Virus record (IMG/VR): IMGVR_UViG_3300038679_000357
Coordinates: 160,001-224,000 of that record
Source: a virus
Lineage: Duplodnaviria; Caudoviricetes
Length of the DNA stretch: 64,000 nt
Strand: one strand, 5' to 3'
In this document: positions 1 through 64,000 of the stretch, piece by piece
Numbering within the stretch: the first letter of the stretch is position 1
How the letters are laid out: every line of letters starts with the position of its first letter
Made by a program: the position numbers and the translations under genes
Notes under the pieces: model-generated
What the model was told of the DNA's origin: nothing
The model's input: the letters and a program-made list of their open reading frames with translations, nothing else
The model's database searches: none

Positions 1-21
1 AAACGACAACAGGATTCTCAG

Positions 22-804
22 CTACGCCTCCATCTTACGATGCACGACTTCTTCCACGCTCTTCTTAATTTTTTCCACTCTCTTTTTGAATGAAGCAACC
101 TTCTTTTCAGTAAATTTACTATGAAGAACCTCTTCCTTAGCCTCTTCCCAAAGATGACCTAAGTTTTTATCTCTAATTTTCTCTTTTAATATCTCCACAG
201 TAGCCGCCAATTCACTTTCGCATCGATCATCTGACTTTTCATCGTATATCTCCCATATCATATAAACGATAAATAATAGCACAAAACCAACCGCAATGTA
301 TGGAATATAATCGAAATACCATTGGCAAGCGACGCATAAGCACAAAAAGCCAAATCCACCAACAGCTATCCTCGATCCAACCCTGAGTTCAGCCCAAACT
401 CGAATTATAATACCGATGACTCCCACGACAAATCCGAGCATAATCCCCTTATTGATCATTGACGACCAATAAACACGCTGCTCAATACGATGTTGAGTCA
501 TCCTCATCTCAAAACTTTGCTGCGCATCAACAGGAGGAGGTATCACATTCACTTTCTTTGATATTCCACCAAAGCGAACTCCTGGCCAAATGGGAATACC
601 TGGAATATACTGGTCATAAACCTCAACCGGAGCAGTGATGGCATCCACTCCAGTCTCTTTTTCTACGGCTTTCTCATTCGTTTTGTTGAGAAAGTCCCTT
701 TCTTCACTGGTGATAGAACTAACTTTTTCCGATGTGGAATCAAGAATATTGCAGGAGCAATTCATCGCCATCAACAACATTGCCACAACCATCGCCCGTA
801 TCAT
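22..804 (-). CDS. Membrane protein with N-terminal signal/lipobox-like segment and 2-3 C-terminal TM helices (lysis-related?)
   Basis: Hydrophobic N-terminus ending in LMAMNCSC; hydrophobic stretches GIMLGFVVGVIGIIIRVW, IAVGGFGFLCLCVAC and YIAVGFVLLFIVYMIW; charged C-terminus. Function is a guess. Confidence 0.5.
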   Translation of the reverse strand: MIRAMVVAMLLMAMNCSCNILDSTSEKVSSITSEERDFLNKTNEKAVEKETGVDAITAPVEVYDQYIPGIPIWPGVRFGGISKKVNVIPPPVDAQQSFEMRMTQHRIEQRVYWSSMINKGIMLGFVVGVIGIIIRVWAELRVGSRIAVGGFGFLCLCVACQWYFDYIPYIAVGFVLLFIVYMIWEIYDEKSDDRCESELAATVEILKEKIRDKNLGHLWEEAKEEVLHSKFTEKKVASFKKRVEKIKKSVEEVVHRKMEA

Positions 805-815
805 CTAAAACCTCC

Positions 816-1625
816 TCAAATTTTTGCCTTTGCCATCTGTTCTTCCTGCACATAAACTGAATTAATTCGATCACGCCCCTCCATAACACTTCTTGCCAGC
901 CTATGATTACCATCAATAACCACACCATCTTTTAACCTGATCAAAATCGGCTTAGATAAATCAGCAGTCCTTATCTTCGCCATATGCTTCATGTTAACTT
1001 CAGATGATGTAGGAGCAGACATTACATCAAACGGACTCAACGGAGACTCATCTTCTCCCCAAGAATTTTCTTTCAATTGAGCGGAAAGTTTCGACACTTT
1101 CGTCGGCACAACCTCATTATATTTTACCTCATCCAAAAGACGACCAACATCATAACAGCCATCTTCACTGCAATACACTTGACCTTTTGTCCAAGTGTCA
1201 GCAACAACTGTTGATGCCCAATGTCCAACTCCACTATTCCATTTTTTTGGAACCTCCTCCACAACAAGCCCAAGAAGATCAGGCTGGACCTGTTTTTTCA
1301 ACTCTTCTGGAGGATCGGCAACTGGAGTAGAAGTAAGATCAACCCTTTCGGCATCTCCCGTATCTTCACCGCCAAGAACACGATCAACTGCATTCCAGTT
1401 GACGACATAACTTCCAACCTTTTTCCCAGGCTCTCCACCATAGTCCTTAACCAAACCATACATCTTTCCAGGATCGGTAATTATGTCTCCATTATACGGA
1501 ATACGATTGACAAGGTATCCTATATATCCATCGTCGCTACGCATCTCAAAAAGAAAGTGACGACCTTTCGGCGTCTTTTTCTCCTTCAATTCTCTAAACC
1601 TACTGATTGCCGCAGATTTATACAT
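816..1625 (-). CDS. ParB/sulfiredoxin-like domain protein
   Basis: C-terminal ADLSKPILIRLKDGVVIDGNHRLARSVMEG matches the ParB/Srx PI...DGxHR motif. Start moved to 1625 (MYKSAA) because GAGGA precedes it and it overlaps the upstream stop. Confidence 0.7.
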   Translation of the reverse strand: MYKSAAISRFRELKEKKTPKGRHFLFEMRSDDGYIGYLVNRIPYNGDIITDPGKMYGLVKDYGGEPGKKVGSYVVNWNAVDRVLGGEDTGDAERVDLTSTPVADPPEELKKQVQPDLLGLVVEEVPKKWNSGVGHWASTVVADTWTKGQVYCSEDGCYDVGRLLDEVKYNEVVPTKVSKLSAQLKENSWGEDESPLSPFDVMSAPTSSEVNMKHMAKIRTADLSKPILIRLKDGVVIDGNHRLARSVMEGRDRINSVYVQEEQMAKAKI

Positions 1626-2313
1626 CACGTTCCTCAATTTTAATATATTTTGGCGGAATAACGCCATAAACAATAATTGTATTCATTTCCGTCCCACTTT
1701 CTAAATCATACTGATATTGTCTATCTCCAAGCCTACTGGCGATATGTTCCATAACAAGTTTTTCAACAACATCTGGTTCAAGACTAGCATCAGGAAGATA
1801 ATTGTCATGCATCATGCCGGGGATATCGATCCGCAACATCACTTCTCCACTATACGTAGGGAATCCAACGGAAATAAAAACAGCCGCACCAACACCACGG
1901 TTACTAATTCCCCTCGTATTATTTTTTGGCTGTAAGCCATCACGCATGATTGACTCAATTTTTTCTGTATCAGTAACGTGATATCCATACTGATCTCCAT
2001 CGTATCCGAAATTATTAAAATCAATCATCCATGGAGACCCAAAAACACGATTAAAATAATCTTCTATACTAGATTGACGGAGAGAGAGAGATGGCAAAAA
2101 GTTTCTTATCTCCTCAATGTCGATATATTCAACATCAGTGATAAAAATTTGACCGTCAACCTCAAAAGACAAAACCTTAACGTTAAAATCAGAAAGATCC
2201 GTCTCTTTATAAGGGATGACACGACTATCAAGTATGTTTTTTAAGCATTGAATGTCTTCACAATCACTTGCGTCATCAACAATGCTTTGAGAATATTTTT
2301 TCATCCAGGACAT
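1618..2313 (-). CDS. ADP-ribosyltransferase-fold (Tpt1/KptA-like NAD-binding) protein
   Basis: YHVTDTEKIESIMRDGLQPK...AVFIS resembles the YHxT...I...GLxP...VxLS NAD-binding motif of Tpt1/KptA and related ARTs. Confidence 0.65.
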   Translation of the reverse strand: MSWMKKYSQSIVDDASDCEDIQCLKNILDSRVIPYKETDLSDFNVKVLSFEVDGQIFITDVEYIDIEEIRNFLPSLSLRQSSIEDYFNRVFGSPWMIDFNNFGYDGDQYGYHVTDTEKIESIMRDGLQPKNNTRGISNRGVGAAVFISVGFPTYSGEVMLRIDIPGMMHDNYLPDASLEPDVVEKLVMEHIASRLGDRQYQYDLESGTEMNTIIVYGVIPPKYIKIEERDV

Positions 2314-2319
2314 GACTCA

Positions 2320-4368
2320 TCACCATTTTTCGAATACATATACATATTCATTTTTCTTGGCTCCATTCTTTCTTTGATAAGAAATAACTGGAGTTTCCAT
2401 AATAATTGTTCTGGATAACTTCATGCAATCAAACGATGACAAAAAATCGGCTGCAACATCATGCTCATCAGACTTCCCAATCGACAATGCAAAGCGTCCA
2501 TGCAAAGATAACTTCAAGCATGCTTCCGAACACACTGGAATCAACCACTCAAACAACCACTTTTTGTAGTCCGGATATCGAACATATGATTGACTTTCAT
2601 CGGCTGCATAAATTTCCTTATCAAAATACGGAGGCGACGTGAAAATAAGATCATATTCTCCCGATATATGTTTCAAGGCATCTTCTGCCGCCTCATTGTG
2701 AATCACACATTTTGTTTTATTAAAGTAAGAAGACATCTTCACTAGCCCAAGACAATTTTCCGACAATGGATCAATACCGGTATACGATGCAACTTCATGA
2801 GCGCAACATCCAAGTAGCCTGCCGCCAAATCCGGCGCAGAAATCAAGAACTCTCGTACTATTATCGCATTCCATGAGGTACATTATCGCCCTAGCTGCAG
2901 AAGGAAGGAAATTTCCAACGGACCGATTGCTACGATATTCTTTCAAGGCGCTTCTCATTCCAGCCGCAGTGCATGTCCCGCCGTACATTAACCTTCTATC
3001 AATCGCATCCATCAACAAATCATCATCATTAAAAATCTCTATTGGAGACAGCGATCCGCGTGTTCCCATGCTGAACATATGCCTTTGAAAATGCCAAATC
3101 ACATCAGTTGACATGGAGTTACATTTTATATTCACGTCATCAGACAGCAAATGACTCTTTGTCCAGTTCTTTATCCTCGACAAAGAGCAATCAACAGCTT
3201 CATCTGACAAATCAATATACGGAAAGCCATAATCTCGATAATGGCAAAATATTTCTCCGACTAGCTTCTTTCTGTCTACATCAGAGAGCGCTATATATTT
3301 ACTTTTTGTTGGTATAGACTCAAGCCTTGGAACAGCTCTCCTAGATATAGAACCATCGATCTTATATCGCATACATTCTATGATCCATGGGCGAATAATC
3401 TCAATCATCCTGCTTGCTGCTGACGGTCCACCACAAAGATAGTAATTCTTCTTTTTCTCCTTGCAGTTCGTAACCATATGTATGTCGAACCTATTGCGAA
3501 GGAACAAAGCTAGGCGCTCATTTTCTGCTTCACTGAATGAGCAGCTATAAATCCTGACTTCAATCGGAGTAGTTCCATCAAACCTCATGTATCCATCGTC
3601 CATCATCCAGTATGCTAACGATATTTCATTCATCTCCGCCAGAAAAGACTCATTTAATATCTTTACTCCATCAATATACGCCATATCCCTAAATTTAAGT
3701 AACTGATAATGGTTCCTGGTTCGAAAACAATGAGATTCAAACATTTTACCAAAACGATCATCATAATTAACAGTTACATCCACGTCAGAACGCACGTGTT
3801 CGGCAAACACCTCATTCAAATGAAGAGAATAAGCAGATTGAGATGGGACATGCTTTACTCGCAATGCGCCACCTTCATCAATGTGCCCATCCCCCATCAA
3901 CAATCCAACAACAACAGATCTCTGAAAAGAGGTCAACGGAATCGTTTCGCGACCGCGTACAAGCCCCTTATGTCCGATCCTTTTAACTCCATACAATTCA
4001 CGAAGAAAACCAATATGTCCACGCGGGATATCATACTTATCGGCAATATCATTCAACTCAAGAAAATTCTCCGCATACTCCTTCTTAAACAACTCCTCTG
4101 AAATATTTCCTCCCGTACGGCAAAACCAATTAAGAAAGGAAACCTGATGTTTTGAATAGCCATGCTCAACAAAATCATCGACCGTCCATCGGTTCTTAAC
4201 TAAAATAGCAACATATTCTCCTGTGCTGGAAAATCTTTTCTTCTTAGAAAAGGAGCCGCTACCATAAAATATCGGACGATCAACGAAGTTAAGCGTAACT
4301 TCGGCGATATTTTTATCCATCCGATCGGACAGAAGAGACGATAAAGATGGTGATTCTTTGATGAACAT
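2320..4368 (-). CDS. LAGLIDADG endonuclease domain fused to an amino-DNA methyltransferase (N4-C/N6-A)
   Basis: VVGLLMGDGHI and SLAYWMMDDGY (two LAGLIDADG-type helices); VLDFCAGFGGRLLG (SAM motif I) and DLIFTSPPYF (motif IV), all in one uninterrupted 682-aa ORF. Confidence 0.8.
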   Translation of the reverse strand: MFIKESPSLSSLLSDRMDKNIAEVTLNFVDRPIFYGSGSFSKKKRFSSTGEYVAILVKNRWTVDDFVEHGYSKHQVSFLNWFCRTGGNISEELFKKEYAENFLELNDIADKYDIPRGHIGFLRELYGVKRIGHKGLVRGRETIPLTSFQRSVVVGLLMGDGHIDEGGALRVKHVPSQSAYSLHLNEVFAEHVRSDVDVTVNYDDRFGKMFESHCFRTRNHYQLLKFRDMAYIDGVKILNESFLAEMNEISLAYWMMDDGYMRFDGTTPIEVRIYSCSFSEAENERLALFLRNRFDIHMVTNCKEKKKNYYLCGGPSAASRMIEIIRPWIIECMRYKIDGSISRRAVPRLESIPTKSKYIALSDVDRKKLVGEIFCHYRDYGFPYIDLSDEAVDCSLSRIKNWTKSHLLSDDVNIKCNSMSTDVIWHFQRHMFSMGTRGSLSPIEIFNDDDLLMDAIDRRLMYGGTCTAAGMRSALKEYRSNRSVGNFLPSAARAIMYLMECDNSTRVLDFCAGFGGRLLGCCAHEVASYTGIDPLSENCLGLVKMSSYFNKTKCVIHNEAAEDALKHISGEYDLIFTSPPYFDKEIYAADESQSYVRYPDYKKWLFEWLIPVCSEACLKLSLHGRFALSIGKSDEHDVAADFLSSFDCMKLSRTIIMETPVISYQRKNGAKKNEYVYVFEKW

Positions 4369-4397
4369 GCATCAATATAGCCTGAAAAAACGACTAT

Positions 4398-5432
4398 TCA
4401 ACCACCTGCGGTTGTGGTGTATAAGTACCTGAACCATCGAGCCCTACCTCCAGGTAGGGTAAACTCCGGTTGCACGTTAACGCCCATCATCGGCAAGGTC
4501 TTCTTGATACCCTTTGATATCTCTAGCCACAACGTATTGTAATCTTGATAAAGCGTCTGAAACTTCTGGTACGCCGCATTCGCCCTTTCAGGATCTTCAC
4601 CAAAAATAATTGCTATTTCCTGGAATGACAACCCCATAATGATGCGGCGTAAAGCGTGTATTGCGGCAACCAGTAAAATACCATATTCCCAATGTCTAGG
4701 AATCTGCTGAATGTTAGCATAGGTATATGACGCTGGAGGAATAGCATTCATTGCTCGTAATCCCTCAGTCAAAAACCCAACCAGATCAGCCTGTGAAAAA
4801 TATGCAAAGTTGTAACTGGCGAGAACATCATCCGTTTCCTGGGGAGGTGTAGCAAAAAATACATTTCCTCCCGCATAATCGGCAATCCACCCGTTAACGA
4901 GCATTGCGCCATTTACTCGAACGATCGGCTTAGGATCAGGGTTCCAATTTCGATAGGCTGCGTTCAACTTCGTAGAATCTTCCGTCCTGTTCAACTGTTC
5001 CCAATACAATGGAATGTGCTGTACTTCATAGATAAAATCGTTATTGAGAGCATAAATCATCGATAGCATTTTATCACTGACAGCCATTGATACGGAATTT
5101 GCCGAAAATGACATGAATGTATCAGACTTATTAACGTCAAAATACGTCATTTCCGTCTTTGATTCCTGATTGACAAACGCATAGGTCCATCGATCATAAT
5201 ACCTTCCTATCGGAAGATCTACAGGAACCGTCCAATCTGCATAGTAGAGCCCAATCCTCTCCACTTCTGAGGTAATTGTGGCAAGTACGTGACCGTCTTC
5301 CCTAACGATCTCAACAACAGGCTCACTTCCGACTTGAAAAGGGTAGAAATTACCATTGTAGATGAATGTTCGAAACAATCGAACGACTTCACCCTGAACC
5401 GCATTCGTCCTGTCTTGCACTGCCATAATCAA
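4398..5432 (-). CDS. Probable head-tail adaptor/neck virion protein
   Basis: Ig-like N-terminus (GLYYADWTVP..GRYYDRW), a middle GNVFFATPP...VLASYNF segment and a helical C-terminus (EYGILLVAAIHALRR...YQDYNTLW) typical of adaptors; lies downstream of capsid genes. Confidence 0.45.
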   Translation of the reverse strand: MIMAVQDRTNAVQGEVVRLFRTFIYNGNFYPFQVGSEPVVEIVREDGHVLATITSEVERIGLYYADWTVPVDLPIGRYYDRWTYAFVNQESKTEMTYFDVNKSDTFMSFSANSVSMAVSDKMLSMIYALNNDFIYEVQHIPLYWEQLNRTEDSTKLNAAYRNWNPDPKPIVRVNGAMLVNGWIADYAGGNVFFATPPQETDDVLASYNFAYFSQADLVGFLTEGLRAMNAIPPASYTYANIQQIPRHWEYGILLVAAIHALRRIIMGLSFQEIAIIFGEDPERANAAYQKFQTLYQDYNTLWLEISKGIKKTLPMMGVNVQPEFTLPGGRARWFRYLYTTTAGG

Positions 5433-5447
5433 CCCTCCAGGATGTCG

Positions 5448-6164
5448 TTATGCGCCGTACGACACTCGCAACGACACAGACACAGCGGCAGTTCCAGTGA
5501 AAGCATAAAGAGCTGAATCAGAATCCATCTCTATCGGCTCATTCAGTACGTAACTCAATGCCGTATTGCTGGTCTCAGCAATGATATCGTACCTTACTCC
5601 AATATCAGTGGCAAGGTCAGCATTGACGGTTGTGCCAGTCGCTGAATTAGCGGAAAAGCCCATATTGGCAGCCGCTGTACTATAAGCATGAGGCATTCCC
5701 GTCATCTCGTACACAAACCTCATGGCGGTTGGGGTAGATGCCACAATTCTCATTTTCCTAAGCACATACGACACTGTGAATGTCAAACTGGAATCAGCAA
5801 ACGCAGCCTCCAACGCAGCCTTAATAGCGGTTGGGAAAGTCGAATCAGAGTAAAACCCAGAAGGAATCGTACAGTGACGGGTTCCATATCCAGTGAGAAA
5901 GAACCAGAACTTATTGTTTCTGTTCTGAATGATATTAGCGCCAACAAGTTTCGAGATAGTAAAACTTCTTGCGGTAGATGATGAAAAATTAAGATCAACT
6001 TCTTTCACTTTCCATGACAATTCATCCATATGGATGGTTTTCGACAATGCCGTAGAAGTGATGTCGGCAAATGCCGATTCCGTCTTCGTTTGAGCCGAAG
6101 ACATAGCGGCATCGATCCTATTTGGCAAGCAGGATGGCTCGTTATGATATTTCTTAAATGGCAT
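5448..6164 (-). CDS. Hypothetical beta-rich virion structural protein
   Basis: Ala/Thr/Ser-rich with TIPSGFYS motif; SD GGAG before ATG at 6164; adjacent to the putative neck gene. Confidence 0.4.
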   Translation of the reverse strand: MPFKKYHNEPSCLPNRIDAAMSSAQTKTESAFADITSTALSKTIHMDELSWKVKEVDLNFSSSTARSFTISKLVGANIIQNRNNKFWFFLTGYGTRHCTIPSGFYSDSTFPTAIKAALEAAFADSSLTFTVSYVLRKMRIVASTPTAMRFVYEMTGMPHAYSTAAANMGFSANSATGTTVNADLATDIGVRYDIIAETSNTALSYVLNEPIEMDSDSALYAFTGTAAVSVSLRVSYGA

Positions 6165-6239
6165 AATAATCTCCAATTAAATTCAGGACTCGATATCCAT
6201 CAATCAATATTTCATAGATAGTGGTGTTAGCTCCTTTTC

Positions 6240-7661
6240 TCAAAGATCTTCTGGGAACCTGGACGCACCACTACCAACTCCAATATCCACCTGAACCTTA
6301 TCCAGTTCATTCATTTCATCCGGGCTAACATATATGTCCCGATTCATCAATCTTTTAGGAACCATATTGACTGACACTCGTTCAGCTTGCTCATAGTCCC
6401 ATTCATCACTATCGTCATAGTCATAATCGTCGCTATCATCACCCTCTCCAGCCCTTCTAACTCGTCCGTCAGAAGAGCGTTTACGACGAGCGCCTGGCTT
6501 ACGCTTTCTCCACATCGAAGCGTCTTCTGGACTATCAAAAATCTCATCATCTTGACTCTTTGTCAATGCAGCTATTTTTTTTGCCGCTGCCTCTCGAATA
6601 GCCTTCACCTTGTCTTCTGCGACGAATTCCAGTAAATTTGCAGAAAGAAGTTCAAACAAATCTGCTGAATCCTTTAATTTATCGGCTGACAATCCACCAA
6701 GATTAATCACATCTCCATGCTTAACGGAGATCTTCATGTCATTAATCACCAATTGCCCCTTGGCTTTATTGATGACGTAGGCAATAAATCCAGTTCGAAT
6801 ACGACCATTTGCCTCAGCCTTTACAGCTTCTTCTCTTGACATTGTAGAGGCAGAAGATGCAGCTTCATTTCTCTTTGCGGAAGAGGTATCAATAGCTGAA
6901 AGAAGTTCATAAAATCGTTCCTTCGTAAGAACAACTTCTATTCCAGAAGTTTTTTGTACAATCGGAGTAACTGGCAAGTCCGCAGCGGCTTGCGGTTTAA
7001 CTTCTTCTCCGAGTAACGACGGACCACGCTCCCCAAACAATGAAACCACTTCAGGCTGAGACGCCTCCTTATTTAATTCACCGCCAGACTCCTTACTTGG
7101 TTCCCCGGCGGACTCAGGGACTGGCTCTGCCTTAATATCGCTGACAGCGTCATTCTTTACTGATACATTGACATCTCCAGTTGATTGAGCGGTCAATGGA
7201 TTCGGGATACTTTCTGGCTCTTTATCTACACAATCCAAAATAATTGGTAACGATTCATTGGAAGAAGCTTGCGAGTCGTCTACAGAGATCTGCAAATCAT
7301 CCTGTAATACACTTTCCCCTCCAGTCAAATTAAACATCTCACCAATGTCAGATCCACATGCTGGAGTGGCGTCAATCCGTTCGACCGAAAGGAAAGGGGC
7401 ATCCGATTGATCAATATCTACAACAGACGAAGAGGCATCTTGAGTGACAACCGTTGAAGTAAACTCAGATTTATCAATAAAAGATGACGTAACAGTAGAT
7501 GGGGCTACGCCATTTGCCTTAGATGTAAATGCGCAAGCATCAACATACGCAACAACGTTACCATCTTCATCAACGGATGAAGAAATTATCTCCACGCAGA
7601 TAACACACCCCGGAAGACATACCGGAGCCATTTCTTTTTCGAAAACAACTTTTATTGCCAT
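6240..7661 (-). CDS. Acidic, largely disordered hypothetical protein
   Basis: Long ORF with S/D/E/P-rich middle. Start moved to 7661 (MAIKVV) to avoid overlap with the upstream GT gene. Confidence 0.6.
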   Translation of the reverse strand: MAIKVVFEKEMAPVCLPGCVICVEIISSSVDEDGNVVAYVDACAFTSKANGVAPSTVTSSFIDKSEFTSTVVTQDASSSVVDIDQSDAPFLSVERIDATPACGSDIGEMFNLTGGESVLQDDLQISVDDSQASSNESLPIILDCVDKEPESIPNPLTAQSTGDVNVSVKNDAVSDIKAEPVPESAGEPSKESGGELNKEASQPEVVSLFGERGPSLLGEEVKPQAAADLPVTPIVQKTSGIEVVLTKERFYELLSAIDTSSAKRNEAASSASTMSREEAVKAEANGRIRTGFIAYVINKAKGQLVINDMKISVKHGDVINLGGLSADKLKDSADLFELLSANLLEFVAEDKVKAIREAAAKKIAALTKSQDDEIFDSPEDASMWRKRKPGARRKRSSDGRVRRAGEGDDSDDYDYDDSDEWDYEQAERVSVNMVPKRLMNRDIYVSPDEMNELDKVQVDIGVGSGASRFPEDL

Positions 7662-7680
7662 GACACTACTCTCTCTTTTT

Positions 7681-9381
7681 TCAAGGCTGTATTTCCATAA
7701 GTCTTGATTTAACATTTTCGGCGCATCTCTCCCAATTAAACTCGTCAACTATCTTACGTCTGGCGTAAATTGCCATTTCGGCTGTTTTTTCTCGATTTTC
7801 ATACATCCAGCGCATCTTTTGCGCAATTTCATCTATCGCCCTGTCACTATAATCAACAAATTCCATTCCATGATAAAATGGGCTTATCCACTCTATGGAC
7901 TTATCAACAAGCTTCACTCGATCTGGGCGGACAAGAGTGGCAATATCGGCGTTCAAAAACATACGATGCCCTCCATGATCACTTGCCAACAATGGGACAC
8001 CAGACGCAATCGCTTCACACGCAGGAAGTCCAAACCCCTCTCCTCGACTTATCTGTAAACAGGCGGAAGCGCTATTATAGATTAACGGCATCATAAAGGT
8101 CGGAATAACGTCATCAACAAGAACGAGGTGGGGTTTATCTTTATTTTTCTCTCCTCGAACATAGTTGTTTATGTCTTCAAATATCTTAGCTGACATACTT
8201 TTTTGACCAACAAACCTCGAAACCATAACCATACTTACATCATCTCTGGACGTAAAAGCTCTCGAATAAGCCTTAATCATGACGTCCGGACCTTTACGCC
8301 AGTTCCAATTAAATACACTAAGAAAAACAAACCCCTTTGTTCCACCAGCAAAAAGCACGCTTCTATCACGTGGAGCGTAAGTTTCTGAGTCAACGCCAAG
8401 AGGCATTACACGCATACTTGACTTAACTCCAGAGGCAGCAAAAACCTGTCGATTCCATTCACAGGGAACCCAAATTTCATCAGCCCCAATCAACCTATGA
8501 ACAAGTGTGGGGTGGATTTTATTCTCAGTCTCCATCATAGTGTAAGCAATAACTCTGCCGCAATGTTTTCCAGGTACATTTGTGGCGTAAACTTTAGGAC
8601 TTTGAAGTGGAATCATATTTCTGGAAAGCGCCATCAATTTATCTTTAACTCCTTCCTCAACATCCATGAGGGTTGATATTAAAGATGGTTTCACACATAC
8701 GCCAAGGCGATCGAGATTAAAAACGTACTGACGATTCATATTTGCATATCCACCACCATCAAATATCGGACCTTCCCAGAACACACAAGGCTGCCCAGGA
8801 GATGCCAATATTGAGGAGGGATCAGCGAGAGCTTTATCCATTTCAACCCATTCACCATCAAAACATTGCTCAACTCTCACTAGACGAATTTGCTTATTAT
8901 GAAGTGATTTCTGCACTACCTCAGAAAAATAATCTTGAGCCGACAACACAGCTACTTCACGCTGTTTACCTAAAGTTAACCCAAGCCCCTCAATTGTTAT
9001 TGATGTATCGACAGCACGACCTATGACAAATCGTTTGTCTCCACCTTTTCTAATAGTCTTTGCTTGATCGACAGACGTTACAGGAGATTTTACCGGAGAT
9101 TTAGACTCTTCGTCATCATATTTGTATTTCACGCCTGATTTAGACCAAACGTCTGTTGATGGAACGACATGAAAACGATTCCCTGAAACTGCGGCGCAAT
9201 GTATGCCGCCCACGCTTTTTCCTACCACTTCTATTATTCCAGAGGCAATAAGAGATTTTAATTCAGTTGACTTACTGGCAATTCCATCATCAATATTGAT
9301 GGCTCCCTTAGATGCGGGTGGAACTCTGATTGAAATATCAGAAATCTCAATCCACATTCCCTTCTTATTGACAATCCTCAC
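7681..9381 (-). CDS. GT4-family (GT-B) glycosyltransferase with N-terminal extension
   Basis: WEGPIFDGGGYANMNR, MPLGVDSETY, FLSVFNWNWRKGPDVMIKAY, ISRGEGFGLPACEAIASGVPLLASDHGG (E-x7-E motif), FNWERCAE. Confidence 0.9.
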   Translation of the reverse strand: MRIVNKKGMWIEISDISIRVPPASKGAINIDDGIASKSTELKSLIASGIIEVVGKSVGGIHCAAVSGNRFHVVPSTDVWSKSGVKYKYDDEESKSPVKSPVTSVDQAKTIRKGGDKRFVIGRAVDTSITIEGLGLTLGKQREVAVLSAQDYFSEVVQKSLHNKQIRLVRVEQCFDGEWVEMDKALADPSSILASPGQPCVFWEGPIFDGGGYANMNRQYVFNLDRLGVCVKPSLISTLMDVEEGVKDKLMALSRNMIPLQSPKVYATNVPGKHCGRVIAYTMMETENKIHPTLVHRLIGADEIWVPCEWNRQVFAASGVKSSMRVMPLGVDSETYAPRDRSVLFAGGTKGFVFLSVFNWNWRKGPDVMIKAYSRAFTSRDDVSMVMVSRFVGQKSMSAKIFEDINNYVRGEKNKDKPHLVLVDDVIPTFMMPLIYNSASACLQISRGEGFGLPACEAIASGVPLLASDHGGHRMFLNADIATLVRPDRVKLVDKSIEWISPFYHGMEFVDYSDRAIDEIAQKMRWMYENREKTAEMAIYARRKIVDEFNWERCAENVKSRLMEIQP

Positions 9382-10838
9382 GGGTTAACCTCTCGACATA
9401 TCTCTGATAACCTTGAATGAACACGTTCAACGCATAACCGCCAATCAAATTTTTCAACGAGACGATCCCTCAGCTTCACTCCTTTTTTCAATGCGTCAGA
9501 ATGATTTTCATATACTGTACGCATATGATGTCGAAGAGTGTCAATGGCGGTTCTTCCATACTCTGGAAACTGTTGATTTTCATAAAAATGAGAAATCCAT
9601 GACATATTCCGGAATGGAGGATCAGTTCTGCGACTGGTGAAATAGCCATCTGGCGGAACCATATAAGCCACCTCGGAATCAAGAAAATCTCGCTGACCGC
9701 CATGATCCGATGCTATCACTGGAATACCACACGCGCCTGCCTCCATGTACGGCAACCCCTGCCCCTCACCACGTGACGGTAATACGAAGCAATGACAGGA
9801 ACGATATAACTTAGGCATATCTACGTCGGCGGTATAGTCGTTATGCAGGGCTATATGAGGAAGTTCTCCATCGGTTTTATGAACAAGCGACCTAACGTGC
9901 TTAAAATCAGACAAAATTCTCTGCTTTTTACCAGCCTGCCCCTCAAACCTAGTAGACATAATCAGACTGACATCATCCTTTTTTGAAAACTCTTCAAGAA
10001 AGGCTTGGATCATGATATCAAATCCCTTTCGATAGCTCCAGCCAAACACGCTCAAAAACTTAAACGAGCCGCCTGGAAGAGAAATTTTTTCTCCTTCTGG
10101 ACAGAACGCATCAGTATCAACCCCAAGAGGAAGTACCTTTATTGGCGCAAGCACTCCAGACTCACGAAAGACCTCTTCGTTCCATGTGCAAGGAACCCAC
10201 AGTTCGTCAGCCATATTATAGCGATCAACCAACTCTGGATGTATCCTAATGGATGTTTCCATCATTGTGTAAAGTATCTTCCTTCCCGCATGTGCAATTA
10301 CATCGGGAATGGTCATTCCATAAACTCGTGGGTATTTATTCGACAATTTTATCGATGACAATGACCTGAGAAAATCTTCTGTCCGCTTATTTACATTGCA
10401 AATCGTTTCCATGGGAATAGTCTTAATCATATCTCCCATAGAATTAAGTCCCATAATATAGGTTCGATTCATTCTGGCGTATCCACCATAATCAAACATT
10501 GGACCACCCCAATAAGCGCAAACATCAAATGTTTCAGGCTCTGGATCGGGAAGTGTAGGCATCTCTGTTATGTCCTCCAATTGAAATCCCACAGAATGAA
10601 GATCTAAACCAGCACGGCAAACATCATCAGTCATCAATCCTGGAACTTGAGACATATGAGAGAAGGACACGTTCTGTATAGAAACATGGTCAGTAACGGC
10701 AAATCCATCCTCATCAAAGTCAATCGGAGCAATATTGCCAACGACTTGTTTTGATTCAGTAGTTTTTACCCTAGATGCACGCTCAAGCGCCGCTTCGTAG
10801 GCGCTACGTGCTTTTGTGTTCTTTTCATCTAGTTCCAT
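9378..10838 (-). CDS. GT4-family (GT-B) glycosyltransferase, paralog of 7681..9381
   Basis: WGGPMFDYGGYARMNR, LPLGVDTDAF, FLSVFGWSYRKGFD, LPSRGEGQGLPYMEAGACGIPVIASDHGG, FDWRLCVE. First ATG is at 10838. Confidence 0.9.
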   Translation of the reverse strand: MELDEKNTKARSAYEAALERASRVKTTESKQVVGNIAPIDFDEDGFAVTDHVSIQNVSFSHMSQVPGLMTDDVCRAGLDLHSVGFQLEDITEMPTLPDPEPETFDVCAYWGGPMFDYGGYARMNRTYIMGLNSMGDMIKTIPMETICNVNKRTEDFLRSLSSIKLSNKYPRVYGMTIPDVIAHAGRKILYTMMETSIRIHPELVDRYNMADELWVPCTWNEEVFRESGVLAPIKVLPLGVDTDAFCPEGEKISLPGGSFKFLSVFGWSYRKGFDIMIQAFLEEFSKKDDVSLIMSTRFEGQAGKKQRILSDFKHVRSLVHKTDGELPHIALHNDYTADVDMPKLYRSCHCFVLPSRGEGQGLPYMEAGACGIPVIASDHGGQRDFLDSEVAYMVPPDGYFTSRRTDPPFRNMSWISHFYENQQFPEYGRTAIDTLRHHMRTVYENHSDALKKGVKLRDRLVEKFDWRLCVERVHSRLSEICREVNP

Positions 10839-10844
10839 GCGCAG

Positions 10845-10854
10845 ATTATACAAC
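10845..10854 (-). promoter_or_regulatory. Candidate -10 element GTTGTATAAT, 6 nt upstream of the GT4 ATG
   Basis: Plus strand reads attatacaac at 10845-10854; the same 10-mer occurs at 53440-53449. Confidence 0.4.
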
Positions 10855-10875
10855 GACAAAGGAATTGCGCACTAT

Positions 10876-11553
10876 TTAGTGGCGAAGAACGAAAGAAATG
10901 CCGGTATTGAAGCCTTCATATGGCTTTGACGGATCATAAATACGGAAAAAACTTGTTTTAGCTGCCATTTTCCCAGCCATCCCCTTTAACATTGGAATAA
11001 GATCATTACAGCACTGATATTTTACATATTTCATCTTATTCGACATACCAACCTCAGACATCGCGGCACCAGAAACCAAGATCAAACGAAGAAGATCATC
11101 AACCACGCTATGTTTTGCTCTCAAAAATCTCCAACCATCAACCCCTAATTTTTCCGAAAACACGTCCTGGTTTTCCAATACATAGTCCTTCCATCCATTT
11201 TCACACCGATGAAATTCCCCGTCAATCACCCAATATTTACCTGGAGTCAAAGCTTGAGGATTTTTAACAATCTTCGACTCTTCAACTAATTTCCTTGCGT
11301 CAACGACCTCAAGTTTATCCAATAAATAGCGGACTCCAGCCCATATGGTCGTAATATATTCCTTCGGCAAATCATCTAAGCGTCGATGATATGATAAAAG
11401 ATCAGACGCCAACTGTCCAACATCCCCCTTTGGACGTTCCGGTACAGGAATTGAATACCAATACGTCGCCAAGGCGTCCATCATCAGCTTTAAGTCGCCA
11501 GAATCTCGACAAATAAGTAAATCAGCGTACTTCACTTGACTTCCATCCGACAT
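10876..11553 (-). CDS. Hypothetical protein
   Basis: 225-aa ORF in operon context; no recognised motif. Confidence 0.6.
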   Translation of the reverse strand: MSDGSQVKYADLLICRDSGDLKLMMDALATYWYSIPVPERPKGDVGQLASDLLSYHRRLDDLPKEYITTIWAGVRYLLDKLEVVDARKLVEESKIVKNPQALTPGKYWVIDGEFHRCENGWKDYVLENQDVFSEKLGVDGWRFLRAKHSVVDDLLRLILVSGAAMSEVGMSNKMKYVKYQCCNDLIPMLKGMAGKMAAKTSFFRIYDPSKPYEGFNTGISFVLRH

Positions 11554-11822
11554 TCTAAGGTTTCTTCATCTATACGCAGATAATATTCACTGCCAGACGA
11601 CAAAAATCCTATGTAGCGGCTTTGAATAACTGGAGTACCCCCACCCATAGGGGCTGACATCGTTTTTGCTTGGAAATACCTTTCTTTTTTATTTGGGAGA
11701 GAATAAGTGCGACCGTCCACGTACATGGACAAACCAATAACGTCACTCTCAATATCACTCCATTTTTTCTCCCCCTCGCGAACAAAGCTACCATTCTTCA
11801 ACGATGCAATCCACATTCTCAT
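11532..11822 (-). CDS. Hypothetical small protein
   Basis: 96-aa ORF overlapping both neighbours in operon fashion. Confidence 0.55.
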   Translation of the reverse strand: MRMWIASLKNGSFVREGEKKWSDIESDVIGLSMYVDGRTYSLPNKKERYFQAKTMSAPMGGGTPVIQSRYIGFLSSGSEYYLRIDEETLECRMEVK

Positions 11823-12352
11823 TTTTTCTCTCCAATAAAAACATCAAATATACTGTCGGAAACAACAACTTCCTGAATTTTTGTATCTTTTTTCTTTTTT
11901 CTACTCGAAGTAGACAGTATTTCTGGAGAAACCAATGGTAATGAGGCAGGCTCTGATTGAGTTTTTTCACATACCGGTTCATTATTTTCTTCTTCCTCAT
12001 CATCTTCTCGTCTGGAACGTCGATGAGATTGAATCGGAGTATGAACTGGTAGAGGCTCTTTGCATTTTTTCTCAGGCTTCGGTAGGCGAACAGCATCCTT
12101 TGAAAAGTAAGCGCTCAATTCTATCATATTATCCATTGGAACAAAACGAGCAAGCCGAGGTTGACAAGAACATGATGACAGACATGAATAAATTGTATAC
12201 TCCCCTTCATCCGACTGCAGCAAAACATAAACAACATCGCTTTTTACCGTAGATTCAGAGATAGCCGCTATCCTCCCGGCGGTAAATGGATCTGAGTTAC
12301 TAGCCCCTTTCTCGTAAAGGTAGTCTCCGATTTTACAATCAAGAATCTTCAT
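11819..12352 (-). CDS. Hypothetical protein
   Basis: Start moved to ATG 12352 (MKILDCK, SD GGAG); the ORF-track TTG start at 12427 lies inside the terminator. Confidence 0.55.
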   Translation of the reverse strand: MKILDCKIGDYLYEKGASNSDPFTAGRIAAISESTVKSDVVYVLLQSDEGEYTIYSCLSSCSCQPRLARFVPMDNMIELSAYFSKDAVRLPKPEKKCKEPLPVHTPIQSHRRSRREDDEEEENNEPVCEKTQSEPASLPLVSPEILSTSSRKKKKDTKIQEVVVSDSIFDVFIGEKK

Positions 12353-12415
12353 TTTCGTCTCCGCTCTGGAAATATCGGAATATATGCGCACAAGCAATTC
12401 GTACAAGCCAAACGA

Positions 12416-12454
12416 ACACAAAAACAAAGCCCCCGCAGATAACTGCGGGGGCTT
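12416..12454 (-). terminator. Rho-independent terminator after the major capsid gene
   Basis: 12-bp perfect inverted repeat aagcccccgcag-ataa-ctgcgggggctt (12427-12454) followed on the minus strand by TGTTTTTGTG. A second small hairpin agaccgg-taaa-ccggtct lies at 12458-12475. Confidence 0.85.
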
Positions 12455-12493
12455 CTCAGACCGGTAAACCGGTCTTAGAGGTTCAAAACCTCA

Positions 12494-13360
12494 TCACGAA
12501 CCGCTGGAAACGACGACCTTGGCGCAAGCGTAGCTGTTAACCACGACAAAGCCAACTTCTTCGTAAATAACCCAGCCGAGACGAATACGGGACGGGTCGT
12601 CTGCCGGAAGGACAGTGATGTCCTGACGGATAGGCATTGCACCGAGATACTCGGCAGGAGCCAAGACGAACACGGTGTCGGTCGCCATCCTGGAGCTGAC
12701 GTGAATGTCGGCGGTCCAGATGTGCCCGAACAGACCAGTCGTCAGAACCTGACGGGTGGTCGCTTCGTCGTAGACGGTCTTGCCCCAGTTCCTGATGTCG
12801 ATGTAGCGGAATGCATGGCAAACCACTTTACCAACGGTCAGGTCGTGCTGCTCGACCAATCCGAAAGCCTGATTAAGAGCGGTGATCGAAAGCGCACCAC
12901 CAGTGCTGAGCACGGTGTGGTCTGCATCGATAGCGGCATTGATGACGCTGAAGATTTCAGTGTCTTCAACCTTGGCAATTGCTTCTTTCGCCTTGATCTG
13001 AGCGCGGTCGACAATGAAGAACCTACGAGCCTTCACTTCGGACAAACGAACAGTCGGGTGAGTTGCAATTTCGAACGTCGGGACAAGGATTTCCTCGCCT
13101 TCTTCAACCAACTGGGGAACTCCACCGCGACGGGAGATCTTCCAGGCGTTAGCCCGGACATCTTTCTCGTAGCGAGCATAAGCGCCCTGCGGCAATTCAT
13201 CAACCATGAGGAGCTTACGTCCAACCGCCTGGTATTCCAGTGCGCGACGGATCGGCTCGACCATGGCTTGAGCAAGAGCAACACGTCCACCCTCGGATTC
13301 CAAGGACTGGGCGATCAGGATTTCACGCTCCTGATTGACGGACTTTTTATCCATTGACAT
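12494..13360 (-). CDS. Major capsid protein, HK97 fold, no N-terminal delta domain
   Basis: 288 aa; GRVALAQAMVEPIRRALEYQAVGRKLLMVDELPQG...EEGEEILVPTFEIATHP...LGWVIYEEVGFVVVN; strong SD AAGGAAGGTG; biased GC-rich codons; terminator downstream; follows decoration and protease genes. Confidence 0.85.
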   Translation of the reverse strand: MSMDKKSVNQEREILIAQSLESEGGRVALAQAMVEPIRRALEYQAVGRKLLMVDELPQGAYARYEKDVRANAWKISRRGGVPQLVEEGEEILVPTFEIATHPTVRLSEVKARRFFIVDRAQIKAKEAIAKVEDTEIFSVINAAIDADHTVLSTGGALSITALNQAFGLVEQHDLTVGKVVCHAFRYIDIRNWGKTVYDEATTRQVLTTGLFGHIWTADIHVSSRMATDTVFVLAPAEYLGAMPIRQDITVLPADDPSRIRLGWVIYEEVGFVVVNSYACAKVVVSSGS

Positions 13361-13376
13361 ATGTCACCTTCCTTGA

Positions 13377-13880
13377 TTATACGAGGAGTTTGAACTCGAT
13401 GTACTGGTTGTTGTTATCGCCACTGAGAGCCATGTCACCGTTGATATCGGTGCCAGGAACTCCGGACGGGTACAGACCGGCAGCACGGGTAAGAACTGCA
13501 ACGGCATCACCAGAGGAAGTAGCCTGAAGCTTTCCATTGGCAGAGCCGTAGAGCTTAACTCCAGTGAGGGCGGACTCAACGTCAGACTCGAACTGATCGG
13601 TAGCAAATTCGCCACCGCCAGAGTAGACGGTCATCTCGCCAGAAGCGCCAGTTTCGTTGTACATATCGGATGCGCGATTCTGCCATCCGGCGTCAACACC
13701 CGGCATGCCGGATGCGGACTGGGACTTTGTGTCGCCTGCCACGCCGAGAACAACTCCGCTACCATTGAAAGGAACAATTTCTCCGCTGTCATTCAATTTG
13801 ACAAGCTGTCCTTCAGTGATATTGGAACTGCCAATCGGGTGGGTGGCGGCCACGACAATATATTTTTCCACAAGTGCCAT
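13377..13880 (-). CDS. Capsid decoration/cement protein
   Basis: 167-aa Gly-rich beta protein (EGQLVKLNDSGE..., VLGVAGD, GVKLYGSANGKL) directly upstream of the MCP with the same codon bias; SD GGGAG. Confidence 0.65.
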   Translation of the reverse strand: MALVEKYIVVAATHPIGSSNITEGQLVKLNDSGEIVPFNGSGVVLGVAGDTKSQSASGMPGVDAGWQNRASDMYNETGASGEMTVYSGGGEFATDQFESDVESALTGVKLYGSANGKLQATSSGDAVAVLTRAAGLYPSGVPGTDINGDMALSGDNNNQYIEFKLLV

Positions 13881-14047
13881 ATTAAGGACTCCCGTTTTCT
13901 TACCATCATCCTCACGATGAAGATGATTTGGAACATTGAATCAAATAACTTGCTACGATGATATAAACATCTATTTAGACATTCTGATTATCCCTATACC
14001 AAGCAACTATAGGGATTTCCTCTTTTTAAGAAGAAGATTTTTCACAA

Positions 14048-17000
14048 TCACAAATGGAGAAGAGCGGCGTACGGTCCATTTACTTCCGTCTTAACTTCAT
14101 TTCTCTCTTCCTGTAGCTTATTGAGAAGATAATATGCTGACGCCATAAACTTCTCATTCCACAGGTCTGTCTGTAACTTTGGAGCTGATTTTGTAGTGTT
14201 AGATACGTCAGTTGCCACATCTTTTGGATCAGACTTAACAACAGACTGATTCAAATCAACTGGAGCTGATTTAACTGGCTCGCTAACAGCAGGGGCTACT
14301 GGCATCGGCACAGAAGACGGAGCAGCAGGCGTCATTTTGGCTTGTTGCGCAAATCTAATGCGATTTGAGAATAGTGGGATATAACTAGACTTAACTTTAG
14401 TTAACTTTGCAACCTCTCTATCAATCTCTTCCTGTAAATCTTTTTCAATATCCGTATCAACCAACTTAGAGCCCTTCGATGATTCATCTGCATTACTTGA
14501 TGATGGATAAGTCTCTGGTTTTTCGTCAAAGTCAAAATCACCAGTCGGAATTTCCGGAACGCTCACATCAACATCATCTGAACTAACATCTTCAACCGGT
14601 ACTGTTGTCTCATCTTCAACAGGAAGTGATTTATCTACCAGATTATCTTGAACGTCTTTCTCCACAGCAACCTGATCTTTTTTATCGATGTTGTCCTCAA
14701 CATCAATAAAAGAAGTTATTCCGCTAATCAAAGAGTTCTTGTAAGCTTTTGCTTCCTCAACCGTATTAAACTTAGTTAAAACGATATCTTCGTCTTTCAA
14801 TTTCTTCGAATTCAACCAAGATATCATTTCTGGAGTTGGCTCGCCAGTGTGAATGTTAAAGTCAGACAATCCAAGAGCTAGTCCTTTTGATTGAAAAACC
14901 TCCATTTTCTTCTTCTCATTTTCTTCTTCAAATCTATCAATGTCAGTTGATATATCAGAAGACTCACTGCAAGCCAGAACAAGAGAAGATATTCTTCCAC
15001 ACGAAACAACAGAAAGAAGTCTACGACACATTGTCGTCAACCATCTTGGATTTGAAATTTTAACAGCCCCACGCAAGTATGAATCTGAAACATTTGGAAC
15101 ATGCGATTTAATGACGTTTTTATTTTGAGATACAAAGCGCACGATATTGGTAAAACACAAATTGAATTTTTCAAACACCAACGCCACCTGATCTGGCGAT
15201 TTTACGCCCTTCATGTTTGAAACAGCAGAATTTTTCTCGTTAATTAGCTCACTCCTGTAACGAGAAAACTCAGATAAAAACTTTGACACAAGACGACAGC
15301 TAGACACGCCTGATAAATTTTTCCCATTCAACACACCTATAATTTCATTAACTTTTGAATTGTATTCGCCATCAGTTAATGAAAGTGTATGATCAATAAT
15401 AGACATGATGTATTTATTTTCATTCACCGCACCAGGCAATACTACTAATACAGACTCTCCATTCGCCACGTTAGATACAAGAGGAGTGGACAAGGTTATC
15501 AATGCAGATGGATTTCCAGTGGCTGAAGAAACAACATATAGTGAATTTGCTATACGCAATTTTTCACCACTTGAAATAATTCGTTTAAATCCACTGACAT
15601 TAATAGAGGTCTCACCAGCTTTGTGTCCGTTAGGGCTAGAAATCATTCCAACAGCCTTAGATCCCATTGAATCAACACCAGAAGAAACGCAATCAACGAT
15701 ATATTTTTTATCTTCCTTAGAAAGAAAGACGTCATACGGCAAAGACAAATCCTTTGACGATGAAATGGCGCGAAGAGCCATCCAACCATCTCTTGGTTTT
15801 GGTACTTTTGCTGCTTGATCAGCCAACACTGGATCATTAGCAAATTCTGGAGGGACTGTATTCCATTCCGATAAATTTACCGCATGCCATAAATTTTGAG
15901 CATTTAGCGGTAATGCGCCACTCACTCCAGAAAGGAAATCTCGATGAGACCGCAACATATTCGTCACAAAACCATTCAAATCTCTTATACCAGTACGAGG
16001 ATGAACACGTCCCTTTGAGTCTGGCTCCCAATTCATTTTCTCCATCATTCTATGACATATCATGTCCAAGTATGAATAATTTTTACCTGGCATATTTACG
16101 TCCATTGATTGGAATATTTTCTGAGCCTCAATAAATCCATCAAGAAAATCATTAACTTTGTATAGATATGGATCTTTCCCTTTTTCTGGTTCAATAGAAA
16201 AACCAGCAGTTGACATAAAACTATCTCGATTACTCTTTGGGAAAATAAACCCGCTCTTCATGACATCAGGAGCTATAGACTCTATTTTCTTTGCTAAATC
16301 AATAAGCATTTTTTCATCGTCAGATCGTCTAGCTGCGATCATCAATTTTATCGTTTCTGCAACAACATTATTATCTGTCATCGCCGTGACAGTATTATTG
16401 ACGATCGTGTCGGTTTTGAACATCTTTTTCAAGCTTTCAAAATCTGTTGGGACTTCAACTTCATAGCTTCCGCCAATGGCGTTTATTCGACTAAGGAATG
16501 GAGAAGCTCCAGACTCTTTCGAAAACCACTCTGGACCTTTATTACTTGTGAACACAAAATAAGTACCGTTTACGGCGTACAACCCCTTATCCTCTTCAAG
16601 AGTTTGCATGAGAGCTAAATTAATATCCCTCTGCATGGACCCATCCATTCTACTTTCGCCTTCAAAAACTTTATTTAACTCATCAATAAGAATGACGGTA
16701 TTTCTACAATTACGACAGTAGGCAAAGAACTCCTGAAGATTATTTTCGCTCTGTCCACGGAACATAGTATCACGACCGGCAGAAAAAACCTCATTCATGG
16801 TACACATATTGAACCGGAGGTCAAATGAATTTGCCAGCACATCCGCAAAAATTGACTTACCAGATCCAGCAGCACCATAAAGGAAATAAGCAGTTTTTAC
16901 GTTTCTCTTTATGGATGAAACGTTTTGTCTCTCAGCATCAATTTGCCTTCTCACTACAGCGATCATTCGATCATGATCACTATTAGAATAGGTCCCATCA

Positions 17001-19927
17001 TTTTGAGGATTATACTCTCTTACAGTAATCCTTCCGTCAAATATGTCTTTGAATTTTGAAAGAAAATCTGCTGACAGTTTAGGGGAAGACAATACGCCGT
17101 TACTCATTTTCAATAAAACAGCAGACCTTCCAGTCGATTCAAATACCGTCTTAACTTCCTTGTTTAGAGTAGATGCTGCGACAGGAACGATACCGCAATC
17201 ACACAGACGGCAAAGAACATCAATCTTTGTTTTTGCAGCTTGATAATCATCAACCAACGACCCAAACTCACTTATTACATAATTTGACCACGTACTTTGT
17301 TCCTTGGTCAAATATTCTACAGGCTTAATTACCGGAGCCTTCGCCTTTACGTTTAACTTAGACAAAGTAGACATGTCGCTAGTCACTTCAAACAAAGCGT
17401 CTTTTATGGACATTTCATTTGAGGTAATCATTTTATCGACATCGCCATTTGCACTAATGAACGAATCAAACAATCTTTTGATTTGCACATTAACAAACTC
17501 TTTTGCCCTAAATGATGACATTCCGGCTAACTCATCCTTAAACTTCCAAGCAAAAGTTTCTGGAAGGAAGAACGATTTTGCAATATTCCTTTTCTCTTCA
17601 TTAGTTTCCGTCTTCACATAGTTACTTATCGCTCTTCTGGAGAAAATATTAATATACTCTCCGACTTCTTTGTCAGACAACAGAAATGCATCAACATAAA
17701 CAATTCCAATCGAAACTGTTTCAGATATATCATTTGGCATAGCTGATTCAGTAACGATAAATATGTGAGATCGATCAAGTTTGTTATCACGAACTTTTGA
17801 ACTATAAGAATTCAACATCTCTTGAAATTTTTGGCTAATAGCCATCTCTTTCTTTTTGGTTGATGAATTTTCAACCGCTGATACCAATCCATTGCCAACC
17901 ATACTTGCGCCAGCCCCATCAATACCCTTTATTACAACAGCAGATGGAGATGAGGTGCTTTCAAGTCCATATTTTTTTCGAATACTTGATACAATTGATA
18001 AGAAATCTTTTTTCTGATTTTTAGGAATTATTTCAAGTAGTGATGACTCATTTATAACCCCACCAAAGCGAGGTACATTCAGTCCGCGCTTTATGCATTC
18101 GTCAGAAATTTCATCGTTCATCCATTGTGGATCTTTTAAATTATAGCGCAAAAGCGATCCAGAGGCGTCGTACTCACCGCCATTATCAACCGGAGTCGCC
18201 CATTCATTGGTTTCTGACATCTTCTCCATAAACTTACTTATCTCACCAATTTCCCGAAGAAGATGTTCAAGCGCACAGCTATACAACCCTGAATTTTTCC
18301 GGTCCAATTTCTTTCTTTCCTCAAGATATTTTTTTGCCTTGAGTCTCTTTACTAATGCTCGGTTGACTTGATATAAATTATTTCCGCCGCCAACATGATA
18401 TGGAATCTTATCTCTGTAATCATACAAGTCAGGAGCCCAATTCGGAAGTGGTCCGCGATTAATTTTTATTCCGTATTTCTTTTGAACCTTTAAGATATCT
18501 TCTCTATGATCTTCGTACTCCTCAGAATAAATATCTGCTCCATCTGCAATCTCAAATGTAACTTTCCCATGATTACGAGTACGCTCATTAAGACGATCAT
18601 AAAGCTTAGATCCGCTAGAGACAACAAAATTAATGTAGTCATTACCACGAACTGCTCCAGTATAATAACATGTACCATCTGGAATCGCGCCGCCACTTAA
18701 CTGCTTATGTTCAACAGGAAGTTTAGATACTCCAGGCACGCCGATACTTCTTATGGATTCTGGATGAGAAATATCATAACTACTGACAACCAAATTTATT
18801 GGAGACGTTTCTCCAATGCCTAAAGACCAGGAAGCATCAACTGTAACACTCGTTAGCTCAGACGCTCGCTCGAAAAGAGACTTACTCTTATCCATTCTTG
18901 AACTGCTACCAACGTACTCAGAAATTGCATGAGTAACTTCCAGATCATTTTCTTCTCCGTCAGCACTCATTGGTAGCTTAACGTTTCTTGCTATGTCGAG
19001 ATAATTAGGGTCTGATACATTTTTTTTAGGGCGAGCAGCTACCTTAATTAAATCTTGCGAGATTTTAGATGCAACTGTAGTGTCTGGTGAAACTCGATAC
19101 GGTAAAAAAGACTTGTCAATAGTCCCATTTATAACACTCATTTCTCTACGTACATCTGCTACAGCAGCTTGAGAAAGACCGCCAGATAATTTCCACGACT
19201 TTCTTTTTTCATTAGCCTTTGTTTCAACATCTACTATTTCAATTCCCTTGACCGACCGACAAAGATATGTATACGACATTGGATTATCTGGATTGTATAC
19301 AATATCATTGCTTCGCAAGCTTGGCATTGCTGATAAAATCAACTCCTCAGTAATCGGAGCACCTGAGCCACCCTCGGAAGCGGCGGAAAGAACTCGCTCA
19401 GCATCCTTCTTAAATTCAGATACAACCATGTTATGTGGACTAAGATGGTTAAACATGGGGGTTCCGAAAATTGATTTACTTACGGCAGCTACATTCTTCT
19501 TTTCATGGTCGGGAATATTTACTCCACTACCAACCGTAACCTCGTCAACTATCGCTTCAGAAGTGCCTTTATTTATATTTACGTCAGTGTCATGAACGGA
19601 TGAATTTATAATATACTTAACGATTGAAGCGGCTGGTTCAGAATTATATCCGGGGCAAACTATATTTATGATTTTTCTTCCACTAGAAATATTCCATTTT
19701 GCATCAGCAATACACCTGTCGTATTTACCAGTTGACACAAGTGAACGGAACTCTTCATCAGAAGAAGCCATTTTATTAAGAACGGTTCTACCTGTTTCAC
19801 TTGCCTTGGTTAATAAATCCGCTGGTATATTTAAACGGCTGGGGCGACGCTCGTCAGCATTAGCGACGACGCGCCTCCCCATAGCCTTACCAACGGACCG
19901 TCTCAGGCGTCGCTCAAAGCTACTCAT
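14048..19927 (-). CDS. Giant (1959 aa) protein with a central classical AAA+ ATPase domain
   Basis: YFLYGAAGSGKS (Walker A, ~16855-16880), VILIDE (Walker B, ~16680), FVFTSN (sensor 1), FLSRIN (Arg finger); flanks unrecognised; acidic/Pro-rich C-terminus. Confidence 0.8.
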   Translation of the reverse strand: MSSFERRLRRSVGKAMGRRVVANADERRPSRLNIPADLLTKASETGRTVLNKMASSDEEFRSLVSTGKYDRCIADAKWNISSGRKIINIVCPGYNSEPAASIVKYIINSSVHDTDVNINKGTSEAIVDEVTVGSGVNIPDHEKKNVAAVSKSIFGTPMFNHLSPHNMVVSEFKKDAERVLSAASEGGSGAPITEELILSAMPSLRSNDIVYNPDNPMSYTYLCRSVKGIEIVDVETKANEKRKSWKLSGGLSQAAVADVRREMSVINGTIDKSFLPYRVSPDTTVASKISQDLIKVAARPKKNVSDPNYLDIARNVKLPMSADGEENDLEVTHAISEYVGSSSRMDKSKSLFERASELTSVTVDASWSLGIGETSPINLVVSSYDISHPESIRSIGVPGVSKLPVEHKQLSGGAIPDGTCYYTGAVRGNDYINFVVSSGSKLYDRLNERTRNHGKVTFEIADGADIYSEEYEDHREDILKVQKKYGIKINRGPLPNWAPDLYDYRDKIPYHVGGGNNLYQVNRALVKRLKAKKYLEERKKLDRKNSGLYSCALEHLLREIGEISKFMEKMSETNEWATPVDNGGEYDASGSLLRYNLKDPQWMNDEISDECIKRGLNVPRFGGVINESSLLEIIPKNQKKDFLSIVSSIRKKYGLESTSSPSAVVIKGIDGAGASMVGNGLVSAVENSSTKKKEMAISQKFQEMLNSYSSKVRDNKLDRSHIFIVTESAMPNDISETVSIGIVYVDAFLLSDKEVGEYINIFSRRAISNYVKTETNEEKRNIAKSFFLPETFAWKFKDELAGMSSFRAKEFVNVQIKRLFDSFISANGDVDKMITSNEMSIKDALFEVTSDMSTLSKLNVKAKAPVIKPVEYLTKEQSTWSNYVISEFGSLVDDYQAAKTKIDVLCRLCDCGIVPVAASTLNKEVKTVFESTGRSAVLLKMSNGVLSSPKLSADFLSKFKDIFDGRITVREYNPQNDGTYSNSDHDRMIAVVRRQIDAERQNVSSIKRNVKTAYFLYGAAGSGKSIFADVLANSFDLRFNMCTMNEVFSAGRDTMFRGQSENNLQEFFAYCRNCRNTVILIDELNKVFEGESRMDGSMQRDINLALMQTLEEDKGLYAVNGTYFVFTSNKGPEWFSKESGASPFLSRINAIGGSYEVEVPTDFESLKKMFKTDTIVNNTVTAMTDNNVVAETIKLMIAARRSDDEKMLIDLAKKIESIAPDVMKSGFIFPKSNRDSFMSTAGFSIEPEKGKDPYLYKVNDFLDGFIEAQKIFQSMDVNMPGKNYSYLDMICHRMMEKMNWEPDSKGRVHPRTGIRDLNGFVTNMLRSHRDFLSGVSGALPLNAQNLWHAVNLSEWNTVPPEFANDPVLADQAAKVPKPRDGWMALRAISSSKDLSLPYDVFLSKEDKKYIVDCVSSGVDSMGSKAVGMISSPNGHKAGETSINVSGFKRIISSGEKLRIANSLYVVSSATGNPSALITLSTPLVSNVANGESVLVVLPGAVNENKYIMSIIDHTLSLTDGEYNSKVNEIIGVLNGKNLSGVSSCRLVSKFLSEFSRYRSELINEKNSAVSNMKGVKSPDQVALVFEKFNLCFTNIVRFVSQNKNVIKSHVPNVSDSYLRGAVKISNPRWLTTMCRRLLSVVSCGRISSLVLACSESSDISTDIDRFEEENEKKKMEVFQSKGLALGLSDFNIHTGEPTPEMISWLNSKKLKDEDIVLTKFNTVEEAKAYKNSLISGITSFIDVEDNIDKKDQVAVEKDVQDNLVDKSLPVEDETTVPVEDVSSDDVDVSVPEIPTGDFDFDEKPETYPSSSNADESSKGSKLVDTDIEKDLQEEIDREVAKLTKVKSSYIPLFSNRIRFAQQAKMTPAAPSSVPMPVAPAVSEPVKSAPVDLNQSVVKSDPKDVATDVSNTTKSAPKLQTDLWNEKFMASAYYLLNKLQEERNEVKTEVNGPYAALLHL

Positions 19928-19951
19928 CCTGGTAGGTCCCTTTTGGTTGTA

Positions 19952-22900
19952 TTATTCCAATTCGCCAGACTTGATGTACTTGTCTGATTGACGGCTTCCA
20001 ATAGTGAAATGAGAAGCTATTTTCTCAGTCAAGCTTTGCGCCTGATTCTTATTCTCTGGCATACCTTTATCTTCGATTACAACAGGAGTGGTCAAGGTAG
20101 AAGCTGTCTTCACGGTTTTGCCGGAATTCATCTTCGACGCCATTTTTTCCTGTTTATCGAGAGGCATGGTGGACAGAAGATCTACCATATCATCGTACTC
20201 AGACTCAACGATACTTCCATTGCCGAGCATGGTCGCAGCAATTTTGATCGCTTTGTCTCGTCTGGCGGTAGCAATCTTGGAACGATGTTCTTCGAGATTG
20301 GCAGTAACCCTGGTAGTCACTTCAACCTTTTCTGCGTCTTTGTGAGGAGCAGTTGCTTCTTCGCCAGAAGGAATGGAAGATTTTTCATCCCCCATCATAG
20401 CACCATCGCCCTTGCTTGGAACAACAGGTGCTTTTTCTTCGACTGGTTTCTCATCACCCATCGTCGCCTTGCCACGCGAAACGCAATCGCACTCAGATAT
20501 CGGCTTCGCTTCTCCAATAGAATCGCCAGCCGTTACAACGACTGTAATTCCATCAGAACCAGTAGAGGTTGACGAAGTGGCGATATTCCCCGTAATGGAG
20601 GTATTAATATCACCCTTTTTCTCTTCCTCTCCAAGATACTGAACCTTAACTGGGATTACGACCTCATCAGTCGATTTCGGAGCCGCTTCCTTCTCGTTGC
20701 CGAGATATCCATCGTTCTTGGCTTTCGGAATTTCCGGAGCCTTATCGGCTGGAGTAGTGTCCTTCTCCTCTCCCATCATAGCCTTACCGGATGGAATCTT
20801 TGCTTCGTCCTGCAGAAGCTTCTGAACAATCTTCTTGGTCTTCAACTTGTCAGTTTTGACCTTAACTTCATCACATGCCTTCGCCTTTTTTTCGGTTTTA
20901 GCGGTAGCGACACCATCTTCGACCTTCAAATCAGCGATGTTGGTTTCGTCGTCAGAGATCTGCTTCTCTTCGTTAGCTGTTTTCACAGCCTTACTTGGAG
21001 CAACATAACCAGCCATACGGCGCATAACACCTTTACTGAACATACCAGCAAAAGCTTCCATATAGAGGTTTTCATCTTCCTCTGTCTTGAAGCGTTCCTT
21101 GATACAAGCGCATACGTGCTTGGCGCGTTCCTCAGACAAACCGCTCTGACGTTTCTGCAACTTCACACATTCATCCATCGGATCAGCCTTGGTCTGAACT
21201 TCGCAAAGGCGCTTCATGTGCTTAACCTTATCAAGCCCGAAGGTTGAAAGCTGCTTGACAACTGTGTCAGCAAGTTTCTCTCCCTTAAACGGACCGTAGG
21301 ACACAACAGCATCTTTACCGTAGTTTTTAGCTACCCAAGCTTTAGCAGAAGCAACTGGGAATTGAGCCTTAGATGCAGACTTAATCATACGACCAAAGGC
21401 AATATCAGTTGCGAAAGCCTTCCGTGCCTTATTGCAAGATGCGCATTTACGCTTGGAAGGTTTCAAATTCCACTCAACCCTCATCTGTACGTTTTCTGGC
21501 GAATTCGTATCGATGATCAAATCACGCTGACAATGAGTTCCACAAGACGCGCATTTGGTAACATGCGAGCTTGGCTCGCCTTCCGCCGCTTGTTCGCGTC
21601 CACATCCAGGGCAAGCTACCTTGCCTTCACTGAACGCTTTAACAACGCGCCCAAATACCTGTTTATCAACCTTTACGGCTGCTGCAACAGGCATTTCCGG
21701 AAGTTCTGGCTCTTCCATACCATCTTCTTTCTTAGCGTTGTTAAACAACTCTTCAGGATTGAGGATGTCAACGTTGACGTGCATGATGTACTTCGCGCCA
21801 CAGTTATTGCAGTCGAACTGACCGGCATTCTGATCCTTACGACCAGTTTCAGTGTCATCCGCACCGCAAATCGGACAGATCGTGCCTGCCATCTTCTGCT
21901 CGTCGCCAGGAATATCTTCCTCTTCCGACACATCGTCAGTAAGAGTCTGAACGCCACCTTCTTCCGGCATAGCTTCTGGAGCCATGGCACTAGTATCTTC
22001 GGGAGCGGCTACACCGCCACCAGCATTAGGAACGCCAGGAGCACCACCGCCAAACTGAGCGGTCTTTACCTTTTTCTTTGTAGCTGCCATGCCAAGGATA
22101 TCATCAACCGACGTTTTTCCGGGAGCAGAAGCTCCTGGAGTAGACGCAGCACCCAACGCAGGAGCGGCAGGAGCTGGGGCAGGTGCTTCTGGGGCAGGGG
22201 TAGGAGCAGGGGCAGCCATGTCTTCAACACCTGCATCACCACCAAGATCTGTATCAAGGGAGGTGTCTTCCTTCACAGAAGACTTATCTCCGATAGGAAT
22301 TTCAACAGACTCTCCGCCATCAGTTTCTACGGCTATCGTAATGGTCTCACCATCAACAGTTACGTTTACCAAGCTGGCAAACTTCAAGCCACTCTGCTTA
22401 CATGCGGCACGAGCAAATTTGGACGCGATAATATTTCTATCTTCTTTAGACTCCTTACCAGTCAAACCAACCTCAGCCGCAGTCGCCTCAATCATATGAT
22501 CAGCAGCAACCACCTTATTGGACTTAATGTCAGATGCGATTGTTTTCGCTTCTTCCAATTGAGTTTTTGCACTGAAGAATGAATTGATCTGTTCAGTCAT
22601 TGAAGGTTCAAGATTCTCAGTAGGCACAGAAGCCTTGGCGATAATCTGATTAACCTTTTCTTCAACCATGTGCGAAGCGCTATTTGCAACAACCGCATGG
22701 AAGCACTCTACCAAGCACTCAGGATTCAACTCACCAGCCTTAATGGCTTCGGACGCATAAGACACGAGAGCGTCGCGAATGGTCATAGAAGACTGAGACT
22801 TGACGCCTTTTTTGCCCCAATACCCATTTCTTGATGCAAGCGTGACGATATCTTCAGATTTCGAATTATCATTCCACATTTCATAAGCAAAAGCCAATTT

Positions 22901-24799
22901 TGTACTTGACGTTCCGCCAGAGAAGGAGCAAGCTGCCTTCATAACTTGCTCTGGCGTGCTGCCACTGGCAACAACAACCTTGGCAAGAATGTCAGTGCTG
23001 GCTTCCACATGCTTTTGAATGGAAGAGGCAGAGCGAGCCCATGGAGTCTTGCTAAGCTGCTTCTCAGTTACCACGTCTTGTTCTTTGCCAACGCGATCAA
23101 CTTCCAATTGAGATTCCATAACGGCATCAGCTTCTTTACCAGTACGGGGTAGATCACCCTTATCAAGCTGCTTTTCAGTGATAACTTCAGTTGACTTTCC
23201 AGTACGGGACAAATCACCTTTTTCAAGTTGCTTTTCAGTAATGTCAGAAATGTCCTTACCATCCCTTTCTTTTTCAAGCTGTTTTTCCATTACAACATCA
23301 GCTTCTTTGCCTGTGCGAGAAGATTCGAGTTGTGCTTCGTTCGTCTCGTGGAGATCGGCACCCTTGGCTTTTGCCTCCACATTCATTCCCTTAGACATGG
23401 CTTGACCTCCACTTGTCGTTAGATCTTTATTAATAGCTTCTGTGAGATTGTTACTGAAAATTTTCAATTTCTCCTGCCAATTACCATCAAGAACTTCTTT
23501 TGTCCTCTCTCTGTCGCTTGCAGATTTAATTGGCATGCGCCTCATTTCGTCCTCCGTTTGACTCTTTTTAGGCTTGATCGGTCTGGTCAGTTGACTCTTC
23601 GCAGCCGGTCTTGTAGCTTCTTTGAAATCACTTAATGCCGAAGGAGCCGACGGAGGCTCTACAATAGGTTTTTCTGTATTTGTTGTTCCAGCAATATCAG
23701 CTTCTTGCGAAACGGGCTGGGTAGCAGGAGCGCCAGGAGCTGGAGCAGGAGCTGGAGGCGCAGACTGATCAGGAGAAACTCCAGGAACAGGCTGTCCAGA
23801 GGACTCAGGCAACTGACCATAACCAGCCTGCACTAGCTGGTCTACGAAATCCTGCAAACTTGCAAGAATTTCAACAAGATCGCTGGCAAACTCCATTTCA
23901 ACATTAGCACGATTCTGAATCAATTTAACAGAAACTTGTTCAATTGTCGTAAGACATTGATTGAGTTGTTCTACGTCTTGCTGAGAAGCATTCTTTTCAA
24001 GTGACGCGGTACGAACAACGGAAATGTTGTTGTAGCACGTAGAAGCAGCCTTAACAAGACTTTCGTACGATCCAGCAGCCTTGTCCTCACAGCCACATTG
24101 CCCAAACTCGCTGCCATCATAAATCTGATCAATCCTGCAACTCGTACACGCAGGATCGGCAACGCCACTTAGTTCAATAAAGCGCAAGTCATAATTGTGT
24201 TCAAAAACCAACTCAGCTTTAACTTCGCGAGTTTTTCCGGTTCTTACATTTTTCACAGATCCGGTAAACTTACGCCCTTTAAAGTTCTTGATATGTGAGC
24301 AATATTCGTCAACAGTTGATGCCCTATTACCACACAGCGAACATTCAGAGTAGCCGACAGACGCCCCCATACTGACGCCAGTCATATACTCTTGTTCTAT
24401 TCCACGGCACAAATTCGGATATGCGTCTCGATCAACAAACGCCACTACATAAACAGACTTCTCATCTTCAATCCATTCCGCCCATACAATCTTACCTTTT
24501 GCGCGTTCTATATTTTGATTATCATGATTAGTGAAGAATGGCACGCCAACAAATGTTTGATAACTTTTCTTCAACTCTGAAGCGGAAAAAGAGTCGCCAT
24601 TGTTATTGGGAATATCAGCCTCGATCGCCTTGGCGCGGAAAAAAAGAGCATTTTTATGCTTCTTCATTTCTGCAACGATTACATTTCTCGCTTCGTTTTC
24701 AATCCCCTTTTTAGAAGATGCTGTTCTAATGAAGCCACCTTCGTAGGATTCGACTTTGTCAATCGAAGTAAAAGAAAAACTAGCTGATTTGTTGATCAT
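19952..24799 (-). CDS. Prohead protease (HK97/assemblin-like) fused to zinc ribbons, repeats and a scaffold-like C-terminus
   Basis: PNNNGDSF, FFTNHD (catalytic His), GVSMG (catalytic Ser), CSLCG; later CPICG/CNNCG and CPGCG/CASCG; located between portal and MCP. Start set at MINKSAS (SD AGAGGGG). Confidence 0.8.
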   Translation of the reverse strand: MINKSASFSFTSIDKVESYEGGFIRTASSKKGIENEARNVIVAEMKKHKNALFFRAKAIEADIPNNNGDSFSASELKKSYQTFVGVPFFTNHDNQNIERAKGKIVWAEWIEDEKSVYVVAFVDRDAYPNLCRGIEQEYMTGVSMGASVGYSECSLCGNRASTVDEYCSHIKNFKGRKFTGSVKNVRTGKTREVKAELVFEHNYDLRFIELSGVADPACTSCRIDQIYDGSEFGQCGCEDKAAGSYESLVKAASTCYNNISVVRTASLEKNASQQDVEQLNQCLTTIEQVSVKLIQNRANVEMEFASDLVEILASLQDFVDQLVQAGYGQLPESSGQPVPGVSPDQSAPPAPAPAPGAPATQPVSQEADIAGTTNTEKPIVEPPSAPSALSDFKEATRPAAKSQLTRPIKPKKSQTEDEMRRMPIKSASDRERTKEVLDGNWQEKLKIFSNNLTEAINKDLTTSGGQAMSKGMNVEAKAKGADLHETNEAQLESSRTGKEADVVMEKQLEKERDGKDISDITEKQLEKGDLSRTGKSTEVITEKQLDKGDLPRTGKEADAVMESQLEVDRVGKEQDVVTEKQLSKTPWARSASSIQKHVEASTDILAKVVVASGSTPEQVMKAACSFSGGTSSTKLAFAYEMWNDNSKSEDIVTLASRNGYWGKKGVKSQSSMTIRDALVSYASEAIKAGELNPECLVECFHAVVANSASHMVEEKVNQIIAKASVPTENLEPSMTEQINSFFSAKTQLEEAKTIASDIKSNKVVAADHMIEATAAEVGLTGKESKEDRNIIASKFARAACKQSGLKFASLVNVTVDGETITIAVETDGGESVEIPIGDKSSVKEDTSLDTDLGGDAGVEDMAAPAPTPAPEAPAPAPAAPALGAASTPGASAPGKTSVDDILGMAATKKKVKTAQFGGGAPGVPNAGGGVAAPEDTSAMAPEAMPEEGGVQTLTDDVSEEEDIPGDEQKMAGTICPICGADDTETGRKDQNAGQFDCNNCGAKYIMHVNVDILNPEELFNNAKKEDGMEEPELPEMPVAAAVKVDKQVFGRVVKAFSEGKVACPGCGREQAAEGEPSSHVTKCASCGTHCQRDLIIDTNSPENVQMRVEWNLKPSKRKCASCNKARKAFATDIAFGRMIKSASKAQFPVASAKAWVAKNYGKDAVVSYGPFKGEKLADTVVKQLSTFGLDKVKHMKRLCEVQTKADPMDECVKLQKRQSGLSEERAKHVCACIKERFKTEEDENLYMEAFAGMFSKGVMRRMAGYVAPSKAVKTANEEKQISDDETNIADLKVEDGVATAKTEKKAKACDEVKVKTDKLKTKKIVQKLLQDEAKIPSGKAMMGEEKDTTPADKAPEIPKAKNDGYLGNEKEAAPKSTDEVVIPVKVQYLGEEEKKGDINTSITGNIATSSTSTGSDGITVVVTAGDSIGEAKPISECDCVSRGKATMGDEKPVEEKAPVVPSKGDGAMMGDEKSSIPSGEEATAPHKDAEKVEVTTRVTANLEEHRSKIATARRDKAIKIAATMLGNGSIVESEYDDMVDLLSTMPLDKQEKMASKMNSGKTVKTASTLTTPVVIEDKGMPENKNQAQSLTEKIASHFTIGSRQSDKYIKSGELE
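20380..20800 (-). repeat. Imperfect coding repeats with a (M/L)G(D/E/N)EK core in the protease/scaffold C-terminus
   Basis: KAMMGEEK, GYLGNEK, QYLGEEEK, KATMGDEK and GAMMGDEK are visible in the translation. Confidence 0.7.
23055..23345 (-). repeat. About six imperfect 15-18-aa coding repeats with an (T/M)EKQL(E/D)..R.G core
   Basis: NEAQLESSRTG, MEKQLEKERDG, TEKQLEKGDLSRTG, TEKQLDKGDLPRTG, MESQLEVDRVG, TEKQLSK. Confidence 0.85.
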
Positions 24800-27700
24800 T
24801 TTTCCCCTCTTTAGGTCCAATCATCTTTTTGATCATTCTTGTGACTTCCATGGATTCGCTCGTTTTTCCTGCTTTAGCCAGAGTAATAGAAACACCAGCC
24901 ATTCTCAATAACGCTTCCTTCATTATACTACGAACTCTTCCAGACCCGCCGAAGATATTAAATATATCCTCTTCATCTTCATCCGTTACACTAGTAGACG
25001 TCTCAGGAGGCTGTTGAGCTGTCTGTTGCGTTGCTGGCGAAACAGTTGACTGAAGAGGGATTTGCTCAACTGCCTGTTCGTCATCTTCGTATGCGTTATC
25101 ATACTCATCATCAGCAAAAAATGACTGAGGTTGAGATTCATCATCAATCTGAGTGACAACTTCTTCTCCTGTCTCTGAAACAGGAACATCGACTGTTTGA
25201 ACTTGGTCTTCCACAGAAGATTGATCTTGCCCATCCACCACAGAAGGTTGATCTTCTGTGGAAGGTTGAATTTCTACAGAAGATTGATCTTGCCCCTCCG
25301 ACATTGCTGGTATTTGTTCTTCCGCTGATTCATCCCCACTACGAGGCTCAACAGATCCAATCTCGCCATCCAAGCTTTCATTGAATGACATTCCATCTCC
25401 AACTCTATTAACAACGTCATTTTTGCCACCAGCACCTGGAATGACGCTACTTACCTCACTAGCATTGGTATTCAACGCTGTAGAAGCAACTTCATCAATA
25501 ATATTATTAATCAACCCTCTTTTCATGTCGCTGAAAATCAATCTTATTGCATCTCTTTCCGCCGACTCTTTGCAAAGTACGATTTTTGAAGTGATAGGGT
25601 AATATTCAGGATTTTCCAGTGCAGACGACATACCAGATGTCTTGAGATTACTGTAATCAGTCTCAAGACCAGTACCGATCATTAAAAACGAAATCAACGA
25701 CTCGTCACCACGACTTGGGCTAGAAAGATTAAGAGAAAGGAAATCAACAATAGGAACATGTCGTACTTCCATCTCCCCGCTCACCTCTCTTTCCACTGTA
25801 TATGTTGGTTGCTCATTCCTCCACCAAAAACCTTTTCTACTAACGACTAACGGCAATATATTATATAATATGCCTCTTGCGTCATCGATATCGCTTAACG
25901 AACGATACTGTTGGTTGACATACGAATCATTGGACGCTTCCTGAGCCCAAATGCCTCTAGTGCCACGAGACTGTAGAGACTCATTGTTGGCAAAAGAAAA
26001 ACTAACGTCACCGTCATTAGAATAACGCGCCTTTATTGGGCTTTCTCCATAAAAGCCACATGCAATAAACTTCAAAAACTCACCGTATGTAGATTCGCCA
26101 GTTATTGCCGTATCTATAATTGGCTCAAATTCAGACTCTTCATCCTTTCCTATAGAATTTTTTTGATCATTATTTATGCGATCAGGAGTTTTTCCAGAAC
26201 CTACCGACGGATCGTAATCAGGAAGAGAAAACGATGATTTTGCTACTGAAAAAGCTTGATTAACTAACTTGTTGTAATTTTTAATAGACAACGATATGTC
26301 GCCAATTCTAACTGGATAATAGACAACAGGAGTTCTTCCGCCAAGACGTCTTTCAAAATAAACGCCTGGAATAATATCTGAACCATCTTTTATTGATTTG
26401 AGCTTATCGATAGAAAATGATTTTTTTGTCTTTTTCCCACCAATAACAATTGCATCGTTCGGCAACTCAGTAATACCGCCAGTTGCCGGTGGAAAATATC
26501 CTTTTTTAACGAACAATTCACCCCCAACAACCCCATTCAAAAGCAATTCAGTTACATTAAGCCCCTCGTAATCCCCACCAATTTTTTCTTTTTCTTTTTC
26601 ACGAGTAGCAATTGCTCTAACTACAGTGCTGGAGTGAGCATCTACAAGGTGTCCACTCAGTGAGCTTGAACTTATTAGATTGTCGTCATCCGCCGTAGAC
26701 ATAAATGTAGCGCACGCTGGGTTATCTATCCTGTTTACTTTGTTTCTTCTATCGCTATATTCAGGCGAATTAAGACAATAATCAGCTATAGCCTCAAGAT
26801 CATCTATATCGATAGTATATTCAGTCTTCTTATTTTTCTCACAATGTAGTCTCAATGAATCGATTGCCGACATTGCTCCACTTGCCTGACCGCCATTTTG
26901 ATCCGAGTCTTCATGGAATACTTCTTTGCTTCCCTTGATGATATCAAGCAACAACCCACGATACACATGCGGTGAAGTAGTTTTAAGTTTCCATTCTTCC
27001 CCCATGGTATAGCGAAGGGCGAGCAATGCTCCTTTTTTAGTAAAGACAACATTTGGAGATATGGCGTCATTGCTAATAGACGGAATTATATTTGACAACA
27101 TTGAATTAGATTGCCAAAAAATACTATTGGCAGATTCATCTTGACAATATTTTTTCTTAAACTCGTCGATGGAAATGAATGAATATTCACTCCCGTCATA
27201 ATCCTCACTCAATTTATTGGCAATGTCTTCTCTGTTATTTTTACGACTAGAACTTATGACGTCTCTTACCGTCGATATCTTTGGCTTCAAAACCAGATTA
27301 GAAATCAACGAATTATCGATCGGGTCTTTTCCCGGAAGAGATAAGCGACCAAAATACCAAGAGCCAAGAGTTTCTAAAAATCTACGTACCTGTTTGCCGC
27401 TCTTCGCCTTTAAGAACTTCGTGCCTTCACGAGAATATGCCGCTGGTATTGCTTCATACAAACAACGAGAATAAATATGTTTTTGTATGCGAAATTGTTT
27501 TATGAATTCGTCGAATTGTTCTTTTGGACGAGCGTTTAAACCATCTGTAACGTTCGATTGATTGTCTGGATCAAGTAAATTTTTAGATGAAAGATAAGCC
27601 AGCATGTCTTTTTCAAGCTTACTTACCTCTTCTTCTATATTATTAACATTTGAAGAAACCATTCTTTTAGCCATTATCGACACATCAGATGGTGTCACTG

Positions 27701-29111
27701 ACATTTTACTTAATTCAGTAAAATTTTTATCAGACATATATGGTCCAAGGAATAATGCCCTAAGACCATATTCCGTCCTGCTGAACTCAAGAAACAAATC
27801 AATTGGGACGTCTCTTATCTCACTTGCAAGACCGCCGTTGGCTCTAATCTTTTTCTTTCTATACGTTTCCTTCTCTTTCATAGACTTTTGCAGTAGCCAT
27901 ACCATTCCGCGCTCAGTCTGACTCATTGACACAATACTAGCGTACTTACCCATTGTATCATTGCCAGAATGCCCCATAGCCACAACAGCACTTTTTGCAT
28001 TCTCTATATGGTCAATGGAAGTAACAGCCGCACAAAGAATCATGACGTCACTATATCGATCAGATGAAGTAACAAGACTTTCAACTGAATCAGCAGATAA
28101 GTTCATATTTCTATTACGATAAAAACGATTCGCAAAACTATAGAAAACTTTTCGCATCAATATTCCGTCTTTGGTCAACCCAACGCCACCCCTTGGATTA
28201 TTTAATGTAGCGCTTTGCTCAATGGTTGACACATCATATGTAACTGGATTTCTATCACTAACAGAAATACCAGAAAGCTTATCTCTATATTTCTTTACGA
28301 TTGAAATAAGCCTTCCAATAAGTAGATCATTCTCAATCCTGCTTACATCTTCGTCGCTATTGTTAGGTGGATTGGCACCTCTACGAGCCTGCGAAGCCAC
28401 GTCAGATATTAGGTCTTCTAAAACAATTTTTTCTGGGTTGTCAATGATCAATATCGTTTTCACCGCAGACAGCAGCATGTTCTTTCTTATCCCAACAGCC
28501 AACTTGTGAGCAATATTTAATTTTTCCTGATCATCAATTGCTCTCCTCCTACCATTAACTTCAACCCCCCATACGGAATCACCAATTTCATCTATAAGAT
28601 CTTTCCCAATCAGCTCTTCTATTTTACTAACGTGAACAGCAAGACTGGCTTTAGAAGTTTTCTTTTTCCCCATGGCTGTCTTGATTGTAGATAAAGAGGA
28701 AGCTTCCTTAGTGTTATCTTCAGCCTCTCTTTCAGTCCTCCACTTCTCTTCCCTTTCTGAAACATTTTTCAAGTCAGTCATCGTATAATGAGGTAGTGAT
28801 TTTGGACGCGGAACGCCCCAGGTCTCATTCGCATAAGCAAACGCATCAGTAATACTGTCGAACTTCTTTCCGCCCGCTGGCCAACTGTCAGGAAGTTTTC
28901 TTACTCCGGCAAACCACTTTTTTTCATGCTTTTTCACACCAGACGGACTAATTACAACATTCCACTCATCACTCCCGCCAATTTCCTTTCCCTCAAACCT
29001 ATAATACGACTTAGGTCCAATAATGTCATTATACATGTCTTTAAGGAACTGAGTTTTATCTGTATACGACTCATTCCATGAAATTTTTTTGTCGTCTTTC
29101 AATTTTCTCAT
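24780..29111 (-). CDS. Large (1443 aa) hypothetical protein between portal and protease, probable internal head protein
   Basis: Long ORF coupled to the portal stop (ATGA overlap); acidic Gln/Asp-rich C-terminal linker; no recognisable catalytic motif. Confidence 0.55.
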   Translation of the reverse strand: MRKLKDDKKISWNESYTDKTQFLKDMYNDIIGPKSYYRFEGKEIGGSDEWNVVISPSGVKKHEKKWFAGVRKLPDSWPAGGKKFDSITDAFAYANETWGVPRPKSLPHYTMTDLKNVSEREEKWRTEREAEDNTKEASSLSTIKTAMGKKKTSKASLAVHVSKIEELIGKDLIDEIGDSVWGVEVNGRRRAIDDQEKLNIAHKLAVGIRKNMLLSAVKTILIIDNPEKIVLEDLISDVASQARRGANPPNNSDEDVSRIENDLLIGRLISIVKKYRDKLSGISVSDRNPVTYDVSTIEQSATLNNPRGGVGLTKDGILMRKVFYSFANRFYRNRNMNLSADSVESLVTSSDRYSDVMILCAAVTSIDHIENAKSAVVAMGHSGNDTMGKYASIVSMSQTERGMVWLLQKSMKEKETYRKKKIRANGGLASEIRDVPIDLFLEFSRTEYGLRALFLGPYMSDKNFTELSKMSVTPSDVSIMAKRMVSSNVNNIEEEVSKLEKDMLAYLSSKNLLDPDNQSNVTDGLNARPKEQFDEFIKQFRIQKHIYSRCLYEAIPAAYSREGTKFLKAKSGKQVRRFLETLGSWYFGRLSLPGKDPIDNSLISNLVLKPKISTVRDVISSSRKNNREDIANKLSEDYDGSEYSFISIDEFKKKYCQDESANSIFWQSNSMLSNIIPSISNDAISPNVVFTKKGALLALRYTMGEEWKLKTTSPHVYRGLLLDIIKGSKEVFHEDSDQNGGQASGAMSAIDSLRLHCEKNKKTEYTIDIDDLEAIADYCLNSPEYSDRRNKVNRIDNPACATFMSTADDDNLISSSSLSGHLVDAHSSTVVRAIATREKEKEKIGGDYEGLNVTELLLNGVVGGELFVKKGYFPPATGGITELPNDAIVIGGKKTKKSFSIDKLKSIKDGSDIIPGVYFERRLGGRTPVVYYPVRIGDISLSIKNYNKLVNQAFSVAKSSFSLPDYDPSVGSGKTPDRINNDQKNSIGKDEESEFEPIIDTAITGESTYGEFLKFIACGFYGESPIKARYSNDGDVSFSFANNESLQSRGTRGIWAQEASNDSYVNQQYRSLSDIDDARGILYNILPLVVSRKGFWWRNEQPTYTVEREVSGEMEVRHVPIVDFLSLNLSSPSRGDESLISFLMIGTGLETDYSNLKTSGMSSALENPEYYPITSKIVLCKESAERDAIRLIFSDMKRGLINNIIDEVASTALNTNASEVSSVIPGAGGKNDVVNRVGDGMSFNESLDGEIGSVEPRSGDESAEEQIPAMSEGQDQSSVEIQPSTEDQPSVVDGQDQSSVEDQVQTVDVPVSETGEEVVTQIDDESQPQSFFADDEYDNAYEDDEQAVEQIPLQSTVSPATQQTAQQPPETSTSVTDEDEEDIFNIFGGSGRVRSIMKEALLRMAGVSITLAKAGKTSESMEVTRMIKKMIGPKEGKNDQQIS

Positions 29112-31465
29112 TTTTTATCTCCCTGACTACGTACAGCATCGCCATGCAGACTCTTGATAAGCTCTCTCTTTCTAACAATTTCCTTCTCAATCCTGTCAAT
29201 AACTGCTCCAATATTATCTTTTATTTCGTCGTCTTTGAATCGAACAACAGTCCAACCGGCATTTCTCAATAGAGAATCTCGTTTATGGTCTCTAGCTACT
29301 TGTTCTGGAGCATTATGAAATGTTCCGCCATCAGCCTCTATATCAAGCTTTATCTGCGGAAACGCAATATCCATCAAATATGGTCTAGGTCCAAGCTTAA
29401 CTTCGTACCCACATACCCACTTGTATGGGATGCGACCAACCCTAGACCTTTCAACAAGTCCTTTCTCAAGATCTATCTCTATGCTTGTCTTCCAGATACG
29501 ACCTTTTTCATCTCGCTTAAATCCATCGCCACCATTAGATTTTTCAGAAGAACTATGTCCACCGCCTGGTTGCTGTTGAACTCTTGTATGATCAACTTTT
29601 TTGCGACTTTTTTCTTTCATGACTTTACCGCCGTAATCGGCGATATTGACTGAATTTTTTGACGTAGATGCAGCTACCGGCGGGGCTCCGCCAGGAGGCG
29701 GGGCTCCACCCATTTCTCCACCCGGAGGAGCACCACCCGGCGCACCGCCACCTCCAAGATCAGGAGGCAACCCTCCACCAAGGTCAAGTCCGCCTCCGCC
29801 GCCACCTCCACCAAGAGCCCCCTCAAGCCCGCCTCCGCCACCTGCTCCGCCTTCTCCTCCTTGAGGAGCGTCAGAAAGAGATTCGATTCTTTCATAGCGT
29901 ATTTGTTCCGCTTCGATATCGGGATCAATTTGATATTCTTCAAGAAGACGACGCCTTGAAATAACTCCCTTATCGTACAGCGACATAAGATTTTGACGCT
30001 CTTGGTTTACGTCACGTAAATTAAGTGCGTTCCACCGTATTTTTGGAACGATATAAACTTTTTCTCCCCATTCATTCTCTTTGACAAAGCCATTCATCTT
30101 GGCGATAGGTCCAAAAATCTTACTCTCAGCCCATCTTGATAGTTCATTGCGCCATTCATCGAGACGCTTAATCATTACTTCCGCTCCGATAGCTGCGGAC
30201 GAATAAACCGGACCCTCTGCATTCAAAAGCGCTTTGTTTATCCCAAGACCATCAAGTATTTCCTGGTTAATAAACTCCCACTCTGTACTCAACTGCAATA
30301 TCTGTCCATTAGCTCCAACCCACGACATATCAAAAGCGTGATGTGTTACAATTACTAAATTAGGATCATTTGCTGTAGCTTGCAACTGAGCCTGTACATT
30401 AGAAATATCCATTGGCGACGCTGGACGCTCTTCCGTACCAACTTTGACAACTTTAATTGGAATGATCATTCGTTCCGCAACAATCCACTGAGCGGTCATC
30501 AATTTTGTCTTATACGCCAAGATCGGGAATAAACGACGGATCATAGAGATCCCAAAACGTCGGTATCCACTTTCACCATATTTCAAATGACTGATGCAAA
30601 AATTATCAAGTGGAATTGGTCTTCCCTCCATAACCATTTTGGCTATGTTTGCGGCAAGCTTTCCACTTCCATTACCCTTCACCATCTGTTTTAATTCATC
30701 ATCTGGTATCATGCAAATGGAATTTTCTGGGGACAACGGATTAGTGAACACCTCAATGAAATCTGGATTTAAGACAACAAGTCTCTTAAACGTACCGCCT
30801 TCATGGTCGCAAACCTGACCATTATATAATCCAGTTCCATTGCATTGATCGCAATCCACCTCAAGAAACGGGAAACAATCACCAAGTAAATGAACCTCAT
30901 GATTAATGATTCTAAACCACTTCATGAGATCAATTTTCTCACAGAACTTTTCAAAATATTGCTTCACATACCGATCTTCACACTCAATTTCAAAGCCAGA
31001 AGAAATCGGAAATCTGGAGTAAAAATCTATTGCAGCAGCAACTCGCGGTTCATTTTCATAGAAAAAGCGGCTCCACTGATATATTTCACGACGCTTACTT
31101 GGAATCTGCCAATTAATTGGGGTGTATACTGGAGAGAAAAAGTTCGGTTGTCCGAACGAGATATTCAAGTTTCCACCAGCCTGACGAGTATGTCCTTGAA
31201 ACGCTCCGTTCGCCGAAACAGACCCAACATAATTTTGATACACTTCTTCATTTCCGACTAAGGGCTTCAATGACATAGCAGCATTTTTTGCAACTTGCGG
31301 AACGTCAGACAATGGAATTCCGCGCCTCGCGGCGCGGAAATGACTTTCAAGAGATGTGGTTATAAGTGGAACGCTTTCATTGCTGATCATTTTCAGTCCC
31401 TTTTGATCGTAAATGTTAATCGCAGAGTCCGCATTCCGCCCCGAAGCCAGCAAGTTCTTTTTCAT
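29108..31465 (-). CDS. Portal protein with C-terminal DUF559/Vsr-like endonuclease domain
   Basis: Portal-like FFYENEPRVAAAIDFYSRFP...LGDCFPF...VVLNPDFI...PLDNFCISHLK...YRRFGISMIRRLF; Gly/Pro linker (~29670-29870); then YLMDIAFPQIKLDIEADGGTFH...DHKRDSLLRNAGWTVVRF. Confidence 0.8.
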   Translation of the reverse strand: MKKNLLASGRNADSAINIYDQKGLKMISNESVPLITTSLESHFRAARRGIPLSDVPQVAKNAAMSLKPLVGNEEVYQNYVGSVSANGAFQGHTRQAGGNLNISFGQPNFFSPVYTPINWQIPSKRREIYQWSRFFYENEPRVAAAIDFYSRFPISSGFEIECEDRYVKQYFEKFCEKIDLMKWFRIINHEVHLLGDCFPFLEVDCDQCNGTGLYNGQVCDHEGGTFKRLVVLNPDFIEVFTNPLSPENSICMIPDDELKQMVKGNGSGKLAANIAKMVMEGRPIPLDNFCISHLKYGESGYRRFGISMIRRLFPILAYKTKLMTAQWIVAERMIIPIKVVKVGTEERPASPMDISNVQAQLQATANDPNLVIVTHHAFDMSWVGANGQILQLSTEWEFINQEILDGLGINKALLNAEGPVYSSAAIGAEVMIKRLDEWRNELSRWAESKIFGPIAKMNGFVKENEWGEKVYIVPKIRWNALNLRDVNQERQNLMSLYDKGVISRRRLLEEYQIDPDIEAEQIRYERIESLSDAPQGGEGGAGGGGGLEGALGGGGGGGGLDLGGGLPPDLGGGGAPGGAPPGGEMGGAPPPGGAPPVAASTSKNSVNIADYGGKVMKEKSRKKVDHTRVQQQPGGGHSSSEKSNGGDGFKRDEKGRIWKTSIEIDLEKGLVERSRVGRIPYKWVCGYEVKLGPRPYLMDIAFPQIKLDIEADGGTFHNAPEQVARDHKRDSLLRNAGWTVVRFKDDEIKDNIGAVIDRIEKEIVRKRELIKSLHGDAVRSQGDKK

Positions 31466-32075
31466 TCATTTCTTCACCATCCTTCGGGGATGGCTTTCCG
31501 GTCTTGCACTTACTACACTCATTTTCCGGCTCACTTTCCTTAACGAGTTGATTTCCATCATCAACAACAAGTCCAGGAATGTCAACCGATGCATAGATAG
31601 AAGTCAAATCAGGATTTTTTACAGCGATCTCTTCGAGCATGACAATATCCTCGACCGATACACCAGTCGCCAGAGAGATGGAGGCAGTTTTTCTTGGTGA
31701 AAGAGTGTTACCAGCCATAACTACTGGAGAAACCATACAGAACGCCTTTCCAATAGCTTGTTCTTTAGTTGCCTCAGACTTAAAGTCTGTTGTACTTCCT
31801 GGATTGCGCTCCTCTTCCAAGCGACGCTCTGTAGAAAACTCTTCTGGACGAGGGAGAGAAGTTCTCATTTTTTCATCTCGACGCATCGGGTGTCCACCGT
31901 CATTGCTTTCCGTGTCGAGCTTTCTTTCTTCTCCAAGTTTGGCATTTCCATACCACTCCATGCGCTCATCAACAGAAACCTCAACGTCTTCATCCTTAAC
32001 AACAGAAACCTCGCCATCACGATTCACTCTGTCGATGCCAACTTCATTATGATTTCTGACTGCAAAGATTTTCAT
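31416..32075 (-). CDS. Hypothetical charged protein (head region)
   Basis: 219-aa ORF containing TERRLEE-like motifs and CxxC pairs near the C-terminus. Confidence 0.55.
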   Translation of the reverse strand: MKIFAVRNHNEVGIDRVNRDGEVSVVKDEDVEVSVDERMEWYGNAKLGEERKLDTESNDGGHPMRRDEKMRTSLPRPEEFSTERRLEEERNPGSTTDFKSEATKEQAIGKAFCMVSPVVMAGNTLSPRKTASISLATGVSVEDIVMLEEIAVKNPDLTSIYASVDIPGLVVDDGNQLVKESEPENECSKCKTGKPSPKDGEEMNEKELAGFGAECGLCD

Positions 32076-32077
32076 AT

Positions 32078-32332
32078 CTATGTTCCTTTTTCTTTCTCAA
32101 CGTACTGTTCAACGCCGATTGCATTTGCGATGATCCCAAGCATCACCTCGCACACCTTCGACACGCTCTCATAACTGTCAGAAACTATCACTTCAGTGAC
32201 GGCATCCTTAATGTCTTCAGTGATGTCATGTCCGCAAATACCGGCAGCAGTAACAATTTTCCACAAAAATGCTTCAGGATCTTTCTTTACCTCTTGATAT
32301 AAATCATATCCATTAACAAAAAAATTACCCAC
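32078..32332 (-). CDS. Hypothetical small protein
   Basis: 84-aa ORF tightly packed between neighbours. Confidence 0.55.
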   Translation of the reverse strand: MGNFFVNGYDLYQEVKKDPEAFLWKIVTAAGICGHDITEDIKDAVTEVIVSDSYESVSKVCEVMLGIIANAIGVEQYVEKEKGT

Positions 32333-32333
32333 G

Positions 32334-33287
32334 TCATGACCCCATAGCTTTCTTCAAACTTTCATAAAACAAATCAGAAACCTTATTTGGAACGCTGGAA
32401 GTTTGCGCATCCCACGATCTTCCATCCTCTCTTGGTCGTCTTATCGCATTCAATCTTGCTTCATTTTCCTTGCGAATGGCATTAGATGTATCAAGTCTTG
32501 ACTCATTTTCTTTCTGACTTTCTCCAGGCATAATAGACAGTTGTCCAATAGGTGGTGTCCAATGACGATTCGTATCATCTCCACCGTATCCGCCAATACC
32601 AGTTTTTGGAAGAGAAGCAGTATCGACACCTGCGGTTGTTTCAGTCTCCCACGCCTCCTTATCAAACGAAATAGACTTTTTCCTTAACTCAGACTCAGAA
32701 GAAATGAGATCTTTTGTCGATGGAGTATTGTCATTTATTCCAGAAACATCCGGCGACACTACAGAAGCCTCTCCAACCCTTGGCTTCATATTAGGAGAAA
32801 CATTATAATCATCGCCACCACGCACGGACCGGACCGAAGACAACATTGACGGAGATTCAGAAAGAGTTTTATGACGAATTGCCGATGCACTATCCCACGA
32901 CTTATTATTAACGAATGATTCTGGATCAGCAAATCCTTTTTTCACCACATCGACCATCTCTCTCGACTCAACTTTCTTTGGCGTGTCGATAGACACCTTT
33001 TCTACAGACTTGGCGATAGATGGATCGGTTGCTTGTATCTTTGCAGACGGCAGACCAACAATTTCAGCCATCTCCTTTATTTTCGAAACAGAATCTGCAT
33101 CCATTCTGGCATCATAATAAAAATTACCACCAGACACAGCAGCCTTCTGAATCCCTTCCATAACTGACAGTTCATTGGAATCATCAATTTTTCCTGGAGC
33201 AGACGCACGCTGCGGGACATCTTTTCCAACCACAGACTGCATCATCCACGATGGGATCTCATTATTTCCGTTTTTACTTATAATCAT
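32334..33287 (-). CDS. Hypothetical Ser/Pro-rich protein (head region)
   Basis: SD GGAG before ATG 33287; mostly low-complexity with W-containing pseudo-repeats (SWDS, AWET, SWDA). Confidence 0.6.
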   Translation of the reverse strand: MIISKNGNNEIPSWMMQSVVGKDVPQRASAPGKIDDSNELSVMEGIQKAAVSGGNFYYDARMDADSVSKIKEMAEIVGLPSAKIQATDPSIAKSVEKVSIDTPKKVESREMVDVVKKGFADPESFVNNKSWDSASAIRHKTLSESPSMLSSVRSVRGGDDYNVSPNMKPRVGEASVVSPDVSGINDNTPSTKDLISSESELRKKSISFDKEAWETETTAGVDTASLPKTGIGGYGGDDTNRHWTPPIGQLSIMPGESQKENESRLDTSNAIRKENEARLNAIRRPREDGRSWDAQTSSVPNKVSDLFYESLKKAMGS

Positions 33288-33342
33288 GATAATCTCCAAT
33301 AATCCATCTATTCAAACGAAACGCACAATCATCCTATGCATT

Positions 33343-33382
33343 GTACAACAAAAAGCCCGGCCCGCACTTGACGGACCGGGCT
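33343..33382 (-). terminator. Rho-independent terminator
   Basis: On the minus strand agcccggtccg-tcaagtg-cgggccgggct (11-bp stem with one G-U pair, 33354-33382) is followed by TTTTGTTG; it lies downstream of the 33402..34055 gene. Confidence 0.8.
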
Positions 33383-33401
33383 CAAAAACACAACTCGACG
33401 A

Positions 33402-34055
33402 TTAAGCCTTAAAATCCTTAATCATCAGCTTGACGTACTCGGGATCATATCCAAGCATCTCGGTCCAATAAGCTTGAACCTGTTTCTTGGTGTCGCCAGA
33501 CAAAGCGGCAACCCTTACGAAAGTACGCTTATCGCTGGCTACGATAAGAGCATCCTCTTCGCTGTCGTCTTCATCTTCAACATCACCAACTGTCTCGGAA
33601 GAAAGACCTTCACCCTCTGTCTCGCTGTCTTCAGAAACGTCGGTCTCGTCGGAAACATCCTCAACCTCGATTTCAACTTCGTCGACTTCCTCAGTCGGAA
33701 CGTCGCCACTGGCGAGATCGGCAACGTCTTTAACGTCATCTGCGACATCCTGCAACTTTTCCTGCACGGCAGCAACATCATCGACGACGTCGGCAACACG
33801 AGCGGCAAGATCACCACCCTCAGACGGAAGAGACTCATCTTCCACGGTTCCGGGAATATCGACTGTCGTTTCTTCAGACACGTCAACGGTAGATTCCGGA
33901 GAAGTGCCGACTTCAGTTTCCTCAACGTCAACCGTTACAGGAGCTGCAAAGCCCTTCAATTGCTCGTCGGTGATGGCATCGACTCCGACAAGCTCGTCCT
34001 GAGAACGCTTTTCGAACCAATCCATGCGCTTTCCACCGGCTGATAGAATAATCAT
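33402..34055 (-). CDS. Highly acidic protein, probably abundant head/scaffold-like component
   Basis: Perfect SD GGAGGT before ATG 34055; D/E/V-rich; MCP-like codon bias; own terminator; short folded C-terminus (QAYWTEMLGYDPEYVKLM). Confidence 0.65.
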   Translation of the reverse strand: MIILSAGGKRMDWFEKRSQDELVGVDAITDEQLKGFAAPVTVDVEETEVGTSPESTVDVSEETTVDIPGTVEDESLPSEGGDLAARVADVVDDVAAVQEKLQDVADDVKDVADLASGDVPTEEVDEVEIEVEDVSDETDVSEDSETEGEGLSSETVGDVEDEDDSEEDALIVASDKRTFVRVAALSGDTKKQVQAYWTEMLGYDPEYVKLMIKDFKA

Positions 34056-34201
34056 GTTATTACCTCCATTTAGGATAGTCTTGTTTGTCAAAAACCGTAC
34101 GTGTTCCGGCATAAAGCCAGCCCAACCACGATTGTACACCGTCTACGTTTCAATATATCTCATTAAAACTCCTCTTTTCTACAGTTAAAGAATCGGAAAC
34201 A

Positions 34202-35092
34202 TCATGGTGGCGGCAATGTGTGAATTTCAATTGAGTGCGCCACACAACCTCCTGGAATAACAGACATACTGTAGGTCAGATCATCCGGTCCACAATCAAC
34301 TATAAACGGAGATGTAAACTCCACGCACGGAGAAACACCACAATAGACTCCGAATACCCACCTGCTTCCAACCAGTCGAAGAATCCCATTTCCTCCTAAA
34401 CTTCCATCGTCAAAATACATACATGGAGAAATTCGTTGCATGCGATGAGAACCAATTAAATCAATACAGTCAATACATCCACCGCAACCACCAACCCCAG
34501 TAACCCCATCGAAAACAACATAATATTCTTCACTAAGAGACGAATCGCAGTAACTACACTGCACCTCAGCCACGTGCGAGCTATGACTGTGAGATGAACT
34601 TTCTGGATTATATGACGAAGATGAGCTTGAATAACTGGCACTTGAGCTTGAGCCAACGATAGACGGATCTCCTCCGACATACTCAACGGACACCTCAAAT
34701 GTCGCCAAAGAGGAATCAACGTAAGAAGCCTTCGGAGATGCCGCCATATGAATATATTTCGTCAAACTCGTAGATCTCATTGGTATGGTCAATACCGATC
34801 CAATTCCACAAAAATACTGAGTAAAAGAAACTGCAGGATTAAGAGCATCTAAAATAGCTACGGCAAAAAGACCATCATCACACAATCCGATGGATGATGG
34901 TACAGAATTATCTTTATCAACCGATAAAAAACTTAATTTAACCGATGACACGGATCGAATTCCGGAAACAGCAATATCAAATGCAATGGCTTCTCCAATA
35001 CGTCCAGATTGACATACGCCAAAGTCCAGCGAAGAAACAGCTCCTTCGCATAAACCTGTAGATAAATCATACTTTCTTACAGTTACTTCCAT
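34202..35092 (-). CDS. Virion-type protein: domain paralogous to 36721..37158, poly-Ser linker, Cys-rich C-terminus
   Basis: N-terminus VRKYDLSTGLCEGAVSSLDFG aligns by eye to VREYNPTTGKFVGVVNELEFG; SSSSASYSSSSSS tract; multiple Cys distally. Confidence 0.6.
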   Translation of the reverse strand: MEVTVRKYDLSTGLCEGAVSSLDFGVCQSGRIGEAIAFDIAVSGIRSVSSVKLSFLSVDKDNSVPSSIGLCDDGLFAVAILDALNPAVSFTQYFCGIGSVLTIPMRSTSLTKYIHMAASPKASYVDSSLATFEVSVEYVGGDPSIVGSSSSASYSSSSSSYNPESSSHSHSSHVAEVQCSYCDSSLSEEYYVVFDGVTGVGGCGGCIDCIDLIGSHRMQRISPCMYFDDGSLGGNGILRLVGSRWVFGVYCGVSPCVEFTSPFIVDCGPDDLTYSMSVIPGGCVAHSIEIHTLPPP

Positions 35093-36714
35093 TAAACACC
35101 ACACGCACAGTTATAGTCAATAATAAACGCAGAGTTAGGCGCTCCAGATGCCGTAAATCTATATGTTGCGGAATAAATAAATGTATGGTCTACATAGCTA
35201 TAGCTCCCCCAACTACCATACGCAACCCACGAAGATCCATCCCAACGCTGAATATCCCACGAGTTATTTATGGCTGTCGATATAAAAACTCTATCTCCAT
35301 CGTTAAAATATACATCAACAGGCGGTGGAGTATTATTATTTGTGTCAATCCTAATAAGAATACATCCATTTGGGTCTGGATTGTTACAATATCCAGATGG
35401 ATACCAATAGTAATGACACATATTTCCGTATGCACATGCAGGAGCGCCATAAGTTGAACAACATGTATATCCAGGAATATATGGATCAGTTGAACTTGAA
35501 CTACTAGATGACGAACTTGAACTCGATGAAGAGCTATAGCTCGACGAACTAGAAAAAGATCCAGAAGAGCTTGATGACGGACTGTTTGATGAACTTGAAC
35601 TCGGGAAAGATTCATCGACTCCAATCAAATGAAGCCACCTGCATTTTCTCCACGGAATCCACTTTGATGAAATATAATCAAAATACGACACCGACAGTCC
35701 AGACTCGCCAAGAGAGTAGGCAACTGGACATTTCCAATGTCGATGAACTATAACGCCAGATCTATATTCGCATGTCACGCCAGGATCAAACGGGCGAATA
35801 TTCCCATTCATTGCAGACCATCTTCCGCCAGGCGTACAAACAGATACCGACTGGCGAAATATATTTTCCTCAATATCGTATGTCACAGACGAAACAGCGG
35901 CAGTGCCATCAGTTGAAATATCATACGAATTCCACCTAGACCACCTATCCGGATCAGACACATAACGAAACGGCGTTTCTCCATCAAAAGAATAAGAACG
36001 AAAGTAGTTGTACGACTCAGACTCTCTTAGAATAAAGAGAAAGGGGGCGTTACACCAGAATGAATACGTATCTCCTCCAAATTCAACAGACTTAAAACTC
36101 TGTTTTGGGTAAGAAACCATCATCTTTGAAGCAAGAATGGTAATGTCATTTCCAACCAATAACGCCCCATGAAGAATGTATCCTGACAGAGAAGTGACCA
36201 TTTGGACTCTCGAACTCATGTCATATACTCTGATCACATTACGAGAATCCTGAACAACGAGCATCACTCCACCATCCGGCATATAAACGGGAACAGACAC
36301 ACAGGCTTCTATATTTGGTAGAAGTGAATCATTCCCATAGACTGGCTTCCACTCCCTCGGATCGACAACATCTGGCTTGAATCTTTTTCTAACAAGAATA
36401 GGAGCATCAAATTCAGAAACGGACGGATGATAAACTCTTGGGTCAAAGGATGGAACTGAAATAATAGGTTGTGACGCCCTATCTTCTGCTAAAAACGGAG
36501 TAGCTCCAGCAATATTTATGTTTTGCCTGACGGTGGATACTAAATCAACAGACGTTAAGGCGGCAAAGTTCTGATTAGTATACCATACCGCACCAGAGCC
36601 ATCAATCATAGCGACATGAAGCTTTTTCCCAGAAAACATCCCCATTTCCACAATGCCAGAGCCGACAAAGTGAAACGACAAATCATAAGAACCACATTGT
36701 TCTATAACCGACAT
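35092..36714 (-). CDS. Virion-type protein with long poly-Ser linker and Cys-rich distal domain
   Basis: ~40-residue Ser tract (~35490-35612) followed by CCSTYGAPAC...MC...YC...GC. Confidence 0.6.
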   Translation of the reverse strand: MSVIEQCGSYDLSFHFVGSGIVEMGMFSGKKLHVAMIDGSGAVWYTNQNFAALTSVDLVSTVRQNINIAGATPFLAEDRASQPIISVPSFDPRVYHPSVSEFDAPILVRKRFKPDVVDPREWKPVYGNDSLLPNIEACVSVPVYMPDGGVMLVVQDSRNVIRVYDMSSRVQMVTSLSGYILHGALLVGNDITILASKMMVSYPKQSFKSVEFGGDTYSFWCNAPFLFILRESESYNYFRSYSFDGETPFRYVSDPDRWSRWNSYDISTDGTAAVSSVTYDIEENIFRQSVSVCTPGGRWSAMNGNIRPFDPGVTCEYRSGVIVHRHWKCPVAYSLGESGLSVSYFDYISSKWIPWRKCRWLHLIGVDESFPSSSSSNSPSSSSSGSFSSSSSYSSSSSSSSSSSSSSSTDPYIPGYTCCSTYGAPACAYGNMCHYYWYPSGYCNNPDPNGCILIRIDTNNNTPPPVDVYFNDGDRVFISTAINNSWDIQRWDGSSWVAYGSWGSYSYVDHTFIYSATYRFTASGAPNSAFIIDYNCACGV

Positions 36715-36720
36715 TCGACC

Positions 36721-37158
36721 TCAAGAAACGTCAAAAATCCATTGATATGATACAGTTCCTGTTCCAACCTTATTGGAATTCATTCTGACATTTAAATAAA
36801 CGTATTGAGACACTCGTGAAGATCTTCCACCAACGGTTACAGGGGTATTCACTCCTGCAAAAAACCTGGTCAACGTATTTCTAGGCACAAAATCGACATC
36901 GTGTTCGATACCAAAATTCCCATTGCCAGCCGATCCATCCGCCGTGATGTCAGTTGGAGAATCGTTAACTCCGATAAAATCAGAAGCTGTTATTTGAAGC
37001 CTCACATTGGAGATAGAATCAACTCCCTCAACTGTCAAATCAACAACTCTCACCGGACTATATTTTCCAACTGGAATGTGCCCAAATTCCAATTCATTCA
37101 CCACGCCGACAAATTTGCCGGTTGTTGGATTATACTCTCTAACAATGGTGGTGGGCAT
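36721..37158 (-). CDS. Small beta-sandwich virion-type protein
   Basis: 145 aa, beta-strand pattern; paralogous to the N-terminus of 34202..35092. Confidence 0.6.
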   Translation of the reverse strand: MPTTIVREYNPTTGKFVGVVNELEFGHIPVGKYSPVRVVDLTVEGVDSISNVRLQITASDFIGVNDSPTDITADGSAGNGNFGIEHDVDFVPRNTLTRFFAGVNTPVTVGGRSSRVSQYVYLNVRMNSNKVGTGTVSYQWIFDVS

Positions 37159-37225
37159 GAAATACCTCTTGAAAAAGCTTGTTGTTTAACATATTTTACC
37201 GATTATTTTCATAAAACACCTACCA

Positions 37226-38527
37226 TCAAGGAAGCATTGGTGGAGCCCATGGACCATCGGCAACAACCCTCCAGAAAGAGTACAACGGAGATATTCCGCT
37301 GTAAACTGTCGGCATAACGTGAGTGGCAACAACATTAAAAATACGCGGCATCCCTCCCTCAGACGGAGAAACCATAGAGGAGCCGTCAAAGTACATGAAT
37401 TCAGGTCTGGATAACTCATCATACGAAAAAGCATAATGAACCAGTGACGTAGAAAGAGGATCTGGAATAAGATCTCCTGGATCAGAAAAATAATCGACAA
37501 AATTAGGGCTGGTCCCGTAAATTACCTGTATGTGATAATCTGTACTCTGCCCAGAAGGAATTGACATTACAATAGACGGCGTATAAGACTGACCAACATC
37601 GTCAAAAGACGCCCTTGGAATAAATATCTTCGACGTCCATCCAGACGATCCTCCAATCCACTTAACCCGACTACACACGTAAAGAGGAGATGAAATCGGG
37701 ATTGAATTTGTAAAGAGAATCATCTTTTTTCCGGAATAAGAAGAGCTAACGCCAGAAAAAGGAAATGGCAAAATGGAATAACCATCAAAAAACCTAAACC
37801 CGGACGGATTAACACCACTATCGGCGTGAATGATGTAATCTCCACCAGAAAGATAGTAAGACGGCAGAGGAGACAAACCGACATAGACTTCAGCATGAAC
37901 ATTAAGAGACCACGTTATTCCTTCGCAAATATCAAATACTTGCGGAAAAACAGCCGATGGATCAAACGTATTCATCGATGGAGATGCATACGAAACATGC
38001 CTAATACCAGTAAACGAGCCATTTGCGACAAAAGAATCGGAAAGATAATATACTGGACGCCAATACACATATAACGGGGAGACGGGGCACGAAAGGTTAA
38101 GAATAATGAGTGATACGCTTTTTCCTATCTGACTAGATCCAAGACCGATATTCGCCCCAGAAGAAGGGAAGCAATATACCGAGTCAGATTCCAAGAAGAA
38201 GCCTCCTGCGTCATTGGAAAAACGCTCTGCAACCAACCCGTCTGTATCCCATCCAGTATACGAAAAATCAGGAGACGTCGAAACAACAACATGAAAATGT
38301 ACTCTATCATACAATGGATTGTATCCTGGAACGGTCATTCTGCAATGAATTCCGAATCCGGTAAAACTTGTCAGCGACAAATCAGCCGGTACGAGATCAT
38401 CAACCGAATCTCTCTTTGATGGAAGTGGACCAAAACCAACCGTTCCGGCGTTCAAAACAGCGGCGTTAACGCCTCCATCAAACCAAGCGAGCTTGGCATC
38501 AACTGGATACATCATGTCCCGCTGCAT
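37226..38527 (-). CDS. Virion-type protein with three internal repeated beta domains
   Basis: HFHVVVSTSPDF...SPLYVYWR, HAEVYVGLSP...SPLYVCSR and YHIQVIYGTSPNF...SPLYSFWR. The true start may be a few codons downstream. Confidence 0.6.
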   Translation of the reverse strand: MQRDMMYPVDAKLAWFDGGVNAAVLNAGTVGFGPLPSKRDSVDDLVPADLSLTSFTGFGIHCRMTVPGYNPLYDRVHFHVVVSTSPDFSYTGWDTDGLVAERFSNDAGGFFLESDSVYCFPSSGANIGLGSSQIGKSVSLIILNLSCPVSPLYVYWRPVYYLSDSFVANGSFTGIRHVSYASPSMNTFDPSAVFPQVFDICEGITWSLNVHAEVYVGLSPLPSYYLSGGDYIIHADSGVNPSGFRFFDGYSILPFPFSGVSSSYSGKKMILFTNSIPISSPLYVCSRVKWIGGSSGWTSKIFIPRASFDDVGQSYTPSIVMSIPSGQSTDYHIQVIYGTSPNFVDYFSDPGDLIPDPLSTSLVHYAFSYDELSRPEFMYFDGSSMVSPSEGGMPRIFNVVATHVMPTVYSGISPLYSFWRVVADGPWAPPMLP

Positions 38528-38528
38528 A

Positions 38529-38801
38529 TTACCACCTCCTCATCGCCCCGTCTAACGGACATCTTGCTGAGGCAAATTTTGTCTTGATAAGCATCACACA
38601 GCCACATACATCGCACATCCCGTTAGAAAATCTTGGACACAACTTACACATAGCTTGCCTTCTGGCAGACTCAGAATTACTAACAAACACCACTTTTTTC
38701 TTAAAATATGTCTTAAAAACCGATGGAATAAAACTCCATAGGCTTAAAACCCTCTTTGATATCTGTTTCCAAATACACTTCATGTGATAATTGTACATCA
38801 T
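38529..38801 (-). CDS. Small Cys-rich protein (DUF6171-like)
   Basis: RQAMCKLCPRF..GMCDVCGCVMLIKTKFASARCP pattern. Confidence 0.6.
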   Translation of the reverse strand: MMYNYHMKCIWKQISKRVLSLWSFIPSVFKTYFKKKVVFVSNSESARRQAMCKLCPRFSNGMCDVCGCVMLIKTKFASARCPLDGAMRRW

Positions 38802-39559
38802 TTTTCTACGTCAATGATTCCCTTCTCATAAACAGTAGAAAATCTTCCTATGAAATACTCTCCTGGAAATGAAAAATCTACAGATTGAGCGTAAACAATG
38901 TCGCCAACTCCATCTTCTGTTGCGGGAACTTCTTCCGTATCATCATGATAGGCAAGAACACTCCATTGCGCAGACAAATTATAGTCATACACGGTATTAA
39001 CCAACGGAATGTCAACATCAGACAACTCAGGAAGATAGAGGTCAGAGGTTCTTCCAGCGTCCGTCCATACGGTTCTTCCAATTATCTCAAAATTTCTGGA
39101 CGCAACGGGTATGGTATATCCAGGAGGAACAGCAGAAACCGTAGCAACTGTCGAAAAATCAAGAAACAGAACCCCCTTTCCAGAATTTACGTAAGACAAA
39201 ATATTTGCCTTTGACAACGGAGAAATATTATTGTTTCCAGCCCCTTCGACAATTAAACAATCATACTCATTCAATATGGATGACATCGACAACTTCCCGG
39301 CGTCAATCCTTTCTATAGAAACAAAATCAGCCTGAAAAATACCAGTATCAACTGAATCTACTCCATCGGCGATATCAACAACGGCGGCGGCAATTGATTC
39401 TCCATCTATCTTCCCTGACAACCATCCAAGAAGACGCCTACGAAACGTTGAGCTAACGGCTTCTCCATTAGTACATACTGCATTCAACCTTCCTGGAATA
39501 AAAGCAAATCTACCAGAACCATACGTTGCAACAGCAAGAGATATTGCTCTATAGCTCAC
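38798..39559 (-). CDS. Protein with class I glutamine amidotransferase-like (ThuA-type) fold segment
   Basis: LNEYDCLIVEG...LSKANILSYVNSGKGVLF resembles ThuA/GATase-like domains; GTG start overlapping the upstream stop. Confidence 0.45.
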   Translation of the reverse strand: MSYRAISLAVATYGSGRFAFIPGRLNAVCTNGEAVSSTFRRRLLGWLSGKIDGESIAAAVVDIADGVDSVDTGIFQADFVSIERIDAGKLSMSSILNEYDCLIVEGAGNNNISPLSKANILSYVNSGKGVLFLDFSTVATVSAVPPGYTIPVASRNFEIIGRTVWTDAGRTSDLYLPELSDVDIPLVNTVYDYNLSAQWSVLAYHDDTEEVPATEDGVGDIVYAQSVDFSFPGEYFIGRFSTVYEKGIIDVEK

Positions 39560-40506
39560 AAATTCACCTCATTGTTCGTCGGAGCTTCAAACGACAATGC
39601 AAACTCATGAATCACCGGAGATAATAGCGAATCATGCGAAGATAGTCTTGCTCCAACCTTAAACCTTTTACCAAAAGACGGGGGGATGGACACAATACGG
39701 TCAAGATCAATCGGAACGTAATCTTTCCAATCCCCAGACCCACCAGGACCGACTCCAAATACAATATCTGTTTTTCTTGGAATAGACATAGAAGCTGTGA
39801 GTAACGCATGACCAGGGGTTCCAGACTCTATTCTTATCGCATCGCTAAAGAAATACACCGAATGTGCCCCAACATAGGAAATTTCCATTTCAGCAACATA
39901 TGGTCGATCCACACGTGAGGAGGTTGACATTTCAACCATAAATTGCATGAATCTCCCCTTCAAATTAAATCGGTCAAGATCGATAATTAAGCGGTCTCCG
40001 TATAGATATGACTCTTCGCCACGATATCTATGCATCCAATCAGAAGATGCCAACGCCTCTTCGCTATCAGCAACCTTAACATAGATATCAACAAAGGAAT
40101 TTCCAGGAGTTGTCTGCTTCCAAGAAAAGGTTTTCCAGTAGCCAAGCCCATCGCCAGCGTTAAGTACATTAGATATGTACCTGCCATATACTACTTCCTT
40201 AATGTTTGCTCCATACACATCTCCGGCTGGGAAGGAAACATAACTTCCATCTTGATTAGCGGAAATAACTGCGTCAAAAAGGTCATACACCATCGAGAAA
40301 GAAGCAACGCCTGTTCGATCTCCATGACCATCATATACCGAAGAAAATATAGATGTTGGACCATATTTACCATACGATAAAGGAATGCTGGAAACAATAT
40401 ACGTATCGCCAGAGTCAGACAAGGCATAAACATTCCCTCTTCCAGAGTCATATACGACTGAGGAGAAACTTGAACCATCCTGCGTTGAAAGTATTTTTTT
40501 AAACAT
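39556..40506 (-). CDS. Virion structural protein (tail/baseplate region)
   Basis: WKTFSWKQTTPGNSFVDIYVKVAD...GRFMQFMVEMST...PYVAEMEISY, a pattern common in phage structural proteins. Confidence 0.55.
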   Translation of the reverse strand: MFKKILSTQDGSSFSSVVYDSGRGNVYALSDSGDTYIVSSIPLSYGKYGPTSIFSSVYDGHGDRTGVASFSMVYDLFDAVISANQDGSYVSFPAGDVYGANIKEVVYGRYISNVLNAGDGLGYWKTFSWKQTTPGNSFVDIYVKVADSEEALASSDWMHRYRGEESYLYGDRLIIDLDRFNLKGRFMQFMVEMSTSSRVDRPYVAEMEISYVGAHSVYFFSDAIRIESGTPGHALLTASMSIPRKTDIVFGVGPGGSGDWKDYVPIDLDRIVSIPPSFGKRFKVGARLSSHDSLLSPVIHEFALSFEAPTNNEVNL

Positions 40507-40509
40507 AAG

Positions 40510-41406
40510 TTACCCAGGAACCAAATAAATTGATGTATCGTTTCCAATCTGATCCGGCATTCCATTAGACTTGAACTTGACAGTTGAAAGTGCGACCGAT
40601 AGATCCGACGATCTTACATACGCCATTTCAATAGTAGGAGCGTTTCCGCCTCTAGGAACTGTTCCATAAGAAGCAACGCCAGAAGATAGAAGTGCCCCAT
40701 CATGTAAAAAGTTTAAGCCGCCAGTAAATATGTGCTTCCCAAGAATATATCCAGACAGATTTGGAAGACCAGAAGGCGGAGTTGCGACGGGCATGCTTCT
40801 ATTGACGTCATAAAACCAAGAAACAGACCAAGAAAAAGACGAATATGACAAACCCCTATCTCCACCATCAACTGCTATAAAAGAGGAAGAAGCCCCAGGA
40901 AGAACAGTTCCAGTTGACAATGGAGTGCTGTCATCCATAAACGGAGTCCAAACATACAATAAAGAAACAGACGGGTAGTAATCAACGCCGCCAACTACGA
41001 CCTGTGACATTGATAGGAATGAATCAGACACATACACCGAATGTGTCGTATCCATCGAACATATTTCCTGCCGCATGGCGATAAATTCACCAATCTTATA
41101 TGAATGCGACCTAACAGTAGACGTCCATACCTTTAATTGAATAGAGGCATTTTCCGTAACAGAAGAGGTAGGGACAAGTTCGTAAACAACTGACGCCCCC
41201 GATGAAGCTGGAATAGACTCTACGTGGAATGGATCAAAATCAAGAAGATATTTCCCATCATACCTCAAAGTAGAGAAAATTAACGAACCAGCATCAACTC
41301 CGATCAAGCAAGGTCCATACTCTTGCGATAAGCCAACACTTCTTTTTGGAGAGAGTTGAAAATATCTAATGCCGCTAACAGGATCAGGAATTTGTGTTAT
41401 CGACAC
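40510..41406 (-). CDS. Hypothetical virion-type protein
   Basis: Ser/Val-rich beta-type ORF within the structural block. Confidence 0.5.
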   Translation of the reverse strand: MSITQIPDPVSGIRYFQLSPKRSVGLSQEYGPCLIGVDAGSLIFSTLRYDGKYLLDFDPFHVESIPASSGASVVYELVPTSSVTENASIQLKVWTSTVRSHSYKIGEFIAMRQEICSMDTTHSVYVSDSFLSMSQVVVGGVDYYPSVSLLYVWTPFMDDSTPLSTGTVLPGASSSFIAVDGGDRGLSYSSFSWSVSWFYDVNRSMPVATPPSGLPNLSGYILGKHIFTGGLNFLHDGALLSSGVASYGTVPRGGNAPTIEMAYVRSSDLSVALSTVKFKSNGMPDQIGNDTSIYLVPG

Positions 41407-42205
41407 TTTTCACCTCCGCATCGTCGCCAACCTGATGAACATACAAATCAGGTCCGACTGCAATAAACAATTGATCAACAGAAGACGACATACTGCTTAT
41501 CGTCCCTCCAGAAAATCTATATTCCACGGAAACCTTACTTCCATTATAGGAATAAACAACTGGATTTTTTACCCCAGAAAAATACATTTTACCACCAACT
41601 GACGTCGAGGTTCCAACACCAATTTCGAAATGTGGATTTCCTGGAATTTCGCTCTTCGACGAAACAAAATTCTTTTTTCCAACGACAAATATCACACCAT
41701 CATCTTTCATAAACGACCAGGCATTTTCAGAGCGAACTCTCACCGTACCATCATCTCTTGAAAAAGCATAAATGCCGCCAGAATAATAGCAAAGAGAAGA
41801 GATATCTGTGAATGATTCGTAAATCTTCTTCCACTCATAACCATTGAATGATAAAATCATACCGGACGGAGATGTGGAAGCGTACATCGTATCACCATCG
41901 TCAACAATGGACGAAATGGAATAGTCGCCAGTTTGCACGTAAACGAATCTATTCCCAGTCGAAAAATTATGAATAAGTATAACTCCATTCGGAGAGGTGC
42001 CAATAAAGAGAGCGTTCCCAAAAACATGAAGAGACGAAACCATTGGGCTGTATGTACGTAAAAATTCATCATAGGATATGCCGTCGATAGTCCGATATAC
42101 AATCCCATTCTTAGACCCAACATAAGTCCAACCATCGTAAGAGCAAGAGCATGTTGCTCCACCAAACTGATCAATCGTAAATCTCGCCATCATAGATGTG
42201 TTCAT
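41384..42205 (-). CDS. Beta-propeller protein
   Basis: Repeated blades: WTYVGSKNGIVYR, ALFIGTSPNGVIL, TMYASTSPSGMILSF, KMYFSGVKNPVVYSY. Confidence 0.65.
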   Translation of the reverse strand: MNTSMMARFTIDQFGGATCSCSYDGWTYVGSKNGIVYRTIDGISYDEFLRTYSPMVSSLHVFGNALFIGTSPNGVILIHNFSTGNRFVYVQTGDYSISSIVDDGDTMYASTSPSGMILSFNGYEWKKIYESFTDISSLCYYSGGIYAFSRDDGTVRVRSENAWSFMKDDGVIFVVGKKNFVSSKSEIPGNPHFEIGVGTSTSVGGKMYFSGVKNPVVYSYNGSKVSVEYRFSGGTISSMSSSVDQLFIAVGPDLYVHQVGDDAEVKSVDNTNS

Positions 42206-43986
42206 TCTGGTAGCCTCGTTCCTTTTACGACACCAAACGGCAAATCAGTCGGTCCAAGTATATCGTTTCCATTGCCTTCGGCTTCATTTCTTCCACCACC
42301 AGAAAGATCGACGGACAATCGATCGACGTTATACTGTCCGACATTCAGTCCAGAAACAACCTTCAATCCAGAATTAACAGTAGCCGATACGGACGCGCTT
42401 GCCGACAAACGACCATAGTTTGCCGCAGGAAGAGAAATAGACCCTGAGTAGAATCCTGGAGGAATTCTACATTCCCTAATTACGACACCGAGATAAGAGA
42501 CCTCATATATTTTCATCGTTATTGCGTCAGCTAAAACAACTGTATTTACAGCACTCGGGAATGATGCTGTATCACGATACCCCCTACGCACTCCAGCCGC
42601 AAAAATTGATGGGCAAACACTCCATTCACCCTTCGGTCGAAGATACCAGTCAAACCACTTAACTAATCCATTTACATAAAAGACAAAAACTGAGCCTGAA
42701 TTTGGCTCGACATCAACTCTCAAAACATCGTTTACCCCGGTAGAAATTGATTTAACTTGAGACAGACCCTCGTAAAGTCTCAGTCTATTCGACGCCTTAT
42801 CATGAATATACAACCTACCATCAATAGACGCACCGCCAGAATCTGGATCATTCACGATGATTTCTCCAGCAATAGATAGCAACCCCTCAGAGACAAGAGT
42901 CGCCGTGCCACTCCCAACATCAAAGATCCAAGCTCGACCATCAGATATTGGAATAATGCAAGAAACGTCAGAAAAACCACTCATTCTATTGAGTTCTACT
43001 AAAAAATGATCAAAAAGAACGACATCAGTTCCATCAGCGACCCACACATATGGACACCTTCTGATCGATTCCTCATATATTTTCGGATAGTCCATACCAT
43101 CTATTTGAGTTACGGCGATGCATTTTGGAGATGAAGAAAGTGTTTTCGTTACGGCACCGCCATCAACCGAATACATTGACACCCACCCATATCCTGGAAC
43201 CCCTCTGTCAGACACCCAATATATATCACCACTTGTATCGCAAGAAATCATTGAAAATCTTGAGTCACTCAACACCCCAGTATCACGTAATACAACCTGG
43301 TTCGACCACGGATCTGTCAGAACCAATGTATCAGATCTTCTTGACAGCGAAACATACCCGGTTCCAAAGCGTGTTTTAGAAAGCGAGGATACACCGCCCC
43401 TAAGATGCATCGGGACTGAGTCATACGTAAAAATATCTGCAATTACGCATTCGTTCTGATAATCCATCCATTCATTATCAAAGGCGGTAAACTGACATCC
43501 ATAAATACTATCCAATCCAGAAATAGGTGCATTCACTGACGCGGTACAAACTCCATTGATAAATATTGCGAAAGTAGCACCCTCACCGAGAAATTTTGTA
43601 GACCAATCCCAACAAAACTCACACAAAAACATCTCTCCAGCCTTGATAGAGGATATCGTATCGACGATAGTGTGTTTACCGTCCATTGTCCAGATAGACA
43701 TTTCTATGCCGTTTCTAGTTAAAGCTGCATAAATGCCAGGTTGAATAAAATAATATCTGGAAGGATTAACGGCGAACAATAAATAATCAGAAAAATACGT
43801 TCCGGGAATACTTCTTGAATATACTCCAGATATGATGTTAGACGGCAACGACATCCTTATGCCAACTGCACCAGTCTTCATTGAAAAAAGACGCGAGGAA
43901 TCGTCGGAGTACATTCTGGTGTCCGACCTTACGTCCTTGACCAGAAACCTCCTTGTCAGCATCGATTCGGACACGGTTCCAATCAT
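42202..43986 (-). CDS. Lectin/ConA-like N-terminal domain plus beta-propeller protein
   Basis: FAIFINGVCTAS (ConA/LamG-like); C-terminal blades YVWVAD, AWIFD, LYIHD, VFVFY. Confidence 0.5.
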   Translation of the reverse strand: MIGTVSESMLTRRFLVKDVRSDTRMYSDDSSRLFSMKTGAVGIRMSLPSNIISGVYSRSIPGTYFSDYLLFAVNPSRYYFIQPGIYAALTRNGIEMSIWTMDGKHTIVDTISSIKAGEMFLCEFCWDWSTKFLGEGATFAIFINGVCTASVNAPISGLDSIYGCQFTAFDNEWMDYQNECVIADIFTYDSVPMHLRGGVSSLSKTRFGTGYVSLSRRSDTLVLTDPWSNQVVLRDTGVLSDSRFSMISCDTSGDIYWVSDRGVPGYGWVSMYSVDGGAVTKTLSSSPKCIAVTQIDGMDYPKIYEESIRRCPYVWVADGTDVVLFDHFLVELNRMSGFSDVSCIIPISDGRAWIFDVGSGTATLVSEGLLSIAGEIIVNDPDSGGASIDGRLYIHDKASNRLRLYEGLSQVKSISTGVNDVLRVDVEPNSGSVFVFYVNGLVKWFDWYLRPKGEWSVCPSIFAAGVRRGYRDTASFPSAVNTVVLADAITMKIYEVSYLGVVIRECRIPPGFYSGSISLPAANYGRLSASASVSATVNSGLKVVSGLNVGQYNVDRLSVDLSGGGRNEAEGNGNDILGPTDLPFGVVKGTRLPE

Positions 43987-44000
43987 TCAACATTCCTGGT

Positions 44001-44447
44001 CTAAGTTGCACTCGATGGAAAATTCACGTGATTTTTAACAATATCGTCAATCTCTTCAATAGTTGAAGATGATTCAATCATCTCTTTCAACCTATAAAAC
44101 TCATTTCTGAACGCAGAAACAACATTAAAAAAAGATTGTTTCTCGGAGTCGCTATAAATGCCAAGAGCTGCATTAACAAGCTTGTAGTCAGGAACAATCT
44201 TATTTCGCATAACAAAAGACATCGCAGAAATCTCTTCGATCGCCTCATTTTTTTTAACAAGGACATCCAACACCCACGACTGCCCATTCCACACACAATA
44301 ACGATTTGGTCTTTCTGAAACTTCAAAAAATGAAGAAGAGCGATTGATGATATCCTTTATGTCCGACTTATACTGTTCACTATCCTCGTCATAACTACTG
44401 ACATATGGAGTATATTTACCGTTGATTATAAAAAATTTCTTTACCAT
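44001..44447 (-). CDS. Tail fibre assembly/chaperone-like protein
   Basis: CVWNGQSWVLD...RLKEMIESSSTIEEIDDI pattern; immediately downstream of the fibre gene. Confidence 0.55.
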   Translation of the reverse strand: MVKKFFIINGKYTPYVSSYDEDSEQYKSDIKDIINRSSSFFEVSERPNRYCVWNGQSWVLDVLVKKNEAIEEISAMSFVMRNKIVPDYKLVNAALGIYSDSEKQSFFNVVSAFRNEFYRLKEMIESSSTIEEIDDIVKNHVNFPSSAT

Positions 44448-44454
44448 GAAATCC

Positions 44455-45549
44455 TCACTTTGCTAACGTAGCACCTAAAATTTCAAACGATGCACTTGCA
44501 GCAGATGTAGTTGAAATTTCCAATGTCAATGAAGTCTGTCCGCTATAAATTGGGACATAAATTAAAGCCTGACCATACTGAGCCTCATTAGACCCACCAA
44601 CACCAGCGCCGACTCTGTGAATTGCATAGCTTGTTCCAAAAATAGTAGCGTACACATATGCATCTCTCATAATAAGATTTGAATCACATACCCCAGTACA
44701 CCTTACATGAAATCCAGATATCTTACTGACATCAAAACCAACTCCGCCGTTAAACTCACTAATATCATAGATATACGTTCCATCAGATGTTTGAGTTAAA
44801 GACAAAGTATCATGACTTATAATTTGATAACCAATTGACTGAGTTATTGCCCCAGAATATTTAGGATCAGTTTTCGTTACATATTCATTTCCAGTACCTG
44901 GAGGTCCATATGTTCCGGTAAGCGCTATTTTTTGGTTAGCAGTCGGGAAGCGAGAATCATTACCAGCCGCCAGTGTATTAGGTACCTGTCCAACATCTCC
45001 ATTTGTGTTAAGAGCCTCGTACGTCACGTCACCAGAAACAATAAACGCAGAAGAATGATAAAGATTCCCATGCGTAACAGGAGTTCTAGCATCAGAATTT
45101 CTTGGATCAGTATCTGTAACATACTTATTTAATGCGGACGGAGATCCATTTGTTCCATTTAAAGCTGCTTTTTCATCTGTCGTTGGAATCCTCGGATCTG
45201 AATCGGTAACATACTTATTCAACGCAGATGGAGATCCATTTGTTCCTGGTAATGCTGCTTTTTCATCTGCTGTTGGAAGTCTTGGATCGTTATCTAGTCC
45301 ATCTTGAACAGCTTGTTCGACGGCAACCTTTTGTAAAATATCAGTGGAAGAAGCTACATTATAATCTTCATAACCAAAATATGGCAATACACTCCAATTT
45401 GTTACTCCATCGCCAATCTTTATCCGATCATGTCCGTCTGGTCTACGTTCTACGCCTATTTCACCGTCATAAAGAGCTTCATCGACATTAGTCCATTGCG
45501 TGCTTGACCCACGTCGATTCATAAATCTTGCAAATTCAGTTATAGGCAT
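44455..45549 (-). CDS. Tail fibre/receptor-binding protein with Mtd N-terminal-like domain
   Basis: RRGSSTQWTNVDEALYDGEIGVE...IKIGDGVTNWSVLPYF is the Mtd_N-type motif; it is followed by 30-aa repeats. Confidence 0.75.
   Translation of the reverse strand: MPITEFARFMNRRGSSTQWTNVDEALYDGEIGVERRPDGHDRIKIGDGVTNWSVLPYFGYEDYNVASSTDILQKVAVEQAVQDGLDNDPRLPTADEKAALPGTNGSPSALNKYVTDSDPRIPTTDEKAALNGTNGSPSALNKYVTDTDPRNSDARTPVTHGNLYHSSAFIVSGDVTYEALNTNGDVGQVPNTLAAGNDSRFPTANQKIALTGTYGPPGTGNEYVTKTDPKYSGAITQSIGYQIISHDTLSLTQTSDGTYIYDISEFNGGVGFDVSKISGFHVRCTGVCDSNLIMRDAYVYATIFGTSYAIHRVGAGVGGSNEAQYGQALIYVPIYSGQTSLTLEISTTSAASASFEILGATLAK
45101..45288 (-). repeat. 90-bp (30-aa) tandem duplication in the fibre gene
   Basis: DPRLPTADEKAALPGTNGSPSALNKYVTDS / DPRIPTTDEKAALNGTNGSPSALNKYVTDT; DNA units start at 45101 and 45191; a diverged third copy lies near 44860-44960. 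Confidence 0.9.
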
Positions 45550-45559
45550 TTTTCAGACC

Positions 45560-48500
45560 TCAATTGGAACTGCTACTGGAGCTGCTGCTCGAACTACTAC
45601 TTGAACTGCTGCTCGAAGAAACAGAATCGAAAATTAAATCTACTGGAACATACGTGTGTCGAGCGTCAACGTGCCAAAATGTTTCTTCAATAGGAAGACC
45701 CGTAATTCCTCCATCAAACACTTCAGGATATGGTCTTGTGCTAGAGGAAGAGGAGGAACTTGAAGACTCAGCCCGATTAAGAGCCAATACAATACTTCCA
45801 GCAGTATACGTAACCGAGAAAAAAGCCCCATCAACAGATCGAACAATACTTTCACCAACGTAAGAGAATGTGTGCTGCCTTTCAGCCCCACAATCCCACA
45901 CTGGATAGCCGCCACTCTCGCATATCACAAAATGATATCCGGAAATGACAACCTCTCCTGTCTCAGGGAACGAATAACGAACGGTAACGCAATAAGAATA
46001 ATCACCAGAATCGGACGGCAATGGAGGCTTTGGAAGCTCTACCTCACTACCAGAATACAAACTGCGACACATTCCAGACGAACTTGAAGAGGAAGTATCA
46101 TTATCATATCCAGGGAAATGACTCATCACAAATCTTTTCGTAGTGTATGACGTCCATTCGTCATCATTGCCAACACGAACAGAAACATAATATCTTTGAC
46201 CTGGCTGTAAATTATTGCCGCCACCATACAATATGGAAGATTTTGATGTATAGACAATCCCGCTATTCCACAACTCAGAGCCACCAGTAGTATGTCCAAC
46301 AAGTACCTGAACTCTATCATATTGCATTTCTACATCTAAATCTGGAGATGCATCATGGCTAAGTAATACTGAAAGAGGATGGGCGATTGACAGTCGGGCT
46401 CCAGCAGATAATACTTCCGGTTCAATATATGAATCAGGAATAGCAGATGTACTTTCTCCAGACGAAGAAGAAGAACTTCCGGCAGAAGACGAACTACTTG
46501 AGGAGCTTGATGATTGCTTTTTAGTATATGGTTGATCTATTGAAATATTTCCATGTACATCGGCATAAACAATCGTGCCATCCTTTAAAGAAATGCCTAT
46601 CGCCGAATCAGATGGCAGAACGCAGGCGGAGATAGGCTCAGAATAAGTTTTAATTGACGAAGTAGTAATTTCTCCGCTATCAATATTGATATATTCAACA
46701 ACGATCGTTTTGTCGATAACCCCAACTACAGTCCTAGATACAACGAACAACGACGACGGGGTTAAAAACCTACTGAACAGCAACTGTTCCGATGGTCCAT
46801 ATTCCCTTACTAAAATATTTCTACCAGTATGAATGTTAGTAACGTAAAGATTGTCCCTTCTCCTTGAGGCGCTAATCGAATCGAAAAGGACTCCGGACGA
46901 CTCTATCGTTGGGATCGCATCATAAGAGACCATACATGATGAAATAATATCATATACAGCGTCAGAGTCAGCAACTCTGTACCCCTCCATGTTAACGATA
47001 ACCTGAGTGGAATTATTTAAAACATCCAGCAAGGAAATGGAATTTTCGCAAACAACAATCTTTTTCCCATCCGGTCCTTCAATGATGGATGATGGAGCGT
47101 CCGTCAACTGTATTCTATCATACCTTCTAATGTCCGATACTGGCATTCTGTAGACGATGCCACGCGAAGGAGAGAATGACCAAAGATTCTGTTCATCGAA
47201 AGAAGAAACAGAAATATCGTCTGCAACACGACAAGAAGCGATCAGCGATCCATCAAAAATGTTGTGAAAATAAACATATCCCAGGCATGCGTATGATAAT
47301 CTATCGCCATATACAGCAACTGATCCAACTCGACCGTTTGCCTTAATGGGATCGTAAACAATATACCCCTTATCTCCGCGAGCCATTCGTACAACTTCAC
47401 CAAGTATACCTACGGCAAAAACGTCAGCAATGGAATCTCCAGAATAATTCCACATAAACACAGGTGATCGTCGTATTTCACCAATCCGAGGATCATCAGA
47501 AAGAGCACAGTCTACAGATAATCTCGTGCCCTCCATTCCCACGCGGTTAAAATGATACGAATCAACAGATAAAATTTTATCTGGAGTGCTATCACCATCG
47601 CCAAAATAATAAAAATCAGGATCTTCTGACGCAACACACTCTGACTCGTACGGGAGAATTGTACCTGGAGATCCATCCGTAGCGGTAAACGTCCCGGTAA
47701 AACCACCAATCACCCCATCAAATTGAGGCAAAGACTGCTTAAACATGCCGTCTTGTGCAGACCAATCGGCATCAACAACCATTACGTCGCCGCTAATGAT
47801 TGAGGATTTTCTCGATAAAACAGAAGCACCCAAGTCAAGCGCAACCACATACTTGTTTTGCGAGATATCTTCACACGATACATATATGTTCCCGGCATCC
47901 ATCTCAACACCAAGGGCGGAGAATCCAACCAATCTGGCTGTCCAACCAGAACTAGACAACGGAACATATGTCACTCCACCAGAAGCAGGAGAGGCATAAA
48001 TAAAAGCATCAGAAGATGGGGAGTATTTCAGTGTGTATGGACTATCAAACCCATCTCTACGAAAAATTGATGAAAGCGGGTTAACGGACGAAATACATGA
48101 TATTTTATCCCAAGAAGCATCGCGATTGACTATAGATAAAGAAAGATCAAGAAGAAGAACTTCATTATCTGTAGCAATAAAAAGTTGATCCTCTCTCTCT
48201 TGCACCGCCATAAACATGACGTCTTGATAACTCTCATCTGCAGCATACCCCACGTCAAACGACACTGTATGCACCCCCGTGCGAGAAGAGAATACAGTAT
48301 ACCTGGCTACCTTATCCCCATCGTACGTGTATATCCTGGAATTTTTTACTGAGTATGCAAACATGTACGCAGGATCAATTTCAATAGATGCGTAAATAAA
48401 GCCGTCAAGCTGATCAATGGCGTGAACATATCCATCGGTAAAGGCAAGAATCAACAATCTCTCTGGATCTTCAATAATATCTAAAACATCGTCCGTAAGA

Positions 48501-49972
48501 TCGACGGAGAATATCTCCATATTTTCAGCAGAATATTTACGAACAAACTGCCCTGATCTAACAATTAAATCGGATGAAAAAAGCAAGCAAATCGCACCTT
48601 CAATACTAACCGGAACGCTAGAAACCTTCATTGTTCGAATCATCGCAGTGCCAATATCGTTTCTCATCGCGTAAACGATACTTGAACTCGTTCCTGGGAC
48701 AATCACCCGAAAAGAAAAGCCAGAATGATCGGCGATAACAAATCCAGAAGATGAACCATTTACTCTAACCAAACCTCCAGGATTACCCTCTGGCGTAAAG
48801 CCAGCGACGATATCATTCTGTAAAACTGCAAGACAATCTCCGTGCATTCCACCAATTGCCAGTGACACCGGAGAAATATCTACAAACAATCTTTCCTGTT
48901 CCATCCATAGGGATCTACCAGTGAAACTGATCCCGTTTTTTGATGATCGACCAGAGTCTCCAATAGCCAGCCCCAACTTAGAATAGCCACCGCAAACATC
49001 ATCCCACCCCATCTGTGAATCACTATACCGATAACCCTCAAATTCACCGCTGGGAGAAAACAAAAAAACAGCCGGAGAAAGAGCATCAGAATGAAATGCC
49101 TTAACAGCCATTCTTCCATCACTAGAAGATGCGACAGCATATGGGAATCTCATAGCCTGATAAGAAACTACATTATGCCCAGAGTCCGTTAGATCGTTGC
49201 GAGGAACCGACACAATGCGGTGGTTCCCGCAATCACAGATAAACAGCCTATCTCTGGATAAACAAACGGCACGCGGATGAAGCAGTGATGTACCTCCGAC
49301 TGATTCAAGCCTACTTCCAGTACCGTCAGTCATTGAAATTCTAACCAGACTTCCACCATACGCCGCTTTATCGCCATATATTCTAACAGAATCAACAATG
49401 TATACGGTAGACGTAAGACGATCGGCAACGGCATGAATTGGACGAACTACCTTGACAGAAGAGACAAACGGAGTGAAATCTCCCGTGGCGACATCAAATA
49501 ACCTCAAAAAACATGGTTGCGCCCCACCTACTGAAAACATTCCAGCAAGAACTCCTTCACCGTCTCTTACCGGAAGGTAAAAAACAGTCCCATTAAGGTT
49601 TGGTACAGTAGAAGGTCCATATTGTACCTTTTTACCATCGGCGACGCAAAACCGATCGGCGACATCTTCATATCCGTGTGTATCTGTAATATCCAACGGA
49701 ATCTCAGAAAATGGTGAAAAATATCCCAATTTTTGAACAACATCGCCATAATCCGGGTAATCTCCACTCACCGACCATCCAACTAAATCAGCATCAACTG
49801 ACTGATAATCAAACGCTACAGAAGTAGAAGGGATAGCTCCACGTGTATCCACGTACACAACATAATCAATCGTTCCGGAAGAAAGAGAACAACCCGGAAT
49901 CGGTCCAACTGGTCTCCTCCTTGCCGGAGGATAGTGCGTACCAGAAGATGGCTCATAAACGCCCATATTCAC
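45560..49972 (-). CDS. Large (1470 aa) multi-beta-propeller (NHL-like) virion protein with four poly-Ser tracts
   Basis: LLHPRAVCLSRDRLFICDCGNHRIVSV (NHL repeat); many blade motifs; FN3-like segment (LQPGQRYYVSVRV); Ser tracts at ~46455-46515, ~46076-46097, ~45740-45770 and ~45563-45620. Confidence 0.7.
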   Translation of the reverse strand: MNMGVYEPSSGTHYPPARRRPVGPIPGCSLSSGTIDYVVYVDTRGAIPSTSVAFDYQSVDADLVGWSVSGDYPDYGDVVQKLGYFSPFSEIPLDITDTHGYEDVADRFCVADGKKVQYGPSTVPNLNGTVFYLPVRDGEGVLAGMFSVGGAQPCFLRLFDVATGDFTPFVSSVKVVRPIHAVADRLTSTVYIVDSVRIYGDKAAYGGSLVRISMTDGTGSRLESVGGTSLLHPRAVCLSRDRLFICDCGNHRIVSVPRNDLTDSGHNVVSYQAMRFPYAVASSSDGRMAVKAFHSDALSPAVFLFSPSGEFEGYRYSDSQMGWDDVCGGYSKLGLAIGDSGRSSKNGISFTGRSLWMEQERLFVDISPVSLAIGGMHGDCLAVLQNDIVAGFTPEGNPGGLVRVNGSSSGFVIADHSGFSFRVIVPGTSSSIVYAMRNDIGTAMIRTMKVSSVPVSIEGAICLLFSSDLIVRSGQFVRKYSAENMEIFSVDLTDDVLDIIEDPERLLILAFTDGYVHAIDQLDGFIYASIEIDPAYMFAYSVKNSRIYTYDGDKVARYTVFSSRTGVHTVSFDVGYAADESYQDVMFMAVQEREDQLFIATDNEVLLLDLSLSIVNRDASWDKISCISSVNPLSSIFRRDGFDSPYTLKYSPSSDAFIYASPASGGVTYVPLSSSGWTARLVGFSALGVEMDAGNIYVSCEDISQNKYVVALDLGASVLSRKSSIISGDVMVVDADWSAQDGMFKQSLPQFDGVIGGFTGTFTATDGSPGTILPYESECVASEDPDFYYFGDGDSTPDKILSVDSYHFNRVGMEGTRLSVDCALSDDPRIGEIRRSPVFMWNYSGDSIADVFAVGILGEVVRMARGDKGYIVYDPIKANGRVGSVAVYGDRLSYACLGYVYFHNIFDGSLIASCRVADDISVSSFDEQNLWSFSPSRGIVYRMPVSDIRRYDRIQLTDAPSSIIEGPDGKKIVVCENSISLLDVLNNSTQVIVNMEGYRVADSDAVYDIISSCMVSYDAIPTIESSGVLFDSISASRRRDNLYVTNIHTGRNILVREYGPSEQLLFSRFLTPSSLFVVSRTVVGVIDKTIVVEYINIDSGEITTSSIKTYSEPISACVLPSDSAIGISLKDGTIVYADVHGNISIDQPYTKKQSSSSSSSSSSAGSSSSSSGESTSAIPDSYIEPEVLSAGARLSIAHPLSVLLSHDASPDLDVEMQYDRVQVLVGHTTGGSELWNSGIVYTSKSSILYGGGNNLQPGQRYYVSVRVGNDDEWTSYTTKRFVMSHFPGYDNDTSSSSSSGMCRSLYSGSEVELPKPPLPSDSGDYSYCVTVRYSFPETGEVVISGYHFVICESGGYPVWDCGAERQHTFSYVGESIVRSVDGAFFSVTYTAGSIVLALNRAESSSSSSSSSTRPYPEVFDGGITGLPIEETFWHVDARHTYVPVDLIFDSVSSSSSSSSSSSSSSSSSSN

Positions 49973-49976
49973 CTGT

Positions 49977-50615
49977 TTAACAAATAGTTCTGCGGATCAA
50001 CAACGTGGTTATGTTGGGTAATGCTTCATTCCATCGTTTGCGGATCAAATCTTCTACGTTCGACCAAGCAACAACAACTGCATCTGGTTTTGTCCTATTT
50101 ATCCAATCCACAACCCCATCCCTGTATAAGTGGTACAAATGCTCGCCAGGTTTAAAATGACGCCACCCCATCAACTCGAAGAAACTAGCCACATCTGGTG
50201 TCTCCGGAAATGACAACAGACAATATTCCCACTTCATTAAAAATAAGTCGTTGATATTTTCAAAGTGTTCAAGAACATCACTCAAAACAACCAGACCCCA
50301 CGTCCTTGAATAGAGATCGTCCCTACTAATTACATTTTCTCCAACAACATCATATTCGCAGACCTCCTTGAATTTCCCGCGACAACAGTTGGCAAATATC
50401 CCATTCCCGCTTCCTACATCAACCATCGACATTTCTTTAATTTTCTCGTAAGGAATGTAAGCACACATAAACCCCATCCTAAGATAGGACATCTCTACAT
50501 TAGTGCTCTGTTTTGCTTTATAAGAATCATCATAGACGATTCTATGTTGATCAACCTGCTTGATAAAACCATTTTCGTAGGCATACCCAGTAGGAAGATC
50601 TAACTCCGCTCTCAT
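49977..50615 (-). CDS. Class I SAM-dependent methyltransferase (small-molecule/sugar type)
   Basis: MVDVGSGNG (motif I) and LVVLSDVLEHF; last gene of the GT cluster. Confidence 0.75.
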   Translation of the reverse strand: MRAELDLPTGYAYENGFIKQVDQHRIVYDDSYKAKQSTNVEMSYLRMGFMCAYIPYEKIKEMSMVDVGSGNGIFANCCRGKFKEVCEYDVVGENVISRDDLYSRTWGLVVLSDVLEHFENINDLFLMKWEYCLLSFPETPDVASFFELMGWRHFKPGEHLYHLYRDGVVDWINRTKPDAVVVAWSNVEDLIRKRWNEALPNITTLLIRRTIC

Positions 50616-50617
50616 TT

Positions 50618-51730
50618 TTACCTAAACTTTTTTATCTCATTTTCCAGTGCCTTACGCCGCTTCTGCATGTATTCAATCTCCTTCACTGGAATGATATTAT
50701 TTAACTCACTCAAAGATATACAGCAATCAAATTGCAGATATAAGAAGAAGGACTGAACAAGATCAAAAACCGACTCCCTTCTCTTCCTACTATTCTGGTC
50801 ATATTTCCCATCCATTTGAGTAAGAAGTTTCGGTATATTGTCGTCTTTTAAATGTCGTTCTCCCTTTTCACTAGCCCAATCCCTTCCATGAAACGCCCTA
50901 ACATGCTCATGGGTTTCAGAGAAAAACATGCACTTCGGTCTGTATCCACTATCTGTAATAATAGTTCCTTCGGGAAGAGACATTAACCTGGGAAGAAGTG
51001 ATGTTCTATAAATAGAATAATGAACGTTCGTCCAAAGATGAGACGCAAGAACCAACATATTTTCCTTGACGCCATTCTTCAACAAAACAAGGTTCATTGT
51101 TTCGAGATCGCCGGTAAACGGCCAGGTGTTATCCATTCCAATTTTCAGACGATGATCAAACACATCAAGAAAAACATCACCATACTTCCTCGCATCAATA
51201 AACATCGGAGTGTTACAGACAAACTTACCGTCAACTGTATCGTTTTTGAAAAATGGAGTTCTTTTGTCTCCATCAACATAACATGGGCATGAACCCTTTG
51301 TTTGGTCGGTTTTGTAATACCGAACAACATTATCATTCACCGCGACAACAACCGAAGTATTAGCTGCGATCTCAAACAGTTCTCGAACACCGGAAACGAG
51401 AAAAATATCAGTGTCAATAAAGCAAATTGACTTGTATTGTGTTCCTACTTCAGCCATGATTTTGTAACGGTAATACTTTACCGTCATAACCTTACCGAGC
51501 TTGGAATCCTTTGGTAGCGTTACTATCGGTATGAAGCGCACCTTAGTTTCCATTCCGCAACATTTGTTTTCTATAAACGACCTATATTTCTCCGTAACAC
51601 TTTCATCATGTATAACAACAACGTCAGCATATTTACCGCACCCAAACAGTTCAATACTATTTAATAGCGCGTTAAATAAATAGGTGTAATTATCGGTAAG
51701 ACTTAGAAAAAACGCATGGTCTTTCACCAA
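50618..51730 (-). CDS. GT-A fold glycosyltransferase (GT8-like)
   Basis: LLNSIELF...VVVIHD...YYRYKIM...SICFIDTDIF (DxD motif)...GDLETMNLVL. Confidence 0.7.
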   Translation of the reverse strand: MVKDHAFFLSLTDNYTYLFNALLNSIELFGCGKYADVVVIHDESVTEKYRSFIENKCCGMETKVRFIPIVTLPKDSKLGKVMTVKYYRYKIMAEVGTQYKSICFIDTDIFLVSGVRELFEIAANTSVVVAVNDNVVRYYKTDQTKGSCPCYVDGDKRTPFFKNDTVDGKFVCNTPMFIDARKYGDVFLDVFDHRLKIGMDNTWPFTGDLETMNLVLLKNGVKENMLVLASHLWTNVHYSIYRTSLLPRLMSLPEGTIITDSGYRPKCMFFSETHEHVRAFHGRDWASEKGERHLKDDNIPKLLTQMDGKYDQNSRKRRESVFDLVQSFFLYLQFDCCISLSELNNIIPVKEIEYMQKRRKALENEIKKFR

Positions 51731-51733
51731 AAA

Positions 51734-53422
51734 CTACTCCTTGTTATGTGTATGAGTCTTCGGACGACCAGGCTCATAGAACCGGTAATACATTTCGATC
51801 CTCCTAATAACCTCATCGGCAGTGATCATATCCATGCAAAACGGTAACTCCACACCTTCTACTGAGTTGACAACGTATTCGCACATATTCTTACGATCCT
51901 TCTCATCATTATCACCAATAGGCTTAATTCTGCTCTTCCAACATCCTCCATTGTCACAGCAAGGAAGAGATCCGCACGTATGGATAAATTGATGTGAGGT
52001 ATAAGCCTGCCAATGAGAAGGCTCTCGCCCGCCAGCGATAACAACACATGGTCTATCTCGCCTACCATTACATGTACCCTGCTTAACTGGAACAGCGGCA
52101 GCTAATGTCATAGGATAACTACATGGGGTCAAAACACCAGAAGACGCCCACACCAATCGGATCAATTGACGGTCATCAGTTTTACCGACAAGATTTATTG
52201 TACCATTCAACTCTGGATGATTATGGGATTTATGTCCCATTTGAACGAACACAACTCTTCCAGCAAAATGATCAATAACTTTCTGATACCGTTCAACTGG
52301 CCACATTTTTGCAGTAAAATCATTTTTAAAACCAGCATTAAGAATCCAATAATGTACATCAGCGGCATAGCCAAACTGAGAAAACCAAGTATTTCTCTCT
52401 GTCCATCCCCATCCATCTTCGTTCGAGCCGATAACAATATGACCTCGACATAACCTATTTCTTATCCTGACGCCAAGAAGGGTTTCAAAATGATCTGTGA
52501 ACCCCTCAGAAAAGTGATATGGTCCCTGATTACTTTGATTAATCAATGGATATTCAGCACTATACACCTCAACACCAGGTTCTTTTTCATCTAGCTTCGT
52601 GATATATGGATTCGATTCCCATATACCCATAGAATTGGTGCGAACGTCTGTAATAAACTTTCCGGGATGATTCAAATGAAGATCGCGAATTGCCGCAGTC
52701 ATCATAACGATATCACCAGGCGCTTGAAAATTCTTAAAAATAACCTTCCTTTTATCGGAGCCAGACGAAGATACGATAGAGGTAGATTCCACCACTTTTT
52801 TAGGAGTATCTACAGATGGGACGGCTTTCTCCCTCTGTTTTCTAAACTTTTCAAGAGCTGCCTTTCTTCTTTCCTCAATAGACGGCGGATGAGGAACTAA
52901 ATCTGACGAACGTGTCTCAATAACTTTTTTTTCTTCAGGCTCTACTACCTTATTTTCAATCAAAGCCGGTTCAGTTGACTTATCTACAGTTGGAAGTTTA
53001 TCCTTTTTAGGCGGAATATCAGGTATGTCAATTTCACGCTGTTCATAAACCTGCTGTTCTACGACGTTGGTAAACAAATTTATCCACGACTTTAGCGCCC
53101 CATGAGAAATCCACTCTCTTCCACCTATATACTTAGACACAACTGACTTACGATCATCTGGAAGAGACTTAAACTCAGATACAAACAAGCTTAAAATAGA
53201 GGGGTATTTTGAATTAATATAACACGACGGACACCCTCCTGATGGAACATTTTTTTCAGCCGTCGAGCACAACTCTTTTGTCTCAGTAAAATTTTCAGAC
53301 ACTATTTGGTCTGTGTCAATCTTTTTTATTATATCCAACGCTACAGACGCTGGAGTAAGAATAGATTGAGGTTGCTTGCGGTTAACTAGCGTACTGATCT
53401 TTTTAAGCATATGAATCACCAT
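51734..53422 (-). CDS. GT9 (heptosyltransferase-like, GT-B) glycosyltransferase with N-terminal extension
   Basis: APGDIVMMTAAIRDLH..HP, AKMWPVERYQKV, INLVGKTDDRQLIRLV..S.GVL...SYPMTLAAAV. Confidence 0.8.
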   Translation of the reverse strand: MVIHMLKKISTLVNRKQPQSILTPASVALDIIKKIDTDQIVSENFTETKELCSTAEKNVPSGGCPSCYINSKYPSILSLFVSEFKSLPDDRKSVVSKYIGGREWISHGALKSWINLFTNVVEQQVYEQREIDIPDIPPKKDKLPTVDKSTEPALIENKVVEPEEKKVIETRSSDLVPHPPSIEERRKAALEKFRKQREKAVPSVDTPKKVVESTSIVSSSGSDKRKVIFKNFQAPGDIVMMTAAIRDLHLNHPGKFITDVRTNSMGIWESNPYITKLDEKEPGVEVYSAEYPLINQSNQGPYHFSEGFTDHFETLLGVRIRNRLCRGHIVIGSNEDGWGWTERNTWFSQFGYAADVHYWILNAGFKNDFTAKMWPVERYQKVIDHFAGRVVFVQMGHKSHNHPELNGTINLVGKTDDRQLIRLVWASSGVLTPCSYPMTLAAAVPVKQGTCNGRRDRPCVVIAGGREPSHWQAYTSHQFIHTCGSLPCCDNGGCWKSRIKPIGDNDEKDRKNMCEYVVNSVEGVELPFCMDMITADEVIRRIEMYYRFYEPGRPKTHTHNKE

Positions 53423-53439
53423 TTTTTAGCAATGACAAC

Positions 53440-53469
53440 ATTATACAACACCACAACAAAATTAATCAA
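53440..53469 (-). promoter_or_regulatory. Candidate sigma70-type promoter for the GT9/GT8/MTase cluster
   Basis: Minus strand TTGATT-N18-TATAAT, 17 nt upstream of ATG 53422. Confidence 0.5.
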
Positions 53470-53924
53470 GGAGATGTAGAGGAGCTAGAGCTACTTGAAG
53501 AGCTAGAGCTACTTGAAGAGCTACTGAATGTCAACCAACACCTAATGTACTCTACGTTCAAATATTTTGACGAAGAGCTACTTTGGCTAGAAGATGATAT
53601 GCTCGAACTGCTTTCACTGGAAGACGACATACTTGAGCTTGATTTTGAAGACGAACTGGATCTTCCGTCAATTACAGCGCCAACTTGAACTTCTGAAATA
53701 CGATTTTCAACATATTTACGGGCTCCAGAAAAATGAAGTTCATCTTTAGCTCCATCAAGATCATTCCATGGTCCGTCTCCATTAAATCTAATATGATGAG
53801 TAATAAGCGAAGTGGGGTCGATTCCGATAGGATATCGGTCAGTCGGCAATGAAGATACCACCCCAGTTGCCGACACATCGATCAGCGGGGTAAAAACAAA
53901 AACATTCCATGGACCGACTATCAT
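53466..53924 (-). CDS. Small protein with two poly-Ser tracts
   Basis: About one third Ser, ending FSSSSSSSSSSSSSSSSTSP; directly upstream of the GT cluster. Confidence 0.6.
   Translation of the reverse strand: MIVGPWNVFVFTPLIDVSATGVVSSLPTDRYPIGIDPTSLITHHIRFNGDGPWNDLDGAKDELHFSGARKYVENRISEVQVGAVIDGRSSSSSKSSSSMSSSSESSSSISSSSQSSSSSKYLNVEYIRCWLTFSSSSSSSSSSSSSSSSTSP
53482..53524. repeat. 18-bp tandem repeat encoding poly-Ser
   Basis: gagctagagctacttgaa twice plus a partial third copy. Confidence 0.85.
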
Positions 53925-53964
53925 TGGAAGGGCACCCTGTTAAATTAACGAGGAATGAAACCAA

Positions 53965-54960
53965 TTAACTTTCATCACTCTTCCGCTTTCTAGGCGACTC
54001 TCTCTTCGTATTCTCAGATAAATATTCAAGAATTGCCTCACCTTCGGTCTTCCCTTCGTCACGCTTTTTTGCAATTTCATCCCAATATTCAGACATCATA
54101 TATTGCGAAGTTGAATATTCGGATTTTTTAATGAGCGACTCCCTTGAGGAAGAAGCTGTAGGCATCTTGTCTAAACTTGGTTGATTATTCCCTGGAGGTT
54201 GTGGGGTTGGAGGAACAATCAATCGTCCAGCTCTTGGTCCATAAACTTCATAGAGATCATATCCAAGAATACCATTAACGTTAAAGGAGCGAAAATCTCC
54301 AAAAGCATGAGAACATTGTCCAACAATCAATGTTCTTCCGTTTTTTCCCGGCTTTAATTCATACGGAGAAAGAGGAAGCATATAATATGAAGAAACATTA
54401 CCGTTTGGAAGTTCATAATCAAAGGCAATTGCCAAATTGTACTTGTTGGCTATCGGAACAAGATCTATTACCGCCATATTGAGCATAAGATCAGGCATCG
54501 GATTTGACATTTGTTTCGGCGGAGATTGTTTGGGTGCAGGTTCAAACTTATCCTTAGATTCGTCTATTGGCAAAATGTCAGGAACATCATCCAGATACCC
54601 CTCATTCAGCACCTCATCATCTGACAATTGCGCCATTATCAATCTCGAACCTGGTATGATCCCGTTTCTCGCAAAAAAACCAGAATTTGCTTCAACCGCA
54701 TACAACACCGGTTCAGAACTGACAACTGATTTTACCGAATAGGGATGCAGAGGAAGAATCTCAGAAATTACCTTGTCTTCCCGAACGTAGGCAATGTCGA
54801 GTGGAATCCTTGTGTCTTTCATCCAAAACGAAAGCTTTCGAGGGGACGAGAAAGTGAAAACCATCCCGGAATTCATCCCAAGACAGTCACGATGCATCAA
54901 CCCAAGTGACCTGGAATAGTCATTGGCGGCGGATTCAGCGTATAATCTTACCCTTGCCAT
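53965..54960 (-). CDS. DUF192 (UPF0127) domain fused to a WYL-like domain
   Basis: RSLGLMHRDCL...GMVFTF...SFWMKDTRIPLDIAYV...YAVEANSGFF (DUF192); IAFDYELPNG...P...LIVGQC...FRSFNVNGI (WYL-like). Confidence 0.7.
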   Translation of the reverse strand: MARVRLYAESAANDYSRSLGLMHRDCLGMNSGMVFTFSSPRKLSFWMKDTRIPLDIAYVREDKVISEILPLHPYSVKSVVSSEPVLYAVEANSGFFARNGIIPGSRLIMAQLSDDEVLNEGYLDDVPDILPIDESKDKFEPAPKQSPPKQMSNPMPDLMLNMAVIDLVPIANKYNLAIAFDYELPNGNVSSYYMLPLSPYELKPGKNGRTLIVGQCSHAFGDFRSFNVNGILGYDLYEVYGPRAGRLIVPPTPQPPGNNQPSLDKMPTASSSRESLIKKSEYSTSQYMMSEYWDEIAKKRDEGKTEGEAILEYLSENTKRESPRKRKSDES

Positions 54961-55418
54961 TACGTCTTTTTCTTCCCCAAGGCAAAACGCATTTTGCCTA
55001 TTTTTTCACTATCAGCCAAAATCTGTCCATATGGCTTGTGTACGCGCTTGGACTCAAAGGCGTTTTCTTCATTCAAAACGATCGTTTTTATTACTTGTTT
55101 TGCACGCTGAGTAAACTTAACTTTTCTAGTATCTTCACCAACAACTAATCCAAGCGTCTTCAGTCTCAATACATCACTATTCGACACGGTATCCGGAAGA
55201 TCCAGCGTATCGCCCATCGACTCTCCGCTCTCTCTCCATACGCGAAACAAAAGAGAAGCCTCACTATCGCTTAACTTTATATTCTTTTTGGCGGCATCAC
55301 TTTTTATAATGCCACCGAGAATAGATACATCAATTCCAGAATGAATGTCTTCTGGGGAAGAGGGAGTCTCAGCTTGTTGACGTGCAGGATAACCAATTGG
55401 AATGATCGGTGATGGCAT
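54960..55418 (-). CDS. Hypothetical protein, possible winged-helix
   Basis: SDSEASLLFRVW...VLRLKTLGLV...VKFTQRAK resembles a wHTH; SD GAGGA. Confidence 0.45.
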   Translation of the reverse strand: MPSPIIPIGYPARQQAETPSSPEDIHSGIDVSILGGIIKSDAAKKNIKLSDSEASLLFRVWRESGESMGDTLDLPDTVSNSDVLRLKTLGLVVGEDTRKVKFTQRAKQVIKTIVLNEENAFESKRVHKPYGQILADSEKIGKMRFALGKKKT

Positions 55419-55419
55419 A

Positions 55420-57783
55420 TTATTCCTCAAACAATTCGGGATTCTCGTCTTTCGCCTTTCTCCAGATATCTTTCAAGCCGGAAAGGTTATACTCCTCCAA
55501 CATCGACTCTCCATTATCATACCTGGATATTTTCACGTACTCATAAGCCAACCGCAACTGAGTAATATTTCCTGTGAAAACACTACCAGAATGTTCTAAC
55601 ATAGCCTCCATAAGCTCTGGAACGATCGTATATCCTCGAAGAGCCATAATAATAGCTCTAGTAATGATCAATGGATTTCTTGGGATGATTTCTCCAGGTT
55701 GGAATATAGTTTTCACAACCTTTGACTTGGCATCCTCAATCCCCATGCCAGTGATATCGTATATCTTCCCCTTAACAAAATCATAAAGTAGACTATTAGC
55801 CGTAAAATCACGAGCATATATGTCGTAGTTTAATGACGTGACCTGCACTCCATTTTTTCTCATAAGGTCACGAACATCAACGGGAACAAAATTTCCGCGA
55901 AAATCCATTTTCATCCCGTCATAAGAAAAGCTCATCGTCATTGTTCTTAATAGAACACTCATATCAGTGGCATTTAACTCTTCGGCAAGAAGTCCACCCA
56001 TTTTTAAACATTCTGTTGGATTTCCAGAGGTAAAATCGATATCGTTAACTTCCCTATAATCACCACTGCCAATCATTGTCCTTGGCAATCCACCAACCGC
56101 ATACACAGAGTTTATCCCGTGCTCGCGACAAACCGTCTTGGCAACCGTTAAAATATATGAGATCTGGTCAGAAATGCGTGCTGAAGTTCCCATAATCTCA
56201 TCCACGGAATCTGAATCACCTATAATGATTGCCTTTTCCATATTGATAATTGCTTTTTCATCTACATGAGGTGAAACAAGCCATATAGCATCATGATCTC
56301 CATGCTCAAACTTGTAAACCCTCATATCGGAACAAGCTCGCTCTATGGCGTCAGACATATACGAAAAGCAATACATTCTCACTGCCGGGCGCTTTCCAGA
56401 CTTTACCTGAAACTTGTAGAAGCCTATTTTTCTCATGGACTCAAGGATGATGTTTTTTGTTTTATCATCAGCCTCTATTGCTGCAGCCTTCCTCCATGGA
56501 CCGGTAACAATATCCTCACGATATAGAGAACTCCATGTCATTGGATTGTTATTACAGTAATCAATCATTGTAAAGTTCACGTCATACTGATATGACATAC
56601 GACCAAAACGATCGGTTTGATAACTGACATTTTCCGGACGATATCGTTTATGCCAATAAGGATCTTCACCTTCTTTGTAGTCAATCCTATCTACAATATC
56701 TCGACCATCCATTACGCGAGGAATTGCCTCGTCAATTGCGTAAAACGGTCCACCAATATTTGGTCCACCAAGGTTAGAGTTGATTCCAGCAGTTTTTCGT
56801 ACTGGTCGTATGATCGGACGAGGTCTGGCATTTTCCAATAACTCCTGTAAGGTCATCCTCTTAACCTCGTCGTCGGTGTAATCGGCAGACAATCCATCAG
56901 CCACAGAAAAATCAGGCGGAAGAGGCTTATGATGGTTTTTTTGTAATATCGTCTCCATACTGTCATTAGGCTTCTTATCAACAGGGAAAAACATGTTGTC
57001 AAAATCACTAAAAGATTGCAGCATTGCCTCTGGAAGAACAGCGTCCAAAAATGGAACGATTTGAGCCTTCTTTATCGGCATCTTAGACGAAGCATTATAT
57101 ATTTCACTACCCATTTCAAATGGAATGCGACCTTGTGACTTTCTTGTGGAGTTCAGTTCGCCTATTTTTTCATTTGTCCACTTTTTTTGTGCCTGAATTG
57201 GAGCAGACTCGTCTTTTGCTCCAAGAGCGTGAACCGACTCATGAACAATCGTAGATCCCAAATGAAGAGCCACGAGAAGGTCAAAATCAGATTGATCCAG
57301 TGGTTTATATTCACTTCCAGATATCTGCTTGGATAAATCCTGAAAATTCTTTTTCGCAATATCGAGAATCTTAGCAGCATTTATTCCGATAACAAGACCA
57401 CCTTTCAAGTCAAGATTACCATACATCTTATCCATTTCGTCACGAACCTGATCTGGGTTTTTATCATCAGACCAAGCATACAGGCTACCATTTTCATAGC
57501 GAACACTGTACCCCATCTTTTTAAGTTCAGCCTCAACAATTTTGACTTTAACGGATCGATCTATGTTTGGATCAAAAACTCCAAAAGCACCAGACTCAGA
57601 AGAATTATATATATAAGCAATATTGGTTAAATTTCCGCCAAACGACGAACTTCTCACCATATCGAGAGCTGTCCCAGCCTGTGATAAAACAGAGGCAATT
57701 TCGCCAATATCAACTTTTGATGGCGAACCTATGTTTCCTTCGATAGAAGGTACGATCCTATCTATTTCACCGGGCTGATACAT
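55420..57783 (-). CDS. Zincin-motif N-terminal region fused to a class II (CCA-adding/poly(A) polymerase-like) nucleotidyltransferase
   Basis: IVHESVHALG (HExxH, ~57230); VYAVGGLPRT...NDIDF (motif A with DxD); DIYARDFTANSL (motif B); IYDITGMGIED; RNPLIITRAI (motif D position). Confidence 0.8.
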   Translation of the reverse strand: MYQPGEIDRIVPSIEGNIGSPSKVDIGEIASVLSQAGTALDMVRSSSFGGNLTNIAYIYNSSESGAFGVFDPNIDRSVKVKIVEAELKKMGYSVRYENGSLYAWSDDKNPDQVRDEMDKMYGNLDLKGGLVIGINAAKILDIAKKNFQDLSKQISGSEYKPLDQSDFDLLVALHLGSTIVHESVHALGAKDESAPIQAQKKWTNEKIGELNSTRKSQGRIPFEMGSEIYNASSKMPIKKAQIVPFLDAVLPEAMLQSFSDFDNMFFPVDKKPNDSMETILQKNHHKPLPPDFSVADGLSADYTDDEVKRMTLQELLENARPRPIIRPVRKTAGINSNLGGPNIGGPFYAIDEAIPRVMDGRDIVDRIDYKEGEDPYWHKRYRPENVSYQTDRFGRMSYQYDVNFTMIDYCNNNPMTWSSLYREDIVTGPWRKAAAIEADDKTKNIILESMRKIGFYKFQVKSGKRPAVRMYCFSYMSDAIERACSDMRVYKFEHGDHDAIWLVSPHVDEKAIINMEKAIIIGDSDSVDEIMGTSARISDQISYILTVAKTVCREHGINSVYAVGGLPRTMIGSGDYREVNDIDFTSGNPTECLKMGGLLAEELNATDMSVLLRTMTMSFSYDGMKMDFRGNFVPVDVRDLMRKNGVQVTSLNYDIYARDFTANSLLYDFVKGKIYDITGMGIEDAKSKVVKTIFQPGEIIPRNPLIITRAIIMALRGYTIVPELMEAMLEHSGSVFTGNITQLRLAYEYVKISRYDNGESMLEEYNLSGLKDIWRKAKDENPELFEE

Positions 57784-58372
57784 CTTTTACTCTTGTTGGA
57801 GTTTTAGTTGGTGTCGCAGAAGGAGATTCTTTTTCCTCATCTTTTTCTTTCTTTTTTACACCAAGAGAAAAATCATTATTGACGAGATTTGCTCCAGTAG
57901 GAACGTCAATATCAACGTATTCAATATCAGCAGCACTCCTGCCTTCATCACTAGTTTCTTGCGGAGGTTCGTTTAGCACCAAATCTTCATCATCTTCTTC
58001 AACCGTATATACATCTTTATGCGATTCAAGCCAATCACTTAATACCTTGGTCTCCTTTACGTCAAGAGCAGAGATTGTTTCCCATCCAGACCCCAAAGAT
58101 TTACCTACATTTTTATCAACCATTTCCGTAAAAAATGAAAAATCTCCAAGCTCAGATATATGTTTTCCGTCTGGACTTTGATGATCAATTATCATTTTCT
58201 TTTCTTCTTTATCTACCAAAAACTTAGTAAGATATTCTACCGATATGACAACGGTATTTCCACCAGAATCATCGCCGCCAGAATTATCGTCACTAGACTG
58301 GGAAATCTTGACTGGTCTTTTAACAGAAATTAGTTTCCACCTATCATTTTCCAAAACTTCATACAGTCTCAT
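57767..58372 (-). CDS. Hypothetical acidic protein
   Basis: 201-aa ORF overlapping both neighbours. Confidence 0.55.
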   Translation of the reverse strand: MRLYEVLENDRWKLISVKRPVKISQSSDDNSGGDDSGGNTVVISVEYLTKFLVDKEEKKMIIDHQSPDGKHISELGDFSFFTEMVDKNVGKSLGSGWETISALDVKETKVLSDWLESHKDVYTVEEDDEDLVLNEPPQETSDEGRSAADIEYVDIDVPTGANLVNNDFSLGVKKKEKDEEKESPSATPTKTPTRVKDVSAR

Positions 58373-59390
58373 GTTTCATCTCCGTCATTAATTGATTCAC
58401 ATATTCAGAAGGAATAGCGGCATTTAACCCATAATTTCCAGTTGGCTGAACAATCATAGCTGCCACGCCAATAACAACGCCATCCAACACATCAATTATC
58501 GGACCGCCAGAACTACCAGGATATACCGCTAAATCGACAAAGAAATACGACCCCACACTGTCAGTGCCAACACTTCTTCCGATAGATGAGATCATCCCTC
58601 TTGAAACATTATTGTCATAGCCATACGGACTTCCTACGCATAAAATATCAGCACCAGTTTTCATCGCGGAAATCCCCTTCATACCAAGATAGGTGTGTTT
58701 TACTGTCTCACACGACATCAACGCCAGATCACGATCGTAATCTACTTCAATTGGTATAACACGATGACGTCGACCAGATTCAACAAGATAACATGAGACT
58801 GACTTAGGATCTTCCTGCCTGCGACTTATTACATGAGCACATGTGACAAACAATGTTTCGTCTATAGCAAAACATGATCCGATTTCCATCTTACCATATT
58901 TCGACGATTCGCATTCCATTTTGAAGCAAGCCGACATAACGTCGGCAATCACCGGAATAATATCTTGTTTTTCTCCAGAAGAAGCCTGCCGATCAGGTTT
59001 CCTACCACGCCTAGTCATCATAATGTATCTTTTTTTAGACCAGTCTTTCATTACCTTTTCGTAATCTGAGTCGGGGTAAACATGTTCTTTGTGTTCTACA
59101 TCAAGAACAATTATCTCAGTTGAATAATTAATGTCTCGATCACCACTCTCGATTTCAGTTTCATTTCTGAAAAAACCACCGACAGCGTGAGACACTCCAT
59201 CCGGCTCTACTCCAATGAATTTATGGTCTCCCCCCATATTGGAGTCAAAGGTGGTCCGTTCCTTATCCCCAGGTCCACCGCCATACCAAGGAGATTGTTT
59301 TGACTTGTCGGTGACAGGAGACAACCCACCATCGAACGGCATTGTTGTTCGATGAGCTGCTATTTTATCGGTTATCTTCCTGATTTTCAT
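58359..59390 (-). CDS. Trypsin-like (HtrA/Trypsin_2-type) serine protease with N-terminal extension, no PDZ
   Basis: Intact triad: FVTCAHVI (His), DRDLALM (Asp), YPGSSGGPI (Ser); VGSPYG...VSRGMIS. Confidence 0.9.
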   Translation of the reverse strand: MKIRKITDKIAAHRTTMPFDGGLSPVTDKSKQSPWYGGGPGDKERTTFDSNMGGDHKFIGVEPDGVSHAVGGFFRNETEIESGDRDINYSTEIIVLDVEHKEHVYPDSDYEKVMKDWSKKRYIMMTRRGRKPDRQASSGEKQDIIPVIADVMSACFKMECESSKYGKMEIGSCFAIDETLFVTCAHVISRRQEDPKSVSCYLVESGRRHRVIPIEVDYDRDLALMSCETVKHTYLGMKGISAMKTGADILCVGSPYGYDNNVSRGMISSIGRSVGTDSVGSYFFVDLAVYPGSSGGPIIDVLDGVVIGVAAMIVQPTGNYGLNAAIPSEYVNQLMTEMKHETV

Positions 59391-59396
59391 TTTTCC

Positions 59397-59774
59397 TCAT
59401 TCAATATCAACAAATACTGCTGGGTCAAAACTAGGTCCATCGTTATTTTTTAGAACTCTCACACCATCAAGAATCTCGTACTCATCTTCATTATTTGGCG
59501 TATAGACTTCATATTCATTAACGGTAGCCAATTTCTTTCCGGGAACGACTTCTTGCTTAGGACTTAAATCAACGTCAAGAACGCTATCGCAAGGAGTTTT
59601 ATCTACCTTTTTCTGTTCCAGACATCCTGTATCAACCTTCAAAACCCCCCCTGCGATAGCTGCTCCGATTTCGGTGGTCTCCAAAGATGGAACGTAAATC
59701 GTACCATTTTTTTGAACAACCGATCCGTTCTGTAAGCAAATTTTATAATTACTTACGTTCCTCAACAGGGGCAT
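59397..59774 (-). CDS. Hypothetical small protein
   Basis: 125-aa ORF; N-terminus resembles a short domain also seen in the GT4 extension. Confidence 0.55.
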   Translation of the reverse strand: MPLLRNVSNYKICLQNGSVVQKNGTIYVPSLETTEIGAAIAGGVLKVDTGCLEQKKVDKTPCDSVLDVDLSPKQEVVPGKKLATVNEYEVYTPNNEDEYEILDGVRVLKNNDGPSFDPAVFVDIE

Positions 59775-59782
59775 ATCAACTC

Positions 59783-60130
59783 CTACTTTTTACCATTCGC
59801 TGGCTTATATTTTCCAGGTTCTTTTCGATCTGCATCAAGAGGATGAACTTTCGGAGCTTCTCCACTAGCCGCCGTGCGATGAGCCTTTCCAAAAACAGGC
59901 TTTTCATCGTCAAGACGCTTTTCAACGAGAGCATCCCTCGTGCCTTCACGAAGTTTTTCAAGCTGCTTTTCAGTAGTAACGTTAGCACCACCAGTGCGGT
60001 CAGACTCAAGTCCTTTTTCGGTGATACTTTGTTTTCCTGATGATGGAGCATTCTCCCTCAACATGTTTTCAAGAGACTTCACTTTTTCCTCGCGCTTTTT
60101 AGCTGCTTCAACATGTCTTGCATTGTACAT
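59783..60130 (-). CDS. Small charged protein built from TEKQL-like repeats
   Basis: ITEKGLESDRTGG, TTEKQLEKLREG, LVEKRLDDEK; SD AGGAG before ATG 60130. Confidence 0.65.
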   Translation of the reverse strand: MYNARHVEAAKKREEKVKSLENMLRENAPSSGKQSITEKGLESDRTGGANVTTEKQLEKLREGTRDALVEKRLDDEKPVFGKAHRTAASGEAPKVHPLDADRKEPGKYKPANGKK

Positions 60131-60194
60131 TTTATGTTCTCCTACGTTATCGAACATTATACATCGGATCTCGCCCATATATTCTGATTAACCA

Positions 60195-61976
60195 TTACAT
60201 AGTCCTACCAACATTTGCCAAAACAGAAGATGGAAGAGAATTAACGATTCCATAACCGGACGCCATCCAAGTTGCTCCTGCGATACAGTCGGCTAAATCA
60301 TCCGTCGGAAAATCAGATTTCACATCCTTATCTATCGACACCCCTCTTGTTGTCGACTTAACCTTTAAGTTAAGTAATTCTCCGTATATGTAATCATCGT
60401 GGTACATCCAAAACTCATCGGCATTCATTAGATCTTCAAGATTTTTGTAAAAAGAGGCTTTTCCGCCTCTCGAAAACGAAAGTCTTGTTGCAATGATTCC
60501 CTTCCCCTTTAAAAACGCTATACTATGAACAGAATTCCATAAATCGTAAGAAATTCTCATGGTCTTGAATTTTCGACAGATATCGTAAACTTCCGCATCA
60601 ATTGCTTGAAAATCAAGCAACTGACCTCCTGGTTTCCACATCCGATGTGTAGCCAAATAACACCGATGCCTCTTTTCTCCACGACGATTGACATACTTCG
60701 TCTTACCTACAACTGCTAATGCATAGTTATCCCTGGTTGAGGCTGGATCGACATGGATATAATATTCAACATGCGGTTCTGCTCCTGTGCGCATGAACAT
60801 AAACGTTTTTATGGCGTTAGAAACGGTATCTTTAGCAAAATAATTTCTCTTTGATCCGCTCTTTCTCCACATCGACCCATATTCTGTATCGAACGACTCC
60901 TGGTCTCTTTTTCTTTCTTTTGTTAGAAACTCACAATCATATGGAAGATCCTCGTTTATATCCCATGTAGCCAACCTAAAAGACAAGGTCTTGCGAAATT
61001 CATCATCCACACTGTTGCCATTTTCCCATATCTCATAAAAAATACCACTAGGATAATTTACTGAAGAAATTTCAACTAGTCTACCGTCACCCTTAATCGT
61101 GAATTTTGCGATAGACGGAATGAGTGCGTTGTAAAAAGTTCTTCCAGAAACGACTGGGTTTTCATCGTAAAATGCCAACTCGTCAAACAAAATAGCAGCA
61201 GCAGAATAACCACGTAAGGTATCTGGATTGCTATGTCCGCAAACCAATACAATTGATCCTTTTACAGAAATATTGGTGGTCGGATCAGATTTGTTCCGAA
61301 TATCCGCATCAGTAAGAAGACGGATTTCAGTAGATAAGGCATCGCCATCGATTCTACCGCGAAAAAACTTACATTTTCTCAATCGATTTTTGACCTGTGA
61401 GAATAAACGTTGTGACTGAGGTCCAGAATTAGCTACATTGATAATGGCGATTTCTTCGTCATCAGGAATACCATAAAACTTATACGGATCACCAATCTTT
61501 ATGAGCTTATATGCCTCATACGCAACAATAATCGAAGTCATAATGGTTTTTGATGCGCGACGACCAAGCGCCAGGTGTAATTCATTGAATGTAAAATTCG
61601 AAGGTTCTCCTGGATTTTTACCATCCCTCATTTTTCTAAGTCGATGAATTACGTTATCAAGTTGTTTGTCGTGTAACCATTTTTCCTCTTCCGGCGACAA
61701 TGTTACGTTTTCATTTCCCCTTGTCCCCATATAGAAGCACTTTAAAATAACTCGCTGCCCAAGAAAAAGGGGGAAATTATGTTGAGGAAGATCAAGAAAA
61801 TCTGGATGGTTACAGAAGGTTATTATGTCAACTATATAATCAAACTGATCAACAGAAGTTTGCTCAACAGATAGTCCGGCATCAGCCCGGACCTTGTTCA
61901 TCAATACTTCTAGTGGAGCAGAAACTTGTCCATCCTGATGTCTGTCAGAATGCGTGTTTTTCTTTCTTGGGGGCAT
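60195..61976 (-). CDS. terL: Terminase large subunit
   Basis: ATPase LALGRRASKT (Walker A variant), IINVANSGPQSQ, TLRGYSAAAILFDELAF (Walker B), LVEISS (coupling motif); RNase H-like nuclease IHVDPAST...DDLADCIAG. Confidence 0.92.
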   Translation of the reverse strand: MPPRKKNTHSDRHQDGQVSAPLEVLMNKVRADAGLSVEQTSVDQFDYIVDIITFCNHPDFLDLPQHNFPLFLGQRVILKCFYMGTRGNENVTLSPEEEKWLHDKQLDNVIHRLRKMRDGKNPGEPSNFTFNELHLALGRRASKTIMTSIIVAYEAYKLIKIGDPYKFYGIPDDEEIAIINVANSGPQSQRLFSQVKNRLRKCKFFRGRIDGDALSTEIRLLTDADIRNKSDPTTNISVKGSIVLVCGHSNPDTLRGYSAAAILFDELAFYDENPVVSGRTFYNALIPSIAKFTIKGDGRLVEISSVNYPSGIFYEIWENGNSVDDEFRKTLSFRLATWDINEDLPYDCEFLTKERKRDQESFDTEYGSMWRKSGSKRNYFAKDTVSNAIKTFMFMRTGAEPHVEYYIHVDPASTRDNYALAVVGKTKYVNRRGEKRHRCYLATHRMWKPGGQLLDFQAIDAEVYDICRKFKTMRISYDLWNSVHSIAFLKGKGIIATRLSFSRGGKASFYKNLEDLMNADEFWMYHDDYIYGELLNLKVKSTTRGVSIDKDVKSDFPTDDLADCIAGATWMASGYGIVNSLPSSVLANVGRTM

Positions 61977-61977
61977 T

Positions 61978-63285
61978 TTATTCCATGAAGATTTCTACAT
62001 CATCATCGGTCATCCATACATCTGTAATGAGACCGTTGTCCATCTCTATCCTTACCGGAAATTCAACATACGTGTTATAAAATTCCATCCTATCTTGGTC
62101 AATTTTACCAGCCATCCCTTCATATTCTGACCCTGGTTTAATGACCTTAACCAAGGACGCCCCCTTTAATCTCTCAACATTGTCTTTAATTACATCATTT
62201 ATTTCTTGCTGATATGAGGCAATTTTCGTAACTGGATCTGTAATTTTCACAGTATAACTTGATGATTTTGTTTCTTTTCCGCCAACAGCAGAAAATGTCA
62301 CCACCTTTCTCGTCTTTCCATCGCCAGAAATGGCGTCAAAGCTATCTGGTCCCTTAGACATCATCTTAGATGACAATAAGATAATATCATCGACGTCAAG
62401 GGGTTGCATATGACCAACCGCCAACAATGACGGAATCATCACATCCATATAGTGAGAATAGCTAAACGGAGACGTTTCACGACACTTTGTAATACCACGG
62501 AAAAGCGCGTTTTCTCCAACGTGAACAACAACTCTTTTATCGTCGGAAATAACATGAACATCATATCCCGTCATCGACGGAATCATGCCGAGTATTTTAG
62601 GATCGGTCATCCCTATTGCACCACAAGCCCGGTCTACATAAAAAGAGGCAAGCTCAGGAAGAAAATCAATATTTTTTGTGTTTGACGTCTTAATAAAACC
62701 AATCCACCCAGCCGCCTTTGGCGTTTCAAATTGCATCGGTTCAGATTTTTCGGTAGTATTTTCAGACTGCATCCAGCGTTTATAATTGCTCGAAATGTAT
62801 TGAAGGATATCCTGCATTTGCGATTTTAGTTCCTTCAACTTTACAAGATTATCATTATTTTTGTCGTCACCTACATCTTTTTCAACTTCCTTGATCATCA
62901 TATCCATTTCTCCGCCATCCTTGGCATAAGTATCAACATATGATTTCAAGGCTGGGACCGTACGATCTCTATTGTTGAATGACTCATTTTCTTCGTCGGA
63001 AGCAATTTCTTTTAGTTTTCCACTGCAATAATCTATAATCGACTTGTACTTTGATACAATGTTAGCATGGATCATGTTCATGTTATCCATGGCATCGTAA
63101 GCAATCCTATTGCGAAAAAGAAAATCAACTGCTGATACAGCGGCAAGTTCACGGCTAGAATACACACCTCCATCAGATAACCCATACCGCCTAGAGTCAA
63201 ACGCAACTTTTCCAGAAGCGTTTCTTATTCTAAACCAATACTGGTTATCTCGACAAGAGATATCAACTAGGTCGTAATACTGCAT
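61978..63285 (-). CDS. Hypothetical protein with coiled-coil and C-terminal SH3/KOW-like segment
   Basis: SD AAGGA before ATG 63285; C-terminal LVKVIKPGSEYEGMAGKI...VRIEMDNG. Confidence 0.55.
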   Translation of the reverse strand: MQYYDLVDISCRDNQYWFRIRNASGKVAFDSRRYGLSDGGVYSSRELAAVSAVDFLFRNRIAYDAMDNMNMIHANIVSKYKSIIDYCSGKLKEIASDEENESFNNRDRTVPALKSYVDTYAKDGGEMDMMIKEVEKDVGDDKNNDNLVKLKELKSQMQDILQYISSNYKRWMQSENTTEKSEPMQFETPKAAGWIGFIKTSNTKNIDFLPELASFYVDRACGAIGMTDPKILGMIPSMTGYDVHVISDDKRVVVHVGENALFRGITKCRETSPFSYSHYMDVMIPSLLAVGHMQPLDVDDIILLSSKMMSKGPDSFDAISGDGKTRKVVTFSAVGGKETKSSSYTVKITDPVTKIASYQQEINDVIKDNVERLKGASLVKVIKPGSEYEGMAGKIDQDRMEFYNTYVEFPVRIEMDNGLITDVWMTDDDVEIFME

Positions 63286-64000
63286 AAATCCTTCACCTTT
63301 TTGAACGAATCGGCTCCAAATAGACTTATACAACGTTTGCCGTATACACTCCTATCACTTGATAGCGCAGAACAAGACTGATTATGAATACAGATTGTAG
63401 GAACTCTTAATAATCCAGACAGATTTGTTAACAAACTATCTGAACCAATCACCACCTTAGCCGTGAGCATCATCTCCATATATTCAGATAGCATCATTCC
63501 TCTAGCATCTATAGATATCCAATCCGGACAAGGATCATCAAGTGTTCCCATACAGACTGACGAAGATCCTGGTACTGGATCTATCAATGGAAGAATCCTT
63601 CTCTCGTTGTTTCTGCTTCCAAAATGATAATAAATCATATCTCCGCCAATCCAGTTTACAGAGGGGGCTGGAAACTCCACATTATTCGAAGAAGTATCGC
63701 CCCATAATCCACCACAATAAGCTAAAAACGCTGCCACATGACACCCAGTAGGAATCCATCGAGGGCAACAATTGTAATACCGATCATAGCCAGGATATAA
63801 CACTTCCAAAATGGAGGTCGAATATCTGGACATATCTATACCAGCTACTGCCTCATCCATTGGTGGATTCCACATCTCAGTGCTGATACATTCTCCTATT
63901 GGCATTCCGATCTTAGACAACACCGGATAGACTGAAGAAAAACGTGAGTTTACCAATATATCTGGAGCCTGACCATTAAGTTTAGTCGCCAACGATGCCG
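63267..64000 (-). CDS. GT9-like glycosyltransferase, 5' end probably outside the window
   Basis: SEYMEMMLTAKVVIGSDSLLTNLSGLLRVPTICIH matches the GT9 C-terminal DS..H motif; the frame is open to the window edge. Confidence 0.65.
   Translation of the reverse strand, partial: ASLATKLNGQAPDILVNSRFSSVYPVLSKIGMPIGECISTEMWNPPMDEAVAGIDMSRYSTSILEVLYPGYDRYYNCCPRWIPTGCHVAAFLAYCGGLWGDTSSNNVEFPAPSVNWIGGDMIYYHFGSRNNERRILPLIDPVPGSSSVCMGTLDDPCPDWISIDARGMMLSEYMEMMLTAKVVIGSDSLLTNLSGLLRVPTICIHNQSCSALSSDRSVYGKRCISLFGADSFKKVKDLCSITT

Follow-up and report, generated by a model that had tools for sequence, protein, structure and literature searches.

Glycosyltransferase and methyltransferase genes among structural and poly-serine protein genes of a phage-G-like jumbo phage: a candidate virion glycosylation system

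Serine-rich-repeat adhesins of Gram-positive bacteria are O-glycosylated in the cytoplasm by the GT4 pair GtfA/GtfB and then by GT8 and GT2 extenders, and these glycosyltransferase (GT) genes are clustered beside the substrate gene. The GT9-fold enzyme TibC heptosylates serine, not threonine, residues of a protein encoded beside it (PMC4358343). Mycobacteriophages glycosylate capsid and tail-tube proteins via GTs of their own (Freeman 2023, as cited in PMC12363180 and PMC12619734), and the capsid glycan of chlorovirus PBCV-1 is made by soluble GTs, GMD and a methyltransferase domain (PMC5408694, PMC9614988).

Here we analysed a window of 64,000 nucleotides (positions 160,001 to 224,000 of IMG/VR record IMGVR_UViG_3300038679_000357) from a 255-kb phage-G-like jumbo phage, a relative of Bacillus phage G, with a genome completeness of 97%. 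Positions below are those of the window and all features given lie on its minus strand. A sequence-only reading had counted at least five GTs of three families plus a methyltransferase and had proposed a virion glycosylation pathway. Four GTs, i.e. a tandem GT4 pair, a GT9-fold enzyme and a GT8, were verified together with one SAM methyltransferase, but the fifth GT gave no GT signal in any test. This candidate, a 451-aa protein (61978..63333) encoded directly upstream of the terminase large subunit TerL (60195..61976; phrog_2 E 1.7e-24; tblastn to annotated terminases), had been called GT9-like. It had no match in Pfam, PHROGs, NCBIfam or PDB sequences, hhalign against the profile of the GT9-like enzyme returned a probability of 0.6%, and its Atlas model had a pLDDT of 0.53. 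Because it is not a demonstrable GT, the window holds four verified GTs, not five. The GT and methyltransferase genes are closely spaced among genes for structural or fibre-like proteins; a 785-aa portal protein (29108..31465; phrog_16240 E 2.8e-46) is encoded in the window as well.

Three of the enzymes form a triad: the GT9-fold GT of 562 aa (51734..53422), the GT8 of 370 aa (50618..51730) and the class I SAM-dependent methyltransferase of 212 aa (49977..50615). Its reported position between a poly-Ser mini-protein and a giant poly-Ser protein was borne out in order, families and tracts. The own PF01075 score of the GT9-like enzyme was below the cut-off (15.9 vs 22), while its C-terminal ~320 aa share 50-55% identity with hundreds of PF01075-carrying proteins of ~330 aa, many of which also contain a fused GT2 or methyltransferase domain. 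The AF2 model (pLDDT 86) matched GT9 structures with Z scores of 19-23, the next fold reaching Z 11. It predicts a confidently modelled N-terminal domain (1-135), a disordered linker and a GT-B domain at about 220-550, which holds an invariant Cys cluster. The GT8 scored 29.1 bits with Pfam PF01501 (cut-off 24.3); the DTD motif of its N-terminal GT-A domain aligned to the DxD of the WbbM GT8 domain, and ~230 aa follow C-terminally. The methyltransferase matched Methyltransf_23 (31.3 bits, cut-off 27) and phrog_6564.

Upstream of the triad lies the mini-protein of 152 aa (53466..53924; 32% Ser), with two poly-Ser tracts, one of 31 residues and a C-terminal one of 16 residues. Downstream follows a 1470-aa protein (45560..49972; 15% Ser) with four poly-Ser tracts between its C-terminal domains. 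The gaps from the mini-protein through GT9-like, GT8 and methyltransferase to the 1470-aa protein are 43, 3, 2 and 4 nt, and a scan found no strong terminator inside the block. The 1470-aa protein had weak matches to Ig_Rha78A_N and NHL and only 3 homologs among 5.8 billion proteins; it is presumably a fibre or virion protein. Its earlier description as a poly-Ser propeller stands for the poly-Ser part, while the propeller label goes back to one sub-threshold NHL repeat. The next gene encodes a tail-fibre-like protein of 364 aa (44455..45549) with a fibre-type N-terminus and internal repeats in its sequence. Its first 60 aa match 12 PHROG families (tail-fibre, tail-spike or structural), and homologs come after the giant protein in the related contig L092.

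Two more proteins of the window carry poly-Ser tracts, one of 540 aa (35092..36714; 37 residues; no Pfam or PHROG match) and one of 300 aa with a Cys-rich C-terminus (34202..35104; 13 residues). The poly-Ser proteins had no structural match in PHROGs or Pfam and no match in isolated phages, and neither signal peptides nor strong transmembrane segments were found in them. Their position and the fibre-like neighbour suggest that they are part of the virion. All six Ser codons are in use in the tracts with many switches between TCN and AGY, and AGY makes up 44% of Ser codons there vs 23% genome-wide. Thus selection acts on serine itself, and slippage does not account for the tracts.

Conservation of the block was analysed with the gene for a DUF192-domain protein (331 aa; 53965..54960; Pfam PF02643 82.6 bits) as an anchor, which 18 of the 20 related records contain. 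In the window and, at 45-56% identity, in contigs L086, L091, L092 and L093, DUF192 is followed by one or more poly-Ser proteins, GT9-like, GT8, methyltransferase and giant poly-Ser protein in this order, and so it is in the genes listed for a genome of 470 kb. In L086, L091 and L092 the GT9-like gene is immediately followed by a GT8 ortholog (56-62% identity), and gene calls place a 370-374-aa gene at this site in a GCA_024449895.1 contig and in L093. Methyltransferase orthologs (50-56% identity) are always preceded by the GT8 gene. A poly-Ser protein lies on the upstream side of the GT9-like gene in L086, L091, L092 and L093 as well, and orthologs of the 1470-aa protein in L091, L092 and L093 have poly-Ser tracts at equivalent positions. 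The poly-Ser tracts are carried by differing, non-homologous proteins. Flanking poly-Ser proteins accompanied the triad in 5/5 relatives, while in eight triad-less relatives no poly-Ser ORF was found within 18 kb past the same DUF192 anchor. This association (5/5 vs 0/8, in samples that are not phylogenetically independent) is more than chance. On the other hand, the GT-rich relatives G008 and G020 (17 and 5 GT1/GT2 matches) have no poly-Ser tracts, which shows that poly-Ser acceptors are no general requirement of the GTs in this clade. As many as 31 poly-Ser proteins but no triad are encoded by G005, the closest complete relative; poly-Ser thus does not require the triad, and the triad is not typical of these phages.

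The GT9-like enzyme resembles TibC/AAH (BAHT; PMC4358343; PDB 4rap, 4rb4) in having a GT9-like GT-B fold with an extra N-terminal domain, a conserved cysteine cluster in the C-lobe, whose equivalence to the iron finger is putative, and a gene directly beside that of a Ser-rich protein. In contrast, its N-terminal domain showed no alignment with the TibC beta-barrel, and the acceptors TibA and AIDA-I are beta-helix repeats while the phage tracts are homopolymeric Ser. Moreover, the modelled GT9-like domain matches WaaF and WaaC as well as TibC, and with Z 19.5 over 269 aligned residues TibC is no nearer to it than the LPS heptosyltransferases WaaF and 3tov (Z 21-23), the best matches being 3tov (Z 23.2) and 1psw (Z 21.4). 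Unlike WaaC/WaaF the enzyme has an extra 220-aa N-terminal region that occurs only in phage versions, and it has neither a membrane-associated context nor LPS genes nearby. No gene of the GmhA or HldE family was found in the phage genome, and an ADP-heptose pathway is not encoded by the phage. A heptose-containing glycan, raised earlier as a possibility, is a guess from the fold.

Because sugar enzymes lie among particle genes and the triad is wedged between poly-Ser proteins, the phage probably coats parts of its own particle with sugar. We regard a cytoplasmic toolkit that glycosylates the structural proteins of the phage during assembly as the best-fitting reading and give it about an even chance, based on context and analogy; acceptors, donor sugars and the order of the enzyme steps are what we infer. 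The mini-protein, the triad, the 1470-aa protein and the tail-fibre-like protein would be one co-transcribed block. The GT9-fold enzyme would attach the first O-linked sugar to serines in these poly-Ser tracts, like TibC/AAH on autotransporters, the GT8 as a retaining GT-A enzyme may then extend the glycan, and the methyltransferase may O-methylate a sugar. Such a scheme resembles that of the mycobacteriophages Che8, Corndog and Myrna (Freeman et al. 2023, Cell Host Microbe, as cited in the papers above) in that the phage brings its own soluble GTs and that structural proteins are proposed as acceptors. The mycobacteriophage glycans, as reported there, were measured on the C-termini of capsid and tail-tube subunits, whereas the present phage is known from its genes; the acceptors proposed for it are poly-Ser tracts, both internal and C-terminal, in a mini-protein and in giant proteins, and its enzyme set is larger (GT9-fold, GT8 and methyltransferase; GT4 pair; Gmd). 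Ser-rich tracts, GT4 and GT8/GT2 families and GT genes beside the substrate gene are also features of the serine-rich-repeat adhesin system, which differs by the DUF1975 insertion and SecA2/Y2 export, both missing from the phage.

In jumbo phages GT clusters are usually proposed to remodel the host envelope (PMC7824862, section 3.4.10). Applied here, the enzymes would modify LPS core or O-antigen, capsule or teichoic acid during infection, blocking superinfection or keeping progeny from sticking to debris, and the poly-Ser tracts would be unrelated flexible linkers. GT4, GT2, GT8 and GT9 are indeed classic LPS and EPS families, GT9 enzymes being mostly LPS heptosyltransferases, and the best partial NCBIfam matches were the EPS enzymes EpsE and EpsD, far below cut-offs. 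The strong differences in GT content among relatives are as expected of arms-race genes. However, no transmembrane-like segment or obvious membrane anchor was found in the GTs or the methyltransferase. Nor was a protein with at least six transmembrane-like segments found in the genome, which thus has no Wzx, Wzy, GtrC or oligosaccharyltransferase-type protein, and an initiating enzyme, flippase, polymerase or Gtr-type membrane protein is absent. Soluble GTs can use lipid-linked intermediates at the inner membrane face via host flippases. Yet, the GT genes lie in tightly packed late or structural runs instead of early or moron positions, and the triad retains its poly-Ser neighbours across the divergence given above. 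Taken together, we consider envelope remodelling rather unlikely.

The enzymes could also glycosylate hypermodified bases of the phage DNA for evasion of restriction. Phage GT-A and GT-B enzymes, some adding heptose, hypermodify 5hmC, and the GT-bearing viral contigs of the same survey are mostly without known role (10.1101/2023.12.21.572611). All known routes of DNA glycosylation enter through ThyA-family, Tet_JBP or C5-DNA-methylase genes (10.1101/2023.12.21.572611; PMC13326640). The absence of a hydroxymethylase noted for the window extends to the genome, which at 97% completeness has no thymidylate-synthase-family hydroxymethylase, 5hoC synthase, Tet/JBP dioxygenase or C5 cytosine methylase. 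In favour of this reading, a DNA N6/N4 methylase is encoded in the window. The GT genes, however, are not clustered with genes of nucleotide metabolism and the best Foldseek matches were not T4 beta-GT-like, which makes a role in DNA modification highly improbable.

The GT4 pair lies in the capsid region, as the sequence-only reading had stated, and begins 1.6 kb downstream of the major capsid protein (MCP; 288 aa; 12494..13360; phrog_2522 E 2.4e-67), a homolog of the phage G major head protein gp27 (57% identity by tblastn). Directly upstream of the MCP a 167-aa protein (13377..13880) occupies the position of the phage G capsid decoration protein gp26, with homologs at the same site in 68 of 80 related loci. 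GT4b (493 aa; 9378..10859) is soluble with a GT-B fold and matched Glyco_trans_1_4 with 59.9 and Glycos_transf_1 with 55.5 bits; its paralog GT4a (566 aa; 7681..9381; Glycos_transf_1 44.8 bits) has a longer N-terminal region. Both exceed the Pfam cut-offs for the two families and match phrog_2170 (E 2e-23 for GT4a, 2.7e-29 for GT4b). The genes overlap by 4 nt, and the proteins are 36-37% identical with a conserved SRGEG...EA motif. The catalytic motif is retained in both paralogs, so neither is an inactive partner like GtfB; GtfA itself (PDB 4pqg) ranked 43 among the Foldseek matches of GT4b, a distant structural match only. The nearest solved relative of GT4b is the chlorovirus NY-2A GT4 B736L (3oy2), both by sequence (E 6.5e-6 at only about 16% identity) and by fold (AF2 model pLDDT 76; Foldseek E 2.7e-18). 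It binds GDP-mannose, and the donors of the GT4 pair may be GDP-sugars. The genome-wide check for nucleotide-sugar genes yielded Gmd (GDP-mannose 4,6-dehydratase; E 8e-120; TIGR01472 409 bits), which could supply a GDP-6-deoxyhexose precursor. Soluble GTs, this dehydratase and a methyltransferase are likewise found in chloroviruses PBCV-1 and NY-2A (A064R with GT and methyltransferase, GMD, A546L/B736L GT4), where the methyltransferase methylates a terminal sugar (PMC5408694, PMC9614988). The methyl cap that the sequence-only reading had proposed as possible would follow by analogy with A064R. PBCV-1 differs in having N-linked glycans on its MCP and a eukaryotic host; the phage has no GMER, and its methyltransferase is a separate gene.

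The GT4 pair would add sugars to the head or to other virion proteins. In 13 related loci the MCP is followed on the same strand, 0.7-4 kb downstream, by a GT4 ortholog, and in 14 of 56 loci of at least 15 kb such an ortholog lies within 10 kb of the MCP. Three small ORFs lie between MCP and GT4 pair. The two are also separated by a strong terminator-like hairpin directly after the MCP stop (12426..12455; 13-bp stem, 9 G-C pairs, T-rich tail), called from a consensus scan only, which counts against virion glycosylation. In none of the relatives was a poly-Ser protein found less than 10 kb from the MCP, so an acceptor for the GT4 pair is not obvious. This is consistent with mixed roles, where the clusters are split among virion proteins, host glycans and small molecules, or the triad glycosylates poly-Ser proteins outside the virion; secreted or cell-surface decoys and assembly scaffolds are the options named. 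The lack of poly-Ser in GT-rich relatives and of recognised structural domains in the poly-Ser proteins points the same way, as do the GT genes of the genome, which form five separate clusters of differing family make-up. We judge such a split unlikely: there is no positive evidence for other acceptors, the poly-Ser proteins lack the signal peptides and strong transmembrane segments mentioned above, and the 1470-aa protein adjoins fibre-like genes. Under the virion glycosylation reading, which keeps its soluble enzymes, its structural and poly-Ser neighbours and Gmd, three more GT pairs elsewhere in the genome may belong to the same toolkit. At least four further GTs are encoded outside the window, and two GT2-type genes lie just past its end (genome 224521-226028).

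The sequence-only reading had proposed a virion glycosylation pathway of at least five glycosyltransferases (GTs) from three families plus a methyltransferase (MTase). Three of these genes adjoin as a triad: a GT9-like gene (51734-53422, -), a GT8 gene (50618-51730, -) and a SAM-dependent MTase gene (49977-50615, -). The GT8 protein, of a retaining GT-A family, scored 29.1 bits against PF01501 with a cut-off of 24.3, and its D106-T-D108 aligned with the DSD (DxD) of the GT8 domain of WbbM. The 212-aa MTase was indeed of class I, with 31.3 bits for Methyltransf_23 (cut-off 27) and a match to phrog_6564. The assignment to GT9 held for the fold, a GT-B fold of the GT9 type, and not for the protein's own PF01075 score of 15.9-17.5 bits, which is below the gathering score of 22. 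Over its C-terminal ~320 residues the protein shares 50-55% identity with hundreds of ~330-aa proteins carrying PF01075 in precomputed annotation. The AF2 model (pLDDT 86) gave VIA-align Z-scores of 23.2 (3tov), 21.4 (WaaF), 19.5 (TibC) and 19.2 (WaaC) vs 11.3 for the next fold, and Foldseek matched it to GT9 structures with E 4e-11. PDB sequence searches with the GT9-like protein, the GT9-like profile and the MTase yielded no usable match.

Four cysteines (C488, C489, C494, C514) do not vary in the C-lobe of the GT9-like family (42 sequences; residues 459-529), and two more, C459 and C529, are nearly invariant. TibC has a four-cysteine iron finger in its C-lobe (Cys339/342/358/370; PMC4358343), and the phage cysteine cluster could be a metal site resembling it. 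The cluster was also found in ~330-aa bacterial homologs. The N-termini differ: alignments with TibC begin at residue 220 of the phage model and residue 90 of TibC, and the N-domain of the phage protein (1-135), of mixed alpha/beta structure, does not align to the flattened N-terminal beta-barrel of TibC, the barrel typical of BAHT enzymes. In other organisms the ~330-aa GT9 module is fused to GT2 and methyltransferase domains, which supports the idea of one common pathway for the three activities. The bacterial contexts of this family and the context of a Streptomyces phage GT homolog gave no pointer to the acceptor. In Polynucleobacter (L089:9001-13604) a ~330-aa homolog with 53% identity to the phage domain lies beside a Methyltransf_21 gene, and the same island holds a TPR/GT41-like (O-GlcNAc-transferase-like) gene next to the GT9 homolog as well as toxin-antitoxin pairs.

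The claimed poly-Ser neighbours of the triad are real. A 152-aa mini-protein (53466-53924), the GT9-like, GT8 and MTase genes and a giant 1470-aa protein (45560-49972) follow each other with gaps of 43, 3, 2 and 4 nt, and no convincing terminator was found within the block. The serine content is 15-32% in the flanking proteins vs 4-8% in the triad enzymes. The poly-Ser tracts use all six Ser codons with frequent switches between TCN and AGY, e.g. 48 in a tract of 85 residues; thus serine is selected at the protein level. AGY codons amount to 44% in the tracts vs 23% genome-wide. Among the 46 tRNAs of the genome (aragorn; genome 1-36000, outside the window) four are tRNA-Ser, which cover all six Ser codons. 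Complex prediction for the GT9-like enzyme and the mini-protein returned a score of 0.00 and a partner pLDDT of 27, which speaks neither for nor against an interaction. The 1470-aa protein had only three homologs in the protein collection and no match in isolated phages.

The window is part of a 255,142-bp IMG/VR record with a completeness of 97% (CheckV), and all its genes lie on the minus strand. The major capsid protein (MCP; 12494-13360, -) matched phrog_2522 (E 2e-67) and has 57% identity to Bacillus phage G gp27; a 167-aa gene directly upstream sits in the slot of the phage G decoration protein gp26. Portal (29108-31465, -) and TerL (60195-61976, -) were recognisable. Relatives of the MCP (58-79% identity) were found on 150 viral contigs, which in some cases reach up to 548 kb. 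Because of the MCP and gp26-position matches and the MCP relatives on these contigs, the phage is, judged by its sequence, a member of the phage-G-like huge-phage clade. IMG/VR labels the record as 'provirus'; a host-like flank was not seen.

A related-locus search with the single GT9-like protein returned no loci. Relatives were obtained as full-length GT9-like homologs (45-65% identity), which were traced to their contigs via protein search and contig look-ups. The order DUF192 protein (53965-54960 in the window), one or more small or large poly-Ser proteins, GT9-like, GT8, MTase and a 1400-1700-aa protein was found on three contigs (L091, L092, L093) and in the gene list of one 470-kb genome. 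A further contig, L086, keeps this order up to the MTase, where it stops, the position of the giant protein being beyond its end. In every case the proteins flanking the triad bear poly-Ser tracts, and these proteins are not all mutually homologous. Thus an adjacency of enzyme gene and Ser-rich protein genes like that of the BAHT systems is present and conserved. In L086 the triad is immediately preceded by an inserted sulfotransferase-like gene (6927-7973, +; weak PF13469/PF00685), which suggests that the glycan of this relative may also carry sulfate.

In eight other phage-G-like genomes the 18 kb after the DUF192 anchor contained no triad, no homolog of the 1470-aa protein and no poly-Ser ORF. 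The contrast of 5/5 vs 0/8 would give p ~0.0008 in Fisher's test, but it may reflect one evolutionary event because the five triad-bearing genomes form one subclade.

Four relatives were scanned in full and one in part for poly-Ser proteins and for GT1 and GT2 family matches. The phage's own genome, with the triad, has eight poly-Ser proteins and six GT matches. Its closest complete relative, G005 (MCP 77%), has 31 and seven and is devoid of the triad; one of its proteins, of 4276 aa, carries about 100 separate poly-Ser tracts (G005:C1:261791-274621, -; loci L116-L117), besides 30 further poly-Ser proteins. No poly-Ser protein was found in G007, G011, G020 and the scanned 254 of 494 kb of G008, with zero, two (weak), five and 17 GT matches, respectively. 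Poly-Ser tracts were thus confined to GT-bearing genomes among those compared. Yet GTs without poly-Ser are common and poly-Ser occurs without the triad in G005; therefore poly-Ser acceptors alone are insufficient to account for the GT richness of the clade, and triad and poly-Ser are linked at the level of the subclade. It is quite plausible that the picture is mixed, with separate GT clusters serving separate targets. GT1/GT2 gene numbers range from 0 to 18 per phage-G-like genome, and in the 494-kb phage one uninterrupted reading frame of at least 2500 aa holds at least five GT2 domains (G008:C1:430163-437398, +). Whole relatives were scanned because the poly-Ser tail of the mini-protein, used as a query in a six-frame search, recovered only itself and none of the seven further poly-Ser proteins of its own genome. 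The DNA pattern (WSN)x12, tried as a poly-Ser counter on 21 related genomes, was discarded as unspecific since it also matches acidic tracts on the other strand.

The tandem GT4 pair claimed downstream of the MCP was confirmed, both genes exceeding the Pfam cut-offs (26.4 for PF00534 and 27 for PF13692) and matching phrog_2170. GT4b (493 aa; 9378-10859, -) scored 55.5 bits for Glycos_transf_1 and 59.9 bits for Glyco_trans_1_4; the values for GT4a (566 aa; 7681-9381, -) were 44.8 and 39.2 bits. Their reading frames share 4 nt. The AF2 model of GT4b has the two-lobed GT-B fold, and its top Foldseek matches were all GT4 enzymes, a retaining family. R363-G364-E365-G366 and E373 (GT4 acidic motif, E-x7-E region) are invariant across 16 sequences. 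All three GT4 paralogs of the genome keep the motif SRGEG...EA, and thus the pair is not an arrangement of GtfA with an inactive GtfB. The nearest solved relative by sequence was B736L of chlorovirus NY-2A (E 6.5e-6), which also ranked first by fold with E 2.7e-18, three orders of magnitude better than the next match in Foldseek. B736L is a GT4 enzyme that binds GDP-mannose; its acceptor is not yet established (PMC9614988).

In 13 related loci a GT4 ortholog (450-504 aa, catalytic motif intact) is encoded on the MCP strand, 0.7-4 kb downstream of the MCP. Counting loci of at least 15 kb, an ortholog was within 10 kb of the MCP in 14/56; in G005 it is 12 kb downstream. A homolog of the window's 344-aa gene comes after the ortholog in three loci. 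Directly after the MCP stop a strong terminator-like hairpin is present (12426-12455, -; 13-bp stem, 9 G-C pairs, T-rich tail), so the GT4 pair does not simply share the transcript of the MCP. The neighbourhood of the pair showed no apparent Ser-rich acceptor. Poly-Ser ORFs near the MCP occurred in 1/56 loci (of at least 15 kb), too rarely to compare loci with and without an MCP-adjacent GT4. A ~55-aa N-terminal module supposedly common to GT4a and the neighbouring acidic 502-aa protein was not supported (best BLASTP segment E 2.6). In 17 related loci homologs of a 682-aa ORF (2320-4368, -), with a LAGLIDADG homing-endonuclease domain (150-310) and an N6/N4 DNA methylase domain (573-681), lie 1-4 kb downstream of the MCP, a slot filled by GT4 in other relatives.

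The fifth enzyme, a GT9-like gene upstream of TerL (61978-63333, 451 aa), failed every test and was rejected, as a glycosyltransferase signal was absent throughout. Because of this the window holds four verified GTs, one fewer than claimed; the three families and the MTase stand. Six-frame family searches and Pfam scans of the rest of the genome revealed a GT4 and GT2 pair (genome 99.3-101.4 kb), a Glyco_trans_1_2 GT-B enzyme with a weak GT9-like gene (genome 149.7-152.2 kb) and a GT2 with a weak GT2 just past the end of the window (genome 224.5-226.0 kb). Of the nucleotide-sugar genes to be checked, a full-length GDP-mannose 4,6-dehydratase (E 8e-120) was found among the replication genes; NTP_transferase, GmhA-type (SIS_2) and HldE-type (CTP_transf_like) genes were absent from the genome. 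ADP-heptose, if it is the donor, would come from the host since the phage has no GmhA- or HldE-type gene; the predicted fold is the one basis on which heptose may be proposed.

Known routes to glycosylated DNA bases, among them the T4, 5mYOX and 5hoC types of phage system, all begin with a ThyA-family, Tet/JBP or C5-methylase enzyme (PMC13326640). The sequence-only reading saw no hydroxymethylase in the window, and this extends to the 97%-complete genome, where PF00303 (ThyA family) gave nothing above noise and PF12851 (Tet/JBP) and PF00145 (C5 methylase) were absent. Glycosylation of phage DNA by the GTs is thus unlikely because the base-hydroxylating enzymes it needs, a ThyA-family hydroxymethylase or 5hoC synthase, or a C5-MTase with Tet/JBP, are absent.

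Remodelling of the host envelope, the role usually proposed for GT clusters of jumbo phages (PMC7824862), is a possible function, as lipid-linked intermediates are accessible to soluble GTs. It leaves the conserved poly-Ser neighbourhood unexplained. Moreover, the hydropathy scan did not reveal the membrane components of seroconversion, O-antigen or capsule systems (GtrA/GtrC, Wzx/Wzy, initiating transferase): the GTs and the MTase have no membrane-spanning segments, and none of the 248 ORFs of the genome exceeds five TM-like segments. By this measure the phage does not encode a flippase, a polymerase or a protein of the Gtr or oligosaccharyltransferase type. Cytoplasmic phage proteins are the best candidates for the acceptors, being the most economical choice because the enzymes are soluble and late-positioned, a base-hydroxylating route is missing and export machinery is lacking; this support comes from context.

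For such cytoplasmic acceptors we infer the steps, donors and acceptors of a triad pathway as follows. The GT9-fold enzyme would initiate O-glycosylation on serines of the adjoining poly-Ser tracts, GT8 would elongate the glycan and the MTase would cap it. Precedents are TibC/AAH, Ser-specific enzymes of the GT9 fold whose genes adjoin that of the substrate (PMC4358343), and PBCV-1 with soluble GTs, a viral GDP-mannose dehydratase (GMD) and a methyltransferase domain in A064R (PMC5408694). Mycobacteriophages are a further precedent, with glycans demonstrated on capsid and tail proteins there, whereas the present system is known from the genes of a metagenomic phage. Tentatively, and with rather limited confidence, we suggest that the subclade has mucin-like fibres, in which homopolymeric Ser linkers and tails of virion proteins would be densely O-glycosylated by phage enzymes: a GT9-fold initiator with its own N-terminal targeting domain, GT8 extension, an O-methyl cap and, in one relative, a sulfotransferase. 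If so, phages would have their own equivalent of the BAHT and serine-rich-repeat systems of bacteria, and their virion glycosylation would include a second type with a distinct mechanism. No paper on phages that pair GT modules with poly-serine tracts was found in the literature; the pairing, related as it is to known phage virion glycosylation, is apparently unpublished.

To our knowledge, virion glycosylation has been measured only in a few mycobacteriophages and giant algal viruses. The virion glycans of mycobacteriophages shield the particles from antibodies. Should huge environmental phages possess modular kits for coating serine-only linkers with sugar, particle surfaces would be chemically richer than structure-based models assume, with effects on host recognition, adhesion to mucus or biofilm matrix, immune recognition and resistance to proteases. 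The very large uncharacterised ~330-aa GT9 family, with its frequent GT2 and methyltransferase fusions, would then gain a function as well. The triad and its flanking mini-substrate are compact enough for co-expression in E. coli.

Finally, the head module has an unusual content, with three giant genes between portal and capsid (14048-29111, -). The 1443-aa protein had no match, the 1622-aa protein carries a prohead-protease domain at its N-terminus and the 1959-aa protein a central AAA ATPase domain. Local GC around the MCP reaches 0.51 vs about 0.41 elsewhere. TerL keeps two syntenic neighbours in every relative examined: a 787-aa protein that has a tRNA-nucleotidyltransferase/poly(A)-polymerase head domain at its C-terminus (55420-57783, -) and a trypsin-like peptidase (58359-59390, -). 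One of the tRNAs has a CUA (amber) anticodon, and the phage encodes an actin-like protein of the Volactin family (L003:8924-9985, corresponding to genome 154923-155984, -; PF25216, E 2.5e-59).

What the first reader, a model, noticed from the sequence alone, without database searches (positions are those of the whole stretch)
29160..29900. Portal protein fused via a Gly/Pro linker to an intact-looking DUF559/Vsr-like endonuclease
Seen: after the portal core comes a ~65-residue G/P linker, a KNSVNIA..KVMK segment, and then E(IDL)E...YLMDIAF...DIEADGGTFH...RD..L...GWTVVRF, all in one ORF with no intein motifs. Established: Vsr-like/EDxHD nucleases occur as homing endonucleases; portal C-termini face the capsid interior and portals are dodecamers. 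Inference: either a domesticated homing endonuclease or a functional ring of 12 nuclease/DNA-binding domains at the DNA gate (end processing, headful sensing, or released cargo). I know of no described portal-nuclease fusion.
Basis: partly seen in the sequence, partly recalled or inferred. Interest (0 to 1): 0.75.

Follow-up and report, generated by a model that had tools for sequence, protein, structure and literature searches.

The report
Megaphage portal with built-in nuclease
The DNA-entry (portal) protein of an uncultivated groundwater giant phage ends in an intact-looking DNA-cutting domain on a long floppy tether; every complete portal in a large clade of such phages has it, and I found no paper describing it.

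Summary
ORF 29108-31465(-), probable start 31390, encodes a portal core, a Gly/Pro tether of about 60 residues, a conserved basic helix and a DUF559/Vsr-fold nuclease in one frame. A contig from a second groundwater sample reproduces the junction.

The fusion is neither an artefact nor a sporadic selfish insert:
- Of 238 related portals with a complete core, 221 carry the nuclease.
- All 111 nuclease-bearing representatives form one clade. Phage G-like portals outside it have only the Gly/Pro tail.
- The two apparent losses inside the clade are a low-coverage contig and a frameshift.
- The catalytic residues E663, D699, E710, D712, H717, D726 and D730 are invariant or nearly so.
- Synonymous sites are saturated while the domain keeps 66-81% identity.
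- It is the only DUF559 in the genome and has no targeting domain. The terminase keeps its own nuclease.

The tether leaves the portal crown, so twelve copies should hang inside the capsid (inferred). The function is untested. My best guess is a nicking or end-processing enzyme acting on DNA at the inner portal mouth. Release by the head protease is a live alternative.

I found no paper and no GenBank phage with this fusion. This scan noted the same family earlier on other DNA (e1-3451887, e1-935331).

The parts
29108..31390 (-). Portal-nuclease gene (760 aa from the probable start M26; the longest ORF runs to 31465, 785 aa; residue numbers in this report follow the 785-aa ORF, P0001)
   Evidence: Homologue N-termini and an AAGGG 8 nt upstream of ATG 31390.
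29861..31183 (-). Portal core (residues ~95-535): wing, stem, clip and crown
   Evidence: phrog_16240 E 2.8e-46. 32% identity to phage G gp14. The AF2 model aligns to solved portals at Z 16-20 over residues ~100-535, up to the end of their crowns.
29666..29845 (-). Gly/Pro-rich flexible tether (residues 541-600)
   Evidence: Read directly from the sequence. pLDDT is about 30. In 221 relatives the stretch between core and nuclease has a median of 117 aa and is 39% Gly+Pro. Nuclease-less relatives, including phage G, also have a G/P tail.
29573..29665 (-). Conserved basic helix motif (residues 601-631): [FY]-G-G-[KR]-[VI]-L-K-x-K-[TS]-R-[ED]-[KR]. R621 is invariant. A semi-conserved [LI]-[ST]-A-[EQ] lies 7-10 residues upstream in most relatives.
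   Evidence: Predicted helix with pLDDT 86-92 in the domain model. No known fold covers it.
29231..29515 (-). DUF559/Vsr-fold nuclease domain (residues 651-745) with catalytic-type residues E663, D699, E710, D712, H717, D726, R729, D730
   Evidence: PF04480 E 7.6e-12. PDB profile hits 3hrl 2.7e-11 and 3r3p 4.6e-5. Fold matches: 3hrl Z 13.4 rmsd 1.8 A over 94/94, 3r3p Z 12.8, Vsr Z 10-10.6. Residue conservation.
29111..29230 (-). Long C-terminal helix (residues 746-785), part of the DUF559 fold plus an extension
   Evidence: AF2 helix 752-783, pLDDT >90.
24780..29111 (-). Context: 1443-aa gene of unknown function. It starts in a 4-nt ATGA overlap with the portal stop, and the same overlap is seen in close relatives.
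19952..24820 (-). Context: 1622-aa head-maturation protease polyprotein with nine copies of hydrophobic-[KR]-[TS]-A-[SQN]
   Evidence: phrog_18299 E 1.2e-18. Motif counts here and in relatives.
60195..61976 (-). Context: large terminase (593 aa) with its own RNase H-like nuclease domain
   Evidence: phrog_2 E 1.7e-24. The family profile hits the G20c and P74-26 TerL nuclease domains. D410, D478 and D559/D560/D563 are invariant.

Best explanation
SHOWN: This is a genuine portal gene. Its product continues, in frame, from the last crown helix into a disordered Gly/Pro tether of about 60 residues, then a conserved basic helix, then a complete Vsr/DUF559-fold nuclease. The module was acquired once in a phage G-related lineage of uncultivated huge phages. 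It has been kept in every complete portal of that clade, with its catalytic residues under strong purifying selection. It is not a homing endonuclease cassette, and it does not replace the terminase nuclease.

INFERRED: The tether starts where solved portals end their crown, which faces the capsid interior. A dodecameric portal would therefore hang twelve nuclease domains just inside the DNA gate, each able to reach a few tens of nanometres. I think the module most likely works as a Mg-dependent nickase or end-processing enzyme on the phage's own DNA as it passes or rests at the inner mouth of the portal. It might trim or grip the first-entering end, or nick DNA to relieve torsion or to clear structures that hinder packaging of a 250-500 kb genome. 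The portal supplies the substrate, and the basic helix supplies non-specific DNA contact.

NOT SETTLED: It is unknown whether the module stays tethered in the mature virion or is cut loose by the head protease.
For: Architecture and fold.

Fixation:
- 221 of 238 complete-core portals carry the nuclease.
- All 111 nuclease-bearing 50%-identity representatives form one clade (support 0.95), with 14 nuclease-less portals, including phage G gp14, outside it.
- The two 'losses' inside the clade are a 1.8-kb coverage-2 contig and a frameshift in a G-run with the DUF559 ORF directly downstream.

Selection:
- Where aligned, E663 is kept in 199/199, D699 in 219/219, H717 in 229/229, D712 in 226/229, D726 in 225/229 and D730 in 226/229.
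- These map onto Vsr E25, D51, H64, H69 and D97 and their I-Bth0305I equivalents, as described in PMC3239194.
- Among four close relatives dS is saturated, while nuclease dN is 0.17-0.32.

Not selfish:
- It is the only DUF559 in the 255-kb genome.
- It has no NUMOD or HTH targeting domain.
- No free-standing close relative was found.
- Inteins in the same portals are patchy, with 123 of 221 carrying 1-5.

Not a terminase substitute: TerL keeps invariant nuclease aspartates.

Precedent for accessory nucleases at the portal vertex:
- T4 gp4, a REase-fold head-completion nuclease, as summarised in PMC7824862.
- From my own knowledge, HK97 gp74 HNH and the binding of T4 endonuclease VII to gp20.
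Against: No activity, substrate or virion location has been measured for any member, and no member is cultured. An unregulated nuclease sitting in tightly packed DNA would be harmful, so specificity or inhibition has to be assumed. Interior placement is inferred from monomer fold alignment, not from an assembled structure. A conserved peptide between tether and nuclease partly resembles the candidate protease site that is repeated in the head-protease polyprotein, so the domain may not stay tethered. Invariant 'catalytic' residues could also serve metal-dependent binding rather than cleavage.
Confidence: 0.45

Rival explanations
1. Packaged cargo. The portal tail serves as a capsid-targeting handle that loads exactly twelve nuclease modules into each prohead. 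The head-maturation protease then cuts between tether and basic helix. The free ~180-aa nuclease is ejected with the DNA to attack host DNA or defence elements.
For: - A head-maturation protease polyprotein lies two genes downstream. It has nine copies of hydrophobic-[KR]-[TS]-A-[SQN], and the motif is conserved in relatives' polyproteins.
- Most portal tails have [LI]-[ST]-A-[EQ] 7-10 residues before the invariant FGGK motif, and 7 of 221 have the exact [KR][TS]A[SQN] there, e.g. IKTAQ.
- Nuclease-less relatives share a PP[IV]AA[SN] motif just after their G/P tail.
- Phage G virion proteomics reports several nucleases in particles (bioRxiv 10.1101/2024.12.16.628780).
Against: This window's portal has no exact copy of the polyprotein motif; it reads PPVAASTSK. 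The cleavage motif is itself only a hypothesis. A folded 180-aa protein has to pass through a DNA-filled channel. No host-targeting feature is visible.
Confidence: 0.25
2. Non-cutting DNA clamp or valve. The Vsr-like domains bind DNA at the crown without cutting it in vivo. They would retain or sense DNA, acting as a headful sensor, a plug against leakage or an anchor for the leading end. The metal site would be kept for phosphate binding.
For: - From my own knowledge, Vsr stays bound to its nicked product. One search lists entry 1cw0 only as Vsr in complex with duplex DNA.
- Twelve tethered domains sit at the gate (inferred).
- An aromatic residue (F716, [FWY] in nearly all) precedes H717 at the spacing of Vsr W68, which intercalates into DNA.
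Against: The whole catalytic set, including the general-base His, is fully conserved over a deep clade. That is more than pure binding usually preserves. Portals of related phages manage without any such domain.
Confidence: 0.12
3. Selfish or recently domesticated homing endonuclease that fused to the 3' end of an essential gene and persists by drive, not by benefit to the phage.
For: Vsr-like EDxHD enzymes are homing endonucleases in phages (PMC3239194). The same portal genes are hot spots for inteins with LAGLIDADG endonucleases. The weak hits in GenBank phages include homing endonucleases.
Against: - There was a single gain, and no true loss was seen in 111 representative clusters.
- Catalytic residues are invariant and dS is saturated.
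- It has no DNA-targeting domain.
- It is the only copy in the genome.
- No free-standing relatives were found.
- Once fixed, no empty target sites would remain to drive against.
Confidence: 0.06
4. Assembly or sequencing artefact joining two ORFs.
For: G-rich linkers are error-prone. One relative (L025) is split by a frameshift in a G-run.
Against: The junction is identical in contigs from independent samples, and more than 200 independent assemblies have the same in-frame architecture.
Confidence: 0.01

Closest known systems
Portal protein gp14 of Bacillus/Lysinibacillus phage G (Donellivirus gee), with related Portal_Mu-like and lambda gpB-like portals
   Same: It is the best cultured relative, with 32% identity over core residues 101-526. 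It has the same portal fold, and its C-terminal tail is also Gly/Pro-rich.
   Different: Phage G gp14 (648 aa) ends after the G/P tail and has no nuclease. It falls outside the nuclease-bearing clade.
DUF559 (PF04480), e.g. Neisseria gonorrhoeae NGO0050, PDB 3hrl
   Same: Same fold (Z 13.4, rmsd 1.8 A, 94 of 94 residues, 28% identity). The Pfam score is above the cut-off.
   Different: DUF559 proteins are small free-standing proteins, or they are fused to helicase or HTH domains in bacteria. Here the domain is the C-terminus of a virion portal, preceded by a family-specific basic helix.
I-Bth0305I and the EDxHD homing endonucleases (PDB 3r3p; PMC3239194)
   Same: Same catalytic domain fold (Z 12.8) and the same E, D, H and D catalytic residues. 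Both are phage-encoded.
   Different: I-Bth0305I has an N-terminal NUMOD/HTH targeting region and sits in a group I intron with a patchy distribution. The portal domain has no targeting region and is fixed in its clade.
E. coli Vsr very-short-patch-repair endonuclease (PDB 1vsr, 1cw0)
   Same: Same core fold (Z 10-10.6). The equivalents of E25, D51, H64, H69 and D97 are kept, and an aromatic residue sits at the W68 spacing.
   Different: There is no Zn-binding Cys/His cluster, since the domain has a single Cys. No mismatch-repair context is present. Sequence identity is only ~20%.
Accessory nucleases of the packaging or head-completion machinery: T4 gp4 (REase fold), HK97 gp74 (HNH), and T4 endonuclease VII bound to portal gp20
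   Same: Each is a second nuclease, besides the terminase, working at the portal vertex. T4 gp4 is cited through PMC7824862; the other two are from my own knowledge.
   Different: Those are separate proteins acting outside or at the neck side of the portal, and they have other folds. Here the nuclease is covalently part of the portal and leaves from the interior crown.

Membership tests
Tailed-phage portal protein | Portal fold (wing, stem, clip, crown) | tested here: met
   The AF2 model residues ~100-535 align to more than 40 solved portals at Z 16-20.4. phrog_16240 E 2.8e-46.
Tailed-phage portal protein | Sits in a head-morphogenesis module with terminase, prohead protease and major capsid protein | tested here: met
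   Protease polyprotein at 19952-24820, MCP at 12494-13360 (phrog_2522, E 2.4e-67) and TerL at 60195-61976.
Tailed-phage portal protein | Dodecameric ring at one capsid vertex | not testable with these tools
   Assumed from family knowledge. No assembly was modelled.
DUF559 (PF04480) | Score above Pfam's gathering cut-off | tested here: met
   45.5 bits against 20.6, covering profile positions 44-108 only. The N-terminal half is confirmed by structure: 3hrl aligns 94/94 residues.
Vsr-like (EDxHD-type) PD-(D/E)xK nuclease active site | Conserved Glu, Asp, His and Asp catalytic residues | tested here: met
   E663, D699, E710, D712, H717, D726 and D730 are invariant or >=95% conserved in up to 229 sequences. 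Mapping to I-Bth0305I and Vsr.
Vsr mismatch-repair endonuclease proper | Structural Zn site (Cys/His cluster after the catalytic His) | tested here: not met
   The domain sequence has one Cys and no His cluster. I-Bth0305I also lacks this site.
EDxHD homing endonucleases | N-terminal sequence-reading DNA-binding region (NUMOD/HTH) | tested here: not met
   Pfam finds nothing between the portal core and DUF559. That region is a G/P linker plus one basic helix.
EDxHD homing endonucleases | Mobile context (intron, intein or free-standing gene) with patchy distribution | tested here: not met
   It is an in-frame terminal domain, present in every complete member of one clade. No intein motifs are found in this copy.
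Any nuclease | Demonstrated DNA cleavage | not testable with these tools
   Needs a biochemical assay.

The most novel reading that the evidence does not exclude
The twelve tethered Vsr-like domains are an active, regulated part of the DNA-packaging and ejection machine of a whole megaphage lineage. They would form a built-in nickase or end-holding device at the inner mouth of the portal, for example a swivel that relieves torsion, or an anchor for the leading end of a 250-500 kb genome. That would be a new functional component of the portal vertex.
Probability: 0.25. Interest if true: 0.85.

Novelty: new variant of a known kind. Interest (0 to 1): 0.62.

Why it matters
Portals are treated as passive gates and sensors, and the only nuclease of the packaging motor is thought to sit in the terminase, outside the capsid. 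Here a clade of at least 111 clusters at 50% identity, from genomes up to about 0.5 Mb, has kept a catalytically intact nuclease welded to the interior end of the portal. That implies DNA chemistry inside or at the inner mouth of the capsid that current packaging models do not include.

The module is short and should be testable as a recombinant protein even though no host is cultured. The clade also gives a clean natural contrast between a fixed, selected nuclease domain and patchy selfish inteins in the same gene.

Tried and rejected
- Terminase substitution: I tested whether the portal nuclease replaces a lost terminase nuclease. It does not. TerL (60195-61976) is full length, and its family profile hits solved TerL nuclease domains with invariant aspartates. 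Pfam Terminase_6N and 6C searches of the genome found nothing, and tblastn with phage G TerL found nothing. Only phrog_2 located the gene.
- Dimer prediction: two copies of the module (residues 595-785) gave 'no answer' (score 0.02). This is no evidence either way.
- Close relatives in IMG/VR: a single-protein query found none. The alignment query found 17 loci.
- Free-standing relatives of the module: the word-index search found none. Its sensitivity is limited.
- dN/dS: synonymous sites are saturated even among the closest four genes. Only a bound can be given (dN 0.17-0.32 with pS above 0.75 in most pairs), not a ratio.
- Protease cleavage: the exact polyprotein motif is absent from this portal, and only partial or lineage-specific matches occur in relatives. 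Cleavage stays open.
- Protease type: Pfam gives no family for the protease domain or for the 1443-aa neighbour.
- Literature: 'portal protein' with DUF559, with 'very short patch', or with nuclease-domain and jumbo-phage terms gave nothing relevant. Two jumbo-phage overviews do not mention it.
- PADLOC: only weak generic REase-type hits.
Full report
**What is there**

The window is part of a 255-kb IMG/VR virus record (97% complete by CheckV, labelled 'provirus'). It was cut from a contig on record as 340,706 bases, and the sequencing runs that hold it are groundwater metagenomes.

The minus-strand ORF 29108-31465 (785 aa, P0001) matches portal families. The best is phrog_16240 at E 2.8e-46 over residues 95-464. 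At its C-terminus it matches Pfam DUF559 with 45.5 bits against a cut-off of 20.6, at residues 696-763.

It is followed by NIADYGGKVMKEKSRKK and then by the nuclease motifs. No intein family hits this copy.

The likely start is M26 (ATG at 31390). Homologues begin there, an AAGGG lies 8 nt upstream, and the longer ORF would overlap the upstream gene by 50 nt.

**It is not an artefact**

The probable source run covers the gene in one contig at depth 20.6 without differences. Contigs from two other groundwater samples cover 29426-29966 and 29507-29722, which is tether, basic helix and nuclease start, with no mismatch or gap.

**The fusion is a clade character**

- A word-index search returned 265 relatives. 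Almost all of the best 120 carry PF04480, on contigs up to 524 kb.
- An exhaustive search with the portal core alone (residues 1-540) against 1.84 billion 50%-identity representatives gave 341 proteins at E <= 1e-30.
- With HMMs of the core and of the nuclease, 221 of 238 proteins with a complete core carry the nuclease.
- On a maximum-likelihood tree of 127 complete cores rooted on phage G gp14, all 111 nuclease-bearing representatives form one clade (support 0.95). All 14 genuinely nuclease-less portals lie outside it.
- The two nuclease-less tips inside the clade are artefacts. One comes from a 1.8-kb contig at coverage 2.4. The other has a frameshift in a G-run at the start of the linker, with the DUF559 ORF directly downstream.
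- All 15 full IMG/VR loci have the fused gene.
- Phage G gp14 is the best cultured relative (32% identity in the core). It has a Gly/Pro-rich tail of about 110 residues but no nuclease.
- No record among 50,697 GenBank phages has the fusion.

**The domain looks catalytically competent and is under selection**

- An alignment of 102 C-terminal modules (29-74% identical to this one) has invariant R621, E663, D699, E710, D712, G713, H717, R729, D730, G737, W738, R742 and F743.
- Over 229 sequences, where aligned, E663 is kept in 199/199, D699 in 219/219, H717 in 229/229, D712 in 226/229, D726 in 225/229 and D730 in 226/229.
- The profile hits PDB 3hrl (DUF559, E 2.7e-11) and 3r3p (I-Bth0305I catalytic domain, E 4.6e-5).
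- The AF2 model (pLDDT 85.9) superposes on 3hrl (Z 13.4, rmsd 1.8 A, 94/94), 3r3p (Z 12.8) and Vsr (Z 10-10.6).
- Following the I-Bth0305I paper (PMC3239194), D699 corresponds to Vsr D51, D712 to H64, H717 to H69, D726 to D97 and E663 to E25. E710 is the extra acidic residue at the Vsr F62 position.
- By spacing, the conserved aromatic before H717 sits where Vsr W68 intercalates into DNA.
- Among the four closest genes (79-85% identical in the core), synonymous sites are saturated. Nuclease dN is 0.17-0.32 and amino-acid identity is 66-81%.

**It is not a homing endonuclease, and not a stand-in for the terminase**

- It is the only DUF559 in the genome.
- It has no NUMOD or HTH region.
- No free-standing close relative was found.
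- Real selfish elements in the same genes are patchy. Of the 221 portals, 123 carry one to five inteins, and some reach 3003 aa.
- The large terminase (60195-61976, phrog_2) is full length. Its family profile matches the solved nuclease domains of phages G20c and P74-26, with invariant D410, D478 and D559/D560/D563.

**Where the domain sits**

In the full-length model the core (residues ~120-535, pLDDT mostly 75-93) aligns to more than 40 solved portals (Z 16-20.4), up to the last ordered crown residues of those chains. Residues 536-605 are disordered, with pLDDT about 30. In solved portals the crown faces the capsid interior (established knowledge). The tether, basic helix and nuclease should therefore hang inside the head, twelve per particle. 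This is an inference.

**The peptide between tether and nuclease**

Across 119 tails anchored on the motif, the consensus runs as follows:
- G-rich tail, then P-h-h-A-[KST]-[ST];
- then [LI]-[ST]-A-[EQ]-[VI]-A-[DN]-P-S-[QE];
- then [FY]-G-G-[KR]-[VI]-L-K-x-K-[TS]-R-[ED]-[KR].

The basic part is a confident helix that no known fold covers. I read it as a DNA-contact arm, which is an inference.

The head-protease polyprotein two genes downstream (phrog_18299) contains nine hydrophobic-[KR]-[TS]-A-[SQN] motifs. The same motif recurs at conserved places in relatives' polyproteins.

Seven of 221 portal tails have that exact motif, e.g. IKTAQ, several of them at the [ST]-A-[EQ] position. This window's portal has only PPVAAS. 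Distant nuclease-less portals have RPP[IV]AA[SN]. Cleavage there is possible but unproven.

**Interpretation**

The data establish a fixed, selected, apparently active nuclease module on the inner end of the portal.

- My preferred mechanism (0.45) is action in cis on the phage's own DNA at the inner portal mouth, as nicking or end processing and holding.
- Release as ejected cargo after protease cleavage is the main rival (0.25).
- A non-cutting clamp (0.12) and a selfish element (0.06) follow.

Accessory nucleases at the portal vertex have precedents: T4 gp4 via PMC7824862, and HK97 gp74 and T4 endonuclease VII with gp20 from my own knowledge. None of them is part of the portal chain. A dimer prediction gave no answer.

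**Novelty**

I found no paper describing a portal-Vsr/DUF559 fusion. Earlier agents of this scan reported the same family on other DNA (e1-3451887, e1-935331), and my results agree with theirs. I class it as a new variant of a known kind.

Noticed in passing
relatives P0123-P0244; L008, L010-L012, L014-L016: The portal genes of this clade are very rich in inteins. 123 of 221 complete portals have their core split into 2-6 pieces by LAGLIDADG/Hint-type inserts, and the proteins reach up to 3003 aa. This window's copy has none. TerL relatives also carry inteins (P0359, P0372, P0374, P0385).
   Followed up: partly
L025:4440-4640: In one relative the portal and nuclease are split by a frameshift in a G-run (GGTGGCGGTGGGGGCGC) at the start of the Gly-rich linker. 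This could be a recurrent homopolymer error or real slippage that would yield short and long portal forms.
   Followed up: partly
window 19952-24820 (-), and the homologous ORFs in L003-L016 and L020-L022: The 1622-aa head-protease polyprotein carries nine hydrophobic-[KR]-[TS]-A-[SQN] motifs. Relatives keep the same motif at corresponding places (e.g. MIKTAS, MVRTAA, LFKSAS, MLKTAQ). They are candidate self-cleavage sites of an unclassified protease that has no Pfam hit.
   Followed up: partly
window 29108-29111; L020:10289-10292; L021:7896-7899; L023:2667-2670: The portal stop overlaps the start of the next gene (1381-1543 aa, no known family) in a conserved 4-nt ATGA. This suggests translational coupling of the portal with a giant head-module protein.
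   Followed up: no
P0245, P0253, P0262; phage G gp14, L001:5809-7752: Nuclease-less portals outside the clade end with a G/P tail, a PP[IV]AA[SN] motif and a short amphipathic helix. The long flexible tail therefore predates the nuclease and may have its own role in head assembly.
   Followed up: no
window 31391-31465: The longest ORF's first 25 codons overlap the upstream gene (31416-32075). The database gene call (P0002, 734 aa) starts later still. The start supported by homologues is ATG 31390.
   Followed up: yes
whole record (G000, 255 kb); source contig on record as 340,706 bases: IMG/VR labels the record 'provirus', although its relatives are 300-520 kb free phage contigs. The label may be a trimming artefact of a huge-phage contig. 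The runs that hold the stretch are groundwater metagenomes from four studies.
   Followed up: no

Follow-up and report, generated by a model that had tools for sequence, protein, structure and literature searches.

Predicted polyserine linkers in fibre-like proteins of a 255-kb uncultured phage adjoin a divergent, GT9-type glycosyltransferase and are probably glycosylated

A 255-kb uncultured phage encodes several fibre-like proteins joined by pure Ser runs, and beside their genes lies an operon for two glycosyltransferases (GT9 and GT8) and a methyltransferase (MT). The GT9 enzyme belongs to a subfamily that is rare and statistically linked to poly-Ser proteins in many unrelated phages and bacteria. 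Because the subfamily adjoins such proteins in unrelated genomes, the Ser runs are probably glycosylated, as judged from gene neighbourhood. We lean slightly towards the reading that the Ser tracts are linkers in beads-on-a-string fibre-like proteins, which the GT9-GT8-MT operon would glycosylate into virion stalks. No published description of this pairing of GT9 subfamily and poly-Ser was found. The DNA analysed here (the window) comprises 64,000 nucleotides, positions 160,001 to 224,000 of the virus record IMGVR_UViG_3300038679_000357, and its features are collected in Table 1. An initial annotation had proposed flexible, probably glycosylated stalks on the virion, and as a whole it is partly supported.

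Table 1. Poly-Ser genes, the glycosyltransferase operon, neighbouring genes and repeats in the window (positions counted from its first letter)
Feature	Position	Strand	Description and basis
300-aa protein	34202..35104	-	Paralogue of the 145-aa head domain, Ser-rich linker, Cys-rich C-terminal module
Its Ser-rich linker	34574-34657		aa 150-177; longest pure run S6
540-aa protein	35092..36714	-	N-terminal part, Ser tract, Cys-rich C-terminal module (aa 409-540)
Its Ser tract	35491-35601		aa 372-408; S15 within
145-aa protein	36721..37158	-	All-beta 'head' domain; blastp, Atlas, AF2
148-aa protein	44001..44447	-	Weak match to tail fibre assembly proteins (phrog_105, E 0.004)
364-aa protein	44455..45549	-	Tail-fibre/tailspike-type N-terminal domain; PHROG tail fibre and tail spike, E 2e-8 to 1e-4
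Its internal 90-bp repeat	45100-45288		TRF
1470-aa fibre-like protein	45560..49972	-	Large N-terminal part (weak NHL match), three small Ser-separated modules, S18 tail
Its Ser tract 1	46460-46513		aa 1154-1171
Its Ser tract 2	46076-46093		aa 1294-1299
Its Ser tract 3	45740-45766		aa 1403-1411
Its Ser tract 4	45566-45619		aa 1452-1469; S18 tail
Degenerate 12/24-bp tandem repeat	45565-45617		76-88% match, inside the S18 C-terminal tail; TRF
SAM-dependent methyltransferase	49977..50615	-	Methyltransf_23, third gene of the operon; Pfam E 2e-7, PHROG methyltransferase
GT8 (GT-A) glycosyltransferase	50618..51730	-	Pfam PF01501 E 9.5e-7, above cut-off; DxD motif
GT9-fold glycosyltransferase	51734..53422	-	220-aa N-terminal extension and 343-aa GT-B catalytic domain; predicted fold
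152-aa protein	53466..53924	-	N-terminal 'W domain' of about 88 aa, poly-Ser, short KYLN..CW motif, terminal S16
Its Ser tract 1	53568-53660		aa 89-119
Its Ser tract 2	53478-53525		aa 134-149; terminal S16
Exact 18-bp tandem duplication	53482-53523		Period 18, 2.3 copies, 100% match, inside the terminal Ser tract; TRF

The four poly-Ser ORFs and tracts described by the initial annotation are all present, and at least four further poly-Ser genes lie elsewhere in the genome. Ser makes up 9.6% of the phage proteome, a composition that predicts 0.06 runs of six or more Ser genome-wide; 25 are observed (about 400 times chance), and for runs of nine or more the observed and expected numbers are 9 and 5e-5. 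Since these counts far exceed expectation, a chance origin is excluded. The mixture of AGY and TCN codons was likewise confirmed. The 18 tracts of the genome hold 290 Ser codons and draw on all six kinds; the AGY share is 44% against 22% elsewhere (chi-square P = 4e-18). Compared with within-tract shuffles, identical adjacent codons are depleted (43 against 54.6, P = 0.025) and switches between the AGY and TCN boxes are enriched (148 against 133, P = 0.03). Two tails have also grown by duplicating units of mixed codons. The 18-bp duplication at 53482 that the annotation had allowed as a single local exception is real, but the tail of the 1470-aa protein carries a second tandem repeat. These recent duplications, and a tract length that varies from 6 to more than 80 residues among relatives, are what neutral, functionless expansion by replication slippage or unequal recombination would leave. 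We nevertheless hold such an origin to be extremely improbable, given the codon pattern and the excess of runs over chance, the finding that tracts near GT9 are formed by Ser alone among ten residues tested, and the conservation of tract positions among orthologues of 30-55% identity. The conserved positions and the mixed codons together support the earlier claim of selection for Ser at the protein level.

As far as the sequences tell, the Ser tracts are flexible junctions between protein modules, which upholds their first description as flexible connectors. In the 1470-aa protein the positions 1154, 1294 and 1403 recur as 1149, 1290 and 1392 in the orthologue from related locus L082, 1164, 1294 and 1398 in L096, and 1161, 1286 and 1388 in L086/L087, and the flanking modules keep their order. 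The L086/L087 orthologues extend further, with many modules and poly-Ser between them. The N-terminal part of the 540-aa protein is conserved in L083. Its C-terminal module shares 81% identity with the C-terminal end of the L081 orthologue of the 152-aa protein, so that two unlike N-terminal domains bear the same distal module beyond a poly-Ser run. In the 540-aa and 300-aa proteins, and for three of the four tracts in the 1470-aa protein, the poly-Ser lies between modules at conserved positions and varies in length. Relatives (L081 and L086/L087) have internal linkers where the two terminal tails stand here; because those orthologues continue with modules past the poly-Ser, the terminal tracts are best read, on these alignments, as former linkers from which the distal module was lost or relocated. 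Mixed-codon pure Ser runs also join modules, including carbohydrate-binding ones, in secreted polysaccharide hydrolases of some marine and soil bacteria. For those linkers we know of no dedicated adjacent glycosyltransferase and of no evidence of glycosylation.

Two kinds of N-terminal domain recur in front of the tracts. The W domain of the 152-aa protein has blastp homologues in the same slot of L081, L082 and L096, and it is matched by hhalign (probability 94-99%) in L084, L091, L092, L094/95, L097, L133, L083 and L086/87; no relative of the protein was found in Pfam, PHROG or Atlas. A gene with W domain and poly-Ser is present in 13 of 15 clade loci. Its slot follows the DUF192 gene and is not tied to the position of GT9: in the L001/L133 phage the gene still comes after the DUF192 gene, with the GT operon about 75 kb distant. 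The annotation had singled out the 152-aa gene, which lies directly upstream of the GT cluster, as the best acceptor. It does encode a conserved poly-Ser protein, but it keeps company with DUF192 rather than GT9 and is one candidate among about nine. The 145-aa head domain, a virus-only family in Atlas, begins large poly-Ser modular proteins in relatives L001, L098, L115, L091 and L095 (blastp to their N-termini); a fold search with its AF2 model (pLDDT 75) gave no significant match. The poly-Ser linkers of relatives carry Laminin_G_3 lectin domains (E 1e-40) and a Gly_rich_2 domain. Each protein would be anchored by its N-terminal domain, be it the W domain of 88 aa, the head domain of 145 aa or a large body resembling a propeller, and poly-Ser would link this anchor to small distal modules, either Cys-rich or Ig-like and, among relatives, also lectin-like. 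Modules may be gained, lost and swapped at the Ser tracts, which would leave some tracts as terminal tails.

The poly-Ser genes belong to the late strand and fall in the interval from the large terminase to the portal gene, beside a gene of tail-fibre type, in a block that is syntenic in relatives. This context, a block of fibre and head-assembly genes, suggests that the poly-Ser proteins are virion fibres. The label 'virion-type' given to them earlier is a contextual one, drawn from the terminase-portal interval and the tail-fibre-type neighbour; searches of Pfam, PHROG and GenBank phages linked none of the four to a known virion protein. They might instead be released or host-directed late proteins, glycosylated or otherwise, for which this lack of matches speaks, as does the fact that the bacterial counterparts are exported lipoproteins and not structural parts. 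We regard this as decidedly unlikely in view of the late-strand, syntenic location next to genes for a tail-fibre N-terminal domain and a tail-fibre-assembly-like protein, and of an anchor-linker-lectin layout that is typical of fibres.

The GT9-GT8-MT operon is syntenic in all 15 clade loci (43-76% identity) with poly-Ser genes adjoining in each, and no clade relative without it was found that could serve as a contrast. Comparison of genomes gives good support to the link with the neighbouring GT genes that the earlier reading implied. The first enzyme had been called GT9. By sequence the call falls under the Pfam threshold (PF01075, E 0.008, 15.9 bits against a gathering cut-off of 22), and it is the fold that establishes it. 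The AF2 model of the catalytic domain (pLDDT 83.7, pTM 0.85) matches, by Foldseek and VIA, 3tov (Z 22.7), WaaF (Z 20.8), WaaC (Z 19.1) and TibC (Z 18.9, 268 residues aligned, rmsd 3.6), and the next fold class, UDP-GlcNAc 2-epimerases, reaches Z 11.3 at most. On this model, the enzyme is a GT9-fold protein from a divergent subfamily that PF01075 covers only marginally. It has more than 2000 homologues, many with a precomputed PF01075 match (26.7 bits for that of Chthoniobacter), and the subfamily has no match in 50,697 GenBank phage records. The N-terminal extension is clade-specific, with a CxxC motif followed by a variable Pro/Lys-rich linker. A G236-D237 loop is invariant in 25-30 sequences of the family; in a weak HMM alignment (E 0.74) it falls on WaaF G12-D13, and the C-lobe motif falls on WaaF 244-280. 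In GT9 enzymes, the N-terminal Gly-Asp loop provides the catalytic base and the C-lobe motif concerns the nucleotide-sugar. A C-lobe insert holds invariant C459, C488, C489, C494, C514 and C529, with H477 and H481. The best-known GT9 enzymes are the heptosyltransferases of LPS. Of the ADP-heptose pathway, the phage genome was found to contain no GmhA, HldE-kinase or adenylyltransferase family, so that any heptose donor would need to be supplied by the host. The LPS core heptosyltransferases WaaC and WaaF (PDB 2H1H, 1PSW) share the fold and, as far as the weak alignment tells, may share the loop and the C-lobe motif, whereas this subfamily has the extra Cys/His-rich insert and adjoins protein genes rather than LPS-core genes. 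The GT8 enzyme scores 29.1 bits on PF01501 (cut-off 24.3), in 12 orthologues its DxD residues D106 and D108 never vary, and its profile matches the GT8 domain of WbbM (E 1e-4).

The link between the GT9 subfamily and poly-Ser extends well beyond the clade. In a survey of 80 bacterial loci and 49 dereplicated viral lineages, an ORF with at least 8 Ser in a run was found within 10 kb of the GT9 gene in 53 and 18, respectively. In bacteria their density falls from 1.94 per 10 kb in the nearest 1 kb to 0.04 at a distance of 5-10 kb (about 50-fold), and in viruses from 1.26 to 0.15 (about 8-fold). The nearest one lies within 500 bp in 24 of the 53 bacterial loci (P = 3e-15) and 7 of the 18 viral lineages (P = 3e-5). 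For nine other homopolymers near the subfamily nothing comparable was seen. Canonical GT9 paralogues of the same bacterial genomes, which score 80-218 bits on PF01075 against 27-50 for the subfamily, served as a control: a poly-Ser ORF lies within 1.5 kb in none of their 23 loci, compared with 30 of 80 subfamily loci (Fisher P = 1.5e-4). The partners are bacterial Tat-signal/lipobox proteins, phage W/P2 proteins and clusters V1-V3, mutually unrelated (hhalign probability below 2% between groups) with poly-Ser as their sole common feature. The adjacency is not one inherited operon, since the GT9 tree calls for 24 or more changes in its state. The usual companions of the subfamily are a second GT and a methyltransferase, as in this phage.

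There are exceptions to this linkage. Of the 49 viral lineages, 31 show no poly-Ser ORF within 10 kb of GT9. Among five near-complete phage genomes with the subfamily, three are free of Ser-type runs of 12 or more codons throughout. A tract of 45 or more Ser occurs in at least one bacterial genome that lacks the subfamily. Such separate occurrence of tracts and enzyme would be expected if the tracts were plain, unmodified flexible linkers, like those of the secreted hydrolases, and the operon acted elsewhere, on another phage component or on the envelope of the host, where it might alter LPS or a different surface glycan and, for instance, block superinfection. The clear linker anatomy and a fold as near to WaaF and WaaC as to TibC agree with this, yet we think it unlikely, because it leaves unexplained the 8- to 50-fold enrichment of poly-Ser beside the subfamily in both phages and bacteria, the mutual unrelatedness of the partners and the lack of poly-Ser near any of the 23 canonical paralogue loci. 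A Ser/Thr protein-kinase-like gene stands directly 3' of the GT9 gene in 15 of the 80 bacterial loci, with an FHA domain in Chthoniobacter, and might indicate that the tracts accept a different or additional modification such as phosphorylation, with any glycosylation secondary. This we judge very unlikely: the kinase-like neighbour is confined to a few bacterial lineages and occurs in none of the 49 viral lineages, the clade loci or this genome, while the general companions are GTs and methyltransferases.

For glycosylation of the tracts, the following course can be proposed. Late in infection, in the host cytoplasm, the soluble GT9-fold enzyme would most likely recognise Ser runs and add a first sugar to Ser hydroxyls, GT8 would add the second, and the methyltransferase would cap or decorate the product, giving mucin-like, protease-resistant, extended stalks on the particle. 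Of this picture, the tracts with their conservation and modular layout, the shared operon, the GT9 fold and the statistical tie of the subfamily to poly-Ser proteins have been shown; that Ser accepts the sugar, in what order the enzymes act, which sugar is used and that the proteins sit on the virion are inferred. The chances stand even that the divergent GT9 subfamily is a dedicated poly-Ser O-glycosyltransferase which initiates an unrecognised mucin-like poly-Ser glycoprotein system. If so, environmental bacteria would apply it to Tat-signal lipoproteins, glycosylated before export, and huge phages to fibre stalks, with extension GTs and methyltransferases differing by lineage.

Several known systems resemble this proposal. 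TibC and AAH carry out cytoplasmic O-glycosylation of Ser-rich acceptors encoded next to them, and these BAHT enzymes (TibC-TibA, AAH-AIDA-I; PDB 4RAP/4RB4) are likewise soluble GT-B proteins of GT9 fold, encoded beside their protein substrate, of which many Ser are modified (PMC4358343). The phage enzyme also has a conserved Cys cluster in a C-lobe insert and an extra N-terminal domain, possible counterparts of theirs. An identification as BAHT is not supported: the fold is not closer to TibC than to WaaF, WaaC and the Veillonella GT9 (3tov), and no sequence similarity was found, profile comparison included. The beta-barrel of TibC (residues 1-97) has no equivalent in the catalytic-domain model, which aligns from TibC residue 90, the phage's own 220-aa extension lying outside the model. 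TibC has a four-Cys iron finger in the C-lobe (C339/342/358/370), to which the Cys/His cluster of the phage enzyme may correspond. The BAHT acceptor is a beta-helical autotransporter passenger and the presumed phage acceptor a disordered Ser homopolymer; no autotransporter was found among the subfamily's neighbours, which are several unrelated kinds of poly-Ser protein.

The serine-rich SRRPs (Fap1, GspB, PsrP) have very long Ser-rich stalks bearing binding domains, as in the phage architecture, and are O-glycosylated intracellularly by a nearby-encoded dedicated initiating GT, then extended by further GTs (PMC6973325, PMC7948813). Their initiator is the GT4 pair GtfA/GtfB, compared with GT9 here, and their repeats are SxSx dipeptides rather than pure Ser. 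They are bacterial adhesins of Gram-positives, exported by accessory Sec (SecA2/SecY2), and the phage needs no export. Identity with the SRRP/accessory-Sec system was rejected, as the operon here is GT9-GT8-MT with no GT4 in the block, and the resemblance is functional only. In the mycobacteriophages Che8 and Rita, GTs encoded by the phage reportedly link glycans covalently to proteins of the virion and give it a glycan shield (Freeman et al. 2023, cited in PMC11256854); the acceptors given there are the major capsid proteins (PMC11256854), whereas the candidate acceptors here are poly-Ser fibres.

The four open reading frames with serine tracts reported in the initial annotation were all recovered at their positions. 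Outside the window, the same genome encodes at least four more poly-Ser genes. Over the whole genome, 25 runs of at least six serines are observed against 0.06 expected, so that chance is excluded as their origin. The mixed codon use noticed earlier was quantified over the 18 tracts of the genome taken together. All six serine codons occur in them, and AGY codons account for 44% within tracts versus 22% outside (P = 4e-18). Two serine codons in a row are slightly less often identical (P = 0.025), and slightly more often drawn from different codon boxes (P = 0.03), than in within-tract shuffles. The 18-bp duplication at 53482-53523 is real and exact, and the 1470-aa protein has a second, decayed 12/24-bp repeat in its S18 tail. 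These repeats and the codon statistics exclude single-codon slippage as the source of the tracts. Thus, the proposal that the tracts are not simple slippage products holds for single codons, but the tracts still grow by duplication of mixed-codon units. The phage has four tRNA-Ser genes, which together cover both codon boxes.

With a profile built from the clade of the window's GT9 gene, about 15 syntenic relatives were recovered from metagenomes, together with one IMG/VR contig. Orthologues of the 1470-aa protein (30-55% identity) keep three serine tracts at matching positions and the intervening modules in conserved order. In two related loci, L086 and L087, the orthologues extend past the S18 end of the window protein with many more poly-Ser-separated modules, including two ConA-like lectin domains. 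The C-terminal Cys-rich module of the 540-aa protein has an 81% identical copy in L081, where it ends the orthologue of the 152-aa protein and likewise follows poly-Ser. The 145-aa protein is a free copy of the domain that begins the 300-aa protein, and this head domain also stands at the start of another gene with poly-Ser (40105-41370 of the genome) and of large poly-Ser proteins from five related loci (L001, L091, L095, L098 and L115). No significant fold match was obtained for it (best Foldseek E 0.016, to pilins; best VIA Z 6.4, within noise), and no function was drawn. The picture is that of an anchor domain followed by a poly-Ser joint and exchangeable distal modules, in which the two terminal Ser tails are most simply linkers that have lost their distal cargo. 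Should the glycosylation proposal hold, this layout would bear on the evolution of modular receptor-binding proteins, with modules swapped at low-complexity joints.

The 152-aa gene, directly upstream of the GT cluster, had been singled out as the best candidate acceptor. Residues 1-88 of its product make up a conserved domain (W domain), recognised in relatives with BLAST and, at 94-99% probability, with hhalign profile-profile comparison. In 13 relatives the W domain occupies the slot after DUF192 and is always followed by poly-Ser, and the C-terminal payload varies from none (113-152 aa proteins) to that of 540-654 aa proteins. In the phage represented by L001 and L133, the W-domain gene remains in the DUF192 slot and the GT operon lies about 75 kb off, beside other poly-Ser genes. 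These observations mark the gene as a conserved poly-Ser member of the block, which is not defined by its adjacency to GT9 here. Scans of viral contigs with the 152-aa protein or GT9 as single queries gave no matches.

Of the three enzymes in the operon, GT8 has an invariant DxD motif and the methyltransferase is SAM-dependent. The third scores under the Pfam threshold for GT9, and sequence searches of the PDB, alone or as profiles, returned noise or one weak match to WaaF. A confident structural model of its last 343 residues (pLDDT 83.7) matches Veillonella GT9 (Z 22.7), WaaF (20.8), WaaC (19.1) and TibC (18.9), the next fold class reaching at most 11.3. Judging from this model, the catalytic domain clearly has a GT9 fold, which does not discriminate protein-type from LPS-type heptosyltransferases. 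An invariant G-D loop of the family aligns weakly, by HMM comparison, to G12-D13 of WaaF, and an invariant Cys/His cluster is located in a C-lobe insert. Only the phage clade has the 220-aa N-terminal extension, which carries a CxxC motif. More than 2000 proteins share about 50-55% identity with the catalytic domain. None of the defining features of TibC (PMC4358343) was positively found in the window enzyme, and no ADP-heptose pathway genes were found in the phage genome.

The divergent subfamily to which this GT9 belongs was surveyed in 80 loci from viruses, which form 49 lineages at 80% identity, and in 80 from bacteria (Acidobacteriota, Gemmatimonadota, Verrucomicrobiota, Planctomycetota and Proteobacteria). 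An ORF with a tract of at least eight serines lies within 10 kb of GT9 in 18 of the 49 viral lineages and 53 of the 80 bacterial loci, where tracts reach 250 serines. The density of such ORFs per 10 kb falls with distance, from 1.94 (0-1 kb) through 0.85 (1-3 kb) and 0.47 (3-5 kb) to 0.04 (5-10 kb) in bacteria, and from 1.26 through 0.27 and 0.17 to 0.15 over the same intervals in viruses. The nearest one is within 500 bp in 24 of the 53 bacterial loci (P = 3e-15) and 7 of the 18 viral lineages (P = 3e-5), and 60 of 68 bacterial poly-Ser ORFs share the strand of the GT. None of nine other homopolymers tested near GT9 gave a similar pattern. Among 23 loci of canonical GT9 paralogues, from five of the same bacterial genomes, none had a flanking poly-Ser ORF; over an equal distance, 30 of the 80 subfamily loci had one (P = 1.5e-4). 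Poly-Ser adjacency requires at least 24 state changes on a tree of 134 GT9 domains, and the clade of the window enzyme forms a monophyletic group whose sisters are viral.

The partner proteins belong to unrelated families (between-group profile comparison probability <2%), and the serine run is the sole feature common to them. Phage partners comprise W/P2 domain proteins and three other clusters, and those of other phage lineages had no PHROG matches. The subfamily is usually accompanied by a second GT (Mannosyl_trans3-type, GT2/GT64 or GT4) and a methyltransferase, often fused, which matches the GT9-GT8-methyltransferase logic of the window. The exact trio was also considered as a universal unit, and this was rejected: homologues of the window GT8 and methyltransferase are absent beside GT9 outside the clade and are thus clade-specific.

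Sixteen bacterial partners form a group in which a twin-arginine signal and a lipobox directly precede poly-Ser. In several loci (L143, L164, L169, L173, L176, L180, L181 and others) RRxFLxLL and a lipobox Cys are followed almost immediately by 40-100 serines. By their sequences, these partners look like Tat-exported lipoproteins of nearly pure poly-Ser, and Tat export would permit prior glycosylation in the cytoplasm. Chthoniobacter flavus Ellin428 is a cultured organism with a homologous GT9/poly-Ser pair, in which the GT9 homologue occupies L188:9920-11029 and the adjoining poly-Ser protein L188:9312-9854. In 15 of the 80 bacterial loci (e.g., L188:11096-12172 and L173:10705-11847), mostly Gemmatimonadota together with C. 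flavus and two Planctomycetota, a Ser/Thr protein-kinase-like gene directly follows GT9; that of Chthoniobacter has an FHA domain, and the viral loci all lack this gene. Possible substrates of the kinase are the Ser tract and the glycan. A Gemmataceae locus (L226/L230; G004:C1:19720-24435) encodes a 963-aa ORF with two tandem subfamily domains, each 48% identical to the phage domain. Volactin-like neighbours occur in 11 viral lineages of the GT9 set, and on one GT9-bearing viral contig (L021:6592-8643) a volactin-type actin gene is split by an intein with a LAGLIDADG endonuclease.

The association between the subfamily and poly-Ser is strong, but not absolute. Among five large near-complete phage genomes having GT9 and no poly-Ser within 10 kb, two carry very long tracts (61 and 148 residues) at other sites, and the other three lack any run of at least 12 Ser-type codons. 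The DNA patterns used, (WSN)x12 and (WSN)x20, are too loose and also match other repeats in other frames, so only translation-verified matches were used. At least one bacterial genome has a tract of at least 45 serines and no subfamily member; the subfamily is rare, occurring in 1 of 101 genomes of one phylum sample. GenBank phages gave no match for the GT9, 1470-aa or 433-aa proteins. No relative of the window phage lacking the GT operon was found with two GT-independent anchors, the zincin-nucleotidyltransferase, whose profile had no matches in IMG/VR, and the head domain, whose narrowed profile matched solely the second half of the L001 contig.

The contig containing the window is a single viral contig of 255,142 bp from groundwater (42.5% GC; CheckV completeness 97%) with 214 of 253 ORFs on the minus strand.

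Features of the window, with the late genes in their order on the minus strand
Feature	Position	Strand	Remark
Large terminase	60195-61976	-	first in order
Trypsin-like protease, zincin-nucleotidyltransferase, small gene		-	successive, between terminase and DUF192 gene
DUF192 protein	53965-54960	-	followed by poly-Ser/GT block
Poly-Ser/GT block	34202-53924	-	between DUF192 gene and portal
152-aa poly-Ser protein	53466-53924	-	W domain
GT9	51734-53422	-
GT8	50618-51730	-
Methyltransferase	49977-50615	-
1470-aa poly-Ser protein	45560-49972	-	S18 tail
90-bp tandem repeat	45100-45288		in 364-aa fibre-like gene
Small Cys-rich protein	38529-38801		CxxC pairs
145-aa protein	36721-37158		head domain
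540-aa poly-Ser protein	35092-36714	-
300-aa poly-Ser protein	34202-35104	-
Portal	29108-31465	-	after poly-Ser/GT block
Head-protease polyprotein, AAA giant protein		-	after portal
Glycosyltransferase pair	7681-9381, 9378-10859	-	adjoining paralogues
682-aa ORF	2320-4368		LAGLIDADG domain

None of the four poly-Ser proteins matched known virion proteins. The "virion-type" reading of the initial annotation draws on the position between terminase and portal, a neighbouring gene whose N-terminal domain is of tail-fibre type (E 2e-8), a weak tail-fibre-assembly match in the block and the lectin-bearing architecture of the relatives. Late in infection, the soluble GT9 enzyme would bind the serine runs of new fibre proteins, as putative acceptors, and transfer a first sugar onto Ser hydroxyls; GT8 would then extend the glycan and the methyltransferase would cap it. 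The glycosylated runs may become stiffened, protease-resistant stalks that keep small binding modules off the particle.

The closest analogues in working are the TibC/AAH systems with autotransporters (PMC4358343) and the SRRP systems (PMC6973325, PMC7948813), known glycosylation systems to neither of which the window system belongs. Che8/Rita offers a reported precedent for a phage glycosylating its own particle (PMC11256854), and the window system falls outside it as well. What the window encodes is a divergent GT9 subfamily, and its putative acceptor is of a different kind. In the literature consulted, a search for poly-serine with heptosyltransferase, phage or glycosyltransferase returned nothing relevant. 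If the proposal is true, the subfamily would be a new protein O-glycosyltransferase class that recognises nothing more than a run of serines, and uncultured huge phages would put sugar-coated, mucin-like stalks on their fibres, with bearing on protease resistance of the particle, surface sticking or evasion of recognition. On the bacterial side, the predicted Tat-signal lipoproteins, which consist almost entirely of poly-Ser and occur in Acidobacteriota, Gemmatimonadota, Verrucomicrobiota and Planctomycetota, would then add a new kind of glycoprotein to the cell surface.

Several other features of the window were observed. The 90-bp tandem repeat (2.1 copies at 81% match) translates into a 30-residue motif that recurs, …DEKAAL.GTNGSPSALNKYVTD.DPR…. 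The small Cys-rich protein of the fibre block has a homologue, L001:8744-9202, a 152-aa Cys-rich ORF immediately upstream of GT9 in the L001/L099 phage. Plus-strand AT skew is 0.14-0.19 over the fibre block (34000-50000), versus about 0 to 0.05 in the rest of the window, and coincides with Ser/Val/Tyr-rich genes. Downstream of the head genes, the glycosyltransferase pair (phrog_2170, E 2e-23 and 3e-29) forms a GT locus separate from GT9/GT8. The 682-aa ORF has its homing-endonuclease domain (E 1.5e-14) in the first half and is a candidate for an intein, or for a fused mobile element, within a late gene.
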